Assembly: GCA_951406725.2 (NCBI GenBank) | Contig: CATOCA020000001.1 | Coordinates: forward strand, 3,162,001-3,226,000 | Origin: Octopus vulgaris | Lineage: Eukaryota | Direction: 5' to 3' | DNA length: 64,000 nt | In this document: piece after piece, positions 1 through 64,000 of the stretch | Layout of the letters: each line of letters starts with the position of its first letter | How positions within the stretch are numbered: position 1 is the stretch's first letter | Notes under the pieces: generated by a model | The model's database searches: none | Told to the model about the DNA's origin: nothing | What the model saw: only the letters and a program-made list of their open reading frames with translations | Position numbers and translations under genes: made by a program

Positions 1-1
1 T

Positions 2-68
2 TCCGACACATAGTCGCAAACAATACTGTCTCAAAACTTTCCTATGCTTGAAACAGAATCATTTGATC
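2..68 (+). pseudogene. Degenerate QT-type exon remnant, cut by the window edge
   Basis: Frame 2 reads SDT*SQTILSQNFPMLETESFD. It is followed by atgagtataaaa (the family donor gtgagtataaa with G>A) and by intron sequence similar to that after the exon at 31428-31478. Confidence 0.4.
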
Positions 69-759
69 ATGAGTATAAAATATCATTACCTTATCGATTA
101 CTGTAAATTTTAACTTTACTGAATGACTGACAACATCTTCCAATCCACATTTTGCATTTGAAAAGTTTGCTGCATAATAATTCTATTAAATATATCGATA
201 TTATTGTAATTTCACAAAATATCCGATGTGGTGAGCATGGTTTGTAAAATGGATAACTTCGAAGACAATAGATTTAATATTTTACTTTGGAAGAGAAAAC
301 TAATATTTGTAGTTGTTTCGCGATAAACATTCGTGTTAATGACATTTCTCTTTGTTTTACATTTTATAATATGTTTGCTGATAGATTAATGTTGTTATCT
401 TGGCTGATATTTCTATAAAGATACTTTGAAAAGTATTTCAAGTATAAGCAGTCTGTTTTATTTCACAGATATTTCATTACATACGCTAAACATTGCCCTT
501 ATCCAACTTACTTCTGTGATAGTTGTTGTCTATATCTCTTACTTCAAAACAGATACTGGTTGAAAGATACTATACAATAATTGACAATCTCTTCATCCTT
601 CATCGTCTGATTACCATGCTCCCACCTCTTGATCGGATAGCAGACACATCTCAGTTAACCATTCTAGGTTTTATATGAGAGTATAATTTCCTAAAACAAA
701 CCATTTGATAAAGTGTCCTAAGTGCATTTTATTGTGGTACAAGCAAAAGAAACGCTGAT

Positions 760-1620
760 GTCTTTCTAATAAAACCTCAAAGAAAGTCAGGAATTAAACT
801 TTTAGCTGAGAGTTTGCAGCAAGAAGGGAGGAAAGAGCAAAAACTGCATTATATAAGCATTATATAATAGTAAGGGGTTGTGGTATAAAATTGAAGGGAT
901 TTATGACTGATATAAGGCAGGAAGAGTTCACTTATGAAAGGAATCTGAATCACAATTAATTGGCCAATTGAAATTAGTTTCAATCCTTAATGACAAGCTT
1001 TACGTGGATGTACATGCTAAGAGATCACCTATACACCTACAAAATAATTGATATGTGATGGAAAGTGTGCAGATGACTGGAATCCGCTGACTTTCTTGGT
1101 TTGTAGGACATGAAAATGTCAAACTTGGATCAACACAAAAAGAAGAATTGAAGTAATTTGAATGTTGTATGGCTTGATCGCTCTAAAGCATATGGTTGTG
1201 TACCATGCAAATTATTGATGAAATCAATAAACTTTTTTTACACACTGGGGAAAATTTAAGATCTGATGATGAGCTGTTATAACAATTTCAAAAGGCAGTT
1301 CATTACAAACCATTTTACAGAGACTGTCATCGATATTGGAGCAGGGTGCACAATATTAATCCTTCAGTTTGGAGATATTACTTAGATCAGTTGTCTCCTC
1401 AAAAGAAATGACCCAAGTGAAAGCACCAGACAAGACATTCATGGATGACATAAAAATACTATGTTGAGACCAAAATGTTATGCAAATATTTCTGGATAGC
1501 CGGGTGGACTGATTACTTTGTCAAGAATTTGACTTAGAGCAAATAAATAATACAATCTGTTACTTGTGGAAGATCAGCAGAACAGAGTGAAGTTCAAAGT
1601 AGCTGGAGAAACTATGATTG
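760..1620 (+). mobile_element. Degenerate HERO-like (RLE non-LTR) reverse transcriptase fragment
   Basis: Broken frames give LNVVWLDRSKAYGCVP..., IDIGAGCTI..., TFMDDI and KFKVAGETM, matching the WLDLANAYGSVPH / GCTIS / FMDD pattern of HERO RTs. Confidence 0.6.
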
Positions 1621-1989
1621 ATTGATTGATTGATTCTAGTTTCAGCTCATGAGCAGTGGCCATGCTGAGGCACCGCATACATGCATACATTCAGGGAAAA
1701 ACTTATAAAAGTTTCAGACAGTGTTGCGCTGCCTCTTTGTCCAATAATTGTAAGGGCATTAAGATGAAAACGAAAACATGGGAATGGGTTAAAAGAATGA
1801 GAGTATTCGAAACTTCTTGGCAAACGTAAGATTCAATGCTTCCAGTTTGATCTATATTTGCGTCATGCTTATATATGCTTAATTGTCAGTTATTGTGTAT
1901 CATTTCGGATATGTTTATGCAATAGTATGTAGATGACCAGTTAAATGTAGTTAATAAGGTTTTGTGCAAGTGTACAATGTTTCAGGATA

Positions 1990-2770
1990 CCTGCTGTCGC
2001 GGTGTCAGATTGTTTGGAGTTAGTCCAGCAATTAGAAATTGGTGTGCAGTAATTAATTGATTTATCTAAAATAGTAAAAAGTCGTTTCTGTTTTGTTTAT
2101 TCGATTGTTATTTACTTAATTCTTTGATAAAGTTGGTGCTGAGCGGGATTATCTCAATATTTTATGTCTATTATGTGTCAGAGAGAGAATTCTTACCACA
2201 TGTAGTTTAATTTCTACTCAGCCCTTTAATAGATCTATAACCAGAGGTAGCTGGTCATAGCCTCAGTGAAAAATACAGATCTAACCCGTCAGATATTCTA
2301 TTCTTTCATTTTGTTAATCATCACACAAGGAACTGCTAAAATGCCTCGTTTTGTTGTGTACGGCGGATTGTGGTAGCAGTCAGGGTAGAATATGATATCT
2401 CTCCACCGTGCAGTTTGTAATTGTACATCTGAACTCCTACTAGTGTTAACGACTTTGGTAATGGTCAAATTAAACATTGCAAGATAATCACGGATTTCTC
2501 TCTATAGTACTAAGCTCCACTGGTGTATATCAGTGTTTTCAGCTCGCGGGACGACTGGTGCAGCTATCTCTGTGTTTATCGACAATTAATGGGACGGAAG
2601 CGTTTTGGAAATGGTGTTGTAGGAACTGTGTGCAATATTTTAGTTAAATTAGGAAGATTTGAGTTGTTATATCACGAATTATGTCGGATGTTGCTGTTAA
2701 AAAATATTATCTCTTCATATCTTTTAACAATGTTTTAAACTTTTATTTTTGCTGTTGTCTTTTCTTAGAT
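1990..2770 (+). repeat. Diverged paralog of the intron end at ~33800-34681
   Basis: Shared collinear blocks cagatctaacccgtca, ggtagcagtc, ctggtgtatatcagtgttttcagct and gttaaatt.g.aagatttga; both copies end in a pyrimidine tract and AG. Confidence 0.75.
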
Positions 2771-3059
2771 ACAACATTGAATTTATCGTTCCATCCACTA
2801 AGCATTGTCTTTATCAAAGTAATGACTTTGGTTTGCTGCTGAGAAAACCATTGTCTCTTTCTCTTTCAAGATAAATACTAACTGCATTATACAATACAAT
2901 CGAATACATCCTCATCATTTATCGTCTGATTTTCTTTTTAAAATGTATTTGATGGGCGGTCTCTACCCAAGACACTTCCTATTCTGAGATACTACCTACC
3001 TGTATTGGTTGAGGAACATATGTCTCTCAAAGATACCCGCTTTTCTACCGATTGACTCT

Positions 3060-3400
3060 CAGGTTCAAGATCTGAAGCTCATTTCTCAACAATTCCTCCC
3101 AGTTTTCTTGAGGTTCTCTCCACATTTACAGATCGGTGCTCTTTATACAGATGATCTTATTCATACATATCACATGGTCATACTAGCACAGTCGTCTGTC
3201 TTGCGTACTATATACATGTGATAACTCTCGATTTTTATCTTAAAACATGTCAGCATTTTATACCTGCACACTGACAGTGACCATCCAGTGGAGCATGCTG
3301 GTTCCATTTTGTTCAAGCCTTGACACGTCCTCTGTGTTCACTACATACATTTCACTACTATGTAGCATACACAGCTGTTCATACACAGGCTGCCCATTGG
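3060..3400 (-). mobile_element. Degenerate RTE-type LINE 3' fragment
   Basis: The reverse complement aligns by eye with 42360-42700 (…gaacagctg…aggcttgaa…agcatgctccactggatg…gactgtgctagtatgaccatgt). Confidence 0.65.
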
Positions 3401-3498
3401 TGATCAGAAACTCCCACAATAATAAAATATATATTATTAATATCTAGATTTAAAATATTTTATAATAAAATTTAAAAACCTTCAAATATTTATTTCAG

Positions 3499-3570
3499 GG
3501 TTTCCCAAGTCTCAGAACAAGCAAGTCCAGACAGTGGCATTTACTTCAAAAGATGCATCACAGCAAGTTG
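3499..3570 (+). CDS. 72-bp phase 1-1 exon of the + strand gene: (G)FPKSQNKQVQTVAFTSKDASQQV
   Basis: Acceptor tatttatttcag, donor G|gtgagt, open frame; same splice context as the 51-bp exons downstream. Confidence 0.75.
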
Positions 3571-4252
3571 GTGAGTATAAAATATCTAATTGAATTCTAT
3601 CAATTTTACCTTCACCTGAGGCATTCATGGATTACTTAATATTACTAAGGAGAGATCAGAAGGATATGCAAATAATCGTAACATAACAAAAGGAAAAGTC
3701 GCAATTGGTATAAAATTGCATCAATGATTTGAACTAGAATAAGTGGTTTCACATGAATGGGAATTAAATTAAAAATAAAATTAGCGAGCAGAAATGGAAT
3801 AGTCCAGATGGATAGTAAAAAGTTAAATTAAAGAAAAGACTATTGTCTATAAAGTATAAAATGCAGAGAAATAAGAAGAGCTAAAAATTCCAGTCTGTTA
3901 TATATTTTGAGTATTGTTATCACTAGCGATATCAAGATATAACTTTGTATTTTGAATTTTATGTGTAGATGTATATTTATAGATGTAAATGTAATATGTA
4001 CACAAATATATACACATATATACATGCACTAGCACTATGACACGGCAACGATGGGTCTTTAATGCTAGTGCAAAATAAATTTGGCGCTTCCAGTTTGATT
4101 TATGTCTCTGTCTTGCTTATATATTCTTGAAAGTCAGTACTATTCCAAATATAATTCCTTTGCTGTAATAAGTAAATGAACGTTCATATATATATATATA
4201 CATATATGATACATAAACATGTATATATATATATATATATAAATATATACAC

Positions 4253-4318
<66 letters not shown>

Positions 4319-5175
4319 ACATACATCTATATCTACATACATATACATATATACATTCACACACACATAAATATGTGTGTGTGTGTGCGTGTGTGCGTGT
4401 GTGCGTGTGTGCGTGTGTGTATGTGCTTGTGTGTTTGTGTGTGTACAGATAATGAGTTTCTATACAAGAGTACAGTGTTTTGGGATACCTGATATCATTT
4501 TCTGCTCCACTTGCTTAGGACAAACATTGTTCACCTGAAATTAGCTGCTTATTAAGGAGGATTAATGACATTGAAATATCTTCAAATGTTTCCAGAATCA
4601 TATCCTATTCTGATGAATTGGGATGTGGGGATTTAAGATTAAAGATTACCAGCAGCAACCTTTTAAAAAGAGAGCAGGTGTATATTAATCCTACTTGATG
4701 TATTGTGACATGCGTTTATGGTTAGATGTTTGGAGACCAGCTTCATTGACATCAGAATTAGAAGAGGAGAAGAATGTTGATTAGAGAAATCTGCAGGTGA
4801 TAAGATAATGCCAAATCATTGATAGGGCTCCGACTGATGAAAAGGGCAAATTAATCTAGGTGATTATCAGTGTTTTCAAATGAAAATTAAAGAAGGTAAT
4901 GATTAGATTATATAGATGTCTTAATAGGGTTATTGTTAGATTATGTAGGATGCCATAATTGGGATATATAGGAAGGTGAGTCTATTTAGTTGTGGACCTG
5001 GATATTGAGCTATTACATGGTATTACTGTAGAAAGTATGAAAATGTTGACCCGAGCAGTACTGGTCACCAGCTGACCAGCAACGACAGGAATACCTAACA
5101 AGAATAAAATTTTGATTATTAAGAAATATAAAGATGTTTTTCTATGAAGTGTAAAATTTAGAATATTTATTTCAG

Positions 5176-5226
5176 AGACGCCAGCACTTGTTGACAATGA
5201 AGTTCAAACAGAAGTAGGACCAGTTG
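5176..5226 (+). CDS. 51-bp microexon copy 1: ETPALVDNEVQTEVGPV
   Basis: ttcag|AG ACG CCA ... CCA GTT G|gtgagt; symmetric phase 1, no stop. Confidence 0.8.
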
Positions 5227-5567
5227 GTGAGTATAAATCAATATTACCTTTTTGACTTCTATCAAGTTTGCCATTACCTCATCTACTTTATTAAGGAGGA
5301 TACGTGAGAAGTAAATGAGATACGTAAGATGTCTTAATTGAGAGCGGAGATTTAGGAATGCCAATCAATTTTGTGGAGGGCATCAATAATGGGCCCACTA
5401 TCCGAAGTAGAGATGAGTAGCATATTGGAACCTGCATTAAGGAAATATAGGAAAATAATCCCTAAAATTTGGTTCATAATTTCCCCCCTGGCGTACAGCA
5501 TGCTTCTAAAACCCCAAGATTCCGTGTTTGATTTCAGGCAGTGACGTGATTAATAATGATGATAATG

Positions 5568-5648
<81 letters not shown>

Positions 5649-5700
5649 GTAATAATAATAATAACAACAACATCGAAAAATACCTTAGGAATTTCCCCAA

Positions 5701-5745
5701 AGCACCTGATGAAGGCTGCAGGTATAACAGCCGAAACGTTGTGCT
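5701..5745 (+). ncRNA. Minimal type I hammerhead ribozyme motif (Penelope-type), unit 1
   Basis: AGCAC-CTGATGA-A-GGCTG..CAGCC-GAAAC-GTT-GTGCT: stem I AGCAC/GTGCT, stem II GGCTG/CAGCC, palindromic AACGTT in place of stem III, GUU site. Confidence 0.75.
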
Positions 5746-5799
5746 AACAACAAACAAGATCAGGCCAAATATGTAAATAAGGTAAATAGTTTTAGATAG

Positions 5800-6640
5800 C
5801 AGTTTCTAAAGGACCATTCTAATGGTACTAGAATGGTGTTTGTTGATGCCATGTGTCGCAGGCTATAAGGCATGGAAAATTATGGGAATATACAAGAGAT
5901 GTACAGTGACCTAAAGCGAAATCAACCATTCCCAGCCATGGACAGTTTGAAATGCCGAATGAAACGAAGAATCAAAATATTTCAGCTTAGTGATTTCATG
6001 AAGAAAGAGGAAGAAAGAAGTTGAGAGTTGTGTGAAGAAAGTAAGAGTTTAGAGTGCAACACGAGGTGATGCTGTACCACAGAACGTATAGAAACGTTGT
6101 ACTCAGTTATGTTATAAGCATAACCTGGAAGAAGAGATTTGGGGTATAAAGGTGAACCGATTGATGACCTGTACATACAAGAAAGTGTTTACTTACCAAA
6201 GCCAGCGGCAGCAGGACAATTTCAATAGAGAATGGTAAGATGTACATGGGCTTAGAGATCAGCTACATATCTATAAAAGAATGGCTATCTGAGTAAATGT
6301 GTCCGGAGGACTGGAATCACCGGACCTCCAGCGTGTGCGCAACAAGCATTTTCAATCTGGAATTAATACAAGAGGGAAAGGAGAATATAATTGAGTTGAT
6401 TGTTGTATGGCCTGATGTGGCTAATGCTTATTGTTCGATACCATAGAAATGGTTGATGGAAGCAATGAACGATTAATAGGAGATTAAAGATCTGATTAGG
6501 AGCTGCTATAATGATTTCACAATGCGGTTCATCACAGAAAATGTTACAACACACTGGCATCGTGTTAAGACAGGAATTTGAATAGCCGGAGGTTGACAAT
6601 ATGAGCCATTTGGTTTGAGATGGTTATGAGGATGTTACTT
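5800..6640 (-). mobile_element. Highly degenerate LINE-like relic (possibly CR1/L2), present in each duplicated unit
   Basis: Only weak motif resemblance on the - strand and no intact frame. Confidence 0.25.
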
Positions 6641-6669
6641 ATATCAGCAGAAAGGGCTCAAGTGAATTA

Positions 6670-6945
6670 CAACAAGAAGGCATTCATGGATTACTTAATA
6701 ATACTAAGGAGAGATCAGAAGGATATGCAAATAATTCTGATTAGACTGGATTAACTCATCATTTGGGGCAAAAGTGTGGTTTAAATCGAATAAGTAGTGC
6801 TGTGTATCGTTTGTAAATGATCAGCAGAAACAAGTGAAGTTACAAATAGCAGGAGAAATCATGCCAAAAGCTTGAAGACAATGGTACGGTAGCTTGCTGA
6901 GAGACACGTCTTGAGGTAATAGGATCAAGGCACAAACTGTGATGC
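6670..6945 (+). mobile_element. HERO-like RT fragment (one per unit; also ~15560, ~21680, ~28145)
   Basis: AFMDYLIIL...QIIL.RLD.LIIW...QIAGEIMP; nucleotide similarity to 1435-1620. Confidence 0.55.
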
Positions 6946-6955
6946 ATACATATAT

Positions 6956-7693
6956 AAACTTTATAAATTTAAAACTGAGAATGTGTGTCTGTCTGTCTGC
7001 CTGTCTGTGTGTTTCCCTAAAACTTGAGAACTACACAACCAATTTCATTCAAATTTTACATATGCCTTACTTAAGGTACGGGGAGTGTCATGGGCCAACG
7101 AAAATGTTCAACTTCTTGTCTAGAGCGAGCCCATAGCAATATCATATCTTCTCCACTATTTCAGTATTACGTGTTAAAAGTGAAACAAAAATAATTCTCT
7201 ATTTTATGTCAGATGCTTTCATTTTAACAATAAAAATAATAATAACAATTGAATTATATGTAGTAAGTAATAATTAAAATCAAACTAAATTATAATATAA
7301 TCGTAACATAACAAAAGGAAAAGTCGCAATTGGTATAAAATGGCATCAATGATTTGAACTTGAATAAGTGGTTTCACATGAATGGGAATTAAATTAAAAA
7401 TAAAATTAGCGAGCAGAAATGGAATAGTCCAGATGGTTAGTAAAAAGTTAAATTAAAGAAAAGACTATTGTCTATAAAGTATAAAATGCAGAGAAATAAG
7501 AAGAGCTAAAAATTCCAGTCTGTTATATATTTTTAGTATTGTTATCACTAGCGATATCAAGATATAACTTTGTATTTTGCATTTTATGTGTAGATGTATA
7601 TTTATAGATGTAAATGTAATATGTACACAAATATATACACATATATACATGCACTAGCACTACGACACGGCAACGATGGGTCTTTAATGCTAG
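6956..7693 (+). mobile_element. Non-autonomous Helitron-like element (copies at 15856-16587, ~21974-22700, 28436-29162; partial ~3673-4068)
   Basis: 5' TC-TTTATATAT start seen in two copies, (TGTC)n near the 5' end, and a 3' end ...ggcaacgatggg...tgCTAG followed by T, similar to the elements at 40034 and 61017. Confidence 0.55.
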
Positions 7694-7851
7694 TGCAAAA
7701 TAAATTTGGCGCTTCCAGTTTGATTTATGTATCTGTCTTGCTTATATATTCTTGAAAGTCAGTACTATTCCAAATATAATTCCTTTGCTGTAATAAGTAA
7801 ATGAACGTTCATATATATATATATATATATATACATATATGATACATAAAC

Positions 7852-7903
<52 letters not shown>

Positions 7904-7914
7904 TATATAGAAGG

Positions 7915-7965
7915 AGCTTCTACAGGACTAGAACTGTTTCATTCAAAAGAAATCATCAGGAAGCT
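7915..7965 (-). ncRNA. Type I hammerhead ribozyme in PLE pseudo-LTR
   Basis: Reverse complement AGCTTC-CTGATGA-TTTCTTTTGAAT-GAAACAG-TTCTAGTC-CTGTA-GAAGCT: stem I 6 bp, stem III ACAG/CTGT, GUA site. Confidence 0.8.
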
Positions 7966-8774
7966 AGTAGACAAGAGTTGTTTTGGCATTTATACATTTA
8001 GGCAGGTTTAAATGGGTGGTGGTGGGGGACTTTTTTGGGGGTAGGCATGGCGAAAAACTGTCATTATTAGGGGAGTGGTCAAAGGAATCGGTGGTAAAGT
8101 AGATAAAGGAATAAATAAAAAAATAAATAGAAAAATAGAGTTTTAGGTAAGTAAGGAGACTCTCACTTGTACATCTACATATATATATACACATACATAT
8201 ATATATACACATACATACACATACATATACATATATATATACATATATATACATATATATATACACATACCCATGAACGTACACACAGATACACATATAC
8301 ATACATATACATACATATATGTATACTCACTCGCACCTATACAAATGCATATACATGCACACGCATACACACACATTTTTATTCTCTTATTTTATTTTTA
8401 TTATTACTACTTTTGTTTATATCTTTATTTTTATCTTGACCGAGGTCAGCCGGTCTCAAGGGATGAACTAAAGATTCCGTTTATCTATCTACTTACTGAT
8501 ACGAACGCAAGCACTCACTCACGCCCACACACTCACACGTACACACATACACATACGCAATGCACGTGTTTTATTCATACACGCATACATCTACATACAT
8601 TCACGTATATTCACATACACGCATACACATACATACCTCAACACACCCACAGAAGACTAGTCCATACATATACACTAATTAATATATATACACATATACA
8701 TATACACATACATACACATACATACATATACATACACATATACATATATATATATACATTTATTTTATAGAAGG

Positions 8775-8825
8775 AGCTTCTACGGGACTAGAGCTGTTTC
8801 ATTCAAACGAAATCATCAGGAAGCT
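8775..8825 (-). ncRNA. Type I hammerhead ribozyme, second pLTR copy
   Basis: Same as 7915-7965 with one stem III mismatch. Confidence 0.7.
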
Positions 8826-9614
8826 AGTAGACAAGAGTTGTTTTGGCATTTATACATTTAGGCAGGTTTAAATGGGTGGTGGTGGTGGACTTTTTTGGGG
8901 GTAGGCATGGCGCAAAACTGTCATTATTAGGGGAGTGGTCAAAGGAATCGGTGGTAAAGTAGATAAAAGAATAAATAAAAGAATAAAAAAAAGAATAAAA
9001 AAATAAAAAATATAAATAGAAAAATAGAGTTTTAGGTAAGTGGGGAGACTCTCACTTGTACATCTACATATATATATATATATACACATATACACACCCG
9101 CATATTCACATATATCTATACATATACATACATACCCACATATACATACATATATATACATACGTACACATACATATACATATATATATACATATATATA
9201 CATATATATACACATACCCATGTACGTACACACAGATACACATATACATGCATATATGTATACCCACTCGCACATATATATATACAAATGCATATACATG
9301 CACACACATACACACACATTTTTATCCTCTTATTTTAATTTTATTAACTACTTTTGTTTATATCTTTATTTTTATCTTGACCGGTCAGCCTGTCTCAAGG
9401 GATATCTAAAGATTCCGTTTGTCTATCTACTTACTGATACGAACGCAAGCACTCACTCACGCCCACACACTCACACGTACACACACGCACGAGTTATATT
9501 CATACACGCCTACACATACATACCTCAACACACCCACAGAAGACTAGTAAATACATATACACTAATTAATATATATACACATATACATATACACATATAT
9601 ACACATACATACAT

Positions 9615-9677
<63 letters not shown>

Positions 9678-9726
9678 TATTCATATACATATACATACAC
9701 ATATACATTCATACATATATACACAT

Positions 9727-10030
9727 ATGACGTCAAACAGCTTTAAGACCCGTTGGTACGCCCACACACACTCGTTCCGGCGACCTGATAAATCCAACCA
9801 AACTACCCTCGCCGCCCACATCTGGTACCTTAAAAGGAACTCCATCCCCTTCAAGACCAAGTGGAGACTACTACAGAAGGCCCGTTCGTACGCAGGAGGC
9901 CATACCTGCTGTGACCTTTGTATTTCCGAGAGCCTAGAGATCTTGTTCGCCAAAGGCCATCTCCTCAACAAGATCTCAGAACACTCCCCAATTTGCATGC
10001 ATAAAATTTATGCAAACTACAAGAACTATA
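9727..10030 (+). pseudogene. C-terminal part of the Penelope-like GIY-YIG endonuclease
   Basis: [17 protein letters not shown]...TTLAAHIWYLK...CDLCISESLEIL...LLNKISE...CMH, the F-K-x-R..H / CDLC..E / LLN..E pattern. Confidence 0.8.
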
Positions 10031-10293
10031 GACCCACCCGCAACCCGATTGACGACACCCCACCCACAAAAAAACCCAACCCCTCCGTTCCCCCAGCACC
10101 CCCGATTAACTTTCCTCCTAAGACTACTCACAGATTGTATATGTACACCTGTATATATGTATTGTATATATGTATAGAAATGAATAGGTGTTAGTAGGAA
10201 TATACGCATGTATGTGAGTGCGTGTATATGTATGTGTATATGTATGTACTTGTGTATGTGTGTATGTGTGTGGTTTTTTATATCTTATTTGTT

Positions 10294-10324
<31 letters not shown>

Positions 10325-10487
10325 GTACATATATATGTGTGTGTATATATATGTATGTATGTGTATGTGTATGTATGTGTATGTATGTATGTGTATGTAT
10401 ATATGTGTATATATATGTGTGTATGTAAGTGTATGTATGTGTGTATGTGTATATATATATGTATATGTGTATATGTGAATATATATG

Positions 10488-10520
<33 letters not shown>

Positions 10521-11072
10521 GTGTACGCTCGTGTGTTTATGTATATGTAAGTATGTAGAGTTGTGTGTATGTGTATGTATGTATATATACATATGTGTAG
10601 ATGGGTATATACGTGTATGCCTCTATGTATGTTTCCGTCTGTGCAGAGTGTAATTGCATGTGTATATATATATCTATTGTTTATTATTCATTATTTATTA
10701 CTTGAGTATGCGTTTGTATGCATGTATGTATTTATGTATATAAGGAGGCGCGTGAGTGTGTGTATGTGTATGCATTTGTATAAACATATGTATACATTTA
10801 TGCATGTATGTGCTTGTGTGTATATATATGTATATATATGTATGTATATATACACACATATATATATGTGTATATGTATGTGTGTATGTGTATGTGTATA
10901 TATATATATATATGTAATGTATATATAGATATAGAGATATATATATGTATATGTATATATATGTGTATGTATGTGTATGTATGTGTGTGTGTGTGTATGT
11001 ATGTATGTATATGTATGTATGTATGTGTATGTGTGTGTATGTATGTGTATGTATGTGTATATATGTGTGTGC

Positions 11073-11116
<44 letters not shown>

Positions 11117-11743
11117 ATATATGTGTGTTTATATATATATATATGTGTACGCTCGTGTGTTTATGTATATGTAAGTATGTAGAGTTATGTGTATGTGCAT
11201 GTATGTATGTATATATACATATGTGTAGATAGGTATATACGTGTATGCTTATATATATGTTTCCGTCTGTACAGAGGGCAACTGCATGTGTATATATATA
11301 TCTATTATTTATTATTCATTATTTATTACTTGAGTATGCCTTTGTATGCATGTATGTATTTATGTATATAAGGAGGCGCGTGAGTGTGTGTATGTGTATG
11401 CATTTGTATAAATATATGTATACATTTATGCATGTAGGTGCTTGTGTGTATGTATGTGTATATATGTGTATATATGTATATGTGTGTATGTGTATATATG
11501 CACATGTGCATGTGTATATGTATATATATATGTATGTATATGTATATGTATATATATGTGTATGTGTATGTGTGTGTATGTGTATGTGTGTATACATATA
11601 TGTGTAAAAATGTGTGTGTAAATGTATATATATATATGTATATATGTGTGTGTATGTGTATGTGTATATGTGTATGTGTATATGGATATGTATATATGTA
11701 TGTGTGTGTATATGTGTATGTATGTATATATGTATATATGTAG

Positions 11744-11791
<48 letters not shown>

Positions 11792-11931
11792 GCTTGTGTG
11801 TTTATGTATATGTAGGTATGTAGAGTTATGAGTGTATGTATGTATGTGTATATACATATGTGTAAATAGGTATATATGGGTATGTTTATATGTAGGTATC
11901 CGTTTGTATAATGGGTAACTGCACGTATATA

Positions 11932-11966
<35 letters not shown>

Positions 11967-12204
11967 TGAGTATGCATGTATGTATATATGTGTATGCTTG
12001 TATGCATGTATGTTTTTATGAACATATGGAGGCGCGTGTGTGTGTGGATGTGTATGCATATGTATAGACATATGTATACATTTATGCATGTATGTACTTA
12101 TGTGTATATATAGATGCGCGCACGTGTCTGTGTGTATGTGTACGCATGTATGTATGTATGTGTATGTATATATATATATATATATTTTTTCAAAAAGCTT
12201 CCCG

Positions 12205-12250
<46 letters not shown>

Positions 12251-13125
12251 ATGTGTATATGTGTATATATGTATGAATGTATATGTGTATGTATATGTAT
12301 GTATGTGTATGTATGTGTATATGTATATGTGTATATATATTAATTAGTGTATATGTATGGACTAGTCTTCTGTGGGTGTGTTGAGGTATGTATGTGTATG
12401 CGTGTATGTGAATATACGTGAATGTATGTAGATGTATGCGTGTATGAATAAAACACGTGCATTGCGTATGTGTATGTGTGTACGTGTGAGTGTGTGGGCG
12501 TGAGTGAGTGCTTGCGTTCGTATAAGTAAGTAGATAGATAAACGGAATCTTTAGTTCATCCCTTGAGACCGGCTGACCTCGGTCAAGATAAAAATAAAGA
12601 TATAAACAAAAGTAGTAATAATAAAAATAAAATAAGAGAATAAAAATGTGTGTGTATGCGTGTGCATGTATATGCATTTGTATAGGTGCGAGTGAGTATA
12701 CATATATGTATGTATATGTATGTATATGTGTATCTGTGTGTACGTTCATGGGTATGTGTATATATATATGTATATATGTATATATATATGTATATGTATA
12801 TGTATGTGTATATATATATGTATGTATATGTGGGTATGTATGTATATGTATAGATATATGTGAATATGTGGGTGTATATATGTGTATATATATGTAGATG
12901 TACATGTGAGAGTCTCCTTACTTACCTAAAACTCTATTTTTCTATTTATTTTTTTATTCTTTTATTTGATTTTTATTTATTCCTTTATCTACTTTACCAC
13001 CGATTCCTTTGACCACTCCCCTAATAATGACAGTTTTGCGCAATGCCTACCCCCAAAAAAGTCCCCCACCACCACCCATTTAAACCTGCCTAAATGTATA
13101 AATGCCAAAACAACTCTTGTCTACT

Positions 13126-13176
13126 AGCTTCCTGATGATTTCTTTTGAATGAAACAGTTCTAGTCTTGTAGAAGCT
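13126..13176 (+). ncRNA. Type I hammerhead ribozyme in the 3' pLTR
   Basis: AGCTTC-CTGATGA-TTTCTTTTGAAT-GAAACAG-TTCTAGTC-TTGTA-GAAGCT. Confidence 0.8.
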
Positions 13177-14142
13177 CCTTCTATATAATAAATTCATTTA
13201 CTCTGCTATGTATTGAGTACCTTATTTACTGTGGTTAACCCCGACTCAACCCGGGACCTACATATATATATATATATAAATATATACACATATATATATA
13301 TATATCAACATACATCTATATATACATATACATATATACATTCACACACACATAAATATGTGTGTGTGTGCGTGTGTGCCTGTGTGTATGTGCTTGTGTG
13401 TTTGTGTGTGTACAGATAATGAGTTTCTATACAAGAGTACAGTGTTTTGGGATACCTGATATCACTTTACGCTCCACTTGCTTAGGACAAACATTGTTCA
13501 CCTGAAAATAGCTGCTTATTAAGGAGGATTAATGACATTGAAATATCTTCAAATGTTTCCAGAATCATATCCTATTCTGATGAATTGTGATGTGGGGATT
13601 TAAGATTAAAGATTACCAGCAGCAACCTTTTAAAAAGAGAGCAGGTGCATATTAATCCTACTTGATGTATTGTGACATGCGTTTATGGTTAGATGTTTGG
13701 AGTCCAGCTTCATTGACGTCAGAATTAGAAGAGGAGAAGAATGTTGATTAGAGAAATCTGCAGGAGATAAGATAATGCCAAATCATTGATAGGGTTCCGA
13801 CTGATGAAAGGGCAAATTAATCTAGGTGATTATCAGTGTTTTCAAATGAAAAATTAAAGAAGGTAATGATTAGATTATATAGATGTCTTAATAGGGTTAT
13901 TGTTAGATTATGTAGGATGCCATAATTGGGATATATAGGAAGGTGAGTCTATTTAGTTGTGGACCTGGATATTGAGCGATTACATGGTATTACTGTAGAA
14001 AATATGAAAATGTCGACCCGAGCAGTACTGGTCACCAGCTGACCAGCAACGACAGGAATACCTCACAAGAATAAAATTTTGATTATTAAGAAATATAAAG
14101 ATGTTTTTCTATGAAGTGTAAAATTTAGAATATTTATTTCAG

Positions 14143-14193
14143 AGACGCCAGCACTTGTTGACAATGAAGTTCAAACAGAAGTAGAACCAGTTG
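14143..14193 (+). CDS. 51-bp microexon copy 2: ETPALVDNEVQTEVEPV
   Basis: Intact AG/GT sites, phase 1-1. Confidence 0.8.
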
Positions 14194-14533
14194 GTGAGTA
14201 TAAATCAACATTACCTTTTTGACTTCTATCAAGTTTGCCATTACCTCATCTACTTTATTAAGGATGATACGTGAGAAGTAAATGAGATACGTAAGATGTC
14301 TTAATTGAGAGCGGAGATTTAGGAATGCCAATCAATTTTGTGGAGGGCATCAATAATGGGCCCACTATCCGAAGTAGAGATGAGTAGCATATTGGAACCT
14401 GCATTAAGGAAATATAGGAAAATAATCCCTAAAATTTGGTTCATAATTTCCCCCTGGCGTACAGCATGCTTCTAAAACCCCAAGATTCCGTGTTTGATTT
14501 CAGGCAGTGACGTGATTAATAATGATGATAATG

Positions 14534-14611
<78 letters not shown>

Positions 14612-14663
14612 GTAATAATAATAATAACAACAACATCGAAAAATACCTTAGGAATTTCCCCAA

Positions 14664-14709
14664 AGCACCTGATGAAGGCTGCAGTGTATAACAGCCGAAA
14701 CGTTGTGCT
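14664..14709 (+). ncRNA. Minimal hammerhead motif, unit 2
   Basis: As at 5701-5745. Confidence 0.75.
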
Positions 14710-16953
14710 AACAACAAACAAGATCAGGCCAAATATGTAAATAAGGTAAATAGTTTTAGATAGCAGTTTCTAAAGGACCATTCTAATGGTACTAGAATGG
14801 TGTTTCTTGAGGCCATGTGTCGCAGGCTATAAGGCATGGAAAATTATGGGAATATACAAGAGATGTACAGTGACCTAAAGCGAAATCAACCATTCCCAGC
14901 CATGGACAGTTTGAAATGCCGAATGAAACGAAGAATCAAAATATTTCAGCTTAGAGATTTCATGAAGAAAGAGGAAGAAAGAAGTTGAGAGTTGTGTGAA
15001 GAAAGTAAGAGTTTAGAGTGCAACACGAGGTGATGCTGTACCACAGAACGTATAGAAACGTTGTACTCAGTTATGTTATAAGCATAACCTGGAAGAAGAG
15101 ATTTGGGGTATAAAGGTGAACCGATTGATGACCTGTACATACAAGAAAGTGTTTACTTACCAAAGCCAGCGGCAGCAGGACAATTTCAATACAGAATGGT
15201 AAGATGTACATGGGCTTAGAGATCAGCTACATATCTATAAAAGAATGGCTATCTGAGTAAATGTGTCCAGAGGACTGCAATCACTGATTGTTGTATGGCC
15301 TGGTGAGGCTAATGCTTATTGTTCTATACCATAGAAATGGCTGATGGAAGCAATGAACGAGTAATAGGAGATTAAAGATCTGATTAGGAGCTGCTATAAT
15401 GATTTCACAATGCGGTTCATCACAGAAAATGTTACAACACACTGGCATCGTGTTGAGACAGGAATTTGAATAGCCGGAGGTTGACAATATGAGCCATTTG
15501 GTATGAGATGGTTATGAAGATGTTACTTATATCAGCAGAAAGGGCTCAGGTGAAATCACACAAGAAGGCGTTCATGGATTACTTAATAATACTAAGGAGA
15601 GATGAAAAGGATATGCAAATAATTCTAGTTAGACTGGATTAACTCATCATTTGGGGCAAAAGTGTGGTTTAAATCGAATAAGTAGTGCTGTGTATCGTTT
15701 GTAAATGATCAGCAGAAACAAGTGAAGTTACAAATAGCAGGAGAAATCATGCCAAAAGCTTGAAGACAATGGTACGGTTGCTTGCTGAGAGACACGTCTT
15801 GAGGCAATTGGATCAAGGCACAAACTGTGATGCGGTTACAAAACAACATATATAATCTTTATATATTTAAAACTGAGAATGTGTGTCTGTCTGTCTGTCT
15901 GTGTGTTTCCCGAAAAGTTGAGAACTACACAACCAATTTCATTCAAATTTTACATATGCCTTACTTAGGGTACGGGGAGTGTCATGGGCCAACGAAAATG
16001 TTCAACTTCTTGTCTAGAGCGAGCCCATAGCAATATTATATCTTCTCCACTATTTCAGTATTACGTGTTAAAAGTAAAACAAAAATAATTCTCTATTTTA
16101 TGTCAGATGCTTTCATTTTAACAATAAAAATAATAATAACAATTGAATTATATGTAGTAAGTAATAATTAAAATCAAACTAAATTATAATATAATCGTAA
16201 CATAACAAAAGGAAAAGTCGCAATTGGCATAAAATTGCCTCAATGATTTGAACTAGAATAAGTGGTTTCACATGAATGGGAATTAAATTAAAAATAAAAT
16301 TAGCGAGCAGAAATGGAATAGTCCAGATGGATAGTAAAAAATTAAATTAAAGAAAAGACTATTGTCTATAAAGTATAAAATGCAGAGAAATAAGAAGAGC
16401 TAAAAATTCCAGTCTGTTATATATTTTTAGTATTGTTATCACTAGCGATATCAAGATATAACTTTGTATTTTGCATTTTATGTGTAGATGTATATTTATA
16501 GATATAAATGTAATATGTACACAAATATATACACATATATACATGCACTAGCACTATGACACGGCAACGATGGGTCTTTAATGCTAGTGCAAAATAAATT
16601 TGGCGCTTCCAGTTTGATTTATGTCTCTGTCTTGCTTATATATTCTTGAAAGTCAGTACTATTCCAAATATAATTCCTTTGCTGTAATAAGTAAATGAAC
16701 GTTCATATATATATATATACATATATGATACATAAACATGTATATATATATATATAAATATATACACATATATATATATATATAATATATACACATATAT
16801 ATATATATAAATATATACACATATATTTATATATAGAAATATATATATATATATATATATAAAATATTATTAGAGACAAAACCACTATTTTGCAAAACAA
16901 ACAAGGAAAGACTTAATCAATACATAAAATTTATTAAATAGTCAAAAAAACCG

Positions 16954-16996
16954 CCACTACAATTGTTTCTTGTCTTGATCGACAATCTTCAGGTGG
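16954..16996 (-). ncRNA. Hammerhead ribozyme (left arm)
   Basis: Reverse complement of 17051-17093. Confidence 0.8.
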
Positions 16997-17050
16997 ACTT
17001 CAATTTACAAGTCAGTTTCATAATTTGAAACTGACTTGTAAATTGGAAGT

Positions 17051-17093
17051 CCACCTGAAGATTGTCGATCAAGACAAGAAACAATTGTAGTGG
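17051..17093 (+). ncRNA. Hammerhead ribozyme (right arm)
   Basis: CCAC-CTGAAGA-TTGTC-GATCAA-GACAA-GAAAC-AATT-GTA-GTGG; palindromic ACAATTGT stem III, GUA site. Confidence 0.85.
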
Positions 17094-18130
17094 CGGTTTT
17101 TTTGACTATTTATTTTATGTATCGATTAAGTATTTCCTTGTTTGTTTTGCAAAATAGTGGTTTTGTCTCTAATAATATTTTATAATATTTTACAATAAAA
17201 TTGGATTTAATCCTAAATCTGATTTTTTCCCTGTAAATTTGGATTTATTCCCTAATATTTATTATTTATATATATATATATATATATATCAACATACATC
17301 TATATCTACATACATATACATATATACATTCACACACATATAAATATGTGTGTGTGTGCGTGTGTGCGTGTGTGTATGTGCTTGTGTGTTTGTGTGTGTA
17401 CAGATAATGAGTTTCTATACAAGAGTACAGTGTTTTGGGATACCTGATATCACTTTCTGCTCCACTTGCTTAGGAGCAAACATTGTTCACCTGAAATTAG
17501 CTGCTTATTAAGGAGGATTAATGACATTGAAATATCTTCAAATGTTTCCAGAATCATATCCTATTCTGATGAATTGTGATGTGGGGATTTAAGATTAAAG
17601 ATTACCAGCAGCAACCTTTTAAAAAGAGAGCAGGTGTATATTAATCCTACTTGATGTATTGTGACATGCGTTTATGGTTAGATGTTTGGAGTCCAGCTTC
17701 ATTGACGTCAGAATGAGAAGAGGAGAAGAATGTTGATTAGAGAAATCTGCAGGTGATAAGATAATGCCAAATCATTGATAGGGCTCCGACTGATGAAAGG
17801 GCAAATTAATCTAGGTGTTTATCAGTGTTTTCAAGTGAAAATTAAAGAAGGTAATGATTAGATTATATAGATGTCTTAATAGGGTTATTGTTAGATTATG
17901 TAGGATGCCATAATTGGGATATATAGGAAGGTGAGTCTATTTAGTTGTGGACCTGGATATTGAGCTGTTACATGGTATTGCTGTAGAAAATATGAAAATG
18001 TCGACCCGAGCAGTACTGGTCACCAGCTGACCAGCAACGACAGGAATACCTCACAAGAATAAAATTTTGATTATTAAGAAATATAAAGATGTTTTTCTAT
18101 GAAGTGTAAAATTTAGAATTTTTAATTCAG

Positions 18131-18181
18131 AGACGCCAGCACTTGTTGACAATGAAGTTCAAACAGAAGTAGAACCAGTTG
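18131..18181 (+). CDS. 51-bp microexon copy 3: ETPALVDNEVQTEVEPV
   Basis: Intact AG/GT sites, phase 1-1. Confidence 0.8.
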
Positions 18182-18527
18182 GTGAGTATAAATCAACATT
18201 ACCTTTTTGAGTTCTATCAAGTTTGCCATTACATCATCTACTTTATTAAGGAGGATACGTGAGAAGTAAATGAGATACGTAAGATGTCTTAATTGAGAGC
18301 GGAGATTTAGGAATGCCAATCAATTTTGTGGAGGGCATCAATAATGGGCCCACTATCCGAAGTAGAGATGAGTAGCATATTGGAACCTGCATTAAGGAAA
18401 TATAGGAAAATAATCCCTAAAATTTGGTTCGTAATTTCCCCCCTGGCGTACAGCATGCTTCTAAAACCCCAAGATTCCGAGTTTGATTTCAGGCAGTGAC
18501 GTGAATGATAATGATGATGATGATGAA

Positions 18528-18595
<68 letters not shown>

Positions 18596-18623
18596 TAATA
18601 ATAATAATAATAATAATAATAAT

Positions 18624-20511
18624 CATAAAATTCATAGAGCACTCTATGAATAAATGGCAAACAGTCCTACACCTCCAAACAAAAGAGGGACTCATGAAAA
18701 CCAAAGACATCCCCATTAGAAGAGGAATATTCCAGGGAGACACGCTCTCTCCACTCCTTTTCTGCTTGGCACTGTCACCTCTATCTGATATGCTAAATAG
18801 AACTGGATGCGGATATAAATGTTACGGCAAAACGATCAGCCACCTTTTATATATGGATGACCTAAAACTATACGCTGCAAATGACAAACAGCTGGAAACA
18901 CTATTAAAGACAGTTCATGGATTTACCAAAGAAATAGATATGAAATTTGGATTAGAAAAATGCGCCAAAGTAACCATGAAAAGAGGAAAACTAGTTAAGA
19001 GTAACAACATCACACTAGATAAAACCAATGAAATAAAAGAATTAGACCAAAGCCAAACTTACAAATACTTAGGAATCCATGAACTAGATAAGACACAACA
19101 CACACAAATGAAAGAGAAAATAAAAAAAGAATATTATAGACGAGTTAGATCAATACTAAACACAGAGCTCAATGCTAAAAACAAGATAATAGGTATCAAC
19201 ACTTTAGCTGTCCCAGTTATAAGTTACAGCTACAATATCCTTAACTGGACACGAAATGAACTGACCAAAATAGATAGGAAAACAAGAAAAATAATGACAG
19301 GATCTAGGATGCATCACCCAAAATCTGACATATAAAGACTATATATACAACGTATGGAAGGTGGTAGAGGCCTTATACAGCTGGAAAACTACTATAAAAT
19401 AACCACCATAGGACTGCAAAAATATCTACTTCAGAAGGAAGGAAAACTGATCCAGATAGCGGCAAAACACGAGCAAAACAAAAAACTGTTCTCAGTATTT
19501 AAGGAAGCTGACAAATACAAACAAGAAATCATACCACCTAATAAACATGAAGAAGAAGAAGAAGATGAAGAAACAACAAAAGCTATAAAACAAATGAAAT
19601 CCAAACTAAAAACAGAACAGCAACGAACCATGATAAAACGATGGCAAGAAAAGCCCCTTCATGGTAAATACTGCACTAAACTAAACGCAAAAGAAATAGA
19701 CAAAGAAAAATCCCAGCAATGGTTGAGAAGCTCAGGACTCAAAGCAGAAACAGAGGGATTTTTAATTGCAGCACAAGACCAAAGCCTCCCCACCAGAAAT
19801 TACCAAAAACATGTAATGAAAAGAAATATTACAAGTAACTGCAGAATATGTGGAGATGGACAAGAAACAATAAATCATATTATCTCTAGCTGCCCAGTCC
19901 TGGCTAAGAAGGAATATATTCACAGACATGACAGAGTTGGAACCTACATACATTGGAAGCTATGCCAACATTATGGAATAACAACAGAAAAAAGATGGTA
20001 TAGGCACACACCAGAAAAGGTCACAGAAAACGAGAAAGCAACCATACTCTGGGATATGCCGATACACACAGATAGAGAAATTAAGGCCAACAGACCAGAT
20101 ATAGTTGTCAGAGATCATGAAGAAAAAAATGCTTTTTAATTGATGTATCAATACCGGCAGATGACAACGTGTCTCTAAAAGAAATGGAGAAACTCTCAAA
20201 ATACAAAGACCTGGAAATAGAGGTAACTAGAATGTGGAATCTGAAAACAGAAACAATTCCTATCATAGTAGGTGCATTAGGCATGATAAAAAAATATTCA
20301 GACAAATACATAACAAAAACACCAGGACTTACAAACACATATAACATACAGAAAATTGCACTACTAGGCACTGCCCACATCCTACGCAGAACACTTTCCA
20401 TACAATAACCATCAGAGCATCACAACAAATCACAGCACATACCCAAGGCACACAGAGCTGCGCTCGGTAGTGAAGTGAAAGCACGCTATAAAAATAAAAA
20501 TAAAACTACTG
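18624..20511 (+). mobile_element. 5'-truncated R4/Dong-clade non-LTR retrotransposon (RT, CCHC, RLE) in (AAT)n
   Basis: GIFQGDTLSP, LLYMDDLK, CRICGDGQETINHIISSC, RPDIV...IDVSIP...EKLSKYKDL. In-frame TAA at 19333-19335 and an A-run frameshift at ~20130. (AAT)n on both sides. Confidence 0.9.
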
Positions 20512-20530
20512 AATAATAATAATAATAATG

Positions 20531-20570
<40 letters not shown>

Positions 20571-20584
20571 TAATAATAATAATG

Positions 20585-20653
<69 letters not shown>

Positions 20654-20705
20654 GTAATAATAATAATAACAACAACATCGAAAAATACCTTAGGAATTTC
20701 CCCAA

Positions 20706-20751
20706 AGCACCTGATGAAGGCTGCAGTGTATAACAGCCGAAACGTTGTGCT
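20706..20751 (+). ncRNA. Minimal hammerhead motif, unit 3
   Basis: As at 5701-5745. Confidence 0.75.
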
Positions 20752-22850
20752 AACAACAAACAAGATCAGGCCAAATATGTAAATAAGGTAAATAGTTTTA
20801 GATAGCAGTTTCTAAAGGACCATTCTAATGGTACTAGAATGGTGTTTCTTGAGGCCATGTGTCGCAGGCTATAAGGCATGGAAAATTATGGGAATATACA
20901 AGAGATGTACAGTGACCTAAAGCGAAATCAACCATTCCCAGCCATGGACAGTTTGAAATGCCGAATGAAACGAAGAATCAAAATATTTCAGCTTAGTGAT
21001 TTCATGAAGAAAGAGGAAGAAAGAAGTTGAGAGTTGTGTGAAGAAAGTAAGAGTTTAGAGTGCAACACGAGGCGATGTTGTACCACAGAACGTATAGAAA
21101 CGTTGTACTCAGTTATGTTATAAGCATAACCTGGAAGAAGAGATTTGGGGTATAAAGGTGAACCGATTGATGACCTGTACATACAAGAAAGTGTTTACTT
21201 ACCAAAGCCAGCGGCAGCAGGACAATTTCAATAGAGAATGGTAAGATGTACATGGGCTTAGAGATCAGCTACATATCTATAAAAGAATGGCTATCTGAGT
21301 AAATGTGTCCGGGGACTGGAATCACCGGACCTCCAGCGTGTGCGCAACAAGCATTTTCAATCTGGAATTAATGCAAGAAGGAAAGGAGAATATAACTGAT
21401 TTGAAAGATGTATGGCCTGATGTGGCTAATGCTTATTGTTCTATACCACAGAAATGGTTGATGAAAGCAATGAACGATTAATAGGTGATTAAAGATCTGA
21501 TGAGGAGCCGCTATAATGATTTCACAATGCGGTTCATCACAGAAAATGTTACAACACACTGGCATCGTGTTGAGACAGGAATTTGAATAGCCGGAGGTTG
21601 ACAATATGAGCCATTTGGTTTGAGATGGTTATGAGGATGTTACTTATATCAGCAGAAAGGGCTCAAGTGAATTACAACAAGAAGGCATTCATGGATTACT
21701 TAATAATACTAAGGAGAGATCAGAAGGATATGCAAATAATTCTGGTTAGACTGGATTAACTCATCATTTGGGGCAAAAGTGTGGTTTAAATCGAATAAGT
21801 AGTGCTGTGTATCGTTTGTAAATGATCAGCAGAAACAAGTGAAGTTACAAATAGCAGGAGAAATCATGCCAAAAGCTTGAAGACAATGGTACGGTAGCTT
21901 GCTGAGAGACACGTCTTGAGGTAATAGGATCAAGGCACAAACTGTGATGCGGTGACAAAACAACATATATAAACTTTATAAATTTAAAACTGAGAATGTG
22001 TGTCTGTCTGTCTGTCTGTGTGTTTCCCTAAAACTTGAGAACTACACAACCAATTTCATTCAAATTTTACATATGCCTTACTTAGGGTCCGGGGAGTGTC
22101 ATGAGCAAACGAAAATATTCAACTTCTTGCCTAGAGCGAGCCCATAGCAATATCATATCTTCTCCACTATTTCAGTATTACGTGTTAAAAGTGAAACAAA
22201 ATAATTCTCTATTTTATGTCAGATGCTTTCACTTTAACAATAAAAATAATAATAACAATTGAATTATATGTAGTAAGTAATAATTAAAATCAAACTAAAT
22301 TATAATATAATCGTAACATAACAAAAGGAAAAGTCGCATTTGGTATAAAATTGCCTCAATGATTTGAACTAGAATAAGTGGTTTCACATGAATGGTAATT
22401 AAATTAAAAATAAAATTAGCGAGCAGAAATGGAATAGTCCAGATGGATAGTAAAAAGTTAAATTAAAGAAAAGACTATTGCCTATAAAGTATAAAATGCA
22501 GAGAAATAAGAGTTAAAAATTCCAGTCTGTTATATATTTTGAGTATTGTTATCACTAGCGATATCAAGATATAACTTTGTATTTTGAATTTTATGTGTAG
22601 ATGTATATTTATAGATGTAAATGTAATATGTACACAAATATATACACATATATACATGCACTAGCACTATGACACGGCAACGATGGGTCTTTAATGCTAG
22701 TGCAAAATAAATTTGGCGCTTCCAGTTTGATTTATGTCTCTGTCTTGCTTATATATTCTTGAAAGTCAGTACTATTCCAAATATAATTCCTTTGCTGTAA
22801 TAAGTAAATGAACGTTCATATATATATATATACATATATGATACATAAAC

Positions 22851-22885
<35 letters not shown>

Positions 22886-22900
22886 TATACACATATATAT

Positions 22901-22934
<34 letters not shown>

Positions 22935-23776
22935 CAACATACATATATATCTACATACATATACATATATACATTCACACACACATAAATATGTGTGTGT
23001 GTGCGTGTGTGCGTGTGTGTATGTGCTTGTGTGTTTGTGTGTGTACAGATAATGAGTTTCTATACAAGAGTACAGTGTTTTGGGATACCTGATATCACTT
23101 TCTGCTCCACTTGCTTAGGAGCAAACACTGTTCACCTGAAATTAGCTGCTTATTAAGGAGGATTAATGGCATTGAAATATCTTCAAATGTTTCCAGAATC
23201 ATATCCTATTCTGATGAATTGTGATGTGGGGATTTAAGATTAAAGATTACCAGCAGCAACCTTTTAAAAAGAGAGCAGGTGTATATTAATCCTACTTGAT
23301 GTATTGTGACATGCGTTTATGGTTAGATGTTTGGAGTCCAGCTTCATTGACATCAGAATTAGAAGAGGAGAAGAATGTTGATTAGAGAAATCTGCAGGTG
23401 ATAAGACAAGGCCAAATCATTGATAGGGCTCCGACTGATGAAAGGGCAAATTAATCTAGGTGATTATCAGTGTTTTCAAATGAAAAATTAAAGAAGGTAA
23501 TGATTAGATTATATAGATGTCTTAATAGGGTTATTGTTAGATTATGTAGGATGCCATAATTGGGATATATAGGAAGGTGAGTCTATTTAGTTGTGGACCT
23601 GGATATTGAGCGATTACATGGTATTACTGTAGAAAATATGAAAATGTCGACCCGAGCAGTACTGGTCACCAGCTGACCAGCAACGACAGGAATACCTCAC
23701 AAGAATAAAATTTTGATTATTAAGAAATATAAAGATGTTTTTCTATGAAGTGTAAAATTTAGAATTTTTAATTCAG

Positions 23777-23827
23777 AGACGCCAGCACTTGTTGACAATG
23801 AAGTTCAAACAGAAGTAGAACCAGTTG
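23777..23827 (+). CDS. 51-bp microexon copy 4: ETPALVDNEVQTEVEPV
   Basis: Intact AG/GT sites, phase 1-1. Confidence 0.8.
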
Positions 23828-24174
23828 GTGAGTATAAATCAACATTACCTTTTTGACTTCTATCAAGTTTGCCATTACCTCATCTACTTTATTAAGGAGG
23901 ATACGTGAGAAGTAAATGAGATACGTAAGATGTCTTAATTGAGAGCGGAGATTTAGGAATACCAATCAATTTTGTGGAGGGCATAAATAATGGGCCCACT
24001 ATCCGAAGTAGAGATGAGTAGCATATTGGAACCTGCATTAAGGAAATATAGGAAAATAATCCCTAAAATTTGGTTCATAATTTCCCCCCCTGGCGTACAG
24101 CATGCTTCTAAAACCTCAAGATTCCTTGTTTGATTTCAGGCAGTGACGTGAATAATAATGATGATGATGATGAA

Positions 24175-24262
<88 letters not shown>

Positions 24263-24283
24263 GTAATAATAATAATAATAATA

Positions 24284-24691
24284 AAAGGGGCTGATAGCTA
24301 CCTAACTCAGATACCAGGAAAGCCAAAAATGGCAGAAGTTCAAAAGATAGTGCTCATGGGAACTGCTCATATCCTACGCAAAATACTCTCTATGTAATCC
24401 CAAGGTTTAAAACAAACTTTTTTTTATTTATTTACTTTTTTTTATGTATTAGACATTCACTAGTACAACACAAATCTCAAGGTTTAAAACAAACATAATT
24501 TTCGGTTTAAAAAAAAAAAAAAAAAACTTTTTTTTTCTTTTTAGACATTCATTAGTACAACATCCCCACCCCCCAAATATATGGCACACTAGGCATAACA
24601 ACAACATGAACTTCCAACCCTGTTGTCTCTTGAGGTCTCTGGGTGAGACTTGGAGCCAACTTGTACAAATATAAAGCAAAAGTCAAACATA

Positions 24692-24692
<1 letters not shown>
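24284..24692 (+). mobile_element. Very short 3' end of a second R4/Dong family in (AAT)n
   Basis: KGADSYLTQIPGKPKMAEVQKIVLMGTAHILRKILSM* plus a 3' UTR, flanked by (AAT)n. Confidence 0.85.
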
Positions 24693-24762
<70 letters not shown>

Positions 24763-27107
24763 GTTCAGCTGCTCAATGGAATTATGAGAGACCCAAAGAA
24801 AACACCTGAATGTTTAGCACGTGGCATTACTTACCTACTCCCAAAGAATAACGAAACCAACCTTCCAAAAAACTATAGGCCTATAACCTGTCTATCCACC
24901 ACGTATAAAATCCTAACATCTATCCTGGCGGAGAAAACATATGCATTCATGGAGAAGAACGATATTCTCCCCATTGAACAAAAAGGCTCTTACGGATGCA
25001 AAGATCAACTGCTAATCAATCGTATGATCCTTGAGAACTGTCACAAGCGCAGAAAGCTCAGCACCGCATGGATTGACTATAAAAAGGCCTTCGACAGTAT
25101 ACCGCATCCATTGATCTTGAAATCGCTGGACATCTTCAAAATTTCCCCTGTGATTTCAAACTTCCTGAAGCACAATATGTCGTTGTGGAATACGAATCTC
25201 CAATTATACCACTCTAATGGAGTACTTGCCTCAGAAAATATAAACATCAACTGTGGAATTTTTCAAGGTGACTCACTTTCACCTTTAATATTCTGCATAG
25301 CCCTAATACCACTTACAAGTGAATTAAACAGAACAGGGTATGGGTATAAAATTGCCAATAAAAAAATAAGCCATCTATTTTATATGGATGACTTAAAACT
25401 TTATGGTAAAGACAATAATGAACTTGAAGGCCTATTGCACACCGTGAAAGCATTCAGCGATGACATCGGGATGGAGTTTGGACTTGAGAAGTGTGCCAAG
25501 GCCACTTTCCAGAAAGGTAAAGTGAAGACCACAAATTCAGTCGTGTTAGATGTTGACACAGTCATGAGAGAGCTTGAGCAAGAACAAACATACAAATATT
25601 TAGGGATAAATGAAGGCTCTGGTATTCAGCATGCAAGCATGAAAGAAAAAATCAGGAAGGAATGTTATAGGAGAGTTCGTGCAGTCCTGAAATCTGAACT
25701 AAATGCACGTAACAAGGAGTTAGCTATAAATTCCTTAGCAGTTCCAGTTGTTACTTATAGCTACAATGTGTTGAACTGGAATATGAGTGAAGTAAAGAAT
25801 ATAGATAGAAAAATATGCAAGCTGCTGAGTTGTAATAGGATGCACCACCCAAAGGCAGACGTAGATCGCCTTTACCTTCCCAGAGCCCAAGAAGGTCGAG
25901 GCCTGATCCAATTTGAACTAGCTTACAAAACAACCACAATTGGACTGGCCAAATATCTCGAAATATCGAATGACTGGATGCTAAAGCTCGTGGAAAATCA
26001 CGAGAGACGAAAGAAGCTTCATTCTATCATAAAGGAAAGCAAAAAATTTGCTATTGATCTCGTGCAGGATACCCAAACTGAACAACCCGAGGGAAGTAGG
26101 GCAACTATTGTTGTAAAGAAGGTAAAAATGATGCCAATGAAGAAAGCGCACGAGCAATTGGCTGATAGGTGGGAGGAGAAACCTCTGCACGGCAAATATG
26201 TGACCCGCAGCAAACAAGCTGATGTTGACCAGAAGCAAACCCATCAGTGGCTACGGAGCTCAGGGCTAAAAGCAGAGAGCGAAGGTTTCATCCTGGCTGC
26301 TCAAGATCAAAGCCTATTAACCCGGAACTACCAGGCCAATGTGATGAAAAATGGAGCAGACCCAAAATGCCGATTCTGCAACGACATGATTGAAACAGTG
26401 GACCACCTAATCTCTGGATGTAAAGTCTTAGCACCAGTGGAGTATAAATTAAGACATGACAGAGTTGGCCAATATCTCCACTGGCTAATAAGTCGGCATT
26501 ACAATATCAAAACTGCCGACAAGTGGTATAATCACCACCCTGAGGCTGTAACTGAAGGAGAAAATGTAACCATTCTGTGGGACTTTCCAGTACATACAGA
26601 CCGACCCATCAAGGCCAATAAACCAGATATTGTTGTGAAAGACCAAAACAATAAAGTTTGCTTATTGATCGACATGAGCATCCCCTGTGATCATAATATC
26701 TCAGCGAAAGAGTTTGACAAGCTCAGAAAATATAAAGACCTGCTCATTGAAATTGAGAAAATGTGGCATCTCAAGGCGGTTACAATACCAGTGATCGTAG
26801 GAGCACTAGGAATGATCAAGAAGGGAACCGAAAATTATATGAGAATGATCCCTGGCTTACCAACCCTGCAAGAAGTGCAAAAGATTGTCTTAACTGGTAC
26901 ATCACACGTATTGAGAAGAGCATTGTCGATGTGAGAACTGTTGCTGCTCATGTATTTTAATTTAACTTAAAAAAAAAAAAAAAGAATAAACAAACTACTG
27001 AGTTTGGTTTAATGGCTTACCAATGTATACTATGAGTTTCTTTGCCCTAGGAGTCGGGAAGACACTCGGCAAGAAATGGAAGAGAATTTGAAAGAAGAAA
27101 AAAAAAG
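24763..27107 (+). mobile_element. 5'-truncated R4/Dong retrotransposon, third family; ORF open to 26934
   Basis: NYRPITCL, WIDYKKAFDS, GIFQGDSLSP, FYMDDLK, CRFCNDMIETVDHLISGC, KPDIV..LIDMSIP..KLRKYKDL; A-rich tail followed by (TAA)n. Confidence 0.92.
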
Positions 27108-27167
27108 TAATAATAATAATAATAATAACAAGAACAACATCGAAAAATACCTTAGGAATTTCCCCAA

Positions 27168-27213
27168 AGCACCTGATGAAGGCTGCAGGGTATAACAGCC
27201 GAAACGTTGTGCT
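27168..27213 (+). ncRNA. Minimal hammerhead motif, unit 4
   Basis: As at 5701-5745. Confidence 0.75.
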
Positions 27214-29312
27214 AACAACAAACAAGATCATGCCAAATATGTAAATAAGGTAAATAGTTTTAGATAGCAGTTCCTAAAGAACCATTCTAATGGTACTAGA
27301 ATGGTGTTTGTTGATGCCATGTGTCGCAGGCTATAAGGCATGGAAAATGATGGGAATATACAAGAGATGTACAGTGACCTAAAGCGAAATCAACCATTCC
27401 CAGCCATGGACAGTTTGAAATGCCGAATGAAACGAAGAATCAAAATATTTCAGCTTAGTGATTTCATGAAGAAAGAGGAAGAAAGAAGTTGAGAGTTGTG
27501 TGAAGAAAGTAAGAGTTTAGAGTGCAACACGAGGTGATGCTGTACCACAGAACGTATAGAAACGTTGTACTCAGTTATGTTATAAGCATAACCTGGAAGA
27601 AGAGATTTGGGGTATAAAGGTGAACCGATTGATGACCTGTACATACAAGAAAGTGTTTACTTACCAAAGCCAGCGGCAGCAGGACAATTTCAATAGAGAA
27701 TGGTAAGATGTACATGGGCTTAGAGATCAGCTACATATCTATAAAAGAATGGCTATCTGAGTAAATGTGTCCGGAGGACTGGAATCACCGGACCTCCAGC
27801 GTGTGCGCAACAAGCATTTTCAATCTGGAATTAATGCAAGAAGGAAAGGAGAATATAACTGATTTGAAAGATGTATGGCCTGATGTGGCTAATGCTTATT
27901 GTTCTATACCATAGAAATGGTTGATGAAAGCAATGAACGATTAATAGGTGATTAAAGATCTGATGAGGAGCCGCTATAATGATTTCACAATGCGGTTCAT
28001 CACAGAAAATGTTACAACACACTGGCATCGTGTTGAGACAGGAATTTGAATAGCCGGAGGTTGACAATATGAGCCATTTGGTTTGAGATGGTTATGAGGA
28101 TGTTACTTATATCAGCAGAAAGGGCTCAAGTGAATTACAACAAGAAGGCATTCATGGATTACTTAATAATACTAAGGAGAGATCAGAAGGATATGCAAAT
28201 AATTCTGGTTAGACTGGATTAACTCATCATTTGGGGCAAAAGTGTGGTTTAAATCGAATAAGTAGTGCTGTGTATCGTTTGTAAATGATCAGCAGAAACA
28301 AGTGAAGTTACAAATAGCAGGAGAAATCATGCCAAAAGCTTGAAGACAATGGTACGGTAGCTTGCTGAGAGACACGTCTTGAGGTAATAGGATCAAGGCA
28401 CAAACTGTGATGCGGTTAAAAAACAACATATATAATCTTTATATATTTAAAACTGAGAATGTGTGTCTGTCTGTCTGTCTGTGTGTTTCCCTAAACTTGA
28501 GAACTACACAACCAATTTCATTCAAATTTTACATATGCCTTACTTAGGGTCCGGGGAGTGTCATGGGCCAACGAAAATGTTCAACTTCTTGCCTAGAGCG
28601 AGCCCATAGCAATATCATATCTTCTCCACTATTTCAGTATTACGTGTTAAAAGTGAAACAAAATAATTCTCTATTTTATGTCAGATGCTTTCACTTTAAC
28701 AATAAAAATAATAATAACAATTGAATTATATGTAGTAAGTAATAATTAAAATCAAACTAAATTATAATATAATCGTAACATAACAAAAGGAAAAGTCGCA
28801 ATTGGCATAAAATTGCCTCAATGATTTGAACTAGAATAAGTGGTTTCACATGAATGGGAATTAAATTAAAAATAAAATTAGCGAGCAGAAATGGAATAGT
28901 CCAGATGGATAGTAAAAAGTTAAATTAAAGGAAAGACTATTGCCTATAAAGTATAAAATGCAGAGAAATAAGAGTTAAAAATTCCAGTCTGTTATATATT
29001 TTGAGTATTGTTATCACTAGCGATATCAAGATATAACTTTGTATTTTGAATTTTATGTGTAGATGTATATTTATAGATGTAAATGTAATATGTACACAAA
29101 TATATACACATATATACATGCACTAGCACTATGACACGGCAACGATGGGTCTTTAATGCTAGTGCAAAATAAATTTGGCGCTTCCAGTTTGATTTATGTC
29201 TCTGTCTTGCTTATATATTCTTGAAAGTCAGTACTATTCCAAATATAATTCCTTTGCTGTAATAAGTAAATGAACGTTCATATATATATATATACATATA
29301 TGATACATAAAC

Positions 29313-29369
<57 letters not shown>

Positions 29370-30211
29370 ATATAAATATATATATATATATCAACATACA
29401 TATATATCTACATACATATACATATATACATTCACACACACATAAATATGTGTGTATGTGCTTGTGTGTTTGTGTGTGTACAGATAATGAGTTTCTATAC
29501 AAGAGTACAGTGTTTTGGGATACCTGATATCACTTTCTGCTCCACTTGCTTAGGAGCAAACATTGTTCACCTGAAAATAGCTGCTTATTAAGGAGGATTA
29601 ATGACATTGAAATATCTTCAAATGTTTCCAGAATCATATCCTATTCTGATGAATTGTGATGTGGGGATTTAAGATTAAAGATTACCAGCAGCAACCTTTT
29701 AAAAAGAGAGCAGGTGTATATTAATCCTACTTGATGTATTGTGACATGCGTTTATGGTTAGATGTTTGGAGACCAGCTTCATTGACATCAGAATTAGAAG
29801 AGGAGAAGAATGTTGATTAGAGAAATCTGCAGGTGATAAGACAAGGCCAAATCATTGATAGGGCTCCGACTGATGAAAGGGCAAATTAATCTAGGTGATT
29901 ATCAGTGTTTTCAAATGAAAAATTAAAGAAGGTAATGATTAGATTATATAGATGTCTTAATAGGGTTATTGTTAGATTATGTAGGATGCCATAATTGGGA
30001 TATATAGGAAGGTGAGTCTATTTAGTTGTGGACCTGGATATTGAGCGATTACATGGTATTACTGTAGAAAATATGAAAATGTCGACCCGAGCAGTACTGG
30101 TCACCAGCTGACCAGCAACGACAGGAATACCTCACAAGAATAAAATTTTGATTATTAAGAAATATAAAGATGTTTTTCTATGAAGTGTAAAATTTAGAAT
30201 TTTTAATTCAG

Positions 30212-30262
30212 AGACGCCAGCACTTGTTGACAATGAAGTTCAAACAGAAGTAGAACCAGTTG
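30212..30262 (+). CDS. 51-bp microexon copy 5: ETPALVDNEVQTEVEPV
   Basis: Intact AG/GT sites, phase 1-1. Confidence 0.8.
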
Positions 30263-30571
30263 GTGAGTATAAATCAACATTACCTTTTTGACTTCTATCA
30301 AGTTTGCCATTACCTCATCTACTTTATTAAGGAGGATACGTGAGAAGTAAATGAGATATGTAAGATGTCTTAATTGAGAGCGGAGATTTAGGAATGCCAA
30401 TCAATTTTGTGGAGGGCATAAATAATGGGCCCACTGTTGAAAGTATATAAATATTGACCGAAACCTGTGCGAACTCTTGTAGACCATTGATGGTAGGGAT
30501 CTCTCACAATAACAGAATATAGATTATTGATAATGATAAAAAGACTTTAGTGTAAATAATATTTATTTCAG

Positions 30572-30625
30572 AGAATCTAAAGCTTGAAGGGAAATAAGTG
30601 CAGACGATGGTAGCAGAGCCAGTTG
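30572..30625 (+). pseudogene. Dead paralogous microexon ENLKLEGK*VQTMVAEPV
   Basis: Acceptor tatttatttcag intact, in-frame TAA, donor mutated to G|ctaagt. Confidence 0.7.
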
Positions 30626-31427
30626 CTAAGTATAAAATAACAGCAGCCCACAAATGTCTATTTTGCCTTTGTTTCTATGGCTGCCTCATGTGTCGATAGA
30701 GAAAATGGTGAAATACGACAGAGAGTGATCTGGGAGGGAGGGTTAGTTTATAAGTTTGTGAAAGGAAGGTAGTAGAGGAAGGAGGAATGGTGGATATGGT
30801 TGGGGATGAGAAACAGTAGGGCATCATATGTGCATGTAGGTACATGAGGGAGAATGGAGGAGAATGCGACATGTGTGGGGGAGGCATTGTTGGGGGACAA
30901 ACATGCGCTTATGACCTTGATTTTATTTAGGTTGGTGGTTGTTCTCAAGCACAGAAAACTGCCAAGTGACTGTTAGGCTCAACATTTCAAGATCATTACT
31001 CACCATTTCGTCCCATTCTTCCTGGGTATTCATTAGGGAAATCTGGAGGTGAGAGAACAATGCCATATCGTAGATTGGGCTCCGATAGATGGAAGGGAAA
31101 ATTAAACTAAGAGATAATCCGTGTTATCAAGTGATAATTATATAAGATAATTATTAGATTATGTAGATATCTTAATAGAGTGATTCTTAGATTATGTGGG
31201 ATGTCTTAATAGGGAGATATATGAAGGTTAGTCTATTTAGTTGTGGGCCTGAATATTGAGCTATTACATGGTATCCCTATAGAAAGTATGAAAATGTTGA
31301 CCCAAGCCGTACGGGTCACCAGTTGACCATCAAGGACAGGAATGTCACAGAATAACAAAATTTTGATTAATAATTAAGATAAAGACATTTTTCTGTAAAG
31401 TGTAAAATTTAGAAAATTTTGTTTCAG

Positions 31428-31478
31428 TTACTTTAACGCTTGTTGACAATGAAGTCCAAACAGAGGTGGAGCCAGTTG
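31428..31478 (+). CDS. Older paralogous 51-bp microexon: VTLTLVDNEVQTEVEPV
   Basis: gtttcag|TT ACT ... GTT G|gtgagt. Synonymous differences (GTC, GAG GTG GAG) keep LVDNEVQTEVEPV while the flanking intron has diverged. Confidence 0.8.
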
Positions 31479-32007
31479 GTGAGTATAAATTACCAATACC
31501 TTATTGATTCCTATCAATTTTACCATTATCCGAGCAACTTTGTTTGACAGAATGACTGAGAACAAGTTCTTTTGCTACATTTATTTCGAATGGTTAGCTA
31601 CACATTTTTTTTTCGATTCTTGTACAACTACAGGAATATCCAAGAAATGGATTTTATAGAAAAGTGGAAGCATCAGATATTCTTCCACTCAGAAAAAAAG
31701 GCGTCTCAAGATAAGGAGAAATATGCAAAAGATAAAATATAAACCCTTAAGCGGTTCTGTCCCTTTAAGGAGAATAAATACCGTCTGTCATCTCAATTTA
31801 GTCTCTCTCGTCCTCTCCCTTTTTCGCTCTCTTCCACTCCCTTTGTATACAACAAGCAGCAGCTCCTCTCGTTCCCAGTCAAGTAACCACATCAATTTGT
31901 TTTTTAAAATATTGTTATTATTGAAATTTAATAAAATGTCCACCAAGGTTATCGCTGTTGGCAAAATGGCTAAATTAGAAAACAGAATAGAGTTAATATT
32001 GTCCTTT

Positions 32008-32225
32008 GGGAAGGTGGTGAGCTGGCAGAAACATTAGAACGCTGGGCGAAATGCTTAGCTTTACTTCATCTGTCTTTACATCCTAAGTTCAAATTCCACC
32101 GAGGTCGATTTTGCCTTCCATCCTTTCGAGGCCGATAAATTGAGTACCAGTTGCGTACTGGGGTCGATCTAATCGACTGACTCCGTCGCCAAAAGATTCT
32201 GGCCTTGTGCCTAGAGTAGAAAATG
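32008..32225 (+). mobile_element. tRNA-derived SINE
   Basis: A/B-box-like head (gagctggcagaa...gttcaaattcc) and a 12-bp TSD atattgtccttt (31996-32007, 32226-32237); same family inverted at 56031-56217. Confidence 0.8.
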
Positions 32226-34681
32226 ATATTGTCCTTTAGAATAGGAACTAAAAGGATTTTGTTGTTTAAAGGTAAACGGGTGATTTAATGACAAAGTGTT
32301 TGTTCGTTTTACATTTTTAGTAAGCTTACTGATTGATTATTGTTGTTGGTGCTTTTGCTTAACCAGATGTTATGGTGAAACTTGTTCCAATAGTGAACAG
32401 CCTGGTTTTTTTTCACTGTCATTACGTCCACTATTCAACCATTACATCTATTCAATATTGCCTTTATTCAAGTAGAAGGCTGCTTTGCAGCTCAGACAAG
32501 CTCTCTCTCTGTCTTTCTTTTTCTCTCTCTATTTCTCTCTCTCTCTTTCTCGCTCCCTTTCACTATCTGCAAGTTTCAATACAGTAAATGATATCATCCT
32601 CTCCCTTTTATCATCTGCTCTCTATGCTCCCATGTACTGGATGGGTGGTCACTGTCCATGTCATAACAGTAAACTACCCATAATGATTGCTTGAGGATTA
32701 CCTCTCAATTAACCATTCCAGCTTTTTCATGGTGGTATGCCCTTCTTATCACCAACCACTTTACAAAGGGTCCTGGGTGAATATAATTGTGGCACAAACA
32801 CTACAAGAGATTGCCATGTCCTCGGCAAGATTAAACCTCCCTCTCAACCTTACGGTGTCAATTCTCATCCAACAACCACCTCCTAGTGTGTAGAGGGAGC
32901 ATTTGATCATAGCACCAGCATTAGTGAGGTTGTGTCACATTCCAAGTTATTAGAAAGTTAGTCCTCACTACTCTATGATGTGTTTGTTCACTGATATGTT
33001 TAAGATGGGAGAAGAAGAGATTATAGAAGAATCGGAATGCAAAGACTAAAAGATACGAGACAATAAGGATAAAAAAAGTGATTCGAAGGAGCGGTGGAGG
33101 GTGACAACAGTAAATGATGGAGACTGAGTTACAACGGTGTGTGAGGTACCAGAGTGCTTAATTATTTATTAACATTCCTTGGTTGCTCACTCTCACTGTT
33201 TCTCTTGCCCTCCTCCTCTCACTGGGTAATCATGTATGTCTTCTACTATAGGACACCTGTTTCAATCCCTCTGTCACAGTCGAACCTGTCATCCTCTGAC
33301 ACACGACCACCTCCTCCTCCAATGCTCTCCCTCTCAAAGGTTTTTTGTCTTGCAAGTTCTTTGGTGACCCCTACCAGTGCTTGTGGATCCAGATCCCACT
33401 GTAAGGTTGTTGGTGTTGGGAAGAGTATCCAGCTGTAAAATCCTGCCAAATCAGACAGTGATGCCTGGTGCATTCTTCTCCCTAGCCAGCCCCTGACAAA
33501 ACGTACAAACCCTGCCAGAATGGGGAACCGACGTTCAATGATGATAGTGGTAGTGATGGTAGGTAGCGATGGATACTAATTACTTGCAAATACATCAAAG
33601 TTATACATGTTAAATTAGGAGAGAGACTGACCAAATCTCAACTGAGATAATGGATAATTACAGGTTTCTGGATTGCCATAAATACTAGTAATTACTATCA
33701 CATGGGTAATTACAGGTTTATATATTTCTGTGAATATTTTCATATATATCTGTATATTTGTAAAACACTAATTAGTATTTTAAATCAGAGCATTTAGAAT
33801 TAGCCCAGCATTAAGGAAGTGGAGTGCAGAAAGTTATTGACTATAAATTATCAATAATTATTCGTTATCTCTAAATCGGTAAAAGGCAATTTCTGTTTTG
33901 TTTATTCGAATTTTATTTACCTCATTCATTCATAGAATTGGTGTTGGGGCTAATCTAATTTTTAACATCTAACATGAGGTCAGGGAGAGAGAGAGAGAGA
34001 GAGAGAGAAGAGAAAGAGAGAGAGAGAAAGAAAGAGAGAAGGAGAAAGAGAGAGAGAGAAAGAGATCATAAATCTTAGGATTGGTCGTGTAATAGCTACT
34101 CAGGCCATATTTAGTACTCACATACATACACACACATATATATAACAATACGCAGCTGGTCACAGCCTCTGTAAAAAACACCCAGATCTAACCCGTCAAA
34201 TATTCCATTCTTTCATCTTGTTAAACATCACAGAGTTAACTTACAAAATACAGTGTTTTGTTTTGAGGGGTGGAGTGTGGTAGCAGTCGGGATGCAATAA
34301 ATTATTTCCTCATTGTACAGTATGTGGTTGTACATGTGTAGACCTTCTAGTATTAACCACAATTGAAGTGGTCAAGGTATACATAGCCAGATCATCATGG
34401 ATATCGCTCTTCAGTAACAAACTCCGCTGGTGTATATCAGTGTTTTCAGCTTGTAACCCCACTGATGTCGCTATTTCCGTGTTTATCTACAATAAATGAA
34501 ATGGAAAGTGTCTTGAAAATGGTGTGGTAGGAATGTTGTCCAATATTTTCGTTAAATTGAGAAGATTTGATTTTTTTTGTGACTCGAATTGCGTAGGAAG
34601 TTGCTGTTACAAATTAATATTACCCATTCATGTCTTTTGAAAATTTAATATAATTTTATTTCTGTTGTTATTGTTATTCAG

Positions 34682-37503
34682 ATGATCACTACATGCAGAT
34701 ACCACGTTTTGACTGTAAAAGTATTATGAAGTCGCATTCATCCAAATTCCGTCCCCTTTGCCCAGCTGTGTCCAAAATATTGCAGCTCACAGATTCCGAT
34801 AATGATTCCAAGAACTTGGTCACAGTTTCAAGAATCGTTGAAATCTGCAATGGAATAGTAACCTATTCACCAGATTTGAAGTTAATAAGTTGTGCCACAA
34901 CAGGCGGTGATTTTGATTTTCATTGTTCTTCTAATGTCACAGACATGACAAGAATTGGTGAACACACTGTTCTAGCCACAATTCCTTTCCGCAAGAAAAT
35001 AGTTTTCATTAATCCATCAAGTTTCCACATAAAATCTCTGGATTATAGTTTCTTTACAATTTCTTATTTCGAACATTCTACATTTGTAGGGACTGAAATG
35101 TTTAGTAAGACAATATATCTCATAGACTGGGATAAAAATAAATTTGAAGAAAAATTTAGTGTGCAAGAAATTGTTGGAAACATAGCAGTTGGTCCACAGT
35201 ATCATATCTTAATAGCCTTAGCTAATATAAATAGAATTAGCTGTTACACAATAGATGGCAGACACTTGTTTCAGTTGAGGACACATTCCATCGATATTCC
35301 AACCGACCTCACCGTATATCGAAATTATTCTTACGCTCTGCAAGGAAATGTAATTTACAAGATTTCAGCAAACGGTGCTGTGTCCCAAAGAGAAATTGGG
35401 ATAAAAGCTCGATATATTTGTGTGGCAACAAATAATATTTACTTGACTGACCGTTTTGGTCTTGCACATATTATTAGGACAAATAAAGATGTTTGGCCTC
35501 GGCTGTCTTACCATCACCAAGACCATGTCCCGAGCCTGATAAACCAAATCCATATTGATGACCCCTCCAACATTACAACGATTCTACCTATGTCAGCCTC
35601 TTCAGTAGTAATTATATATCGGGATCTAAAAGCTATATTAGTTACTGACGAAGGGCAACCGTTTGGTGGAAAATGTTTAACCTTTAAACTCCAGCCTTCT
35701 GTTTTCTGCAGAGTGGATTCGAACACATTTCTTGTCCTTTTTAGTGAGGACAGGTAACTTCAGTATATTACCTGTCCACAACTAACTGAAGGTGATTTAA
35801 TAGACGTCGAAAACAATTACATTCAAATGTGTCATATGGTATCAAAAAGGTGTTTGGCTCTGACCACCAATGAAGGTAAAGTGGAGGTACATATTTTATT
35901 GATTAAAAAGGATCATGTCGACATTGTAAACAGAATTTCATTGGAACATGACAATGTCGCCATTGCTGCTACTCCAATTAATTTTGTAGTTGTAGACAGA
36001 AAGAAACGTAACTTGTTATTTTATTCAAGCTTTGGTGAGGAGCTTTCCAAGAAAAACATTGAGTTCAATGGCTATCCTCATCATGTTTTCACAGACAAAT
36101 TATACTTCTATGTTATCTTCAGGAGAGAGTCTTTGATGACTTGTTACAATATAACTGGACAAAGGAAATGGCAGTTGAAACTTCCTTCAAACTTTCTCTG
36201 TCACGCTGCTGTTTTCCAAGGAACAGCTTATGTGCTGGACGATCTGCTCAGTCGGATTCTTCTTTACAAGTACCATGACTGGTCAGACTGTCATGTAACC
36301 TTTCAAAATCCTTATAATAAAAATCTAAATATTCGACTCGAAGAAAAGGAGAATGACCAAGTTCTCATTGGTGAAATATGTCATCTGGCAAATGGACAGT
36401 TGGTGTTGTCCGACATATATAATGATTGTTTGTTATACATTTCCAACGAAGGGAACATTGTGTCTAGATTATCTCTGCCGTCTACAGCTACAGATGTATG
36501 TCGATGGAATTATAATCAGATAGGCGTCACATTACCTCTAGAGAAGCAATTACGGGTCTTCGGAAACGTATCAAAGGCAGTTATAAGTGTAGCATTAAAC
36601 CAGGCTTATGTACGGGTGTGTAAGCTGGGTGAAAGTCATATTATTTGTTATTGCGATAAACCATCGCATTTAGATATTTTAAACATTAAAAATTGTAATC
36701 AAGTTAAAATAATTCATAAAATTAATATTCCTTTTGTAATGAAATAATTATCGTTAGAAAATGAAACACTAAAGCTATTGATTGTTGGTAAGAAAGCAGT
36801 ATTCTTCTACAAGATCATCAGGAAGAGGGGAAGAAGTGTTTTACCATCCGAAGTGAAAACACCCTCCAATCTCTATGGTTATGACGGTGGTCCTTATAGC
36901 ATTGAGATGATACCCAATATTTTACTGTCGCAAGGGAAAACACAATCCAATCTCTATAGTGGACGTATTGATAAAATGTGTGTTCATTTGATAGACAACA
37001 GCCGCATGTTTGCTGTAAATGAGCATGACTTGCTGGTGAAAGATCATGTCACAAGAAGCCAAATTAACATGTTCATCGATCTAGTAGATGTATTTTCTAG
37101 AAACATCAGTCTCAGTGAAATGTTGTCTTCTAGATTGTATCTACAAGATCTCACTGTTTCTGATAAAGCTCATGAAGTTGTTGTCCCTCAAAGTTTTGGA
37201 GATAGACATCCAGTGGAGATTGGTTGTTTGGTTATTACAGAAAATAACCTGGTTGCTTTATATGACAGCACAAATGAAAACATTAAGATATTAACTTTTG
37301 ATGGTCAACTTGTTGACTCTATCAAGTTAAATGTTGTCCCTAGACATATGTGTTGCTGGCGATCAAACACATTGGTTATAACGACCAATAACTATCAACT
37401 TCTGACATTAAAAGTGGAATTCCCATTGGTCTTGGCAACTTACCACACGGAAAATCGATACAATTGTATCGCTTGTCGATCCGACAATCTACTGGTGTGT
37501 AGC

Positions 37504-37574
<71 letters not shown>

Positions 37575-39532
37575 CAGTAATGTTGGTGGTGGTACCTACA
37601 TACCCGAAATTGAAAACGGCCTGTTTTATATATATATCGATGAAATACAGTCAGCTGTCCGTATTATGAGAGAAATAGACTTATTTTGGATGTGCTACAG
37701 ATATAATATCACCCATATCTCAGTTATTGCTAATGACAACATCATCGTCAATACCGAGAGGCTCATCACTATTCTGAACCCGAACGGGCAATATTTATAT
37801 TCATTTAAGCACAGTATTTATTCCCGACCCATTTCTATGGCAACCAATGATACTTATTTGTACATTACTGGACGGAAGAACATCTATGAAAACACGAAAA
37901 AGTATCGTATTGTCTCATTGTTGCAGAACGGTGAATACAAGAGAATATTCTTAAATGAAAGACATTATAAACGTCCGTTGGATTTCAACAGTATTAACTG
38001 TAAAGGCCCGAGAATTGTTGCAAACTATGACTCGTACTTATATATTGAAGGTTTGTACAAGATTAATCGGGAAAAATTCCCCCGTTTCACGGTTACAAAC
38101 AAACAATTTTCCTGTTCAAGTAAAAGATATCGATATCTCTGATGAAGGAAAGACAGCTGTGTGCGAAATGGCCAATAGTGGAAATGTTAAACTATTTGAT
38201 GAAGACGGGAAGTTGCTATGTTACAGAGATTTTGGAAGTTTTGTTGGTGGTGTATGTTTTACAGGAGAAAGAAATATCTTGGTCACAGTCCCTAACAGAC
38301 AAGAAATATTTCAACTGAAGTCACAAAACTTGGAGAAATATAAAGTTTGGGAAAGTCGAGTACCTTATGGTATAATATGGAGAAAAGTGGGAAATATTTA
38401 CTGGTGTGTACATATCAACATGATTGAATGTGATACTATAAAAATTGATGGGGACCAACTGAAGGTTCTGGAATCTATGTCGTTATCGAATATTGATTTT
38501 GGCCTTCACTTCCCTTCCATTACATCTAAGAAGAACAAGGGAATGTTCAGTAATGAATTATTTAACAAACTTAAAAACGGTGGCGATGGAGGAGAAAGAA
38601 GTACATCAAGGAAAATAGAAGTAAGACGTGGTAATTACATAGCGGAAAGTATGTTAGGAATTGATGAAATATCAGTGAGAAGACTGCCACATAGAACAGC
38701 AATGTTCCCGCTTTCATTTTCTCTATCTGGTTTACTAGATTCAAATTCGATGTTTTGTTTTCTTAATGCTTTTAAGCTAATTATGTTACAAGACAATAGT
38801 ATCGTCGTGCTCCTCTATAAATGTACTCTCATGGTCACCAGTGGAGACGGTCATCTGCTTTACAGTCAAACATTTGAAAAAGAAGCTCAAGATATATGTC
38901 AATGGACCGATGAATCATTTGTAGTCCTCTTTCGTGACGATAAACAACTGATTTTCTTCGATACAGATTTGTGTCTTTTAAAAAAGATCACAACTGAAAA
39001 ACCATACAATTTAATGTACAAAAAGAACGCCAATAATCTGGTATGTGTGTTTGAAGACGCTCCAAATGAATGTAGTAATATTCCATATGTGACATACGCA
39101 GACATACTTCACATTGGCGGTGAAATGTACGAGTATAAGGGCCGAGTGAATTTAGGGAAGGAGGGGAAGGTTGTAGCAATGGGTGTGACATCGAATGAAG
39201 ACATCGTCGTTCTTAAGTACAAGGAAGATCATTACGATGTATGTTGGTACAGAGACAATTGGGTAAGAAGTCAACAACTAATGATTCAAGGTGAGGAACC
39301 ATTTCCAAACATTTTCAACAAATCCTTGACCATCCACGGCGAAAATATTTACATATCAGATTTTAATAACAATATCCACCAAGTATCTGTAGACAGCAAA
39401 TGCGAAATCTTTCTCAGCTCTCAGGAAATTGAAGTCTGCCACATCAAGGCCATACATGTTTCGGATTATTTCATCATGATTTACGGAAATTTGGACAACC
39501 GTTTTGATGGATTATTTTATTATGAGAGATAA
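34682..39532 (+). pseudogene. Single 4.85-kb terminal exon encoding ~6 tandem NHL-like beta-propeller domains (disrupted)
   Basis: Acceptor gttattcag at 34681; phase 1 puts it in frame with ORF 34693. ORFs 34693, 35827 and 36778 share a frame and are separated by single TAA codons; +1 frameshift in a C-run at ~38078-38082. Repeated blades such as IGEICHLANGQLVLSD...ATDVCRWNYNQIGVTLP and VKDIDISDEGKTAVCE...VGGVCFTGERNILVTVP. Confidence 0.8.
37501..37578 (+). repeat. In-frame (AGT)n microsatellite encoding poly-Ser
   Basis: About 26 consecutive Ser codons inside ORF 36778-38142. Confidence 0.95.
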
Positions 39533-39703
39533 GGCCCTATATTGAATCAATATATGTTACGAGCAATTGGCATTAGCAGCCTTTTGACTATATTTCTTTA
39601 TTCGATGGGACGCTTCTGGAATAGTCACACAAAATACGTAGGTTTTAGCTTGGATCCTTGAACAAAGATAGTTACCATAATGATTCCTAATTAGTTAATT
39701 GAT

Positions 39704-39709
39704 AATAAA
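39704..39709 (+). promoter_or_regulatory. Candidate polyadenylation signal
   Basis: First AATAAA, ~170 bp after the stop at 39532. Confidence 0.35.
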
Positions 39710-40033
39710 ATATTAATGAACTAGAAACAGTGTATGTATTCCACTGGAATAGCGTCTCACCCCCCCCCCCCACACACAATAACGACATTATCTGATTCAA
39801 TTTGTTACTCTTATATGTTAACAATCTTATAAAAGAAACAAAATCTCCATTTAAATTCTTATATTGTCTCACCTTGTCGTTTTTCCTCTCAACAAATCTT
39901 TCAAATGTTTTTTTTTCTTTATTTGAATATATTTTATATATTTAACCCTAATTTAAAGATAATGCTTAATCTTAGAAAGTTAGTTTGAATTAATCACAAA
40001 ATTATATTCATAAACCAATGCTCGAAATATATA

Positions 40034-40415
40034 TCTCTCTATATATAAACGGCAGTTTGTCTGTGTGTGTTTCTGTGTGTCTGTTTTCTTGTACCCTCAC
40101 CCTGACCACGGCTTTCAACCGATTCTGATGAAACTTGACACACACATAGCCCAATGTCATAATTCAAAACTAACGCAGCGGAAATTTTGAAAAGTTCCCC
40201 CAGTTCTGAAAAAAATCGGTAAATTCGACATGGGGTCGAGAATCAGAAACACAAATTGCAAACTGTCTAGGGGACGCAACTCCACCTTTTTTAACTAAAA
40301 AAAAATTTACCATCATTTTTTTCCATCTTTTTGCTGTTTTTTGGCTATAACTCTCTAAAAATGCTTTATAGTTATTTACCTTACAAACCTGAGCAACGCC
40401 GGGCGATACTGCTAG
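40034..40415 (+). mobile_element. Non-autonomous Helitron-like element
   Basis: 5' TC, 3' acctgagcaacgccgggcgatactgCTAG, inserted between A and T; identical 3' end at 61381-61409. Confidence 0.75.
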
Positions 40416-42199
40416 TTACATTGTAAAGCTACGGCAGAACATATTCTAAAATATATATTACATCATACGTTATAGAGCTGTGTGATTCATCTCAATGTAA
40501 ATAAATAATATATTATTCAACAAAAAGAAGTTCTTTTCCTGATTTTCTTATTTTTAAAAACTGTTTTGATATTAATGGGGTTTGATATGTCTAGTTTACA
40601 AATCTTTTATACTATTTCAGCATGTCACAGAGAGAATCTGTTCCAAATATTTTGTTGTAATTTCGATGAAGAGCAGCCGTTCTAAATGTTCCGTGGCAAC
40701 ACAGAAGAACTTGGTAAGGACTACCACAGATCTTCATTGTAGATTTAGACAAGATCGATATTAGCTGTGCGGGTATAATTTGTAGAGACTGCATGGAATC
40801 AGGCATTGCATTGGCCACCTGTCTGAAATATGTTTACAACAACATTAAGTTCATTTGCGGATGCACGCACACAAACACACACACACACACATCCGCAAAC
40901 ATACATACACAGGCATACAAACACACACCGACACATATATACACAGTGTTTGTTCTAAAGAGGATTAAATTTGATCCGTTTGTGTAAGAAACGATGGTCA
41001 GGCTATTAGAGAAACCCAACTTAGAATCTCAGACGTTCCCACCGATCATAATGGGTCTCAATTAAAAAATGCGTGTGTGTGTGTGTGTGTGTGTGTACAT
41101 ACATATATACATATGTACAAGTACACACATCGCACATGCCATTCTCTTTGTCATCATTTAACGTCTACTTTTCCATGCTCGCATGGGTCAGACAGAATTT
41201 ATTGAGGTAGATTTTCTATAGCTGGACGCAATTGCTGCTTCCAACTCTCACCTGTTCCCAAGCACGCCAATATTTTCCGACGGCCGGACATCACTTGTAT
41301 TGATGGTAAGGCCGTTTTTAGTCATCACATGATATCAAGTACACACATGATGAGCTTCTTTCAGTTTACGTTTACTAAATCCACATACAAATCCTTTGGT
41401 TAACCTTTGACCTAAAGGAGAAGATAAATAGCCCAAGTTACCGTGAAGTGGGACTGAACTCGCGACCACATACTTAGGAAGAAAGCTTTTGAACCACACA
41501 ACCATGGGTTATCAATCTTCTGAAGGTCATCATTTACTGTTTCGAAACCAATTCTATGCCCTATAGCTGAAATCCCCTTTTTCACAAAACTGAATCGCTT
41601 CAAATTGGTTGAAAAGGGTCAGTGCTCCGATACATTTCAAAATACTAAACTTCATTCAGAGAATTAGCGTAGATGAGATGCAGCTTTTGTTTTATGCCAA
41701 GGAGAAATACTACTGAGGCTCAGTTTCAAGCAAGGCAAGAACAGGGATTGGTTGGACAGAGCTCTCTGACCTACTGTCCGTAACATCCCACCAACACCAG
41801 TCTGAAAGAGATAAGCTGGACATTCCTAGGATGATGTTGATGACTATGATGATGGTGAAGAAAGAGAATTGGTTGAGTAATATAGGAAATCTTCATCTTT
41901 CAAGTTGGTATGACATTGTGTTTGAATGACCCTCCAACTTTTTGCTGAATAATGATTATAGAAACAGGTTTCTATATAAGGGAGTTATGCTGAGCTGGGG
42001 GGTCACCGGTTTCCCTGTACACTGAGGTCATCAGGGAATCAAGGAAATTAAAGCCGGTCCTGACTGCCTTGGGGCTGTATTTATTCAACATCTATTTGTA
42101 TCATTGGAAGCCTAAGATGAGAATGTAGTCTTTACGTGTAGCAGATGTCCAGGTTCTTTAAACACTAGGAACGCGCAAAAGATAGACTCCCTCAAAAGT

Positions 42200-42790
42200 C
42201 AGGAGGACCCTTAGAAGTAGCAGATTGTTTGCTTAGGTGGCCAAGTTGAATGTTGTGGAGTGAGGTTGTTCCAAAAGCATAACTGCTTGAATAAGAATAG
42301 GCTGGGCAAAGTTCTGAGAGCTACTACATCTGTTAGTGACGATAGATCACTCACTCTGAGTGAAATGCAGATTGTATGATGCCTATGTACGAACAGCTGC
42401 GCTACATGATTGTGAAACATTGGCTGTGACTAGTGAAGATATGCGAAGGCTTGAAACAAATAAAGCCAGTATGCTCCGCTGGATGAGTAATATCAGTGAG
42501 CGTATACAACAGTTTGTAAGTGATTTGAGAGAAGGACTGTGTATACGAGGCATTAGATGTAGTGTGCAAGAGAGAAGACTGCGCTGGTATGATCATGTAA
42601 TGAGTATGAATGAAAACTCTCTCATCAAAAGGTGCTGATCTCTAATTGTGAAGGAAACACTGCGGAAGGAGTAGGCCCAAGAAAACGTGGAACAAAATGG
42701 GGAGAAAGGATCTTCAGACGTTGGGTCTCACAGAAGGGATGACAAGGACCGAGACACAGGACGGTTTGCTATGCTTGAGAAAAGACGTCA
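42200..42790 (+). mobile_element. RTE-type LINE 3' ORF fragment
   Basis: RLYDAYVRTAALHDCETLAV...MLRWM...QERRLRWYDHV...GRPKKTW...KDL. Confidence 0.8.
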
Positions 42791-43489
42791 GGCGAAGTAA
42801 AATCGTGGTTGATCTTGCATATAGGCATGTCCCCTGCATCTCTTTTAAGCTGAGCGTACCTAGTCTTGTGCGCTCGTGGAGGCTGGTGCAATGTAAAATT
42901 CAGCCTCACTGGTGCCACATCAACACAATCAGAACACTCTATAAACTGGCTGACGTTGGAAATGGTATCCAGACGTTAGAAAAAGGATCCACTCAAGCGG
43001 TGATCTGCTGTCATTCCGCTTACCATCGCTGTCCAATGATATAAAAAACAAACAATCTTGCGGCTACCCTTTCATTGGACGAGGTGAAAACCATCGTTAG
43101 TTTACGATTAGTGATATTGTTCAGAGAGACTTGCTTAAGAGAACAGCTACTACAATGCGCTGTGTCTTTCGAAAGACATGAACCAGCATCCGAGGTGTAG
43201 TGTAGCTCGGTGTAAAGAACTTAGAAGTATCCGACGACATCGGCGACACGAATCACTCGGCAAATGATCAAAACTGAACGGTGCCGGCAAAGATGGATCC
43301 CACCACCAAAATATACATCCTCTTGTTTCATGACGTCAACATGTGTGTCTATCTGTCTAAGTCTCCCTGGAAGTCGAACCGAAACTAGGGCCGTTTCACC
43401 GACTTTCTCCAGTGAGTTTCTGACTGCTAGCTTTGTTCGGTGTGTCCGTCTTATAGCTTTGTTGTCATGTTTCCCAAATGACGCTAGAC

Positions 43490-44280
43490 GAAAAGAGAAA
43501 ACCGCGACTTACGAGGAAAGAAAAGAGAGAGAGAGAGAGAAAGAAAGAGAGAAAGAAAGAGAGATAGAAAGGTAGAGAAAAAAGAGTGCGAAAAGGAAAA
43601 CTAAAAGAGTGAAAGAAAGAAAGAAAAACACAGAAACAAAGGAAGAAAGAAAGAAAGAGGAAAGAATAGTAGAAAGAAGAAAAGAAAGGAAGTATGAAAT
43701 GAGGAAGGAAATAAAACAAAGAAAGAAGAGAAAGAAAGAAGGAAATAAAGAAAGAATGGAAAAAAGAAAGGAAGAATAAACAAAAGGCGAAGTTATTTTG
43801 CGAAGGAGAAAATAAGATTGATAACAAATGAGACAGAGAATGAAAGAAAGAAAGAGATAAGAAAGAAGGAAAGGAAGAAGGGAGAAAGTAAAGAAGGAAA
43901 GAAAGAAAAAAGAGAGAAAGAATAAAAGAAAGAAAGAAAGAAAGGAGGAGATAAGAAAGAAGGAAATAAAGAAAAACTGACAGAAAGACAGAAAGAAGGA
44001 AGAAAGAACCAAAGAAACAGAGATAGAAAGATAGAAGATGGAAAATAGAAAAAAAGAAAGGAAGAAGGAAGGAAAGAAGGACTGAAAAAAGGCAGATAAA
44101 CTGAAAGAAAGAAAGAAGGAAGAAAGAAAGCAAGTTATATTGAAAGATAGAAGGAAGAAAAGAGAAAAAAGAATGAATGAATAAAAGAAAAAAGGAAGGA
44201 AATAAGGAATGAACGAGATTGAAAGAAATAGGATGTGATGATGGAATAAAGAGAAGGATGAGATGGAAGAGATTATCCCA
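43490..44280 (+). repeat. Polypurine (GA/GAAA) low-complexity tract
   Basis: Directly visible. Confidence 0.9.
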
Positions 44281-44834
44281 GACGGGGCAAAGATAATTCC
44301 TCTTATGACACCCCGTTCTTCTTTTCAACTGAATTACTTTCGGTTGGGTTAAATCGAATCTGTGTCTCTGCGAAGACTTCAGAAAACTGCCAAATATGAT
44401 TGAATGGAAATAAGAGATCGAACTGATTATAAAAGGCAAATAAGTTTTGGGAAGAGGAAACTATTGTTTTATTTAAATCTTATATTTTTTACTGGTTTCA
44501 GTAATTCGACTGCGGCCATGCTGGGGCACCGTTTTGATGAATTACCCCTCTAGATTTTTCTTTTATAATTATGCATACTACTTCTAGTAACGGTGTCTTT
44601 TGCCAAACGGCTATACCACAAGGACGTAAACAAAGAAACACTGGTTGTCAAGCGGGGTGGCTTCTCAAACGCAAACACAAAGACACACGCGCACAAACAT
44701 ACAAGCACAAACACATAAGTATGTATGTATATATGTATACGACGGGCTTTTTTCCGTTTCCATCTACCAAATACACTCACGATATTCTGATGGGGCAGAG
44801 GTTATAGTAGAAGGGCATCTTTTGAAGCTGTTTA

Positions 44835-45690
44835 TTTAATTGCAAGAGATAAAAGAAATCCCAAACAACATCGGCGAAGAACTTGTATTAGCAGCAGCAA
44901 TGAAAACATCAATAATTATTCATTGAAATAACATGCAGATGAAGCAAGTTAGTCTGCGAAATGATAATGTTGGTATTTGTATTTCAGAAATGAATAATGA
45001 TTAATTGGAGTAAATTATGCGAAGGTTTTTAAACAACGTCTCTAAACATGCAATTCAATTAGATGAAGCAAGTAAAATTACAAACTATAGTAATATAGAA
45101 TAGGGTCCAGGAAGATTGGTTCGTTAGATGGAGACTTTGTAGCTAAAAGTAGACGATAGAACTAGGCCTTGGATGGTATAAATGTAATGTAGTATGTAAT
45201 AAAGATGCAGAAGCTATGATAAGGAGGGAAATTGGGGTTCAAGTTAAATTTGTAAGATAAAAACCCTATTTCTGTCACTTATTGCAATCTTCACTGAGAG
45301 GTGTTGGTTTCTCAGAAAATATTTCCAGATACTTTTGCAATATTACAAGAAGCGGTTAAAATTATTAACGTTATTAAAATTCTTGTTCTCAATAGTTTCC
45401 TCTTCTTTGACGAAATGGCATCCAATTTCAGCAAAGTTTTATGAAGAACAGAAGTGTGATGAATCTGAAATGGAAAAGATTTGAAACAATTGTTTGAACT
45501 TTAAGAAAATGAAGACATAATATTCCTGCTGGGATTAAATTCAGATTTGTTCCACAATGAAGATTCGTTATACAAATTATTCTATTTGTCAGACATTTTT
45601 GGACAACTTAATAAACGCAATATGTCTGTACAAAAGGGAAAACACTGACATTTCTTATTTAAATAAAAGATTCAAGCTTTCATTTAAGAC
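44835..45690 (+). mobile_element. Degenerate hAT (Charlie/Buster-type) transposase fragment
   Basis: Collinear broken motifs IGEELVLAAA, AIQLDE, C.LH.EVL, LQEAVKIINVIK, TEV....GK....LFEL and YLSDIFGQLNK. Confidence 0.75.
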
Positions 45691-46472
45691 AAATGAAACA
45701 CATGGTTGATCGTAAAGACGGATGCCACTTCCCCGCAGCTGAATTTCGTCGAGATACCTGTGCATCTGTCTCAATCTTCCACCACCGACCAGATATTTCT
45801 GCCGTCGACCTACATGCTGTTAACAATGGGAACCGGCTTCTTACACATTTTAAGCCGTTGATTCTTCAAGGGGTCGAGGCTTAGGGTACATGTCAGCTGC
45901 AGATGGACAGCTACTTTCTCTGTCATTGTCGGTCTTAGGTCAGGTGAGGAGGATTCTGATGGTTGGGTAGGGCTGCAACATAACCCTCAGAGAGAAAGAA
46001 AGAAAGAATTAGAGAATGAGAGAGAGAGAGAGAGAAATGTTAGTGAGGAAAAGAGACGACTCAGATGGTGTTTGGATTTGACGGTAATGTCCCACCGACA
46101 CGCACAGATGCGGGAGAGGACATCCGAGAAGCTTTCCGACTGGAACAGCGATTTCCAGCAGAAGACCCGTCCTGGGAAGGCAGCCATTCTCACAGATGTG
46201 TGCGACGCACCGAATTTATTTCCTCATAACTCCCCGACAAACAGACATTATTTAATTAAATTTTCTGTAAATACGCTTCAGATGGTGATCATTCTGATTA
46301 TATCGGAATTTGTAGCGGAAAGATGAGTTTCGTAAAATTCACACGAATTGTCTGTGTTTGCTCAGAACTTTAACAAAAATCGGATATTTTCTAAGGTAAT
46401 TTTCTACAAATACGTTACAGTGCGTGTAAAATGCGATTGTATTGGAATTTAATGTGGAAAGTAAAAATAAGA

Positions 46473-46521
<49 letters not shown>

Positions 46522-48104
46522 ACGCACATCACAATTTTCTTTTGTCGATATGTGACCTGTTGTTCTCTGTATCTGTAATAATCCACCAAATTAATTTTCT
46601 CATATTCATTTCCGATATAATTGTAATCGACACACTCTGAAAGGCATTTATAGAAAATTCCATTAAAAATTTACTAATTTTCTGAAATTGTGAAAAAAGC
46701 CAGACGCCTTGTGTGAATTTTCCAAAACTCCCCACATCGAAGAAGGAAAAATGTTTTCATCAAATATTCCGATATAATCGCAATTTACAGCATCAGAAGC
46801 TCAGTTTTAGAAAATATAGTTTAAAATCTCCATTTTCTGGAAGCTCTGAGGCAGGAAATTCGGGTGTCAAACATCTGAAGCAATACCGAAAGGCATTCAA
46901 TATCTTCTCACTGAACTCCTTCATAACCGTCGAGATGCGTCAATTTCCGTCGATTTCCGTTCTCGTAGCTGTTTCCCCGCAACACAGCTCCGTCACACAT
47001 CCATGGGACCGGCCTGCGATGAGTAAAAACAGTGTGTCGAGATGTTTCGGTGCTAGAGGCGTCGTCACTATGAGCTGAATTGTTCTCCGTTAGATGGCAT
47101 TCAGTTGTTTCCTGTTCTATTCTCATCACTTCCGGTCTGTTCCCTTTCCTTCTCGAAGTTTACTTTCACATTTTTGCAGCTTAAAATAGGACGACAACCA
47201 GTGCACGGCTGCACTAAACTGCACTTTCATTGCATATTCTTGCTCCCTTCTCTTTGTAGTGGACAGTCAATGGCTAATCTTTGCAGTTATCTGACCAAAT
47301 GCCAATTATAAAATAGAAACTATTAGATTGAGGGAAATGTCTGTGCGTCGTGTTAAAATAATGATTATTTTATGCAAGAATTTATTCAAAAGCAACAAAT
47401 ATTCTTCAAAATAAAGACCAAACGCACGAACTTTTTCCTCAACTTAATAAATAAATTTTGAAGCAATTAAAGAAATCAGAGGTTTCATTTAGTATGCGAT
47501 GTTTGGCTGCTATTTCTAGCAGCTGCCTCCACAATAGGTGCAGGGTGCAGTGTGAAGATTACGAGGAGGAAATTAAGGGCTAAGAATTGCAATATTAAAC
47601 CCTTCGATCTATTATTTACATTCAATCATTTTTGGAAATCTTCAAATTCTGCGCAAGAAAAAAATAGAATTTAAAGCGAAAAGGGATTCAATAAGAGTTA
47701 TTGTTCTTACCCTTTCAACGTTGACTCCTCCCACCACTTTGCATAATGTAGACTGACTCCGCCCATTTTGCTTTCTTTGTTAACTCATACCCATCCCCTA
47801 TTACTAAATATATATCGTCCAATAAGCGCGCTCTCCCTCTTTGTCTCTTTCTCTTCGCCTCCCTCTCCCACCTCCTCATATATTACCCAATGCTTCCCCC
47901 TCCCTTGCTTTTCCTCTTAATTCCCTCTGTCTGTACCTCACTGAACCCTTAATGCATTTTCATACTCTTTCTCCCTCCCCTACAAAACATATCCTCCCAC
48001 TTCTCCCTCTTTGTTTCCTTTCTCTCAGAACCTCATTATATATTCATTTTAATCACCGCCCACCTCCCTTGCAAAAGCGTTCACCTCTTCCTCTCCCTCA
48101 CTAA

Positions 48105-48150
<46 letters not shown>

Positions 48151-48629
48151 CATTCTGTCTCTCTCTCTCTCTCTCTCCCACACTCATTCCTTCTCTGCTT
48201 CCTCATACATTAATATATCCCTCCCCTTCCCTAGGGTTTCTCTCTATCACTCTTTCTTCCTTTCTTTCTCTCTCTCTCTCTCACGCATTCTGTCTCTCTC
48301 TCTCTCTCTCCCACTCTCACTCCCACTCTCTGCTTCCTCATACATTAATATATCCCTCCCCTTCCCTAGGCTTTCTCTCTCTCACTCTTTCTTCCTTTCT
48401 TTCTCTCTCTATCTCCCCCACCTCCTTATATCTTTCCCTCTCCCTCTTCCTCTCCTTTTATCCCTAAGAAAACCTACTTTCTTACAAATAAATTATATTT
48501 TCAGATTTACCTTCAAATTTCTCTCTCGCTAATTATTTTACCAGAAGCTAATTATTTAACTAACCATTAATTACATAATTACTGTGTAGTTCTTAATTGA
48601 GCAAATTAAATAGCCGAGACATTGACGGA

Positions 48630-51290
48630 CAATTTAAGAAGCATTTATTCAAAGAATCCTCCTACACCTGGTTTGACATCATGCTAGAAATAACAGCCCA
48701 CTACACTCAAAGTTGCTTTGTTTTTCATACGAAATTGAAAGACAATTTAAGAAGCATTTATAAAACTTTATCCCGGATCTGGTCAGACTTCTTCCTCGAA
48801 TGAGAAACCAAGTGAAGAAGCGTCTATAAAACGTATTGGTGGTCTGTTATCTTGCTAGAAATAACAGCCCACTACACTCAAAGTTGCTTTGTTTTTCATA
48901 CGAAATTGAAAGACAATTTAAGAAGCATTTATAAAACTTTATCCCGGATCTGGTCAGACTTCTTCCTCGAATGAGAAACCAAGTGAAGAAGCGTCTATAA
49001 AACGTATTGGTGGTCTGGCGTCTTGCTAGAAATAACAGCCCACTACATTCAAAGTTGCTTTGTTTTTCATACGAAATTGAAAGACAATTTAAGAAGCATT
49101 TATAAAACTTTATCCCGGATCTGGTCAGACTTCTTCTTCGAATGAGAAACCAAGTGAAGAAGCGTCTATAAAACGTATTGGTGGTCTGTTATCTTGCTAG
49201 AAATAACAGCCCACTACACTCAAAGTTGCTTTGTTTTTCATACGAAATTGAAAGACAATTTAAGAAGCATTTATAAAACTTTATCCCGGATCTGGTCAGA
49301 CTTCTTCCTCGAAGGAGAGACCAAGTGAAGAAGCGTCTATAAAACGTATTGGTGGTCTGTTATCTTGCTAGAAATAACAGCCCACTACACTCAAAGTTGC
49401 TTTGTTTTTTATACGAAATTGAAAGACAATTTAAGAAGCATTTATAAAACTTTATCCCGGATCTGGTCAGACTTCTTCCTCGAATGAGAAACCAAGTGAA
49501 GAAGCGTCTATAAAACGTATTAGTGGTCTGGCGTCTTGCTAGAAATAACAGCCCACTACACTCAAAGTTGCTTTGTTTTTCATACGAAATTGAAAGACAA
49601 TTTAAGAAGCATTTATAAAACTTTTCCCGGATCTGGTCAGACTTCTTCCACGAAGGAGAAACCAAGTGAAGAAGCGTCTATAAAACGTATTGGTGGTCTG
49701 CTATCTTGCTAGAAAAAGTCAGCCCACTACACTCAAAGTTGCTTTGTTTTTCATACGAAATTGAAAGACAATTTAAGAAGCATTTATAAAACTTTTTCCC
49801 GGATCTGATCAGACTTCTTCCTCGAATGATAAACCAAGTGAAGAAGCGTCTATAAAACGTACTGGTGGTCTGTTATCTTGCTAGAAATAACAGCCCACTA
49901 CACTCAAAGTTGCTTTGTTTTTCATACGAAATTGAAAGACAATTTAAGAAGCATTTATAAAACTTTATCCCGGATCTGCTCAGACTTCTTCCTCGAAAGA
50001 GAAACCAAGTGAAGAAGCGTCTATAAAACGTATTGGTGGTCTGGCGTCTTGCTAGAAATAACAGCCCACTACACTCAAATTTGCTTTGTTTTTCATACGA
50101 AATTGAAGGACAATTTAAGAAGCATTTATAAAACTTTTTCCCGGATCTGGTCAGACTTCTTCCTCGAATGAGAAACCAAGTGAAGAAGCGTCTATAAAAC
50201 GTATTGGTGGTCTGTTATCGTGCTAGAAATAACAGCCCACTACACTCAAAGTTGCTTTGTTTTTCATACGAAATTGAAAGACAATTTAAGAAGCATTTAT
50301 AAAACTTTTTCCCGGATCTGGTCAGACTTCTTCCTCGAAGGAGAAACCAAGTGAAGAAGCGTCTATAAAACGTGTTGGTGGTCTGTTATCTTGCTAGAAA
50401 TAACAGCCCACTACACTCAAAGTTGCTTTGTTTTTCATACGAAATTGAAAGACAATTTAAGAAGCATTTATAAAACTTTTCCCGGATCTGGTCAGACTTC
50501 TTCCTCGAATGAGAAACCAAGTGAAGAAGCGTCTATAAAACGTATTGGTGGTCTGTTACCTTGCTAGAAATAACAGCCCACTACACTCAAAGTTGCTTTG
50601 TTTTTCATACGAAATTGAAAGACAATTTAAGAAGCATTTATAAAACTTTTTCCCGGATCTGGTCAGACTTCTTCCTCGAATGAGAAACCAAGTGAAGAAG
50701 CGTCTATAAAACGTATTGGTGGTCTGTTACTTGCTAGAAATAACAGCCCACTACACTCAAATTTGCTTTGTTTTTCATACGAAATTGAAAGACAATTTAA
50801 GAAGCATTTATAAAACTTTTTCCCGGATCTGGTCAGACTTCTTCCTCGAATGAGAAACCAAGTGAAGAAGCGTCTATAAAACGTATTGGTGGTCTGTTAT
50901 CTTGCTAGAAATAACAGCCCACTACACTCAAAGTTGCTTTGTTTTTCATACGAAATTGAAAGACAATTTAAGAAGCATTTATAAAACTTTTTCCCGGATC
51001 TGGTCAGACTTCTTCCTCGAAGGAGAAACCAAGTGAAGAAGCGTCTATAAAACGTATTGGTGGTCAGTTATCTTGCTAGAAATAACTGCTCACTGCACTC
51101 AAACTTGCTTTGTTTTTATACGAAATTGAAAGACAATTTAAGAAGCATTTATAAAACTTTTTCCCGGATCTGGTCAGACTTCTTCCTCGAATGAGAAACC
51201 AAGTGAAGAAGCGTCTATAAAACGTATTGGTGGTCTGTTATCTTGTTAGAAATAACAGCCCACTACGCTATACTTTACATCGTTTTTATG
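48630..51290. repeat. 171-bp satellite, 15 full monomers
   Basis: tgctagaaataacagccc recurs (a few copies with minor variants) at 48682, 48853, 49024, 49195, 49366, 49537, 49707, 49879, 50050, 50221, 50392, 50562, 50732, 50903, 51074 and 51244. Confidence 0.97.
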
Positions 51291-51419
51291 AAGGACACTT
51301 TAAGGAGCTTCTAAGGAAATATAATCCAATTGGGGTTCAAATGTGATGCTAGAAATAACAGCCAAGTATGTTAAAGTTTGGTTTTGTGTTTCATATGAAA
51401 ATGAAGGACACTTCGAAAC

Positions 51420-53140
51420 TCTTCTCTCTCCTTCCTCCTTCTGTATTTATATCTCATCCTTCCCCTCTTCCTTTCTCTAATACATGATAGACTCCCTCTC
51501 TAATCACACACATCATTCCCTCTCCTTCTCTACTCCTCTCCCTCCCCCTCTGTCACTTATTTATGTTATTGCTTAACCCCGCCTCCCTCATCCCTCGTTT
51601 TCTCTCAACTCTTACTCTCCCTCCCTCACAAAGCCTATATCTCATACATCATCTCCGTTTCCTTCCCCCTTCCTCACTTTTTGTCTCTCTCCCTCCCTCT
51701 TTACATACCTCATACTCTCCCTCTCCCTCTTTTGCGCTCCGCTCACGTCACACTCTCCCTCTCTTTCTAAACCTATGTATCATTTTCTGTCTCCCTCCAC
51801 CTCCTTATATTATATTCTCTCATTCTCTTACCTCATTCTTTCCCTCCTTTTCTCCTCCCTTTCCTACTCCCTCTCTTTCTCTATGTCTGTCTCTCTCTTT
51901 CTCCCTCTCGCTTCTTATGTCTCTCTCTCTGTCTCTGTATCTCTCTTTGCCTGTCTCTCTCTTTCTCCCTCTCTCCCTCTCCTTCTCTCTATTACCTTAT
52001 TATATATTAATGCTTCGCCTTTTTACTCTTTCTCTCTCATCTCATACTCCTCCTCTCTTCTTAACATTTATTTCTCTAATCCCTCCTCCTTCCTCCCCCT
52101 CTCTCTCCCTCTCTCTCTTTCTTCTCATCATTTTTACAGAATTACGTCGCCTTCCTCTCTATCTCTCTTTCATTCTTTCTTTCTTTTGTTTCCCTTTACT
52201 TTCTTTCTGTTTTTTCCTTCTTTCTTTCTTTTCTTTCTTTCTTTCTTTCTTCCTTTCTTTCCTACTTTCTTTCTTTTTTCTTTCTTTCTTTCCTTTCTCT
52301 TTCTTTCTTTCTCTTCTTTGTTTCTTTGTTTCTTCTTTCTTCCTTTCTTTCTTTTTCCTTTCCTTCTTATTTCTTTCTTTCTTTCTTTCTTTCCTTTTCC
52401 TTTCATTCTTCTCTCCTTCTTTCATTCATTCTTTCTTTCTTCTTTCTTTCTTTCTTTGCTTCTTTTTCTTCTTTCTTTCTTTCATTCTTTCCTTTCTGTT
52501 TTTCTTTCTTTCTTCCTTCATTTCTCTCATTCTTTCTTTGTTTTCTTCTCGAATTTTCCTTACTTCTTTGTTTTTCTTTCTGTTTTTCATTTCATTCTTC
52601 TTACCCGTCATTCTTGTTTCTTTCCTCGCTCTTATCTTTCCTTCTCCTTTGCTTCTTATCTTTTTCCTCCTTCCTTTTTTTGTCGTTGTTTCGTGTCCTT
52701 TCCTTTTCTCCTTTTTCTCTCTCTCTCTCGCCCTACTCTTATATTTCTCTCCTTCTTTCTTTCATTTTCCTTCTTTCTTTATTTCTTCTTTTTTCCTTCA
52801 TTCTTTGTATTTTTCCTTCTTTCTTTTTCTTTTCTTTCTCCCTTTCTCTCTTTCTTTCTCCCCCCTACTCTTATCTCTTTGTTTATTACGGAATCACTTC
52901 GCTTTCTTTCTTTCTTTCTTCCGCTCTCATTTCATGCATTATTATAGAATCACGTTACTTTATTCCTTCCTTGCTCTTTTCTTTCATTCCTTCTTTTTTC
53001 TCTTTTCTTTCTTCCTTTCTCTCTCTCTCTCTCTCTCTCTTTCATTCTTTCCTTCCTTTTACTCTCTCTCTCTCACTCTCTTTCTTTCCCTTAATCTCAT
53101 TGTTTCCCTCCCTAAACCATTCCGACCTTTATAAAAGAAT
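51420..53140 (+). repeat. Polypyrimidine (CT/CTTT) low-complexity tract; a second tract lies at ~47830-48470
   Basis: Directly visible. Confidence 0.9.
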
Positions 53141-53693
53141 CTCACCTCTCTATTTTCCGGCATCATTCGCGAAACAGCAAGCAAACACCTTGAAATTCCT
53201 AATGTTTTTTTTTTAATAAAAGCAGGACACTTGAGGAGGCGTCTATCAAATATATTGTCCTACAAGTTGTCGGGTAATATGCTAAAAATAATAGATTATA
53301 TTTTGTATTGCTTTTCATGAAGGATTAAAGGAGACTTTAAGAAGCATCCGGAGGAATATTATCCAATTGGTAGTCCTACGTGATGCTAGAAATAACAGCC
53401 AAGTATATCAAAGTTGTCTGTTGTCACTCATATAAAAATTAAAGGTACTCAGAAAATCCTCTCTCTCCCACCCCAGCCGATTTTAATATATCACCCCAAA
53501 TCTAAGCCGAATACCCCTAACCTCTAAGCCACTTGCCTTCACTTCAGCGACCATGCAAACTCTGTGATTATTGCAGGCAGAGTGAAACGAAAAGGTAAGA
53601 ATATATATATGTATTTTAAAGTATATATTTATATTTTGAAAGATTATTTACGTATATTTATTAATTAATTATTCTATTATTGTAGTTTACTTT

Positions 53694-53797
53694 TAACCTG
53701 ATGAGTGGCTATATTTATATCGAAGTGGTTTTACTACTACTATTAATTATTTTACTATAATCATTTCTTAAATATAGCCACGAAACACGTGTCGTTA
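53694..53797 (+). ncRNA. Type I hammerhead ribozyme with extended stem II
   Basis: TAAC-CTGATGA-GTGGCTATATTTA-(51 nt)-TAAATATAGCCAC-GAAAC-ACGT-GTC-GTTA; canonical GUC site. Confidence 0.85.
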
Positions 53798-53956
53798 TTC
53801 TACCAAATGTATACGTTTTATTTATTATTTTGTTGCAATTTACTGAATCATCGGTATATTATTGCAATTTTATATTCAATATTTCTATTATATGTAATTT
53901 TCTGGTGTAATTTAATTGTTCGTTTTGAATTGATAATAGGCGGATTTTTCCTAATT

Positions 53957-53990
<34 letters not shown>

Positions 53991-54041
53991 AGATCGTTAG
54001 CTAGTACACGCATTTTTTCTCTCCTTGTTTTTTTCTGTGTA

Positions 54042-54079
54042 TCTTTCTGTGGAAGAGCGTAGGCTCGAAACGTAAAAGA
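54042..54079 (+). ncRNA. Hammerhead-like motif with altered core (CTGTGGA) in a PLE-type remnant
   Basis: TCTTT-CTGTGGA-A-GAGC-GTAG-GCTC-GAAAC-GTA-AAAGA. Confidence 0.55.
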
Positions 54080-54167
54080 CGTTTTCTATTCCTGAGCGCT
54101 ATACTAATACATTTGTTTGTTTGTACACCACCTGCCTTCGCCTTTTGTTTATTTTCGTAAACTTTCC

Positions 54168-54230
<63 letters not shown>

Positions 54231-54325
54231 CCAAACATGAAAACACAAAGAGAAAACACAACAACGCGAGGACGTGGAACAAGTATAGTATTATTGGACG
54301 CTCAGGAAAGAAGGAAAGGAGGAGG

Positions 54326-54360
54326 GTTTTACGTTTCGAGAGGAGCTCTTCGTCAGAAAC
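54326..54360 (-). ncRNA. Minimal hammerhead ribozyme motif
   Basis: Reverse complement GTTT-CTGACGA-A-GAG-CTCCT-CTC-GAAAC-GTA-AAAC. Confidence 0.7.
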
Positions 54361-54992
54361 ATAGGAAAAGGAAAGATCCAAAGAAGGGAAGACGGAGGAA
54401 AAAATCCCCAACTTTACACAGAAGGAGATATATTTAAGAATTTACAAAAAATTGGAGAGGAATACCGGACCTGTCTATCTGACATTTTCTATCTTGTGTT
54501 TAGCTAAAGAATGTTTGCTATTTGAAAGGATAGTGTGACCGTCTGTTTTGTATGTGTGTGTGTGTGGGGTGGGGGCAATGTGGAATCAAAAGGATTTTTT
54601 GTTTCTGGGATAGTCTGTCATGGTTCAGTGTTTTTGGGACTGGTGTAGTTTAGAAAAAACAAGTAAGGAGTCGATATCCTCCACCATCATAACTACAAGA
54701 ACTGGAGACTGTTTTAGCTGAAGAATAGAAAAATATTCCTTTGGAAACAATTGGCCCCAGAGTTTAGTGTGGCGAGTGAATGGGTCTCTGTATGTGTGTG
54801 TTTTATATTTAGCAGGATGGTGTGTGTATATGTGTGCACGGTTGTGTGTGTATGTATGCACCTGAGTGTGTGTGTGTGTGTGCGCGTGTGTATGTTTGTG
54901 AGTGATATATGTTGGTGGGGATGTTATGTGTGTGTACGTGAGCGTCTGTGTGTCTGTCTGAGTATGTTCGTGTTGTATTAATTGTCCTGGTG

Positions 54993-55046
<54 letters not shown>

Positions 55047-55055
55047 GTTTGTATG

Positions 55056-55100
<45 letters not shown>

Positions 55101-56030
55101 TTATATATATAATTGCAGCGTGGAAGGTGTTTGTAAGCCATTTAAGAAACACGCAAAAGCCGTTCGGTTCTCTTCAACATTTAAGTTTAATTTGTCAAAA
55201 TATTTTCATCGCTAAAATCCGAGACCTGATCACTGACAAAAATCTGGGCTGCATCTAAGAACGTAACAGTTAGTTCGCCATATATATGTACGTATGTACG
55301 TGTGTATGTATGTATGCACGAATGTATGCATGCATGCATGTATGTATGTATGTACGTACATACGCTTGTGTGTATGTATGTATGTGTGTGTGTGTATATG
55401 CACGCACATACACACTATAAACTTAAAGCTATAAACCTGTAGTGATGGATAGATGTAGACTAACCACTCATCCCAATAATATCAAATTTCAACCTTCCCC
55501 GCCGAAACTAGGAAGTGATTTACGACCCCCACCCCCAAAACAAAACTCTAAAACCTATTATCAGACATTTATCTCAATATTACAAAACTTTTGTTTTACT
55601 ATAACTATTTTTTTTCGCCCTTACATCTAGTTACTTCAGGTTAAATATGTATACGTATGTATGTGTGTATGTGTGTATGTGTGTATGCACGTATGTATGT
55701 ATGTATGTATGTATGTATGTATGTATGTATGTATGTATGTATGTGTGTATGCACGTACGTACGCATGTGCGTATGTATGCATACGCGCACGTATGCATGT
55801 GCCTATGTATGTGTGTGCGTACATGTACGTGCGTATGTACGTGTGTGTGCCCATACGCAGGTATGTATGTATGTTTGTACTTATGTGCTACGTATGTATG
55901 TGAGTATCTAGGAGAATGGGCAGACACGTCTGTGTGTGTGTACATGTGTATGTGAATGTATGTCCGTGTACTGGTATGTGTCCGTCCAAGTTGTGTACAT
56001 GACTGTTAATTTGTTAAAGGTTGTCTATAT

Positions 56031-56217
56031 ATTTATTTACTACCCACAAGGGGCTAAACACAGACGGGACAAACAAGGACAGACAAAGGGATTTAAGTCA
56101 ATTGCATCGACCCTCAGTGCGTAACTGGTACTTAATTTATCGACCCAGAAAGGATGAAAGGCAAAGTCGACCTCGGCGGAATCTGAACTCGGAACGTTTC
56201 TGCCAGCTCGCCGTCAC
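56031..56217 (-). mobile_element. tRNA-derived SINE, internally deleted
   Basis: Reverse complement matches 32008-32225; ~21-bp TSD tttgtt(a/g)aaggttgtctatat. Confidence 0.8.
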
Positions 56218-56262
56218 TTTGTTGAAGGTTGTCTATATACACACATATATGTTTGTATAGAC

Positions 56263-56329
<67 letters not shown>

Positions 56330-56934
56330 GGTGTGTGTTTGTTCCTCTCATCATCGTCTAACTGTGAATGGATACAACATTTCGGTGCAACTGTGCACAT
56401 ATAACCATATACATATACACAAGTACACACAATCATATAGACACACTCATAAATATACATATAATCTTAAATTATATACTCATATATACTTATCCACTTC
56501 TACATACATATGTCCTATTACACACATACACACACACACACGCACACACACATCACACATGCATAAACATACATACGCACACACACACACACACATACAA
56601 AATACGACACAGTATACAAGGGCAACGGTTAAAAATCGAACATGCATTATATTAACCTATCTGCTCTTTTTCTTTTTTCTTTTTTTATATATGCATAAGC
56701 GCATACATATACAATACATACATACATCCATACATGCTCATATGTGCATGCATGTGCATTTTTTCTTATAGCACCACACACGCACATACATATCGAACAA
56801 CGTACGCCCATACGGTTACATATAACTGCACATAAGTGTTTTAGCACCACGCATTGCAACATGTATGTAAGGATTACATGTAAACGAGAGAGAGGGGTGG
56901 TTATAGAATGGTCCTCCTGAATGGGATCTGGATG

Positions 56935-57390
56935 TTACTCCATTCGGATTTTCGGTTGAGAGTAGGTTTGTATTCTTGTATACAAACAGCTTCTGTGACC
57001 TATCTCAACATTGCATCGGTGGGATGTGTTGATAGGATGTTTAACTTAAGTTTCCCTGAGGATCCCCCGTGGTAGTCCACAGCATGTTGGTAGAAGATGG
57101 AGTTTGGCTACCTTTCAATGTAGTTGTCCAGGTGTTCTTTGAACCTATCATTGATACTTCTAGAAGTCTCACCTATGTATGACTCTCGGTTAGTCTCGCA
57201 AGCTCCTTCTTGGCACTCAATTTGGTATACAGTGCCCTTGGTTTTGCAGTTCACATGTGGGTTTGTCGAACATACTGCACAATTACTTTGACAGGTGATT
57301 CTATCAAATGGATATGAACTGCATAATGGAGATTTGGCATTATGCAATCGGCATTATGCAGATCATATCCATTTGACAGAATCACCTGAG
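56935..57390 (-). mobile_element. Penelope-like GIY-YIG endonuclease fragment with a short 5' inversion
   Basis: CQSNCAVC...NCKTKGTVYQIEC...C...YIGETSRSINDRFKEH...*PNSIFYQHAVDYH...R*VTEAVCIQEYKPTLNRKSEW. Confidence 0.85.
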
Positions 57391-57997
57391 AGGTGAAAAG
57401 TAGAACAACAAAGGGCCATTGACATCAATCGGATCCATTGTCAGGTTAGAGACCGCAGGTGAGAACAAGATGTCTCTTATGCAAAACAACTGCTCAAACA
57501 AGATTGTCAAGGACTACCATCACAGGTGTATGAATGTGTCCATCACACACTGAAACACCAACCGCAACCACCACAAACATATAAATGCATACAAATAAAC
57601 ATGTGTTTGTACGTGTATCCGTGAGAGAGTCTGTGTGTGTGTGTGTGTGTGTAAATACACCCGTCTGGCTACTTCATTTGAAGTTTACAATATCGATGCT
57701 TTTTCAGTTCTGCTGCGTTTCGCTGGAGAACCGTTTTCCCCCAATGTTTCAGCGACTCGGAGATTAAACATCTCTATTGTCAATTAAAATGCAGCAGGCG
57801 AGGACAGAAAGTCTCTTAAGCAAGAAGTCACCCAAAACCTCACAACGGAAAATGTGAACGACTACCATCACAGTTATGTGTATGTGTCCATCTCACACAC
57901 ACACACACATAAATGCAGGTAAATGAATGTGTTTGTACGTGCATCCGTGAGAGAGATTGTGTGTGGGTGTTTGTGTGTGTGTGTATATGTATGTACG

Positions 57998-58029
<32 letters not shown>

Positions 58030-58091
58030 CATACATACATATATACATACATATATATATACGTATATATACGTATATATACATATATACG

Positions 58092-58139
<48 letters not shown>

Positions 58140-58843
58140 TATATACATATACATATATACATACATACATTAATTGTCCCAGCGACGCTTGACAAGCGCA
58201 GTGAACATCCCTCTCACTTAGCGATGCGGCAAATTGTACCGATAGAATGAGTGTCGGGCTTAGATATTACTTGGGTTGATATGTTGGACTAAAAACTTAA
58301 AGTTGGTTCCAAACCAACTCTGACAGTGTGCTTCCTATGTAAACACCAACTGCTTTTATTAGACGCTTATATCAATGCATAATTGATGTAATTTGCATGT
58401 CAATAGCCTTCTTCAGCCGCGTACAATTACTACTCCAAGGACATGTATTACATTAGTTTGGGAAAAAGACGAATTACGTTGGGGATGCAAATCCTCATAG
58501 TCCTGTACAACAGAGCGAGGCACCAAAACAAAATCGAAGCGTCCATCCCGTTTTTCACGAAGAATGTATTCTCAAGAAAAATCTCAGCAAAAATCCAAAG
58601 TGTAAAAATAAGCAGAGACACATGAAAATATTCGAAATACGTAAATATTAACAAGTGAAACCAATTGGTACATAGGGAATCGTTTTTCATTTCGGATATT
58701 TTCATGTTTCTTCGCGTATTTTTACACTTTGGCTTTTTGCTGAGATTTCTCTTGAGAACACAGTCTTCGTGGTAAATGGCGATTTGACGTCTATCTTTAG
58801 CATATAGGCTATCCACTTTTAGTGGTCAGTCGTCTAAATTGTG

Positions 58844-58911
<68 letters not shown>

Positions 58912-58914
58912 CAC

Positions 58915-58961
<47 letters not shown>

Positions 58962-58998
58962 CACATATATATATATATATACACATATATATACATAT

Positions 58999-59053
<55 letters not shown>

Positions 59054-60767
59054 GAAGTGACTAATGTTGCTAGTAAGCAGCAGCAACATTGCTAGAAATA
59101 AGAGTCAGAATGGCTCTTAGCCATCAGTAAGCAAGGGATACAAGCTCCATAGTGCAAGCAAGACAGAGCCGGATCATCGATGATTTCGGATGTGTGATGC
59201 ATTCCATGTGGTTGCCAAAGGTTAAAACTCAACTGGCCTTGTCTGTTTATAAGAAATACCAAAGCAACCAGTGGCTCGTGGCTAAGAGTTGATTTGGCTC
59301 GTATTTCTAGCAATACTTTTGCTTTTTCGTTGTAAATTGCGAATAGTTACCCCAATGATTTATAATTTTCACTTTTATCATTCACGGAATCAGCCACTGA
59401 TACACACCTGCATACACACACACACACATAAATCAATGACAATTTTTGTCTGACTTTTACCATCGTAATGTTTAAACCAATGAACCAATATTCACGAAAC
59501 TCTCCGTTCATGTTACACTAACATTCAGTTAAGTGATAAGCTAATTGGATTCCTATAAAAATCTATAACGTGCAACCCAGGGGCATTGGAACAAATAAAA
59601 TTTTAAAATGATAAAGTTGCAAAACGTATTAATTTGACGGAAAGAGAGTATATGAGAGGGAGACTTCTATCAGTGAAGGCGAGAACATCAGCAAGAATGG
59701 GATTTTAATGTTAATATAGCTGTCATATACACGTGATGCTGCATACATACTTTTGTAAATACATTGATACAACACACACATACACAGAGAAGGGTGCATT
59801 TTATGAATACGTAGCTTTCATGTGAGACAGAGTAAGTGGCTTTTCTGATGTTTATCGGCAAAGAAACACTCACACATAGACACACGCATACATATGAGTA
59901 TATACATACAGGGTACATGCATATGTCTATTATACAACATTTTAAACTCGTTATTCCCTGTGTGTACGTATTTAAATGTGTGTGTGTGTGTGTAACATGT
60001 CCTATAACTGTCTGTCTCTCTCTAATTTTGTAGAGACATCCCTGTTACTGTCACATATTTTGGGAGAGTATAACTAGGTCAATATTTCCAAACTTAGTAA
60101 CTTGAAATAACTTTGTTATTTATTTGTTGCAGAAAAGTTGCAGAAAAAGGTTAGTGAGGTTTAAAGTTTAACAAATATTACCTAATCATAAAACAGGATT
60201 TGGAAGCTGGCATAGGAGCCAATTCTGGGATGCTGGAATCTTTATGTTGAAGGAAAAATGGAGAAAGGAGAAAGGTTGTGCAACAAAATGGTTCATATTT
60301 AGTTGAATAAATATTCAATCACATAATATTGTTTTCTCTTCTAATTTCCTTAAATAATCGCCATGAACTTTCCAGATAACCTTAAGTACCAAGCATTCTA
60401 CTCTCAGCTACAAATGAAGGTAGATAACTATCAACATATGGGAGGAGGTTAAATCTGCCGATATAACAATGGAAGCGTTTAAGGAGGCAATTAAGTATGG
60501 CAACAACAACGAACGGATATTTCAAAGTTTATCTTTATTTCAAAAGCTAATTTCTAACAAAGGAACCAAACCAGTGAAGGGTATCTCTTATGTGAGAGAT
60601 AGATCTGCTAGAATTAGTAGCTAAATCCACTGCATTCCACACCTCATCATTGTAAAGGAGGATACATTGGAGAATGTGGTTCTTGGTTCTCTATACTTTG
60701 GTCAAAGGTCTCTCTCTTTGGTCAGCATTCACCTGGGAGTAAACAACAGCAGAATTTACACAGAAAT

Positions 60768-60973
60768 TCACCGTTCATCTAATGAGAGATATTCAAGGGC
60801 AGCAAAGCACTCAGCATCTTTAAGGCCTCTTCTGAGGTTCTCAACTGTACGTTCCTCTGGTTTACAATTTATAAACCAATCACAAAGCATTTGATAACTC
60901 TGCTTTACTGTGTCACAAGGGAAAACGTTCTTGATAATATCCTGGTCAATTGCTGGAATTCCTAAAAAAATAC
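60768..60973 (-). pseudogene. Terminal exon encoding the C-terminal part of a death domain
   Basis: tcttttgcag acceptor, phase 1: GIFLGIPAIDQDII...KQSYQMLCDWF...TVENLRRGLKDAECFAALEYL...*. AATAAA on the - strand at 60534-60539. Confidence 0.8.
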
Positions 60974-61016
60974 CTGCAAAAGATACAATAAGAAATAACA
61001 GCAACAGTATTAACAA

Positions 61017-61409
61017 TCTCTCTCTATATAAAGCTGAAGTCGTCTGTGTATGGCAGGTTTGGTAGCCTTCAACTAACATTATCTCCTCTGAGACCCTGAG
61101 GCGCAAGTTGATCAAAATTGAGAATATGATAGAAGAAGCCTTGCTCTTCATTCCGTAGAAGATAAAATTCAAATCAGACCATGTTAAGACCAAAAATTAT
61201 TTACATCAATAGGCTACTTTTTTTCTATGAAAATCCTTATTTTTTAACGATTTTTTTACTGATGTGTCGCCATTGTTCGGTGTATTTCAACCAGAAAAAT
61301 GTTCACTTAAAGAGAATAACAAGCTATATAATGCTAAAATTTTACTTTTCAAAAATTCCAGTTCTAAATGGTCAAAACAAACCTGAGCAACGCCGGGCGA
61401 TACTGCTAG
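61017..61409 (+). mobile_element. Non-autonomous Helitron-like element
   Basis: 5' TC, 3' CTAG, A|T target; 3' 29 bp identical to the 40034 element. Confidence 0.75.
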
Positions 61410-61915
61410 TGTTATAGTAAAAGTCTTTATCTTTATTAACAATCTAAATTTTATTATTGAGAGACATTCCTAACATGAATGGTCAACCAGCAATCACAAT
61501 GGCTTTGGACAATAATTTTATACTGTCACCATTTAGCGTTTAAACCGGCCATATCCGGCCCAAATATTCTATATGTTTTATATCCAAACTGGCAATATTA
61601 AGCCTCTCATACCAAACCTAAATTGACATTCTAAAAATAAACAATCGCAGCATTGAAACCTCAAAGATATAAGATAATGCATGATTAATTCAAAACAATT
61701 TGAATAAAAAAATATTACATTTAACAGAGTAATCTGAACACTAAAGGATTCAACAATATTTAGATCCAAAACAAACATTTGATTGATCTTCGTAAATGTC
61801 CTCTATTAAGACATCTTACATAATCTAACAATGTTGCAATTATATCACTTAATTATCACTTAATTACAGTTTCTCTCTAAGTTTTGTTTACTTTGCTTAT
61901 ATCTGTGCCAAATCA

Positions 61916-62243
61916 TGTGAAGGCGCATGGCTCAGTGGTTAGAGCGTTGAGCTTATGATTGTGAGGTTGTGAGTTCGAATCCCGGACCGGGCTGCGTGTT
62001 GTGTTCTTGAGCAAGATACTTTATTTCACGTTGCTCCAGTTCACTCAGCTGTAACAAAAGCTAGGTCAAGCTGTATCGGCGCCTTTTCCCTCCCCATGGA
62101 TAACACTGGTGGCGTGGAGAGAGGAGGCCTGGGCGACTGCTGACTTCCATAATCAACTTTGTCCGGACTTGTGTCTGGGAGAGTAACTTTCTAGGTTCAA
62201 TCTCATGGACAGTCATGACTGAAGGGATCGCTCTCTTTCCATA
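61916..62243 (+). mobile_element. tRNA-derived SINE
   Basis: Head ggcgcatggctcagtggttagagcg...gttcgaatccc (A and B boxes); TSD tgccaaatc. Confidence 0.8.
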
Positions 62244-62499
62244 TGCCAAATCTATTACATGGCATTGTTCTCAAGACTAATCTTCACTAACAATCTGCTT
62301 AATTCCAATGTCAGACAAGTTATTCATCAAAGATCTAGTAACAAACAAATGTCACAACCACTTCAAGAAGGATAAACATACACCTAATCTCTTTGTTAAA
62401 CATTGTTGCTGATAATATTTAATTTTACATTTTATTCTACACAATAAGGGCAATGAGACAAGCAGGACAAACAGACAGATCATCAAAGAGCATTCTTAC

Positions 62500-62639
62500 C
62501 AACTCGACTTCTGCTTGTTACAGGTTTTAAACACCTCAGACATCATTTCAGTGGAACGTTTGAACATTCTTCACATGTCACAAGGTGTCCACAGGGATGA
62601 ACTTTTGTTGTGGCTGCTTTATTTCTGCACCACAATCAT
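62500..62639 (-). pseudogene. RING-finger exon, Mind bomb (MIB)-like, with two TGA stops
   Basis: ttgcacag|A...G|gtaag: *LWCRNKAATTKVHPCGHLVTCEECSNVPLK*CLRCLKPVTSRSRV; C3HC4 pattern with the first Cys lost to TGA. Confidence 0.85.
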
Positions 62640-63074
62640 CTGTGCAAAGAAATACAAACATATCTAATCAATAACATTCATTTATAAGAAATATGACATT
62701 GTGTACGTGTTTACAGAAGAGAATATTATGAAAGACTTCAGTGACAATCAAGAGCACATCAGAAATTCTTTAAACCATTACATATTGGCAGATTTGTGTG
62801 TAGCTAAATAGTCCATGCACACACACACACACACACGTACATAAAATTTGGGGTGCCAGTGAGGTACCTCTGTCAATAGAACCCATTATGTGAATGTAAT
62901 TGAAACAGTGTTCTTTCTTTGACCACCCAACAACTATAATTGTTGTTTTGTGCTACCTTTCATCAAAACACTAGCAACAGTTTTATTTATTGTTAGAATT
63001 TAAACGAAACACACATATAAACATGATTATTATATACAAAATAGTTTATCTTGTCATTGCCAGGAAATACTTAC

Positions 63075-63207
63075 TGTGGCGGTAAAAATGTTTGTAATTT
63101 TGTTTTCAAATTTGGGTTTTTAATGAGGTACAATGGCTGGCGAGATATCTGGTAACCACAAGGCCAGAGAACCTTTCGTCTTTGCTCAAGCTGAGCTCAG
63201 TGCAGCA
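63075..63207 (-). pseudogene. Post-ankyrin exon of the MIB-like pseudogene (internal deletion/frameshift)
   Basis: tttgtag|CCTELSLSKDERFSGLVVTRYLASH / LIKNPNLKTKLQTFLPP-CA|gtaagt; the phase-2 donor matches the RING exon. Resembles the MIB ..A.YLA..GAD....N...TPLDL..DP.L...L segment with its middle deleted. Confidence 0.7.
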
Positions 63208-63323
63208 CTACAAAGAATGAAATATAAAATGATAACAATATTACACAAATATTCATAACAGATACCTCTAATTACAGAACAGATCATATAAATCTAGTCA
63301 TAGTTTGTTTATCCAGTAATTAA

Positions 63324-63531
63324 CCCTTTCGTTACCAACCCAGCTCAGATTCTGTAGTACAAATGTCTTGTTTTCAAAAGTTCTGAATTAAAATCTTCCA
63401 CCAAACCCTTAGTCACAATTTATGTTCCTAACACTAGCTGAATGATAAGTTATTTTACTAAATTCTTTGTTATATTTAAAATAATTGAAAGAAACACAGA
63501 GCATCTCAAAATATATACAGTAACGAAAGGG
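63324..63531. mobile_element. piggyBac-type MITE
   Basis: TTAA|CCCTTTCGTTAC ... GTAACGAAAGGG|TTAA: 12-bp TIRs and TTAA TSD. Confidence 0.85.
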
Positions 63532-64000
63532 TTAAACCAATTATAAAATATTTACTACCTCCATCATCTCTAATTCAGATCATTTTCCATTCTCATTCGT
63601 TTTTGACTTTATTTTCGACATTAATTTACGAAGCCCAGTATTGTTGCGTTTGTCAATATGTCTAAATGTAGAAAAATGATGAAATATTATTTTTGACAAT
63701 CTATTAACGGTTTTTAAAAAAATGACTTGCTCGCTTTCTCCTTACATCATATACTACTAACATACGCGGTAATCACATTCTGTTAAAATGGTTTATTGAT
63801 GTGTTTTGTTCCTTTTCTTCCCTGATGAGATGATTGCATTGTTTTACATAATTTTTTATTCTCTCTGGAAGAATCTCAATACTTTTCTCGAAATATATGT
63901 TGGAAGTATAGATGGTTTAAATAGCATGTGTTTGACTCCATGTCTTAATTCATCTTTTTCTTTCTCTGTCTCTATATAAATATGTATTATATATATATAT

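Follow-up and report, generated by a model that had tools for sequence, protein, structure and literature searches.

The window, a 64,000-nucleotide stretch of the Octopus vulgaris genome, contains a series of very small exons with QT motifs followed by a giant coding exon. The question is whether this array represents a growing set of docking sites for the dynein light chain LC8 on a working protein or a by-product of local duplication. The interpretation favoured here, with modest confidence, is that the cassettes belong to the linker of an octopus ankyrin-RING protein, are spliced to the giant exon in the family and constitute putative LC8 sites, the expansion in this copy having arisen neutrally, by unequal crossing-over, in a gene that is decaying or truncated.

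The cassette exons and their duplication

All features described below lie on the plus strand. Cassette F (3499..3570, 72 nt, phase 1-1) encodes the motif NKQVQTV. It is followed by five E cassettes of 51 nt each, namely E1 (5176..5226; motif VDNEVQTE, with a G variant after the motif), E2 (14143..14193), E3 (18131..18181), E4 (23777..23827) and E5 (30212..30262), and by cassette T (31428..31478, 51 nt), an older copy with the same motif as the E cassettes. The initial annotation had listed these as seven intact symmetric phase-1 exons, and all seven were found at the predicted starts, with AG upstream and GTGAGT downstream, with a length divisible by three and open in phase 1. The motifs in the array are spaced 17 residues apart. 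The claimed synonymy of E and T was likewise borne out by direct reading of the sequences, all four differences within LVDNEVQTEVEPV being synonymous. The splice sites of all seven cassettes are perfect, an observation that speaks against decay. Two more cassettes are dead: a 63-nt one (6..68) has an internal stop and has lost both splice sites, and a 54-nt one (30572..30625) has an in-frame stop and no donor. A genome search with the cassette flank pattern returned 139 matches, versus five for the reversed control.

The gene had been described as hidden. This is true of the cassettes, which the public model P0010 leaves out, but the same model already joins the upstream ankyrin (ANK) and RING exons to the giant exon. 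The public models P0001 and P0074 of O. sinensis include one such cassette.

The proposed 27-kb duplication is real as a duplication, but its form is different: it consists of five copies of a unit of about 4 kb, which differ by 0.3–2.2% around the exon; a microsatellite block and two inserted LINE fragments add to its length. A LINE reverse-transcriptase fragment (18505..20139; RVT_1, E 1.8e-15) lies within unit 3, and another LINE fragment (24634..26934; RVT_1, E 9.3e-27) lies between E4 and E5. The same LINE is present in one paralog with a two-copy array, again between the copies. The tree of the E units was not used for dating, since it grouped the window copies at about 0.8 support and contained one broken-flank row. 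Candidate alternative last exons near positions 468 and 2769 were rejected as parts of repeated intron blocks.

The gene family and its giant last exon

Upstream of the window, at a distance of 9–25 kb and also on the plus strand, there are five ANK exons and one RING exon. All of them are open, and the eight Cys/His ligands of the RING exon are intact. At least one intermediate ANK exon is expected, and a search for it found nothing clear. In P0010, Pfam reports Ank above the cut-off and zf-C3HC4_3 below it (E 4e-5, 23.7 bits, cut-off 27); in paralog P0032, zf-C3HC4_3 reaches 36 bits. Between the RING and the giant exon, cassette exons were the only ones found. When the ANK-RING part was used as query in a word-based search, only generic ankyrin proteins were returned. 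None of the open-access papers listed by literature searches describes the family, and supplements of genome papers may list it.

The exon order in paralogs is RING, cassettes and then Death, and in the public model P0031 QT cassettes are spliced to Death. Without gaps, cassette F is identical to three copies of Death exon 1 at 37, 33 and 33 of 72 positions, compared with about 19 in shuffled sequences, none of 2000 of which reached this level. As judged by this nucleotide identity, the cassettes are shown to descend from a duplicated Death-domain exon 1. Since Death exon 1 supplies D/E-K-x-x-Q already in register, part of the match to the LC8 motif is inherited.

The parent family has the order ankyrin repeats, RING, cassette array and Death domain, the cassettes having arisen, by homology, through the duplication of Death exon 1. 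In one subfamily, the Death domain would have given way to the greater part of the coding exon from a separate, single-exon propeller family. In working members, by analogy with known LC8 clients, LC8 dimers would engage QT motifs on a pair of chains, zipping the linker and dimerising the protein at its RING end and at its C-terminal domain. Recombination between the repeated intron units would raise or lower the number of cassettes, with or without the motif.

The giant last coding exon (34682..39532, acceptor at 34682) is predicted to encode tandem NHL-like propellers. A single-sequence fold gave pLDDT 36, and an alignment-based model of the first 700 residues of an intact paralog, with pLDDT 77, was used instead. 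This predicted model matched the Brat NHL domain with Z 21.4 and rmsd 3.1 over 241 aligned residues, and the clusters nearest to it in the Atlas are mollusc NHL (score 0.92). The first predicted propeller comprises residues 25–270, and the length of the exon suggests about six. Pfam detected no family above the cut-off in the window's giant-exon pieces, and NHL in only 2 of 41 members, at E 0.04. The exon would have come from a separate family with more than 100 matches, predicted to fold into propellers.

In this copy the giant exon is not intact, a point that the initial annotation had missed. It is interrupted by two in-frame TAA stops, at 35755..35757 (codon 358, after one whole predicted propeller) and 36745..36747, and by a +1 frameshift resulting from a 1-base insertion in a C run (38079..38083); the spliced product ends 357 codons into the exon. 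The private changes of this copy include 7 synonymous and 20 replacement ones, and dN/dS is 0.55 between the window copy and an intact paralog versus 0.19 between intact paralogs. Rescue of the stops by A-to-I editing was rejected: an edited stop would read as W where the paralogs carry K and S, and the frameshift would persist. An intact giant exon is found in only two of nine close paralogs, each of which has one functional-looking 51-nt cassette versus six here. ANK-RING exons lie upstream in four of seven loci, and in all four the giant exon is broken, the nearest to whole having a stop at codon 1493 of 1611. No ANK or RING exons were found in about 60 kb upstream of the two intact paralogs, one of these spans crossing an assembly gap, and a whole intact ANK-RING-cassette-propeller gene was found at none of the examined loci.

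In four transcript-like runs from four studies, E-to-T and T-to-giant-exon joints were present in all four and E-to-giant-exon joints in three, all with GT..AG. The runs are only presumed to be RNA, none of the matching runs listed being recorded as such, and come from other individuals with two organism codes; at this family level the use of the predicted splice sites is supported. E-type donors splice to either T or the giant exon in the contigs, in which the individual E copies are indistinguishable. The E-to-T-type and T-to-giant joints imply at least two motifs in series per chain in the family. Of the 30 joints, 15 were displayed, and none of these ran from E to E. Tuning of valency by exon skipping, as had been proposed, found no footing here: the E-to-giant joint is no proof of skipping, because the same joint is expected constitutively from paralogs whose T cassette is dead or absent.

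The contigs and the two closest paralogs were compared over seven intervals spanning 34681–37455 by counts of differences from the window, not by letters. The contigs and the two paralogs showed 22 versus 23 and 22 differences, 13 versus 11 and 11, 4 versus 3 and 4, 3 versus 3 and 3, 4 versus 4 and 4, 6 versus 4 and 4, and 15 versus 17 and 15. The frameshift interval has a single gap in three contigs. By these counts, the expressed contigs resemble the intact paralogs rather than this copy. Because of the origin of the runs, silence of this allele is not demonstrable from them.

Candidate LC8 sites and the meaning of the expansion

The anchor [T/V/I]-Q-[T/V] is present as VQT in all seven window cassettes. 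The LC8 consensus given in PMC3078936 is [D/S]KX[T/V/I]Q[T/V][D/E], to which E and T fit at five of six positions; the phage-selected consensus there has V at −5, a residue that E and T share. The six E/T cassettes carry D/S at −4 and D/E at +2, where F has N and V. Position −3 is N in these six, and K in F and in 14 of the 23 distinct family peptides. Paralog cassettes include K-x-T-Q-T forms, and many cassettes agree with the consensus, among them DKETQT, DKGVQT and DNEVQTE. The DKGVQT of one paralog cassette also occurs in the ZFPM1 peptide, a listed binder in Table 2 of PMC6607443. In that source, N for K at −3 and three acidic residues (as in E and T) and V at +2 (as in F) are listed as unfavourable, and LC8 binding was found for only 7 of the 19 peptides that scored high.

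A canonical LC8 gene is present in the genome. Between E and T, the motif core has no replacement changes over 19.3 sites, against 21 differences at 95 intron bases (P 0.008); this constraint reaches beyond the motif. Counting consensus matches in all six frames gave 8 for the window (mean 1.15 and maximum 5 in shuffles), a result that was discarded, as six of the 8 come from copies of a single cassette. The segment between the domains is polar and acidic and contains proline, which suggests a disordered linker. On the evidence of the motifs, the cassettes likely encode putative LC8 docking sites. The expected conservation of QT across paralogs was found only in part: Q followed by T or V occurs in 29 of 42 intact 51-nt cassettes from 17 regions, a sample chosen by likeness to E and so biased, but the anchor is kept in 28 of 68 cassettes of 20 other loci, which include arrays with 0/8, 0/6 and 0/5.

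It is rather unlikely that the cassettes are plain flexible spacers that owe their QT appearance to descent from Death exon 1, have no useful LC8 affinity and vary the length of the linker only. The homology of F to that exon agrees with such a role, as do the absence of the anchor from 40 of the 68 cassettes, with VKT, VQA, VKM and VQS common, and the sound cassettes with EVETE and ASQR variants. Moreover, among the 23 distinct peptides the P at +5 is conserved more often (21) than the Q at 0 (18). However, the full D-K-x-[TVS]-Q-T-[DE] occurs in several diverged cassette types and needs changes from Death at −1 and +1, and 17 of the 23 peptides retain the T at +1.

With the cassettes regarded as putative LC8 sites, their fivefold expansion in this locus is likely neutral, because the giant exon has two stops and a frameshift. 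The proposal that the expansion multiplied sites on a working propeller protein is not supported: the exon is broken, the intact paralogs have a single sound 51-nt cassette each, and arrays expand equally readily once the anchor is lost. The observations on paralogs and anchor-less arrays underlie the reading of the expansion as drift. The extra cassette copies are probably leftovers of duplication, not a tuned switch.

A live shortened protein, with ankyrin repeats, RING, at most seven LC8 sites and one whole propeller, in which valency was increased by the expansion and is adjusted by skipping, an adapted form of the initial proposal, is unlikely. The first stop follows predicted propeller 1 and, because it lies in the last coding exon, nonsense-mediated decay would be escaped; the seven cassettes are sound, with their motifs at a 17-residue spacing, and the RING ligands are intact. 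The private changes number 3 synonymous and 1 replacement before this stop and 4 and 19 after it (Fisher 0.04), a contrast that hints at selection on a truncated product, but the counts are tiny and the comparison is post hoc. The contigs look like the paralogs, unlike this copy, the C-terminus would be a fragment of a second propeller, the displayed joints contain none from E to E, and arrays without the anchor expand as well.

Distinctly unlikely is a broader picture, in which an octopus family of intracellular ankyrin-RING sensor-ligases would have a swappable C-terminus (Death or six NHL-like propellers) and a dimerisation strength set digitally by how many one-site-per-exon LC8 cassettes there are, these being derived from the Death exon and changed by duplication and skipping, this locus being a live, one-propeller, seven-site member. 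Assembly artefacts as the source of the five-copy array or the breaks are very improbable: the frameshift sits in a C homopolymer and near-identical repeats abound in the region, but the unit copies diverge and carry different insertions, two independent nonsense substitutions are among 27 private changes, and the window is without any N.

If the cassettes bind LC8, they would provide a natural series in which LC8 valency ranges between zero and seven and every site has its own exon, and the origin of multivalent LC8 clients and the setting of valency by splicing would be directly testable. The favoured interpretation would mean that a short linear motif was born when an exon of a folded domain was duplicated, and that a recent exon capture joined two large octopus gene families annotated as 'uncharacterized'. 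With its broken propeller exon, the window copy is ill suited to such tests, for which Death-type arrays at other places in the genome that look intact are preferable.

Comparison with known systems

Nup159 is a multivalent LC8 client. ASCIZ is another (PMC10046861), and the likeness to the octopus array lies in [TV]QT motifs in series within an interdomain linker. Unlike those of ASCIZ-type clients, the octopus motifs are candidate sites, each on its own symmetric exon, their copy number varies between paralogs, and the window copy is broken. According to PMC3613824, exon B of myosin Va is an alternatively spliced small exon needed for LC8 (DLC2) binding; it contributes three residues completing one site, whereas the octopus gene has an array with a whole candidate site per exon.

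The schistosome micro-exon genes (MEGs), as presented in PMC4671649, also have runs of small symmetric exons with frame-neutral inclusion or omission. MEG exons are, however, shorter than 36 bp and encode small secreted proteins, and the octopus cassettes have 51–87 nt and belong to a large intracellular protein; with exons of 51–72 nt in an ankyrin-RING protein, the window gene falls outside the MEG definition.

The order of ankyrin repeats followed by RING is shared with Mind bomb (MIB1/MIB2). For the last ANK exon, MIB1 stands at rank 3, with a match over residues 9–55 (E 1.3e-8) that is the longest best stretch among the top matches. The MIB_HERC2 (MZM) domain has ten matches in the genome, none of them on the contig of this locus. 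The octopus gene differs from Mind bomb in having one RING and a C-terminus of Death or propellers, without MIB_HERC2 on the contig.

The TRIM-NHL proteins (Brat, TRIM2/3, TRIM71) resemble it in the RING on the N-terminal side and the predicted C-terminal NHL-like six-bladed propeller, the identity between the propellers being 9–13%. Pfam found no B-box family in P0010. In place of the B-box and coiled coil of TRIM-NHL proteins, the octopus gene has ankyrin repeats and a QT linker, with about six predicted propellers in one exon.

Cassette exons of the window and their splicing

The initial annotation had proposed seven small cassette exons (F, E1–E5 and T, starting at 3499, 5176, 14143, 18131, 23777, 30212 and 31428), and all seven were recovered there, each bounded by AG..GTGAGT, in phase 1 and open. 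F is 72 nt long and the six others are 51 nt each. Each of E1–E5 lies within a unit of about 4 kb, present in five copies that diverge by 0.3–2.2% in the 600 bases around the exon. LINE fragments are located within the array at 18505–20139 and 24634–26934. A paralog at 10.5 Mb of contig C31 has a pair of E units separated by the LINE of the 24634–26934 type, so the array grew from two to five copies. Unit 1 also contains a microsatellite-rich block (7900–13260) with an inverted repeat (7901–8758 versus 13190–12262, 91%). A tandem repeat with a 171 bp period (15.2 copies, 96% matches) occupies positions 48678–51266, and 171-base offsets recur 3′ of Death exons in paralogs. The genome searched comprised 2.8 Gb in 227 contigs, and the named proteins most similar to those of the window belong to Octopus vulgaris and O. 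sinensis.

Splicing was assessed by aligning contigs to positions 21001–40500. They came from four runs, which belong to four studies and two organism codes; the RNA origin is a guess for three runs and undecided for one. The E donor was joined to T, and T to the giant exon (34682..39532), in all four runs, and E was joined directly to the giant exon in three, always as GT..AG; no E-to-E joint was present among the 15 of 30 joints displayed. The E-to-giant joint is no proof of skipping, because the T acceptor is dead in three paralogs and a fourth lacks T altogether. Over seven intervals, contigs and window differed by about as many letters as separate the window and two of its paralogs (C31:2.78 Mb and C28:8.15 Mb), and the frameshift interval was covered by a single gap in three contigs; therefore, the expressed copies look like paralogs. 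The E-to-T, T-to-giant and E-to-giant junctions were borne out in transcript-like contigs, but the joints are assignable to the family and not to a single locus. Splicing of the E and T cassettes is established at the family level; the junctions of F are predicted.

The giant exon and its relatives

The giant exon begins at 34682, and its frame is broken by two nonsense changes, AAA to TAA at 35755 and TCA to TAA at 36745, as well as by a single-base insertion near 38079. These lesions were absent from the initial annotation. Its private changes (7 synonymous and 20 replacement, at 1003 and 3824 sites) give a ratio near neutral; dN/dS between two intact paralogs is 0.19. When split post hoc at the first stop, the synonymous:replacement counts were 3:1 upstream of it and 4:19 downstream (Fisher 0.04), a hint that a live shortened product retaining one propeller may be possible. 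The E copies differ by about as much as the private synonymous divergence of the giant exon (0.7%), and therefore array expansion and exon decay probably overlapped in time; the expansion was presumably neutral. The poly-serine tract of the exon (about 37504–37560) differs in length by 3 to over 60 bases among paralogs.

The giant exon is at least 95% identical at nine loci and intact at two of them (1611 and 1613 codons). At one of these, F is accompanied by a single sound E; the second has two E cassettes, of which one is sound and one has an altered donor. In an upstream survey of seven loci, ankyrin and RING exons (ANK-RING) were found at four, all with a broken giant exon, and no ANK or RING was found within about 60 kb upstream of the two intact exons. 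Therefore, no whole intact fusion gene is demonstrated in the assembly.

The first 357 codons had 115 genome matches, chiefly on contigs C28 and C27. The 40 matches fetched were mostly single frames of 1,200–1,930 codons with their own N-terminal 150–200 residues, which contained no QT motif. Loci L061–L100 (C28, C27, C25, C9, C1, C2, C29) represent a large single-frame propeller gene family of this size, dense on C28; four members scanned whole had no Pfam family over the cut-off. The propeller family is present in O. bimaculoides, O. sinensis and Argonauta, and the remaining database matches are weak. An intact paralog was modelled over its first 700 residues (41-row alignment, pLDDT 77); the model aligned to NHL propellers at residues 25–270 and 285–539 (Z 21.4 to Brat), and two further comparisons agreed. 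The giant exon is predicted to fold as NHL-like propellers, probably about six to judge from its length. A splice acceptor in the C31 subfamily, standing in place of the propeller genes' own N-terminus, suggests that an ANK-RING-cassette gene captured the propeller exon, which would have replaced Death.

The candidate LC8 motif

According to PMC3078936, the LC8 consensus is [D/S]KX[T/V/I]Q[T/V][D/E], and V at −5 relative to Q raises affinity. E and T fit it at 5/6 positions and have this V; F fits at 4/6. Cassettes of paralogs contain DKETQT, DKASQTE and DKGVQTD, and DKGVQT forms the core of one peptide recorded as an LC8 binder in PMC6607443. That paper describes charge clustering, small residues at −3 and hydrophobic ones at +2 as unfavourable, and 7/19 of its predictions bound. 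A canonical LC8 gene is present in the genome. The earlier observation that differences between E and T are silent in the motif proved correct (0 replacement changes at 19.3 core sites versus 21/95 intron differences), and the constraint reaches past the motif.

In a census of 20 loci chosen among the first 100 flank-pattern matches (139 in all), the anchor ([T/V/I]-Q-[T/V]) was kept in 28/68 cassettes and was missing from entire arrays (0/8, 0/6, 0/5). This pattern counts against a strict LC8 requirement. It is reasonably likely that the better family motifs bind LC8, and the chances are about even for the E motif of the window; LC8 would bind the cassettes and dimerise the chains. Compact arrays with a 166-bp period and up to 8 copies are located between RING and Death at L204, L208, L210, L211, L216 and L218 (C27:23.66 Mb, C29:21.1–29.6 Mb), with the anchor in 7/7 cassettes at L204 and 0/8 at L211. 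They are better test objects than the window.

Gene architecture and origin of the cassettes

The region upstream on the same strand has ankyrin repeats on five exons and a RING with eight Cys/His ligands on another, the last of them about 9.1 kb short of the window start. The interval from RING to F contains four further cassettes: two have a QT motif and a dead donor, and two are open and lack QT (51 and 87 nt). Public gene predictions P0010, P0047 and P0073 join ANK-RING straight to the giant exon. The ANK-RING query gave 150 scored genome matches, chiefly on C31 and C29. Diverged paralogs have the same cassettes, and downstream of these a 72-nt exon and the last exon together encode a Death domain; Pfam Death was above the cut-off at several C31 and C29 sites, P0031 being the spliced Death model, and the order RING-cassette-Death is clear in these paralogs.

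The intron flanks are common to all cassettes and the first Death exon. F is identical to three copies of that exon at 37, 33 and 33 of 72 bases (ungapped); shuffling gave about 19 identities, and 0/2000 shuffles reached the observed values. Judged by this comparison, the cassettes derive from the Death exon. At L043–L044 (C31:7.29–7.31 Mb) the cassette-plus-Death block of one paralog is doubled, which fits the two-Death model P0030. A decayed ANK-RING-Death paralog faces the window's gene on the minus strand (60777–63207), with stops in its RING and ANK exons and a Death last exon 53% identical to P0031.

No description of the ANK-RING-cassette family was found among openly searchable articles. 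Since no MIB_HERC2 domain was found on C31, these genes are not members of the Mind bomb family, despite the resemblance of the last ANK exon of the window's gene to MIB1.

Follow-up and report, generated by a model that had tools for sequence, protein, structure and literature searches.

A terminal exon of Octopus vulgaris predicted to encode a tandem array of NHL-type beta-propellers behind VQT mini-exons

Introduction

TRIM-NHL proteins, such as Brat, Mei-P26, TRIM2/3, TRIM71/LIN-41 and the cuttlefish protein P0142, have one C-terminal NHL domain, whereas the octopus exon described here has six such units. It lies in a window of 64,000 nucleotides of Octopus vulgaris (the whole stretch of DNA that was analyzed). 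The two share the six-bladed NHL-type propeller (Z 20-24, rmsd 3.0-3.9 over ~245 residues), a weak sequence link through the cuttlefish TRIM (E 4.8e-7), the C-terminal position of the propeller and the lack of a predicted signal peptide. Unlike TRIM-NHL proteins, the octopus family has neither a B-box nor a filamin domain; its RING, if present, arrives with ankyrin repeats from another family; and its units show no Pfam NHL match at gathering score and only 10-13% identity to solved NHL domains.

With the octopus 'MIB1/MIB2-like' ankyrin-RING-(VQT)n-Death proteins (P0056, P0062 and P0072) the locus shares phase-1 VQT mini-exons and homologous introns, but here a 4.85-kb propeller exon appears to stand in place of their terminal Death exon. 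Mind bomb proteins (MIB1/MIB2) carry a substrate module of MIB/HERC2 and ZZ domains. Pfam found only ankyrin, RING and Death domains in P0001, P0062 and P0072; two of these are ankyrin-RING-Death members, and the family is therefore not true Mind bomb. Several propellers per chain also occur in megalin/LRP2, DDB1 and IFT-A, which were top Foldseek matches. However, whole-chain TM-scores below 0.2 and identities of 7-11% make this a likeness of layout only, and these scaffolds have extracellular YWTD or seven-bladed WD40-type propellers.

Results

A single intronless reading unit

34682..39532, + strand: intronless terminal exon with the propeller array, ~1,616 codons, phase-1 acceptor AG/AT
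39530-39532, + strand: stop codon (TAA) of the propeller exon
39704..39709, + strand: candidate polyadenylation signal AATAAA

Four plus-strand ORFs of 367, 329, 464 and 525 codons (stop to stop) were found over 34682-39532, compared with a longest ORF of 162 codons among 300 base shuffles of the region. The original prediction had taken them for one intronless reading unit. This was borne out, as intact paralogues align without a break through all four ORFs and no splice joint within the exon was listed in four sequencing runs; the same two observations rule out that the ORFs are separate genes. The contig of run X8 continues past the exon to 39840. The first-blade pattern recurs at 34834, 35572, 36367, 37219, 38120 and 38771, close to where it had been placed before, and the lack of DNA-level identity between repeats noted earlier was confirmed by self-blastn, which listed none inside the exon (E at most 1e-10, at least 100 nt).

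Predicted fold and variable loops

34831..35478, + strand: propeller 1, six blades modelled (AF2 strands at residues 50-265; propeller matches over model ~43-275)
35533..36270, + strand: propeller 2, six blades (structure match over model 278-533); holds stop 1
36367..37149, + strand: propeller 3, five blades modelled and a sixth from the sequence pattern (low pLDDT); holds stop 2
37171..38049, + strand: propeller 4, six blades, closest to TRIM-NHL, hypervariable top loops
37499..37579, + strand: (GTA)27 microsatellite, in-frame poly-Ser in a b-c (top) loop of propeller 4
38120..38683, + strand: unit 5, truncated propeller of ~4 blades; a ~45-aa low-confidence segment replaces the rest
38693..39526, + strand: propeller 6, six blades, hypervariable top loops

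AF2 models (pLDDT 70 and 71) consisted mainly of beta-strand units. At the level of prediction, they show that five NHL-type propellers with six blades each are encoded by the exon, together with one truncated unit, the fifth in order. Of the six tandem NHL-like propellers originally proposed, five are full; the claim fails for unit 5, with only ~4 blades. The best folds for the array were Brat, Mei-P26, TRIM2, TRIM71 and LIN41. NHL entries occupied the top structural ranks for propeller 4 (Z 22.5-23.1 to Mei-P26/TRIM2/TRIM71/LIN41, model range ~826-1128) and propeller 6 (Z 20.0-20.6; for the Brat NHL domain, Z 20.6 and rmsd 3.6 over 244 aligned residues). Units 1-3 matched other propellers (Z 15.6-19.5), and the Foldseek ranking was headed by tandem-propeller proteins. 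In profile-profile comparison, 7 of 15 unit pairs reached E ~1e-3 or lower, and two (3-6 and 4-6) exceeded 90% probability. Neither the four ORFs nor 22 relatives matched the Pfam NHL repeat (PF01436) at gathering score; the divergent paralogue P0125 scored 18.5 against a cut-off of 20. A PDB sequence search with ORF2 returned no matches. The family profile gave no significant PDB match, and any propellers among its hits belonged to TRIM71/TRIM2/TRIM3 (E 0.26-3).

Between paralogues, top-loop entropy was 2.09 versus 0.89 in unit 4 and 1.94 versus 1.35 in unit 6, values to be read with the caveat that alignment error inflates indel-rich loops and that residues are non-independent. Length-variable loops (SD>2) comprised 7 of 58 top loops and 1 of 60 bottom loops. 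Higher top-loop variability was not found in units 1, 3 and 5. A role of the array as a multi-ligand sensor, suggested earlier, would be favored by the hypervariable top loops of propellers 4 and 6.

Mini-exons and splicing

31428..31478, + strand: 51-nt phase 1-1 VQT mini-exon; GT..AG joint 31477>34681 to the big exon (runs X8 and X20; not DNA run X2)
30212..30262, + strand: 51-nt VQT mini-exon, spliced to 31428 or straight to the big exon (alternative splicing)
30572..30625, + strand: dead mini-exon with in-frame TAA and donor GT changed to CT (read by eye); skipped in reads
5176-5226, 14143-14193, 18131-18181 and 23777-23827, + strand: four more 51-nt mini-exon copies, predicted from sequence
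3499..3570, + strand: 72-nt VQT mini-exon, its first nine residues exact in the ankyrin-RING model P0072
31479..34681, + strand: last intron, paralogous to window 70-2756 (71-82% in pieces)
60768..63207, - strand: neighboring ankyrin (63074-63207), RING (62500-62639) and Death (60768-60972) exons, broken in the window

Three GT..AG joints were detected in runs X8 and X20 and none in the DNA run X2. X8 and X20 were therefore taken as RNA, a type deduced from the splice joints, as no listed run is on record as RNA. An intact version of the exon is thus transcribed and spliced to VQT mini-exons. The identical junction of mini-exon and big exon is carried by the O. sinensis models P0108 (a RefSeq model), P0134 and P0153. 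The four further 51-nt copies (5176..23827) sit in tandem duplications 96-98% identical.

The RING-to-Death intron of the neighboring gene is homologous to the introns ahead of the mini-exons (73-81%), and sequence comparison shows mini-exons and introns to belong to the type that separates RING from Death in an octopus ankyrin-RING-Death family. The [VT]QT motif was present in 25 of 53 ankyrin-RING matches, and 11 of the 53 share a 12.0-Mb scaffold with a model identical to this locus. Among O. vulgaris loci modelled with the start of the exon, three of four begin in ankyrin/RING (P0001, P0071/P0109 and P0152); among O. sinensis models with the exon start, none of four includes ankyrin-RING (three on scaffolds of 33-63 kb, one on 338 kb). 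In O. vulgaris, the three fusion models omit the mini-exons and have a different RING each; they may therefore be products of the gene predictor, joined across a cluster of ankyrin-RING genes. No read connects the mini-exons to exons for ankyrin and RING, whose expected place is outside the window. No intact fusion of ~2,100 aa was present among 50 matches of 831-2370 aa, and an ankyrin-RING query found no other octopus fusion among proteins of 524-1668 aa, a search that was weak because it missed P0152.

State of the copy in the window

35755..35757, + strand: stop 1, premature TAA in propeller 2; AAA (Lys) in 4/4 runs, Lys in 6/6 close database relatives
36745..36747, + strand: stop 2, premature TAA in propeller 3; TCA (Ser) in 4/4 runs, Ser in 6/6 close relatives
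38079..38083, + strand: frameshift, one surplus base in a C run; absent in 2/2 runs with listed cover (X8 and X2)

The three lesions are private to the copy in the window and absent from every other dataset covering them. Since both stops are sense codons in all four runs and the frameshift is missing from both runs that cover it, this copy is dead or mis-assembled, and the intact form is the one transcribed. Differences of the C>A type point towards the window by 11 to 1 (p 0.006); the same class is also frequent among the window's own duplicates (21 versus 33 transitions). We rejected rescue of the stops by A-to-I editing because the changes are of the types T>A and A>C and, moreover, occur in DNA run X2 too. 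Listed cover by runs X18 and X20 is sparse or absent 3′ of ~37500; their records are filtered, and this observation was not used as evidence.

An octopod family related to TRIM-NHL

All 50 matches of the exon were from Octopus, and a profile search, its reach limited by the query (alignment A5; seven sequences, ~units 3-6, 922 positions), added Argonauta. The family is large and unannotated, octopod-restricted as judged by these searches, and apparently undescribed. No description was found in the literature searched, including the main texts of PMC9068888 and PMC9795677, whose supplementary gene-family tables could list it; the main text of the latter centers octopus gene expansions on protocadherins, GPCRs and C2H2 zinc fingers. 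Intact members have 1,600-1,900 aa. The exon is 44-56% identical to P0003, P0005 and P0014, collinear over all six units, and is nested inside the family tree with P0003/P0006/P0112 as sister clade (support 0.98).

The nearest relative outside the family was P0142, a cuttlefish RING-Bbox-NHL protein, in a search of 1.84 billion representatives. This TRIM-NHL protein matches units 3, 4, 5 and 6 and aligns along unit 4 (hhalign 93.7%), which shows a relationship, at the sequence level, between the family's propellers and those of cephalopod TRIM-NHL proteins. Matches of WD40 type, one of them cyanobacterial, were short and weak. Pfam detected no RING or B-box in intact paralogues, and the B-box was absent from 22/22 family proteins.

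Paralogues have a helical N-terminus of ~100-190 aa ahead of propeller 1. Homology of the exon to them starts at ~34696-34720, no credible match to the helical region was found upstream within the window, and the chimeric subfamily has lost it. The helical N-terminus did not match the coil of the cuttlefish TRIM and gave only Atlas leads under 0.9. The exon had originally been described as captured as a block. This holds insofar as it starts where the helical N-terminus of its paralogues is missing and is spliced to mini-exons of an unrelated family. A foreign source, on the other hand, is ruled out by the octopus donor clade, the sister group above.

Discussion

The reading we favor, tentatively and at slightly less than even chances, is that an array derived from TRIM-NHL was joined to an ankyrin-RING gene, yielding a cytoplasmic, multivalent target recognizer coupled to ubiquitination. 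In an octopod ancestor, loss of the RING and B-boxes would have been followed by tandem multiplication of a TRIM-NHL propeller. In a later step, the Death exon of an ankyrin-RING gene would have given way to a family member, fused at the start of its propeller 1 to that gene's last intron. The predicted product is an ankyrin-RING-(VQT)n-6xNHL protein of ~2,100 aa; its cytoplasmic location is suggested by the absence of an N-terminal hydrophobic stretch in 10/10 proteins scanned. The targets, probably RNA or proteins, may be bound by the variable faces of units 4 and 6 and may vary from one paralogue to another, as in innate-immune recognition. The VQT linker may bind the dynein light chain LC8 and dimerize the protein; PMC5963919 describes a contribution of VQT/SQT sites to the binding of LC8 by ASCIZ. 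The RING would ubiquitinate the bound target or the protein itself, so that the whole would act like a TRIM-NHL protein reassembled from other parts.

A broader proposal, which we regard as rather doubtful, is that octopods have tandem-expanded intracellular six-propeller recognizers with hypervariable faces, and that the exon is a swappable cassette in the O. vulgaris/O. sinensis line. Thanks to homologous introns, the cassette could take the place of the Death exon in different ankyrin-RING ligases, and the swap would turn these from death-domain signaling to direct target recognition. The family itself is an octopus expansion separate from those of protocadherins, GPCRs and C2H2 zinc fingers. 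It comprises dozens of very large genes that lack annotation and whose binding faces vary, which makes it a candidate repertoire for intracellular recognition. In addition, the locus records a recent exon-shuffling event, by which a TRIM-like ligase may have been rebuilt out of unrelated parts. Junctions and domains of this possibly new kind of intracellular sensor are now defined for testing.

Unlikely, yet the strongest competitor of the fusion, is a transcript that starts near the mini-exons and encodes a short VQT leader and the propeller array, a scaffold or decoy like the RING-less paralogues. The three O. sinensis models with the shared junction begin in or just ahead of one mini-exon, P0002 begins inside the big exon, and intact paralogues do without RING or B-box. 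Against such a start, the window's mini-exons contain no Met, the loose end at 30211 indicates at least one further mini-exon upstream, and the phase-1 junctions fit the RING exon of the ankyrin-RING family.

Returning to the proposed recognizer, its targets might be fixed RNA motifs, the array then acting not as an immune recognizer but as a post-transcriptional regulator with several RNA-binding sites, similar to Brat, Mei-P26 or TRIM71. The closest structural matches are indeed RNA-binding NHL domains (Brat, Mei-P26 and TRIM71), whose top surface binds RNA according to PMC4015489, and two conserved family members keep 1:1:1 orthologues at 90% or more in three Octopus species. We nevertheless consider this improbable, given the low identity to solved RNA-binding NHL domains, a net acidic unit 6 (23 K+R versus 38 D+E, the others being near neutral; whole-unit counts, not surface potential), and a tandem expansion with top-loop indels, which is easier to reconcile with diversifying targets than with a fixed RNA motif. 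Marginally less probable still is that the chimeric subfamily consists of transcribed, decaying duplicates without protein function. The annotated genomic copies examined are all truncated or lack part of the exon, with breaks at different places, and the subfamily's present gene models are incorrect or incomplete. Seven private amino-acid changes fall in 573 positions of the window, two of them stops, and of the 37 differences listed between exon and runs, 28 are non-synonymous. However, the listed X8 pieces span nearly the whole exon, no listed substitution creates a stop, the listed coding indels are in-frame apart from the one that restores the frame, with a further 140 substitution rows and 5 indel rows lying outside the listing, and units 1-3 are still alignable after a long stem of 0.30 substitutions per site.

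Reading frames and transcription of the propeller exon

The four ORFs of the intronless terminal exon at 34682-39532 (+) were found where the original prediction had placed them, and their lengths (329–525 codons, against a longest frame of at most 162 codons in 300 base shuffles) are far beyond chance. They are broken apart by two TAA codons (35755-35757 and 36745-36747) and by a C run that is one base too long (38079-38083). The starts of the six units agreed with the predicted positions, and no units were paired among the DNA-level repeats listed by self-comparison, in line with the claimed lack of obvious DNA identity between them. When family profiles were compared, 7 of the 15 unit pairs matched at E-values of about 1e-3 or lower. 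The propeller-array exon is a real feature.

Contigs from 4 of the 24 listed sequencing runs (four studies) were placed on 30100-39900. Among the variants listed (40 of 180 substitutions and 12 of 17 indels), the first stop reads AAA and the second TCA in all four runs, and the extra base was absent from both runs with listed cover. Lys and Ser also occupy the two stop positions in six close database relatives. GT..AG joints (30262 to 31428, 30262 to 34682, and 31478 to 34682) were carried by X8 and X20, both taken as RNA runs, and not by the DNA run X2. Pieces from X8 spanned the propeller exon save for three gaps of 22–106 nt, and none of the joints listed for the four runs lies inside it, which upholds the reading of the ORFs as one unit rather than separate genes. 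The run contigs may derive from another copy, because the subfamily to which the window copy belongs has several near-identical copies. Of 573 positions aligned, 7 carry changes private to the window, some of them where the paralogues conserve the residue; the changes fit a decaying copy or a consensus error, and the substitution spectrum does not separate the two. ORF4 is reproduced without change in the O. vulgaris model P0001, which has the same shifted frame. The published O. vulgaris reference is described as based on Nanopore reads with short-read polishing (PMC10700109).

Fold of the propellers

Blades were counted by hand as strands. The expectation of about six propellers held for units 1, 2, 4, and 6, each modelled with six blades, and for unit 3, with five modelled blades and a sixth from the sequence pattern; it fell short at unit 5, modelled with only about four blades, the first at low confidence. 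The model of units 1–4 (stops read through as X) reached a pLDDT of 70 and a pTM of 0.36, a value that leaves the domain arrangement undefined, and that of units 5–6 a pLDDT of 71. When 48,161 chains were compared by full alignment, ranks 1–5 for the units 1–4 model were all TRIM-NHL domains; unit 4 matched Mei-P26 (Z 23.1, rmsd 3.9, 249 aligned), TRIM2 (Z 22.8), and TRIM71 (Z 22.6). The best match of unit 6 was Brat (Z 20.6, rmsd 3.6, 244 aligned), with Mei-P26, TRIM71, LIN41, TRIM2, a worm protein, and a phytase within 1 Z. The Atlas lead pointed to NHL clusters (0.93), with recognition below the reliable level. The octopus protein has a fold like that of TRIM-NHL proteins and probably a similar logic, yet it is not one of them: it has six units and no B-box.

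An octopod six-propeller family

With ORF4 as query, at least 50 proteins (831–2370 aa) were retrieved, all uncharacterised and named as Octopus (bimaculoides, sinensis, vulgaris); 25 of 50 matches lay on one 29.2-Mb O. vulgaris contig. Of these proteins, 26 measured 1,570–1,910 aa. A profile of approximately units 3–6 gave 33 matches among 1.84 billion representatives, including 27 family members (among them 17 named Octopus, one Argonauta hians, and seven known by 74–96% identity to Octopus proteins). The best match outside the family, a cuttlefish RING-Bbox-NHL protein (E 4.8e-7), aligns along unit 4 with 93.7% probability; no six-unit squid or cuttlefish protein was found among annotated proteins with this shallow profile. 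For two divergent members, all three Octopus species have orthologues at 90% or above. Titles, abstract openings, and the main text of two papers held no description of the family.

Across 17 diverse paralogues, with strand labels assigned by hand, variability was higher in the top-face loops (as defined in PMC4015489) than in the bottom loops for units 4, 6, and 2, and not for units 1, 3, and 5. Separately, the last propeller of the sister-clade proteins P0003 and P0006 (C-terminal part) has a long insertion built of an acidic 9-residue repeat, and other loops contain poly-Asp (P0009) or a Pro/Gln/His repeat (Argonauta P0123).

Mini-exons and the proposed ankyrin-RING host

3672-30435: tandem segmental duplications (95–99% identity), with the VQT mini-exon multiplied about five times
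60768-63207, minus strand: broken ankyrin-RING-Death gene (frameshifts and a stop), close to model P0100

Most full-length paralogues open with a charged, helical-looking N-terminal region of ~100–190 aa; the window exon lacks it and starts behind a phase-1 acceptor, downstream of seven open phase 1-1 VQT mini-exons and one dead one. The same exon type joins RING to Death in the Octopus ankyrin-RING-Death family (53 matches, [VT]QT in 25). In P0072, a member of this family, nine residues are an exact match to the mini-exon at 3499. Moreover, the RING-to-Death intron of the broken gene matches the introns preceding the mini-exons. The duplications may represent real linker copy-number variation or, in part, assembly redundancy. 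This host family is itself expanded, and is labelled 'MIB2-like' yet lacks the Mind bomb N-terminal domains; nor is the octopus propeller product a member of Mind bomb.

A tree of 40 sequences (701 columns), with the P0012 group as root, placed the window copy, P0002, and P0017 in one clade (support 1.0), sister to a normal-headed clade (0.98). Four later-found copies left out of the tree (P0134, P0151, P0152, and P0153) are 97–99% identical.

The propeller exon has captured the mini-exons; inclusion of a RING in the product is only slightly favoured. In O. vulgaris, ankyrin/RING comes first at three of the four loci whose models include the exon start; the three RINGs all differ, and the mini-exons are skipped. 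In O. sinensis, none of four such models opens this way, and three begin at a mini-exon.

Proposed function

The product is most likely a cytoplasmic, multivalent recogniser; none of the ten proteins scanned has an N-terminal hydrophobic stretch. Its rivals are a scaffold without a RING, an RNA regulator, and transcribed junk. As a recogniser, it would use propellers 4 and 6 to provide faces specific to each paralogue, and in the window subfamily RING would be coupled to propeller binding. A role in immunity is proposed from the tandem expansion, the variable faces, and the RING/Death host. On the model of ASCIZ (PMC5963919), the VQT linker may serve to recruit LC8.

Surrounding sequence

70-2769, plus strand: copy paralogous to the last intron (31479-34681), the homology reaching as far as the acceptor
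18631-20408, plus strand: non-LTR retrotransposon copy (RVT_1 and zf-RVT), directly after an (AAT)n array
24772-26934, plus strand: non-LTR retrotransposon copy (RVT_1 and zf-RVT), directly after an (AAT)n array, with an open 720-codon frame
48678-51266: tandem array of a 171-bp unit (15 copies, 96% matches)
57111-57353, minus strand: GIY-YIG fragment (Pfam, 23.1 bits)

The two retrotransposons may be of R4/Dong type, to judge from a restriction-like endonuclease motif at the C terminus and the targeting of microsatellites. From 2770, after the intron paralogue, the sequence matched none of the proteins collected; it may mark either the host exon or a propeller-exon copy that has been deleted. 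The 171-bp repeat also adjoins the paralogous copy P0017, so the duplication unit reaches at least 10 kb past the gene. The GIY-YIG fragment is probably Penelope-like; a fragment at about 9700-10100 (+), without a Pfam match, appeared similar to it by eye.

What the first reader, a model, noticed from the sequence alone, without database searches (positions are those of the whole stretch)
60768..63207. Convergent MIB-like RING/death-domain pseudogene shares intron sequence with the + gene: one family with swappable C-terminal modules?
Seen: on the - strand, the intron after the RING exon (62250-62420, 61770-61900, 61410-61530) is collinear and co-oriented with the intron preceding each QT exon. 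Examples: cagcaac...aaagaga..aggtgtat.tt.atcct.cttga.gt..ttgtgacat; ttagattatgta.gatg; gaccatt.atg.tagg.at.tctc.caataa. The RING exon ends in phase 1, as all QT exons and both terminal exons begin. Inference: both genes belong to an expanded ankyrin-RING-[QT linker]-X family, where X is a death domain or a propeller array, which would suit an innate-immune E3 ligase system built by phase-1 exon shuffling. It predicts ankyrin and RING exons upstream of this window.
Basis: partly seen in the sequence, partly recalled or inferred. Interest (0 to 1): 0.75.

Follow-up and report, generated by a model that had tools for sequence, protein, structure and literature searches.

The report
Octopus gene family that swaps tails
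Two broken neighbouring octopus genes belong to a large family whose members have repeatedly exchanged their tail ends, a death domain in most and a captured giant propeller module in a few, which would suit a mix-and-match set of intracellular sensors whose function is untested.

Summary
Both genes belong to a MIB2-derived ankyrin–RING family of about 100 copies (Octopus vulgaris by protein labels). The shared intron is family-specific. It is the intron in front of death-domain exon 1, and the "QT" exons are likely decayed tandem copies of that exon, all phase 1–1. Tails have been exchanged: four genes carry a propeller exon 98.7–99.6% identical, although their RING exons are only 56–74% identical and each is 96–99% identical to a death-tailed gene (AU p=2e-54). 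Death tails are scrambled the same way. The propeller exon is a 5′-truncated member of a separate family of over 100 stand-alone NHL-like genes. Linker-to-propeller splice joints appear in 4 of 4 probable RNA runs. Against: both window genes are broken, no intact RING–propeller transcript is shown, and the retained RING is MIB2's RING1, which was dispensable for cFLIP ubiquitylation in one human study. Immune or ligase function is untested.

The parts
63075..63207 (-). Last ankyrin-region ('pre-RING') exon of the pseudogene; 43-nt deletion causes a frameshift
62500..62639 (-). RING exon (MIB2 RING1 homologue), phase 2 to phase 1; TGA at first Cys and at 62545-62543
   Evidence: a stop at the first Cys codon in 5 of 5 copies aligned
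62300..62430 (-). Shared intron block 1
61754..61914 (-). Shared intron block 2
61528..61750 (.). Dispersed repeat inserted between blocks 2 and 3
61412..61531 (-). Shared intron block 3 (acceptor-proximal in paralogues; the exon that should follow is missing here)
61021..61425 (.). Repeated element at the point where linker exons and death exon 1 were lost; another full copy at C31:3234045 (93%)
60768..60973 (-). Death-domain exon 2 (terminal, phase-1 start)
   Evidence: Pfam Death E 7.6e-4, under cut-off for this half; 132 matches in the genome
3499..3570 (+). Linker exon, 72 nt, phase 1-1
5176..5226 (+). Linker exon, 51 nt; tandem copies at 14143, 18131, 23777, 30212
30572..30625 (+). Dead linker exon (stop codon, CT donor)
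31428..31478 (+). Last linker exon; joined to the propeller exon across a GT-AG gap in 4 of 4 laid runs
34140..34681 (+). Intron end and acceptor specific to propeller-tailed loci
   Evidence: 18 of 18 matches lie in those loci
34682..39532 (+). Terminal exon, about 1,610 codons of tandem NHL-like beta-propellers; this copy has stops at 35755 and 36745 and a 1-nt insertion near 38079

Best explanation
Both genes are broken members of an octopus family of about 100 ankyrin-RING genes whose tails have been exchanged repeatedly, likely by unequal recombination or deletion inside a run of same-phase introns, and whose intact members likely act as mix-and-match intracellular adaptors. Step 1 (shown by homology and exon ends): the front is the C-terminal half of MIB2, ankyrins plus RING1, ending in a phase-1 intron. 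Step 2 (shared intron shown; exon descent inferred): a two-exon death domain follows; its first exon and upstream intron were duplicated in tandem and decayed into the 'QT' linker exons, so every intron from RING to tail is phase 1. Step 3 (mosaicism shown; DNA mechanism inferred): any junction in these introns keeps the reading frame, so fronts and tails have been re-paired many times. Step 4 (homology shown; direction inferred): a stand-alone NHL-like multi-propeller gene, minus its first 125-190 residues, was captured once as an alternative last exon, then spread to at least four unrelated fronts. Step 5 (inferred, untested): ankyrins bind targets, the RING may recruit ubiquitin machinery, and the tail either couples to death-domain signalling or adds a second binding surface.
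For: Upstream ankyrin and RING exons. Of 103 pre-RING exons labelled, 84 are followed by a death exon, 4 by the propeller, 15 by neither within 60 kb (13 tandem rows on C1 left out of 116). The four RING-linked propeller exons are 98.7-99.6% identical in DNA; their RING exons are 55.7-73.6% identical, and each is 95.8-98.6% identical to a death-tailed gene. One clade for them is rejected, p-AU 2.35e-54, 4 changes. Among 25 death-tailed loci, 34 of 46 pairs with RING identity of 90% or more have death exons under 80%, and 16 of 29 pairs with death identity of 90% or more have RINGs under 75%. O. sinensis models show the same: RING 95%, death exon 1 48%. One intron-end profile finds both linker exons and death exon 1; 25 of 51 distinct linker exons beat shuffles against death exon 1 at p<0.01. 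Native propeller proteins have their own N-terminus, which the cassette lacks. GT-AG joints from linker to propeller in 4 of 4 runs, 4 studies; O. sinensis models have the same joints. 29 of 29 RINGs score higher to MIB2 RING1 than RING2.
Against: All four RING-linked propeller exons are broken as assembled; one (C28:8157761) only by a single base in an A run, 168 codons from the end. The two intact propeller exons have no ankyrin or RING within 128 kb and 112 kb upstream; one is cut off by an assembly gap, the other is not. No RING-to-propeller transcript was observed. The laid runs are only guessed to be RNA, are contigs, and had no DNA control. Of three junctions traced, two fall at repeat insertions and one shows no homology, so crossing-over in the shared blocks is not shown. 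26 of 51 linker exons are not significantly like death exon 1. RING and death identity are still weakly correlated (Spearman 0.24). In human MIB2, RING2 and not RING1 was needed for cFLIP ubiquitylation (PMC7815719, passages). The C28-type RING has Asp in place of the His ligand. Nothing tested bears on immunity.
Confidence: 0.78

Rival explanations
1. Neutral churn: tail exchange is real but a by-product of a repeat-rich, unstable cluster. The RING-propeller fusions are dead ends, and the expressed propeller comes from front-less copies.
For: 4 of 4 RING-linked propeller exons are broken and 2 of 2 intact ones lack a front in the assembly. The minus pseudogene was copied five times after its RING died. 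Several RING exons carry frameshifts.
Against: The letters seen in all four laid runs match the RING-linked C28 copy at 26 of 26 sites, other copies at 22-25 (weak, because copies are over 99% alike). That copy's only break is one base in an A run. One intact copy's linker array runs into an assembly gap. The cassette is present and spliced in O. sinensis models too.
Confidence: 0.4
2. The mosaics are assembly chimeras between near-identical tandem units.
For: Gaps lie within or next to family loci. Linker units are 95-99% identical between loci.
Against: Tails 96-99% alike, not identical, sit on three contigs with their own differences. The window locus has no N from first ankyrin exon found to propeller. 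O. sinensis models from another assembly show unlike death domains behind 95%-identical RINGs.
Confidence: 0.1
3. The shared intron sequence is a dispersed repeat in unrelated genes.
For: A dispersed repeat does sit between blocks 2 and 3. Three block-1 hits on C2 have no ankyrin found upstream (46 kb and 39 kb searched for two, about 9 kb for the third).
Against: 36 of the 40 scored block-1 hits lie within 30 kb downstream of a family ankyrin or RING exon; the other 4 lie 2-9 kb upstream of a family death exon (40 of 77 candidates were scored). No block hit in the MIB2 locus or four native propeller loci.
Confidence: 0.03

Closest known systems
Mind bomb 2 (MIB2) E3 ligase (PMC7815719, passages read)
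   Same: Ankyrin exons, pre-RING exon and RING1 exon are homologous to the single octopus MIB2-type locus on C26, with the same phase-1 RING exon end.
   Different: No MIB_HERC2 domain, no RING2; a death domain or propeller array instead; about 100 copies.
Octopus 'MIB2-like' / 'MIB1-like' database models (e.g. XP_036355466.1, XP_029652129.1, CAJ1099252.1, CAI9742791.1)
   Same: Automatic models already show ankyrin-RING-linker-death, and O. vulgaris models join RING to the propeller exon.
   Different: Only labels; no description of tail exchange, linker origin or propeller capture was found in eight literature searches.
Molluscan TRIM-NHL proteins (RING/B-box/NHL)
   Same: The propeller family's most distant hits are B-box-NHL and RING-B-box proteins (hhalign 95.8%); weak hits to Brat and TRIM71 NHL (E 0.04-0.25). 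The fusion recreates RING plus NHL-like domain.
   Different: No B-box; about six propellers in one exon (extrapolated from a model of the first 800 residues); the RING comes from MIB2.
Expanded bivalve IAP families with new domain architectures (PMC8917759, abstract start and passages)
   Same: Molluscan expansion of RING and death-domain proteins with varied architectures; that paper finds IAPs least expanded in Octopus.
   Different: BIR-based, not ankyrin-based; no symmetric-phase linker array in the passages read.
TRIM5-cyclophilin fusions and shuffled NLR families (recalled, no call)
   Same: A RING or sensor protein gains or swaps a terminal module by capture and recombination.
   Different: Unrelated domains; their functions are shown, this one's is not.

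Membership tests
Mind bomb (MIB1/MIB2) | N-terminal MIB_HERC2/ZZ region | tested here: not met
   10 PF06701 matches genome-wide, none on C31 or C29; they lie upstream of the C26 and C13 canonical loci or elsewhere. No such Pfam hit on family proteins.
Mind bomb (MIB1/MIB2) | Central ankyrin repeats | tested here: met
Mind bomb (MIB1/MIB2) | Two or more C-terminal RING fingers | tested here: not met
   One RING per gene in the loci annotated; 29 of 29 closer to MIB2 RING1.
RING E3 ligase | Intact C3HC4 zinc ligands | tested here: inconclusive
   Intact in the + gene (Pfam zf-C3HC4_3 E 1.4e-6, over cut-off); destroyed in the minus gene; His to Asp in the C28 type.
RING E3 ligase | Ubiquitin transfer activity | not testable with these tools
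   No assay; RING1 was dispensable for cFLIP in human MIB2 (PMC7815719).
Death domain | Full domain matching Pfam Death | tested here: inconclusive
   Over cut-off in P0002, P0004 and P0005; the window's minus gene keeps only exon 2 (20 bits, cut-off 22.6).
TRIM-NHL | B-box before the propeller | tested here: not met
   No B-box or RING hit in 15 propeller-family proteins scanned.
TRIM-NHL | NHL-type beta-propeller | tested here: inconclusive
   All-beta tandem propeller model, pLDDT 76, pTM 0.45; fold hits are multi-propeller proteins with low TM-scores; NHL likeness by Atlas 0.91 (low recognition) and hhalign; no Pfam NHL hit over cut-off.
Dispersed repeat | Copies in unrelated loci | tested here: not met
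   Block 1: 40 of 40 scored hits at family-type loci. Blocks 2 and 3 were not searched alone genome-wide.

The most novel reading that the evidence does not exclude
Octopuses run an actively recombining library of intracellular sensors: variable ankyrin-RING fronts times exchangeable tails, made possible by a linker array bred from the death domain's own first exon. One tail is a captured 1,600-residue NHL propeller array, giving an expressed RING-NHL ligase reinvented from MIB2.
Probability: 0.3. Interest if true: 0.8.

Novelty: new variant of a known kind. Interest (0 to 1): 0.6.

Why it matters
It catches exon shuffling in progress, with a visible cause: tandem decay of one symmetric exon made a run of same-phase introns that lets whole tails be swapped in frame. 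It also links two large, apparently undescribed octopus gene families (about 100 ankyrin-RING genes; over 100 multi-propeller genes). If the products are immune sensors or ligases, this would be a candidate source of receptor diversity in cephalopods, testable by long-read RNA and ubiquitylation assays.

Tried and rejected
Dispersed-repeat origin of the shared blocks: rejected for block 1; the search with 61400-61940 was swamped by an inserted repeat. Crossover inside the shared blocks: suggested by segment ends but not confirmed by three close looks. A third tail type: 11 of the 15 fronts without a mapped tail were fetched (10-30 kb each); 2 had death exons, 2 were canonical MIB loci, 7 showed no recognised tail; none showed a new module. 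A front for the two intact propeller copies: none found. A remnant of the native propeller N-terminus upstream of the acceptor: only non-significant protein hits and no DNA match to five native loci. Pfam on the propeller: nothing over cut-off. No RNA holder was listed on record. Whether RING is spliced through to the propeller was left open. Literature: eight searches listed no paper on either family; listings and abstract starts only, plus term passages of PMC7815719, PMC13218726, PMC8917759 and PMC9795677. No supplements were read, and gene-family tables in cephalopod genome supplements could list these families. Most subscription papers are outside the library.

Full report
Setting. The window is G000:C31:3,162,001-3,226,000 in a 2.8-Gb genome. 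Proteins from a contig of the same length are labelled Octopus vulgaris.

Observation. The three intron blocks are real, collinear and co-oriented with the introns before the + gene's linker exons, far above 500 shuffles each. The minus gene is a pseudogene with two stops in the RING exon and frameshifts in two ankyrin exons. Five near-identical copies all have a stop at the first RING cysteine, so it was copied after it died. Its RING exon leads straight to the second death-domain exon; linker exons and death exon 1 are gone, at a repeated element.

The prediction. Upstream of the window the + gene has ankyrin exons at about -25.4, -24.7, -19.6, -14.0 and -12.2 kb, and an intact RING exon at -9.3 kb (Pfam zf-C3HC4_3 over cut-off). 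The minus gene has decayed ankyrin exons at 65.9 and 70.1 kb.

The family. The pre-RING exon has 116 matches, the RING exon 31 close ones and death exon 2 has 132; all are lower bounds. Leaving out 13 tandem rows on C1, 84 of 103 pre-RING exons are followed by a death exon, 4 by the propeller and 15 by neither within 60 kb. Eleven of those 15 were fetched: two had death exons, two were canonical Mind bomb loci, seven had no recognised tail. MIB_HERC2 domains occur at the two canonical loci (C26, C13) and not in the clusters. Calling these MIB2 and MIB1 rests on recalled sequence features. All 29 family RINGs score higher to the C26 RING1 than to RING2, and the C26 RING1 exon ends in phase 1 at the same place. 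The front is therefore a duplicated C-terminal half of MIB2, and its phase-1 end is inherited.

What the shared intron is. Block 1 gave 40 scored hits of 77 candidates: 36 lie within 30 kb downstream of a family ankyrin or RING exon, and 4 lie 2-9 kb upstream of a family death exon. A profile of the intron's last 150 bases, seeded only with the + gene's linker introns, also finds the intron before death exon 1 in death-tailed genes. Graded series exist: one C8 gene has three 72-nt near-copies of death exon 1, and a C2 locus has tandem death exon 1. Of 51 distinct exons behind this intron, 25 align to death exon 1 better than shuffles at p<0.01 and 26 do not. I infer that the linker exons are decayed tandem copies of death exon 1. 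This explains the observation: the pseudogene keeps the intron that once led to that exon, and the + gene has multiplied it.

Tail exchange. Four genes put the propeller behind a RING: the window's, C28:8.16 Mb, C31:4.68 Mb and C31:10.51 Mb. Their propeller exons are 98.7-99.6% identical, and flanking linker DNA about 95-99%. Their RING exons are 55.7-73.6% identical, each 95.8-98.6% identical to a death-tailed gene. A tree of 30 RING exons needs four changes and rejects one propeller clade (p-AU 2.35e-54; the C29:16347 locus had no RING exon in hand and was left out). Death tails are scrambled too: among 300 pairs of 25 loci, 34 of 46 with RING identity of 90% or more have death exons under 80%, and 16 of 29 with death identity of 90% or more have RINGs under 75%. 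Tails were paired with fronts by position, and the loci were chosen partly to include likely mosaics, so these fractions are not genome-wide rates. O. sinensis models repeat the pattern. Shared segments start and stop in the linker introns. In three close looks, two junctions fall at repeat insertions and one joins without homology just before an acceptor. The phase symmetry permits exchange; crossing-over within the shared blocks is not shown.

The propeller. The exon's first 200 residues give 124 matches: nine loci at 96-100%, the rest mostly 35-55% on C28 and C27. Close relatives with a name are all from Octopus or Argonauta. Most full-length ones are 1,650-1,900-residue proteins with their own 125-190-residue N-terminus, read in one open frame in the genome. 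The cassette begins where that N-terminus ends, behind an intron end found only at cassette loci. A model of the first 800 residues is nearly all beta in about three blocks and hits tandem-propeller structures with low TM-scores. The most distant relatives are B-box-NHL and RING-B-box proteins, with weak Brat and TRIM71 hits and NHL clusters in the Atlas. Capture into the ankyrin-RING family, rather than the reverse, is inferred from rarity and truncation.

Expression. Four runs from four studies, guessed to be RNA and held as contigs, show GT-AG joints 31478 to 34682 in 4 of 4, 30262 to 34682 in 3 of 4, and 30262 to 31428 in 4 of 4. They lack the window copy's two stops and frameshift. No DNA run was laid as a control, but eight of the nine genomic copies keep the intron and acceptor and the ninth has lost the acceptor. 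The 26 letters changed in all four runs match the C28 copy at 26 sites and others at 22-25; this is weak. The C28 copy's only break is one base in an A run, and a gap cuts its first ankyrin exons. The two intact copies have no front within 112-128 kb; in one, the linker intron starts right at an assembly gap. A RING-propeller transcript was not observed.

Function. By established roles of the domains, ankyrins and NHL propellers bind targets, death domains couple to apoptosis and immune signalling, and RINGs recruit ubiquitin machinery. Human MIB2 acts on RIPK1 and cFLIP, but needs RING2 for cFLIP (PMC7815719, passages), and this family kept RING1. I put an immune or cell-death sensor role at about 0.4 and ligase activity at about 0.4; both are inference.

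Prior knowledge. Databases hold automatic 'MIB2-like' models. Eight literature searches listed no description (see Tried and rejected). The cuttlefish genome paper mentions a decapod RING family, not this one, in the passages read.

Verdict. A real and well-supported case of recent, repeated in-frame tail exchange in a MIB2-derived family, with a captured propeller tail. The two genes in this window are themselves broken, and function is open. New variant of a known kind; interest 0.6.

Noticed in passing
G000:C28 and C27, e.g. L162, L200-L202: A family of over 100 stand-alone, single-frame genes of about 1,800 codons made of NHL-like propellers; named relatives only in Octopus and Argonauta; no Pfam match over cut-off. 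No paper found.
   Followed up: partly
G000:C2:151.94, 152.04 and 152.48 Mb (L190-L195, L209-L214): Three death-domain tails with tandem death exon 1 and the same intron, preceded by a roughly 2-kb tandem array with acidic-looking pieces; no ankyrin or RING found upstream (39-46 kb searched for two). The tail may serve a different front.
   Followed up: partly
G000:C31:4,290,001-4,370,000 (L071-L078): A second convergent pair of RING/death pseudogene and broken propeller exon, like the window's; no ankyrin or RING within 48 kb upstream of that propeller.
   Followed up: partly
G000:C1:216.93-216.97 Mb and C1:102.71-102.73 Mb: Tandem arrays of pre-RING and death exons about 0.5 kb apart, mostly with stops; left out of the counts.
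   Followed up: no
G000:C20:45.05-45.06 Mb (L155-L157, L199): A lone ankyrin-RING gene with one long ankyrin exon and no recognised tail in 27 kb; possibly an early branch of the family.
   Followed up: partly
window 37500-37580: In-frame poly-serine microsatellite inside the propeller exon; its length differs between copies in steps of three bases.
   Followed up: partly
L052 and loci: Fronts are mosaic too: near-identical pre-RING exons (91.5%) sit before RING exons only 59% alike.
   Followed up: partly
window 18505-20408 and 24634-26934: Long ORFs that look like non-LTR retrotransposon reverse transcriptase (recalled motifs, not scanned) inside linker introns; one is shared by several cassette copies.
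   Followed up: no
window 48669-51413: Tandem array of a 171-bp unit at about 95% identity between the two convergent genes.
   Followed up: no
G000:C31:11,337,672 (+) and 11,355,375 (-) (L160, L161): Two convergent RING-linker genes with no death or propeller exon found between them.
   Followed up: partly
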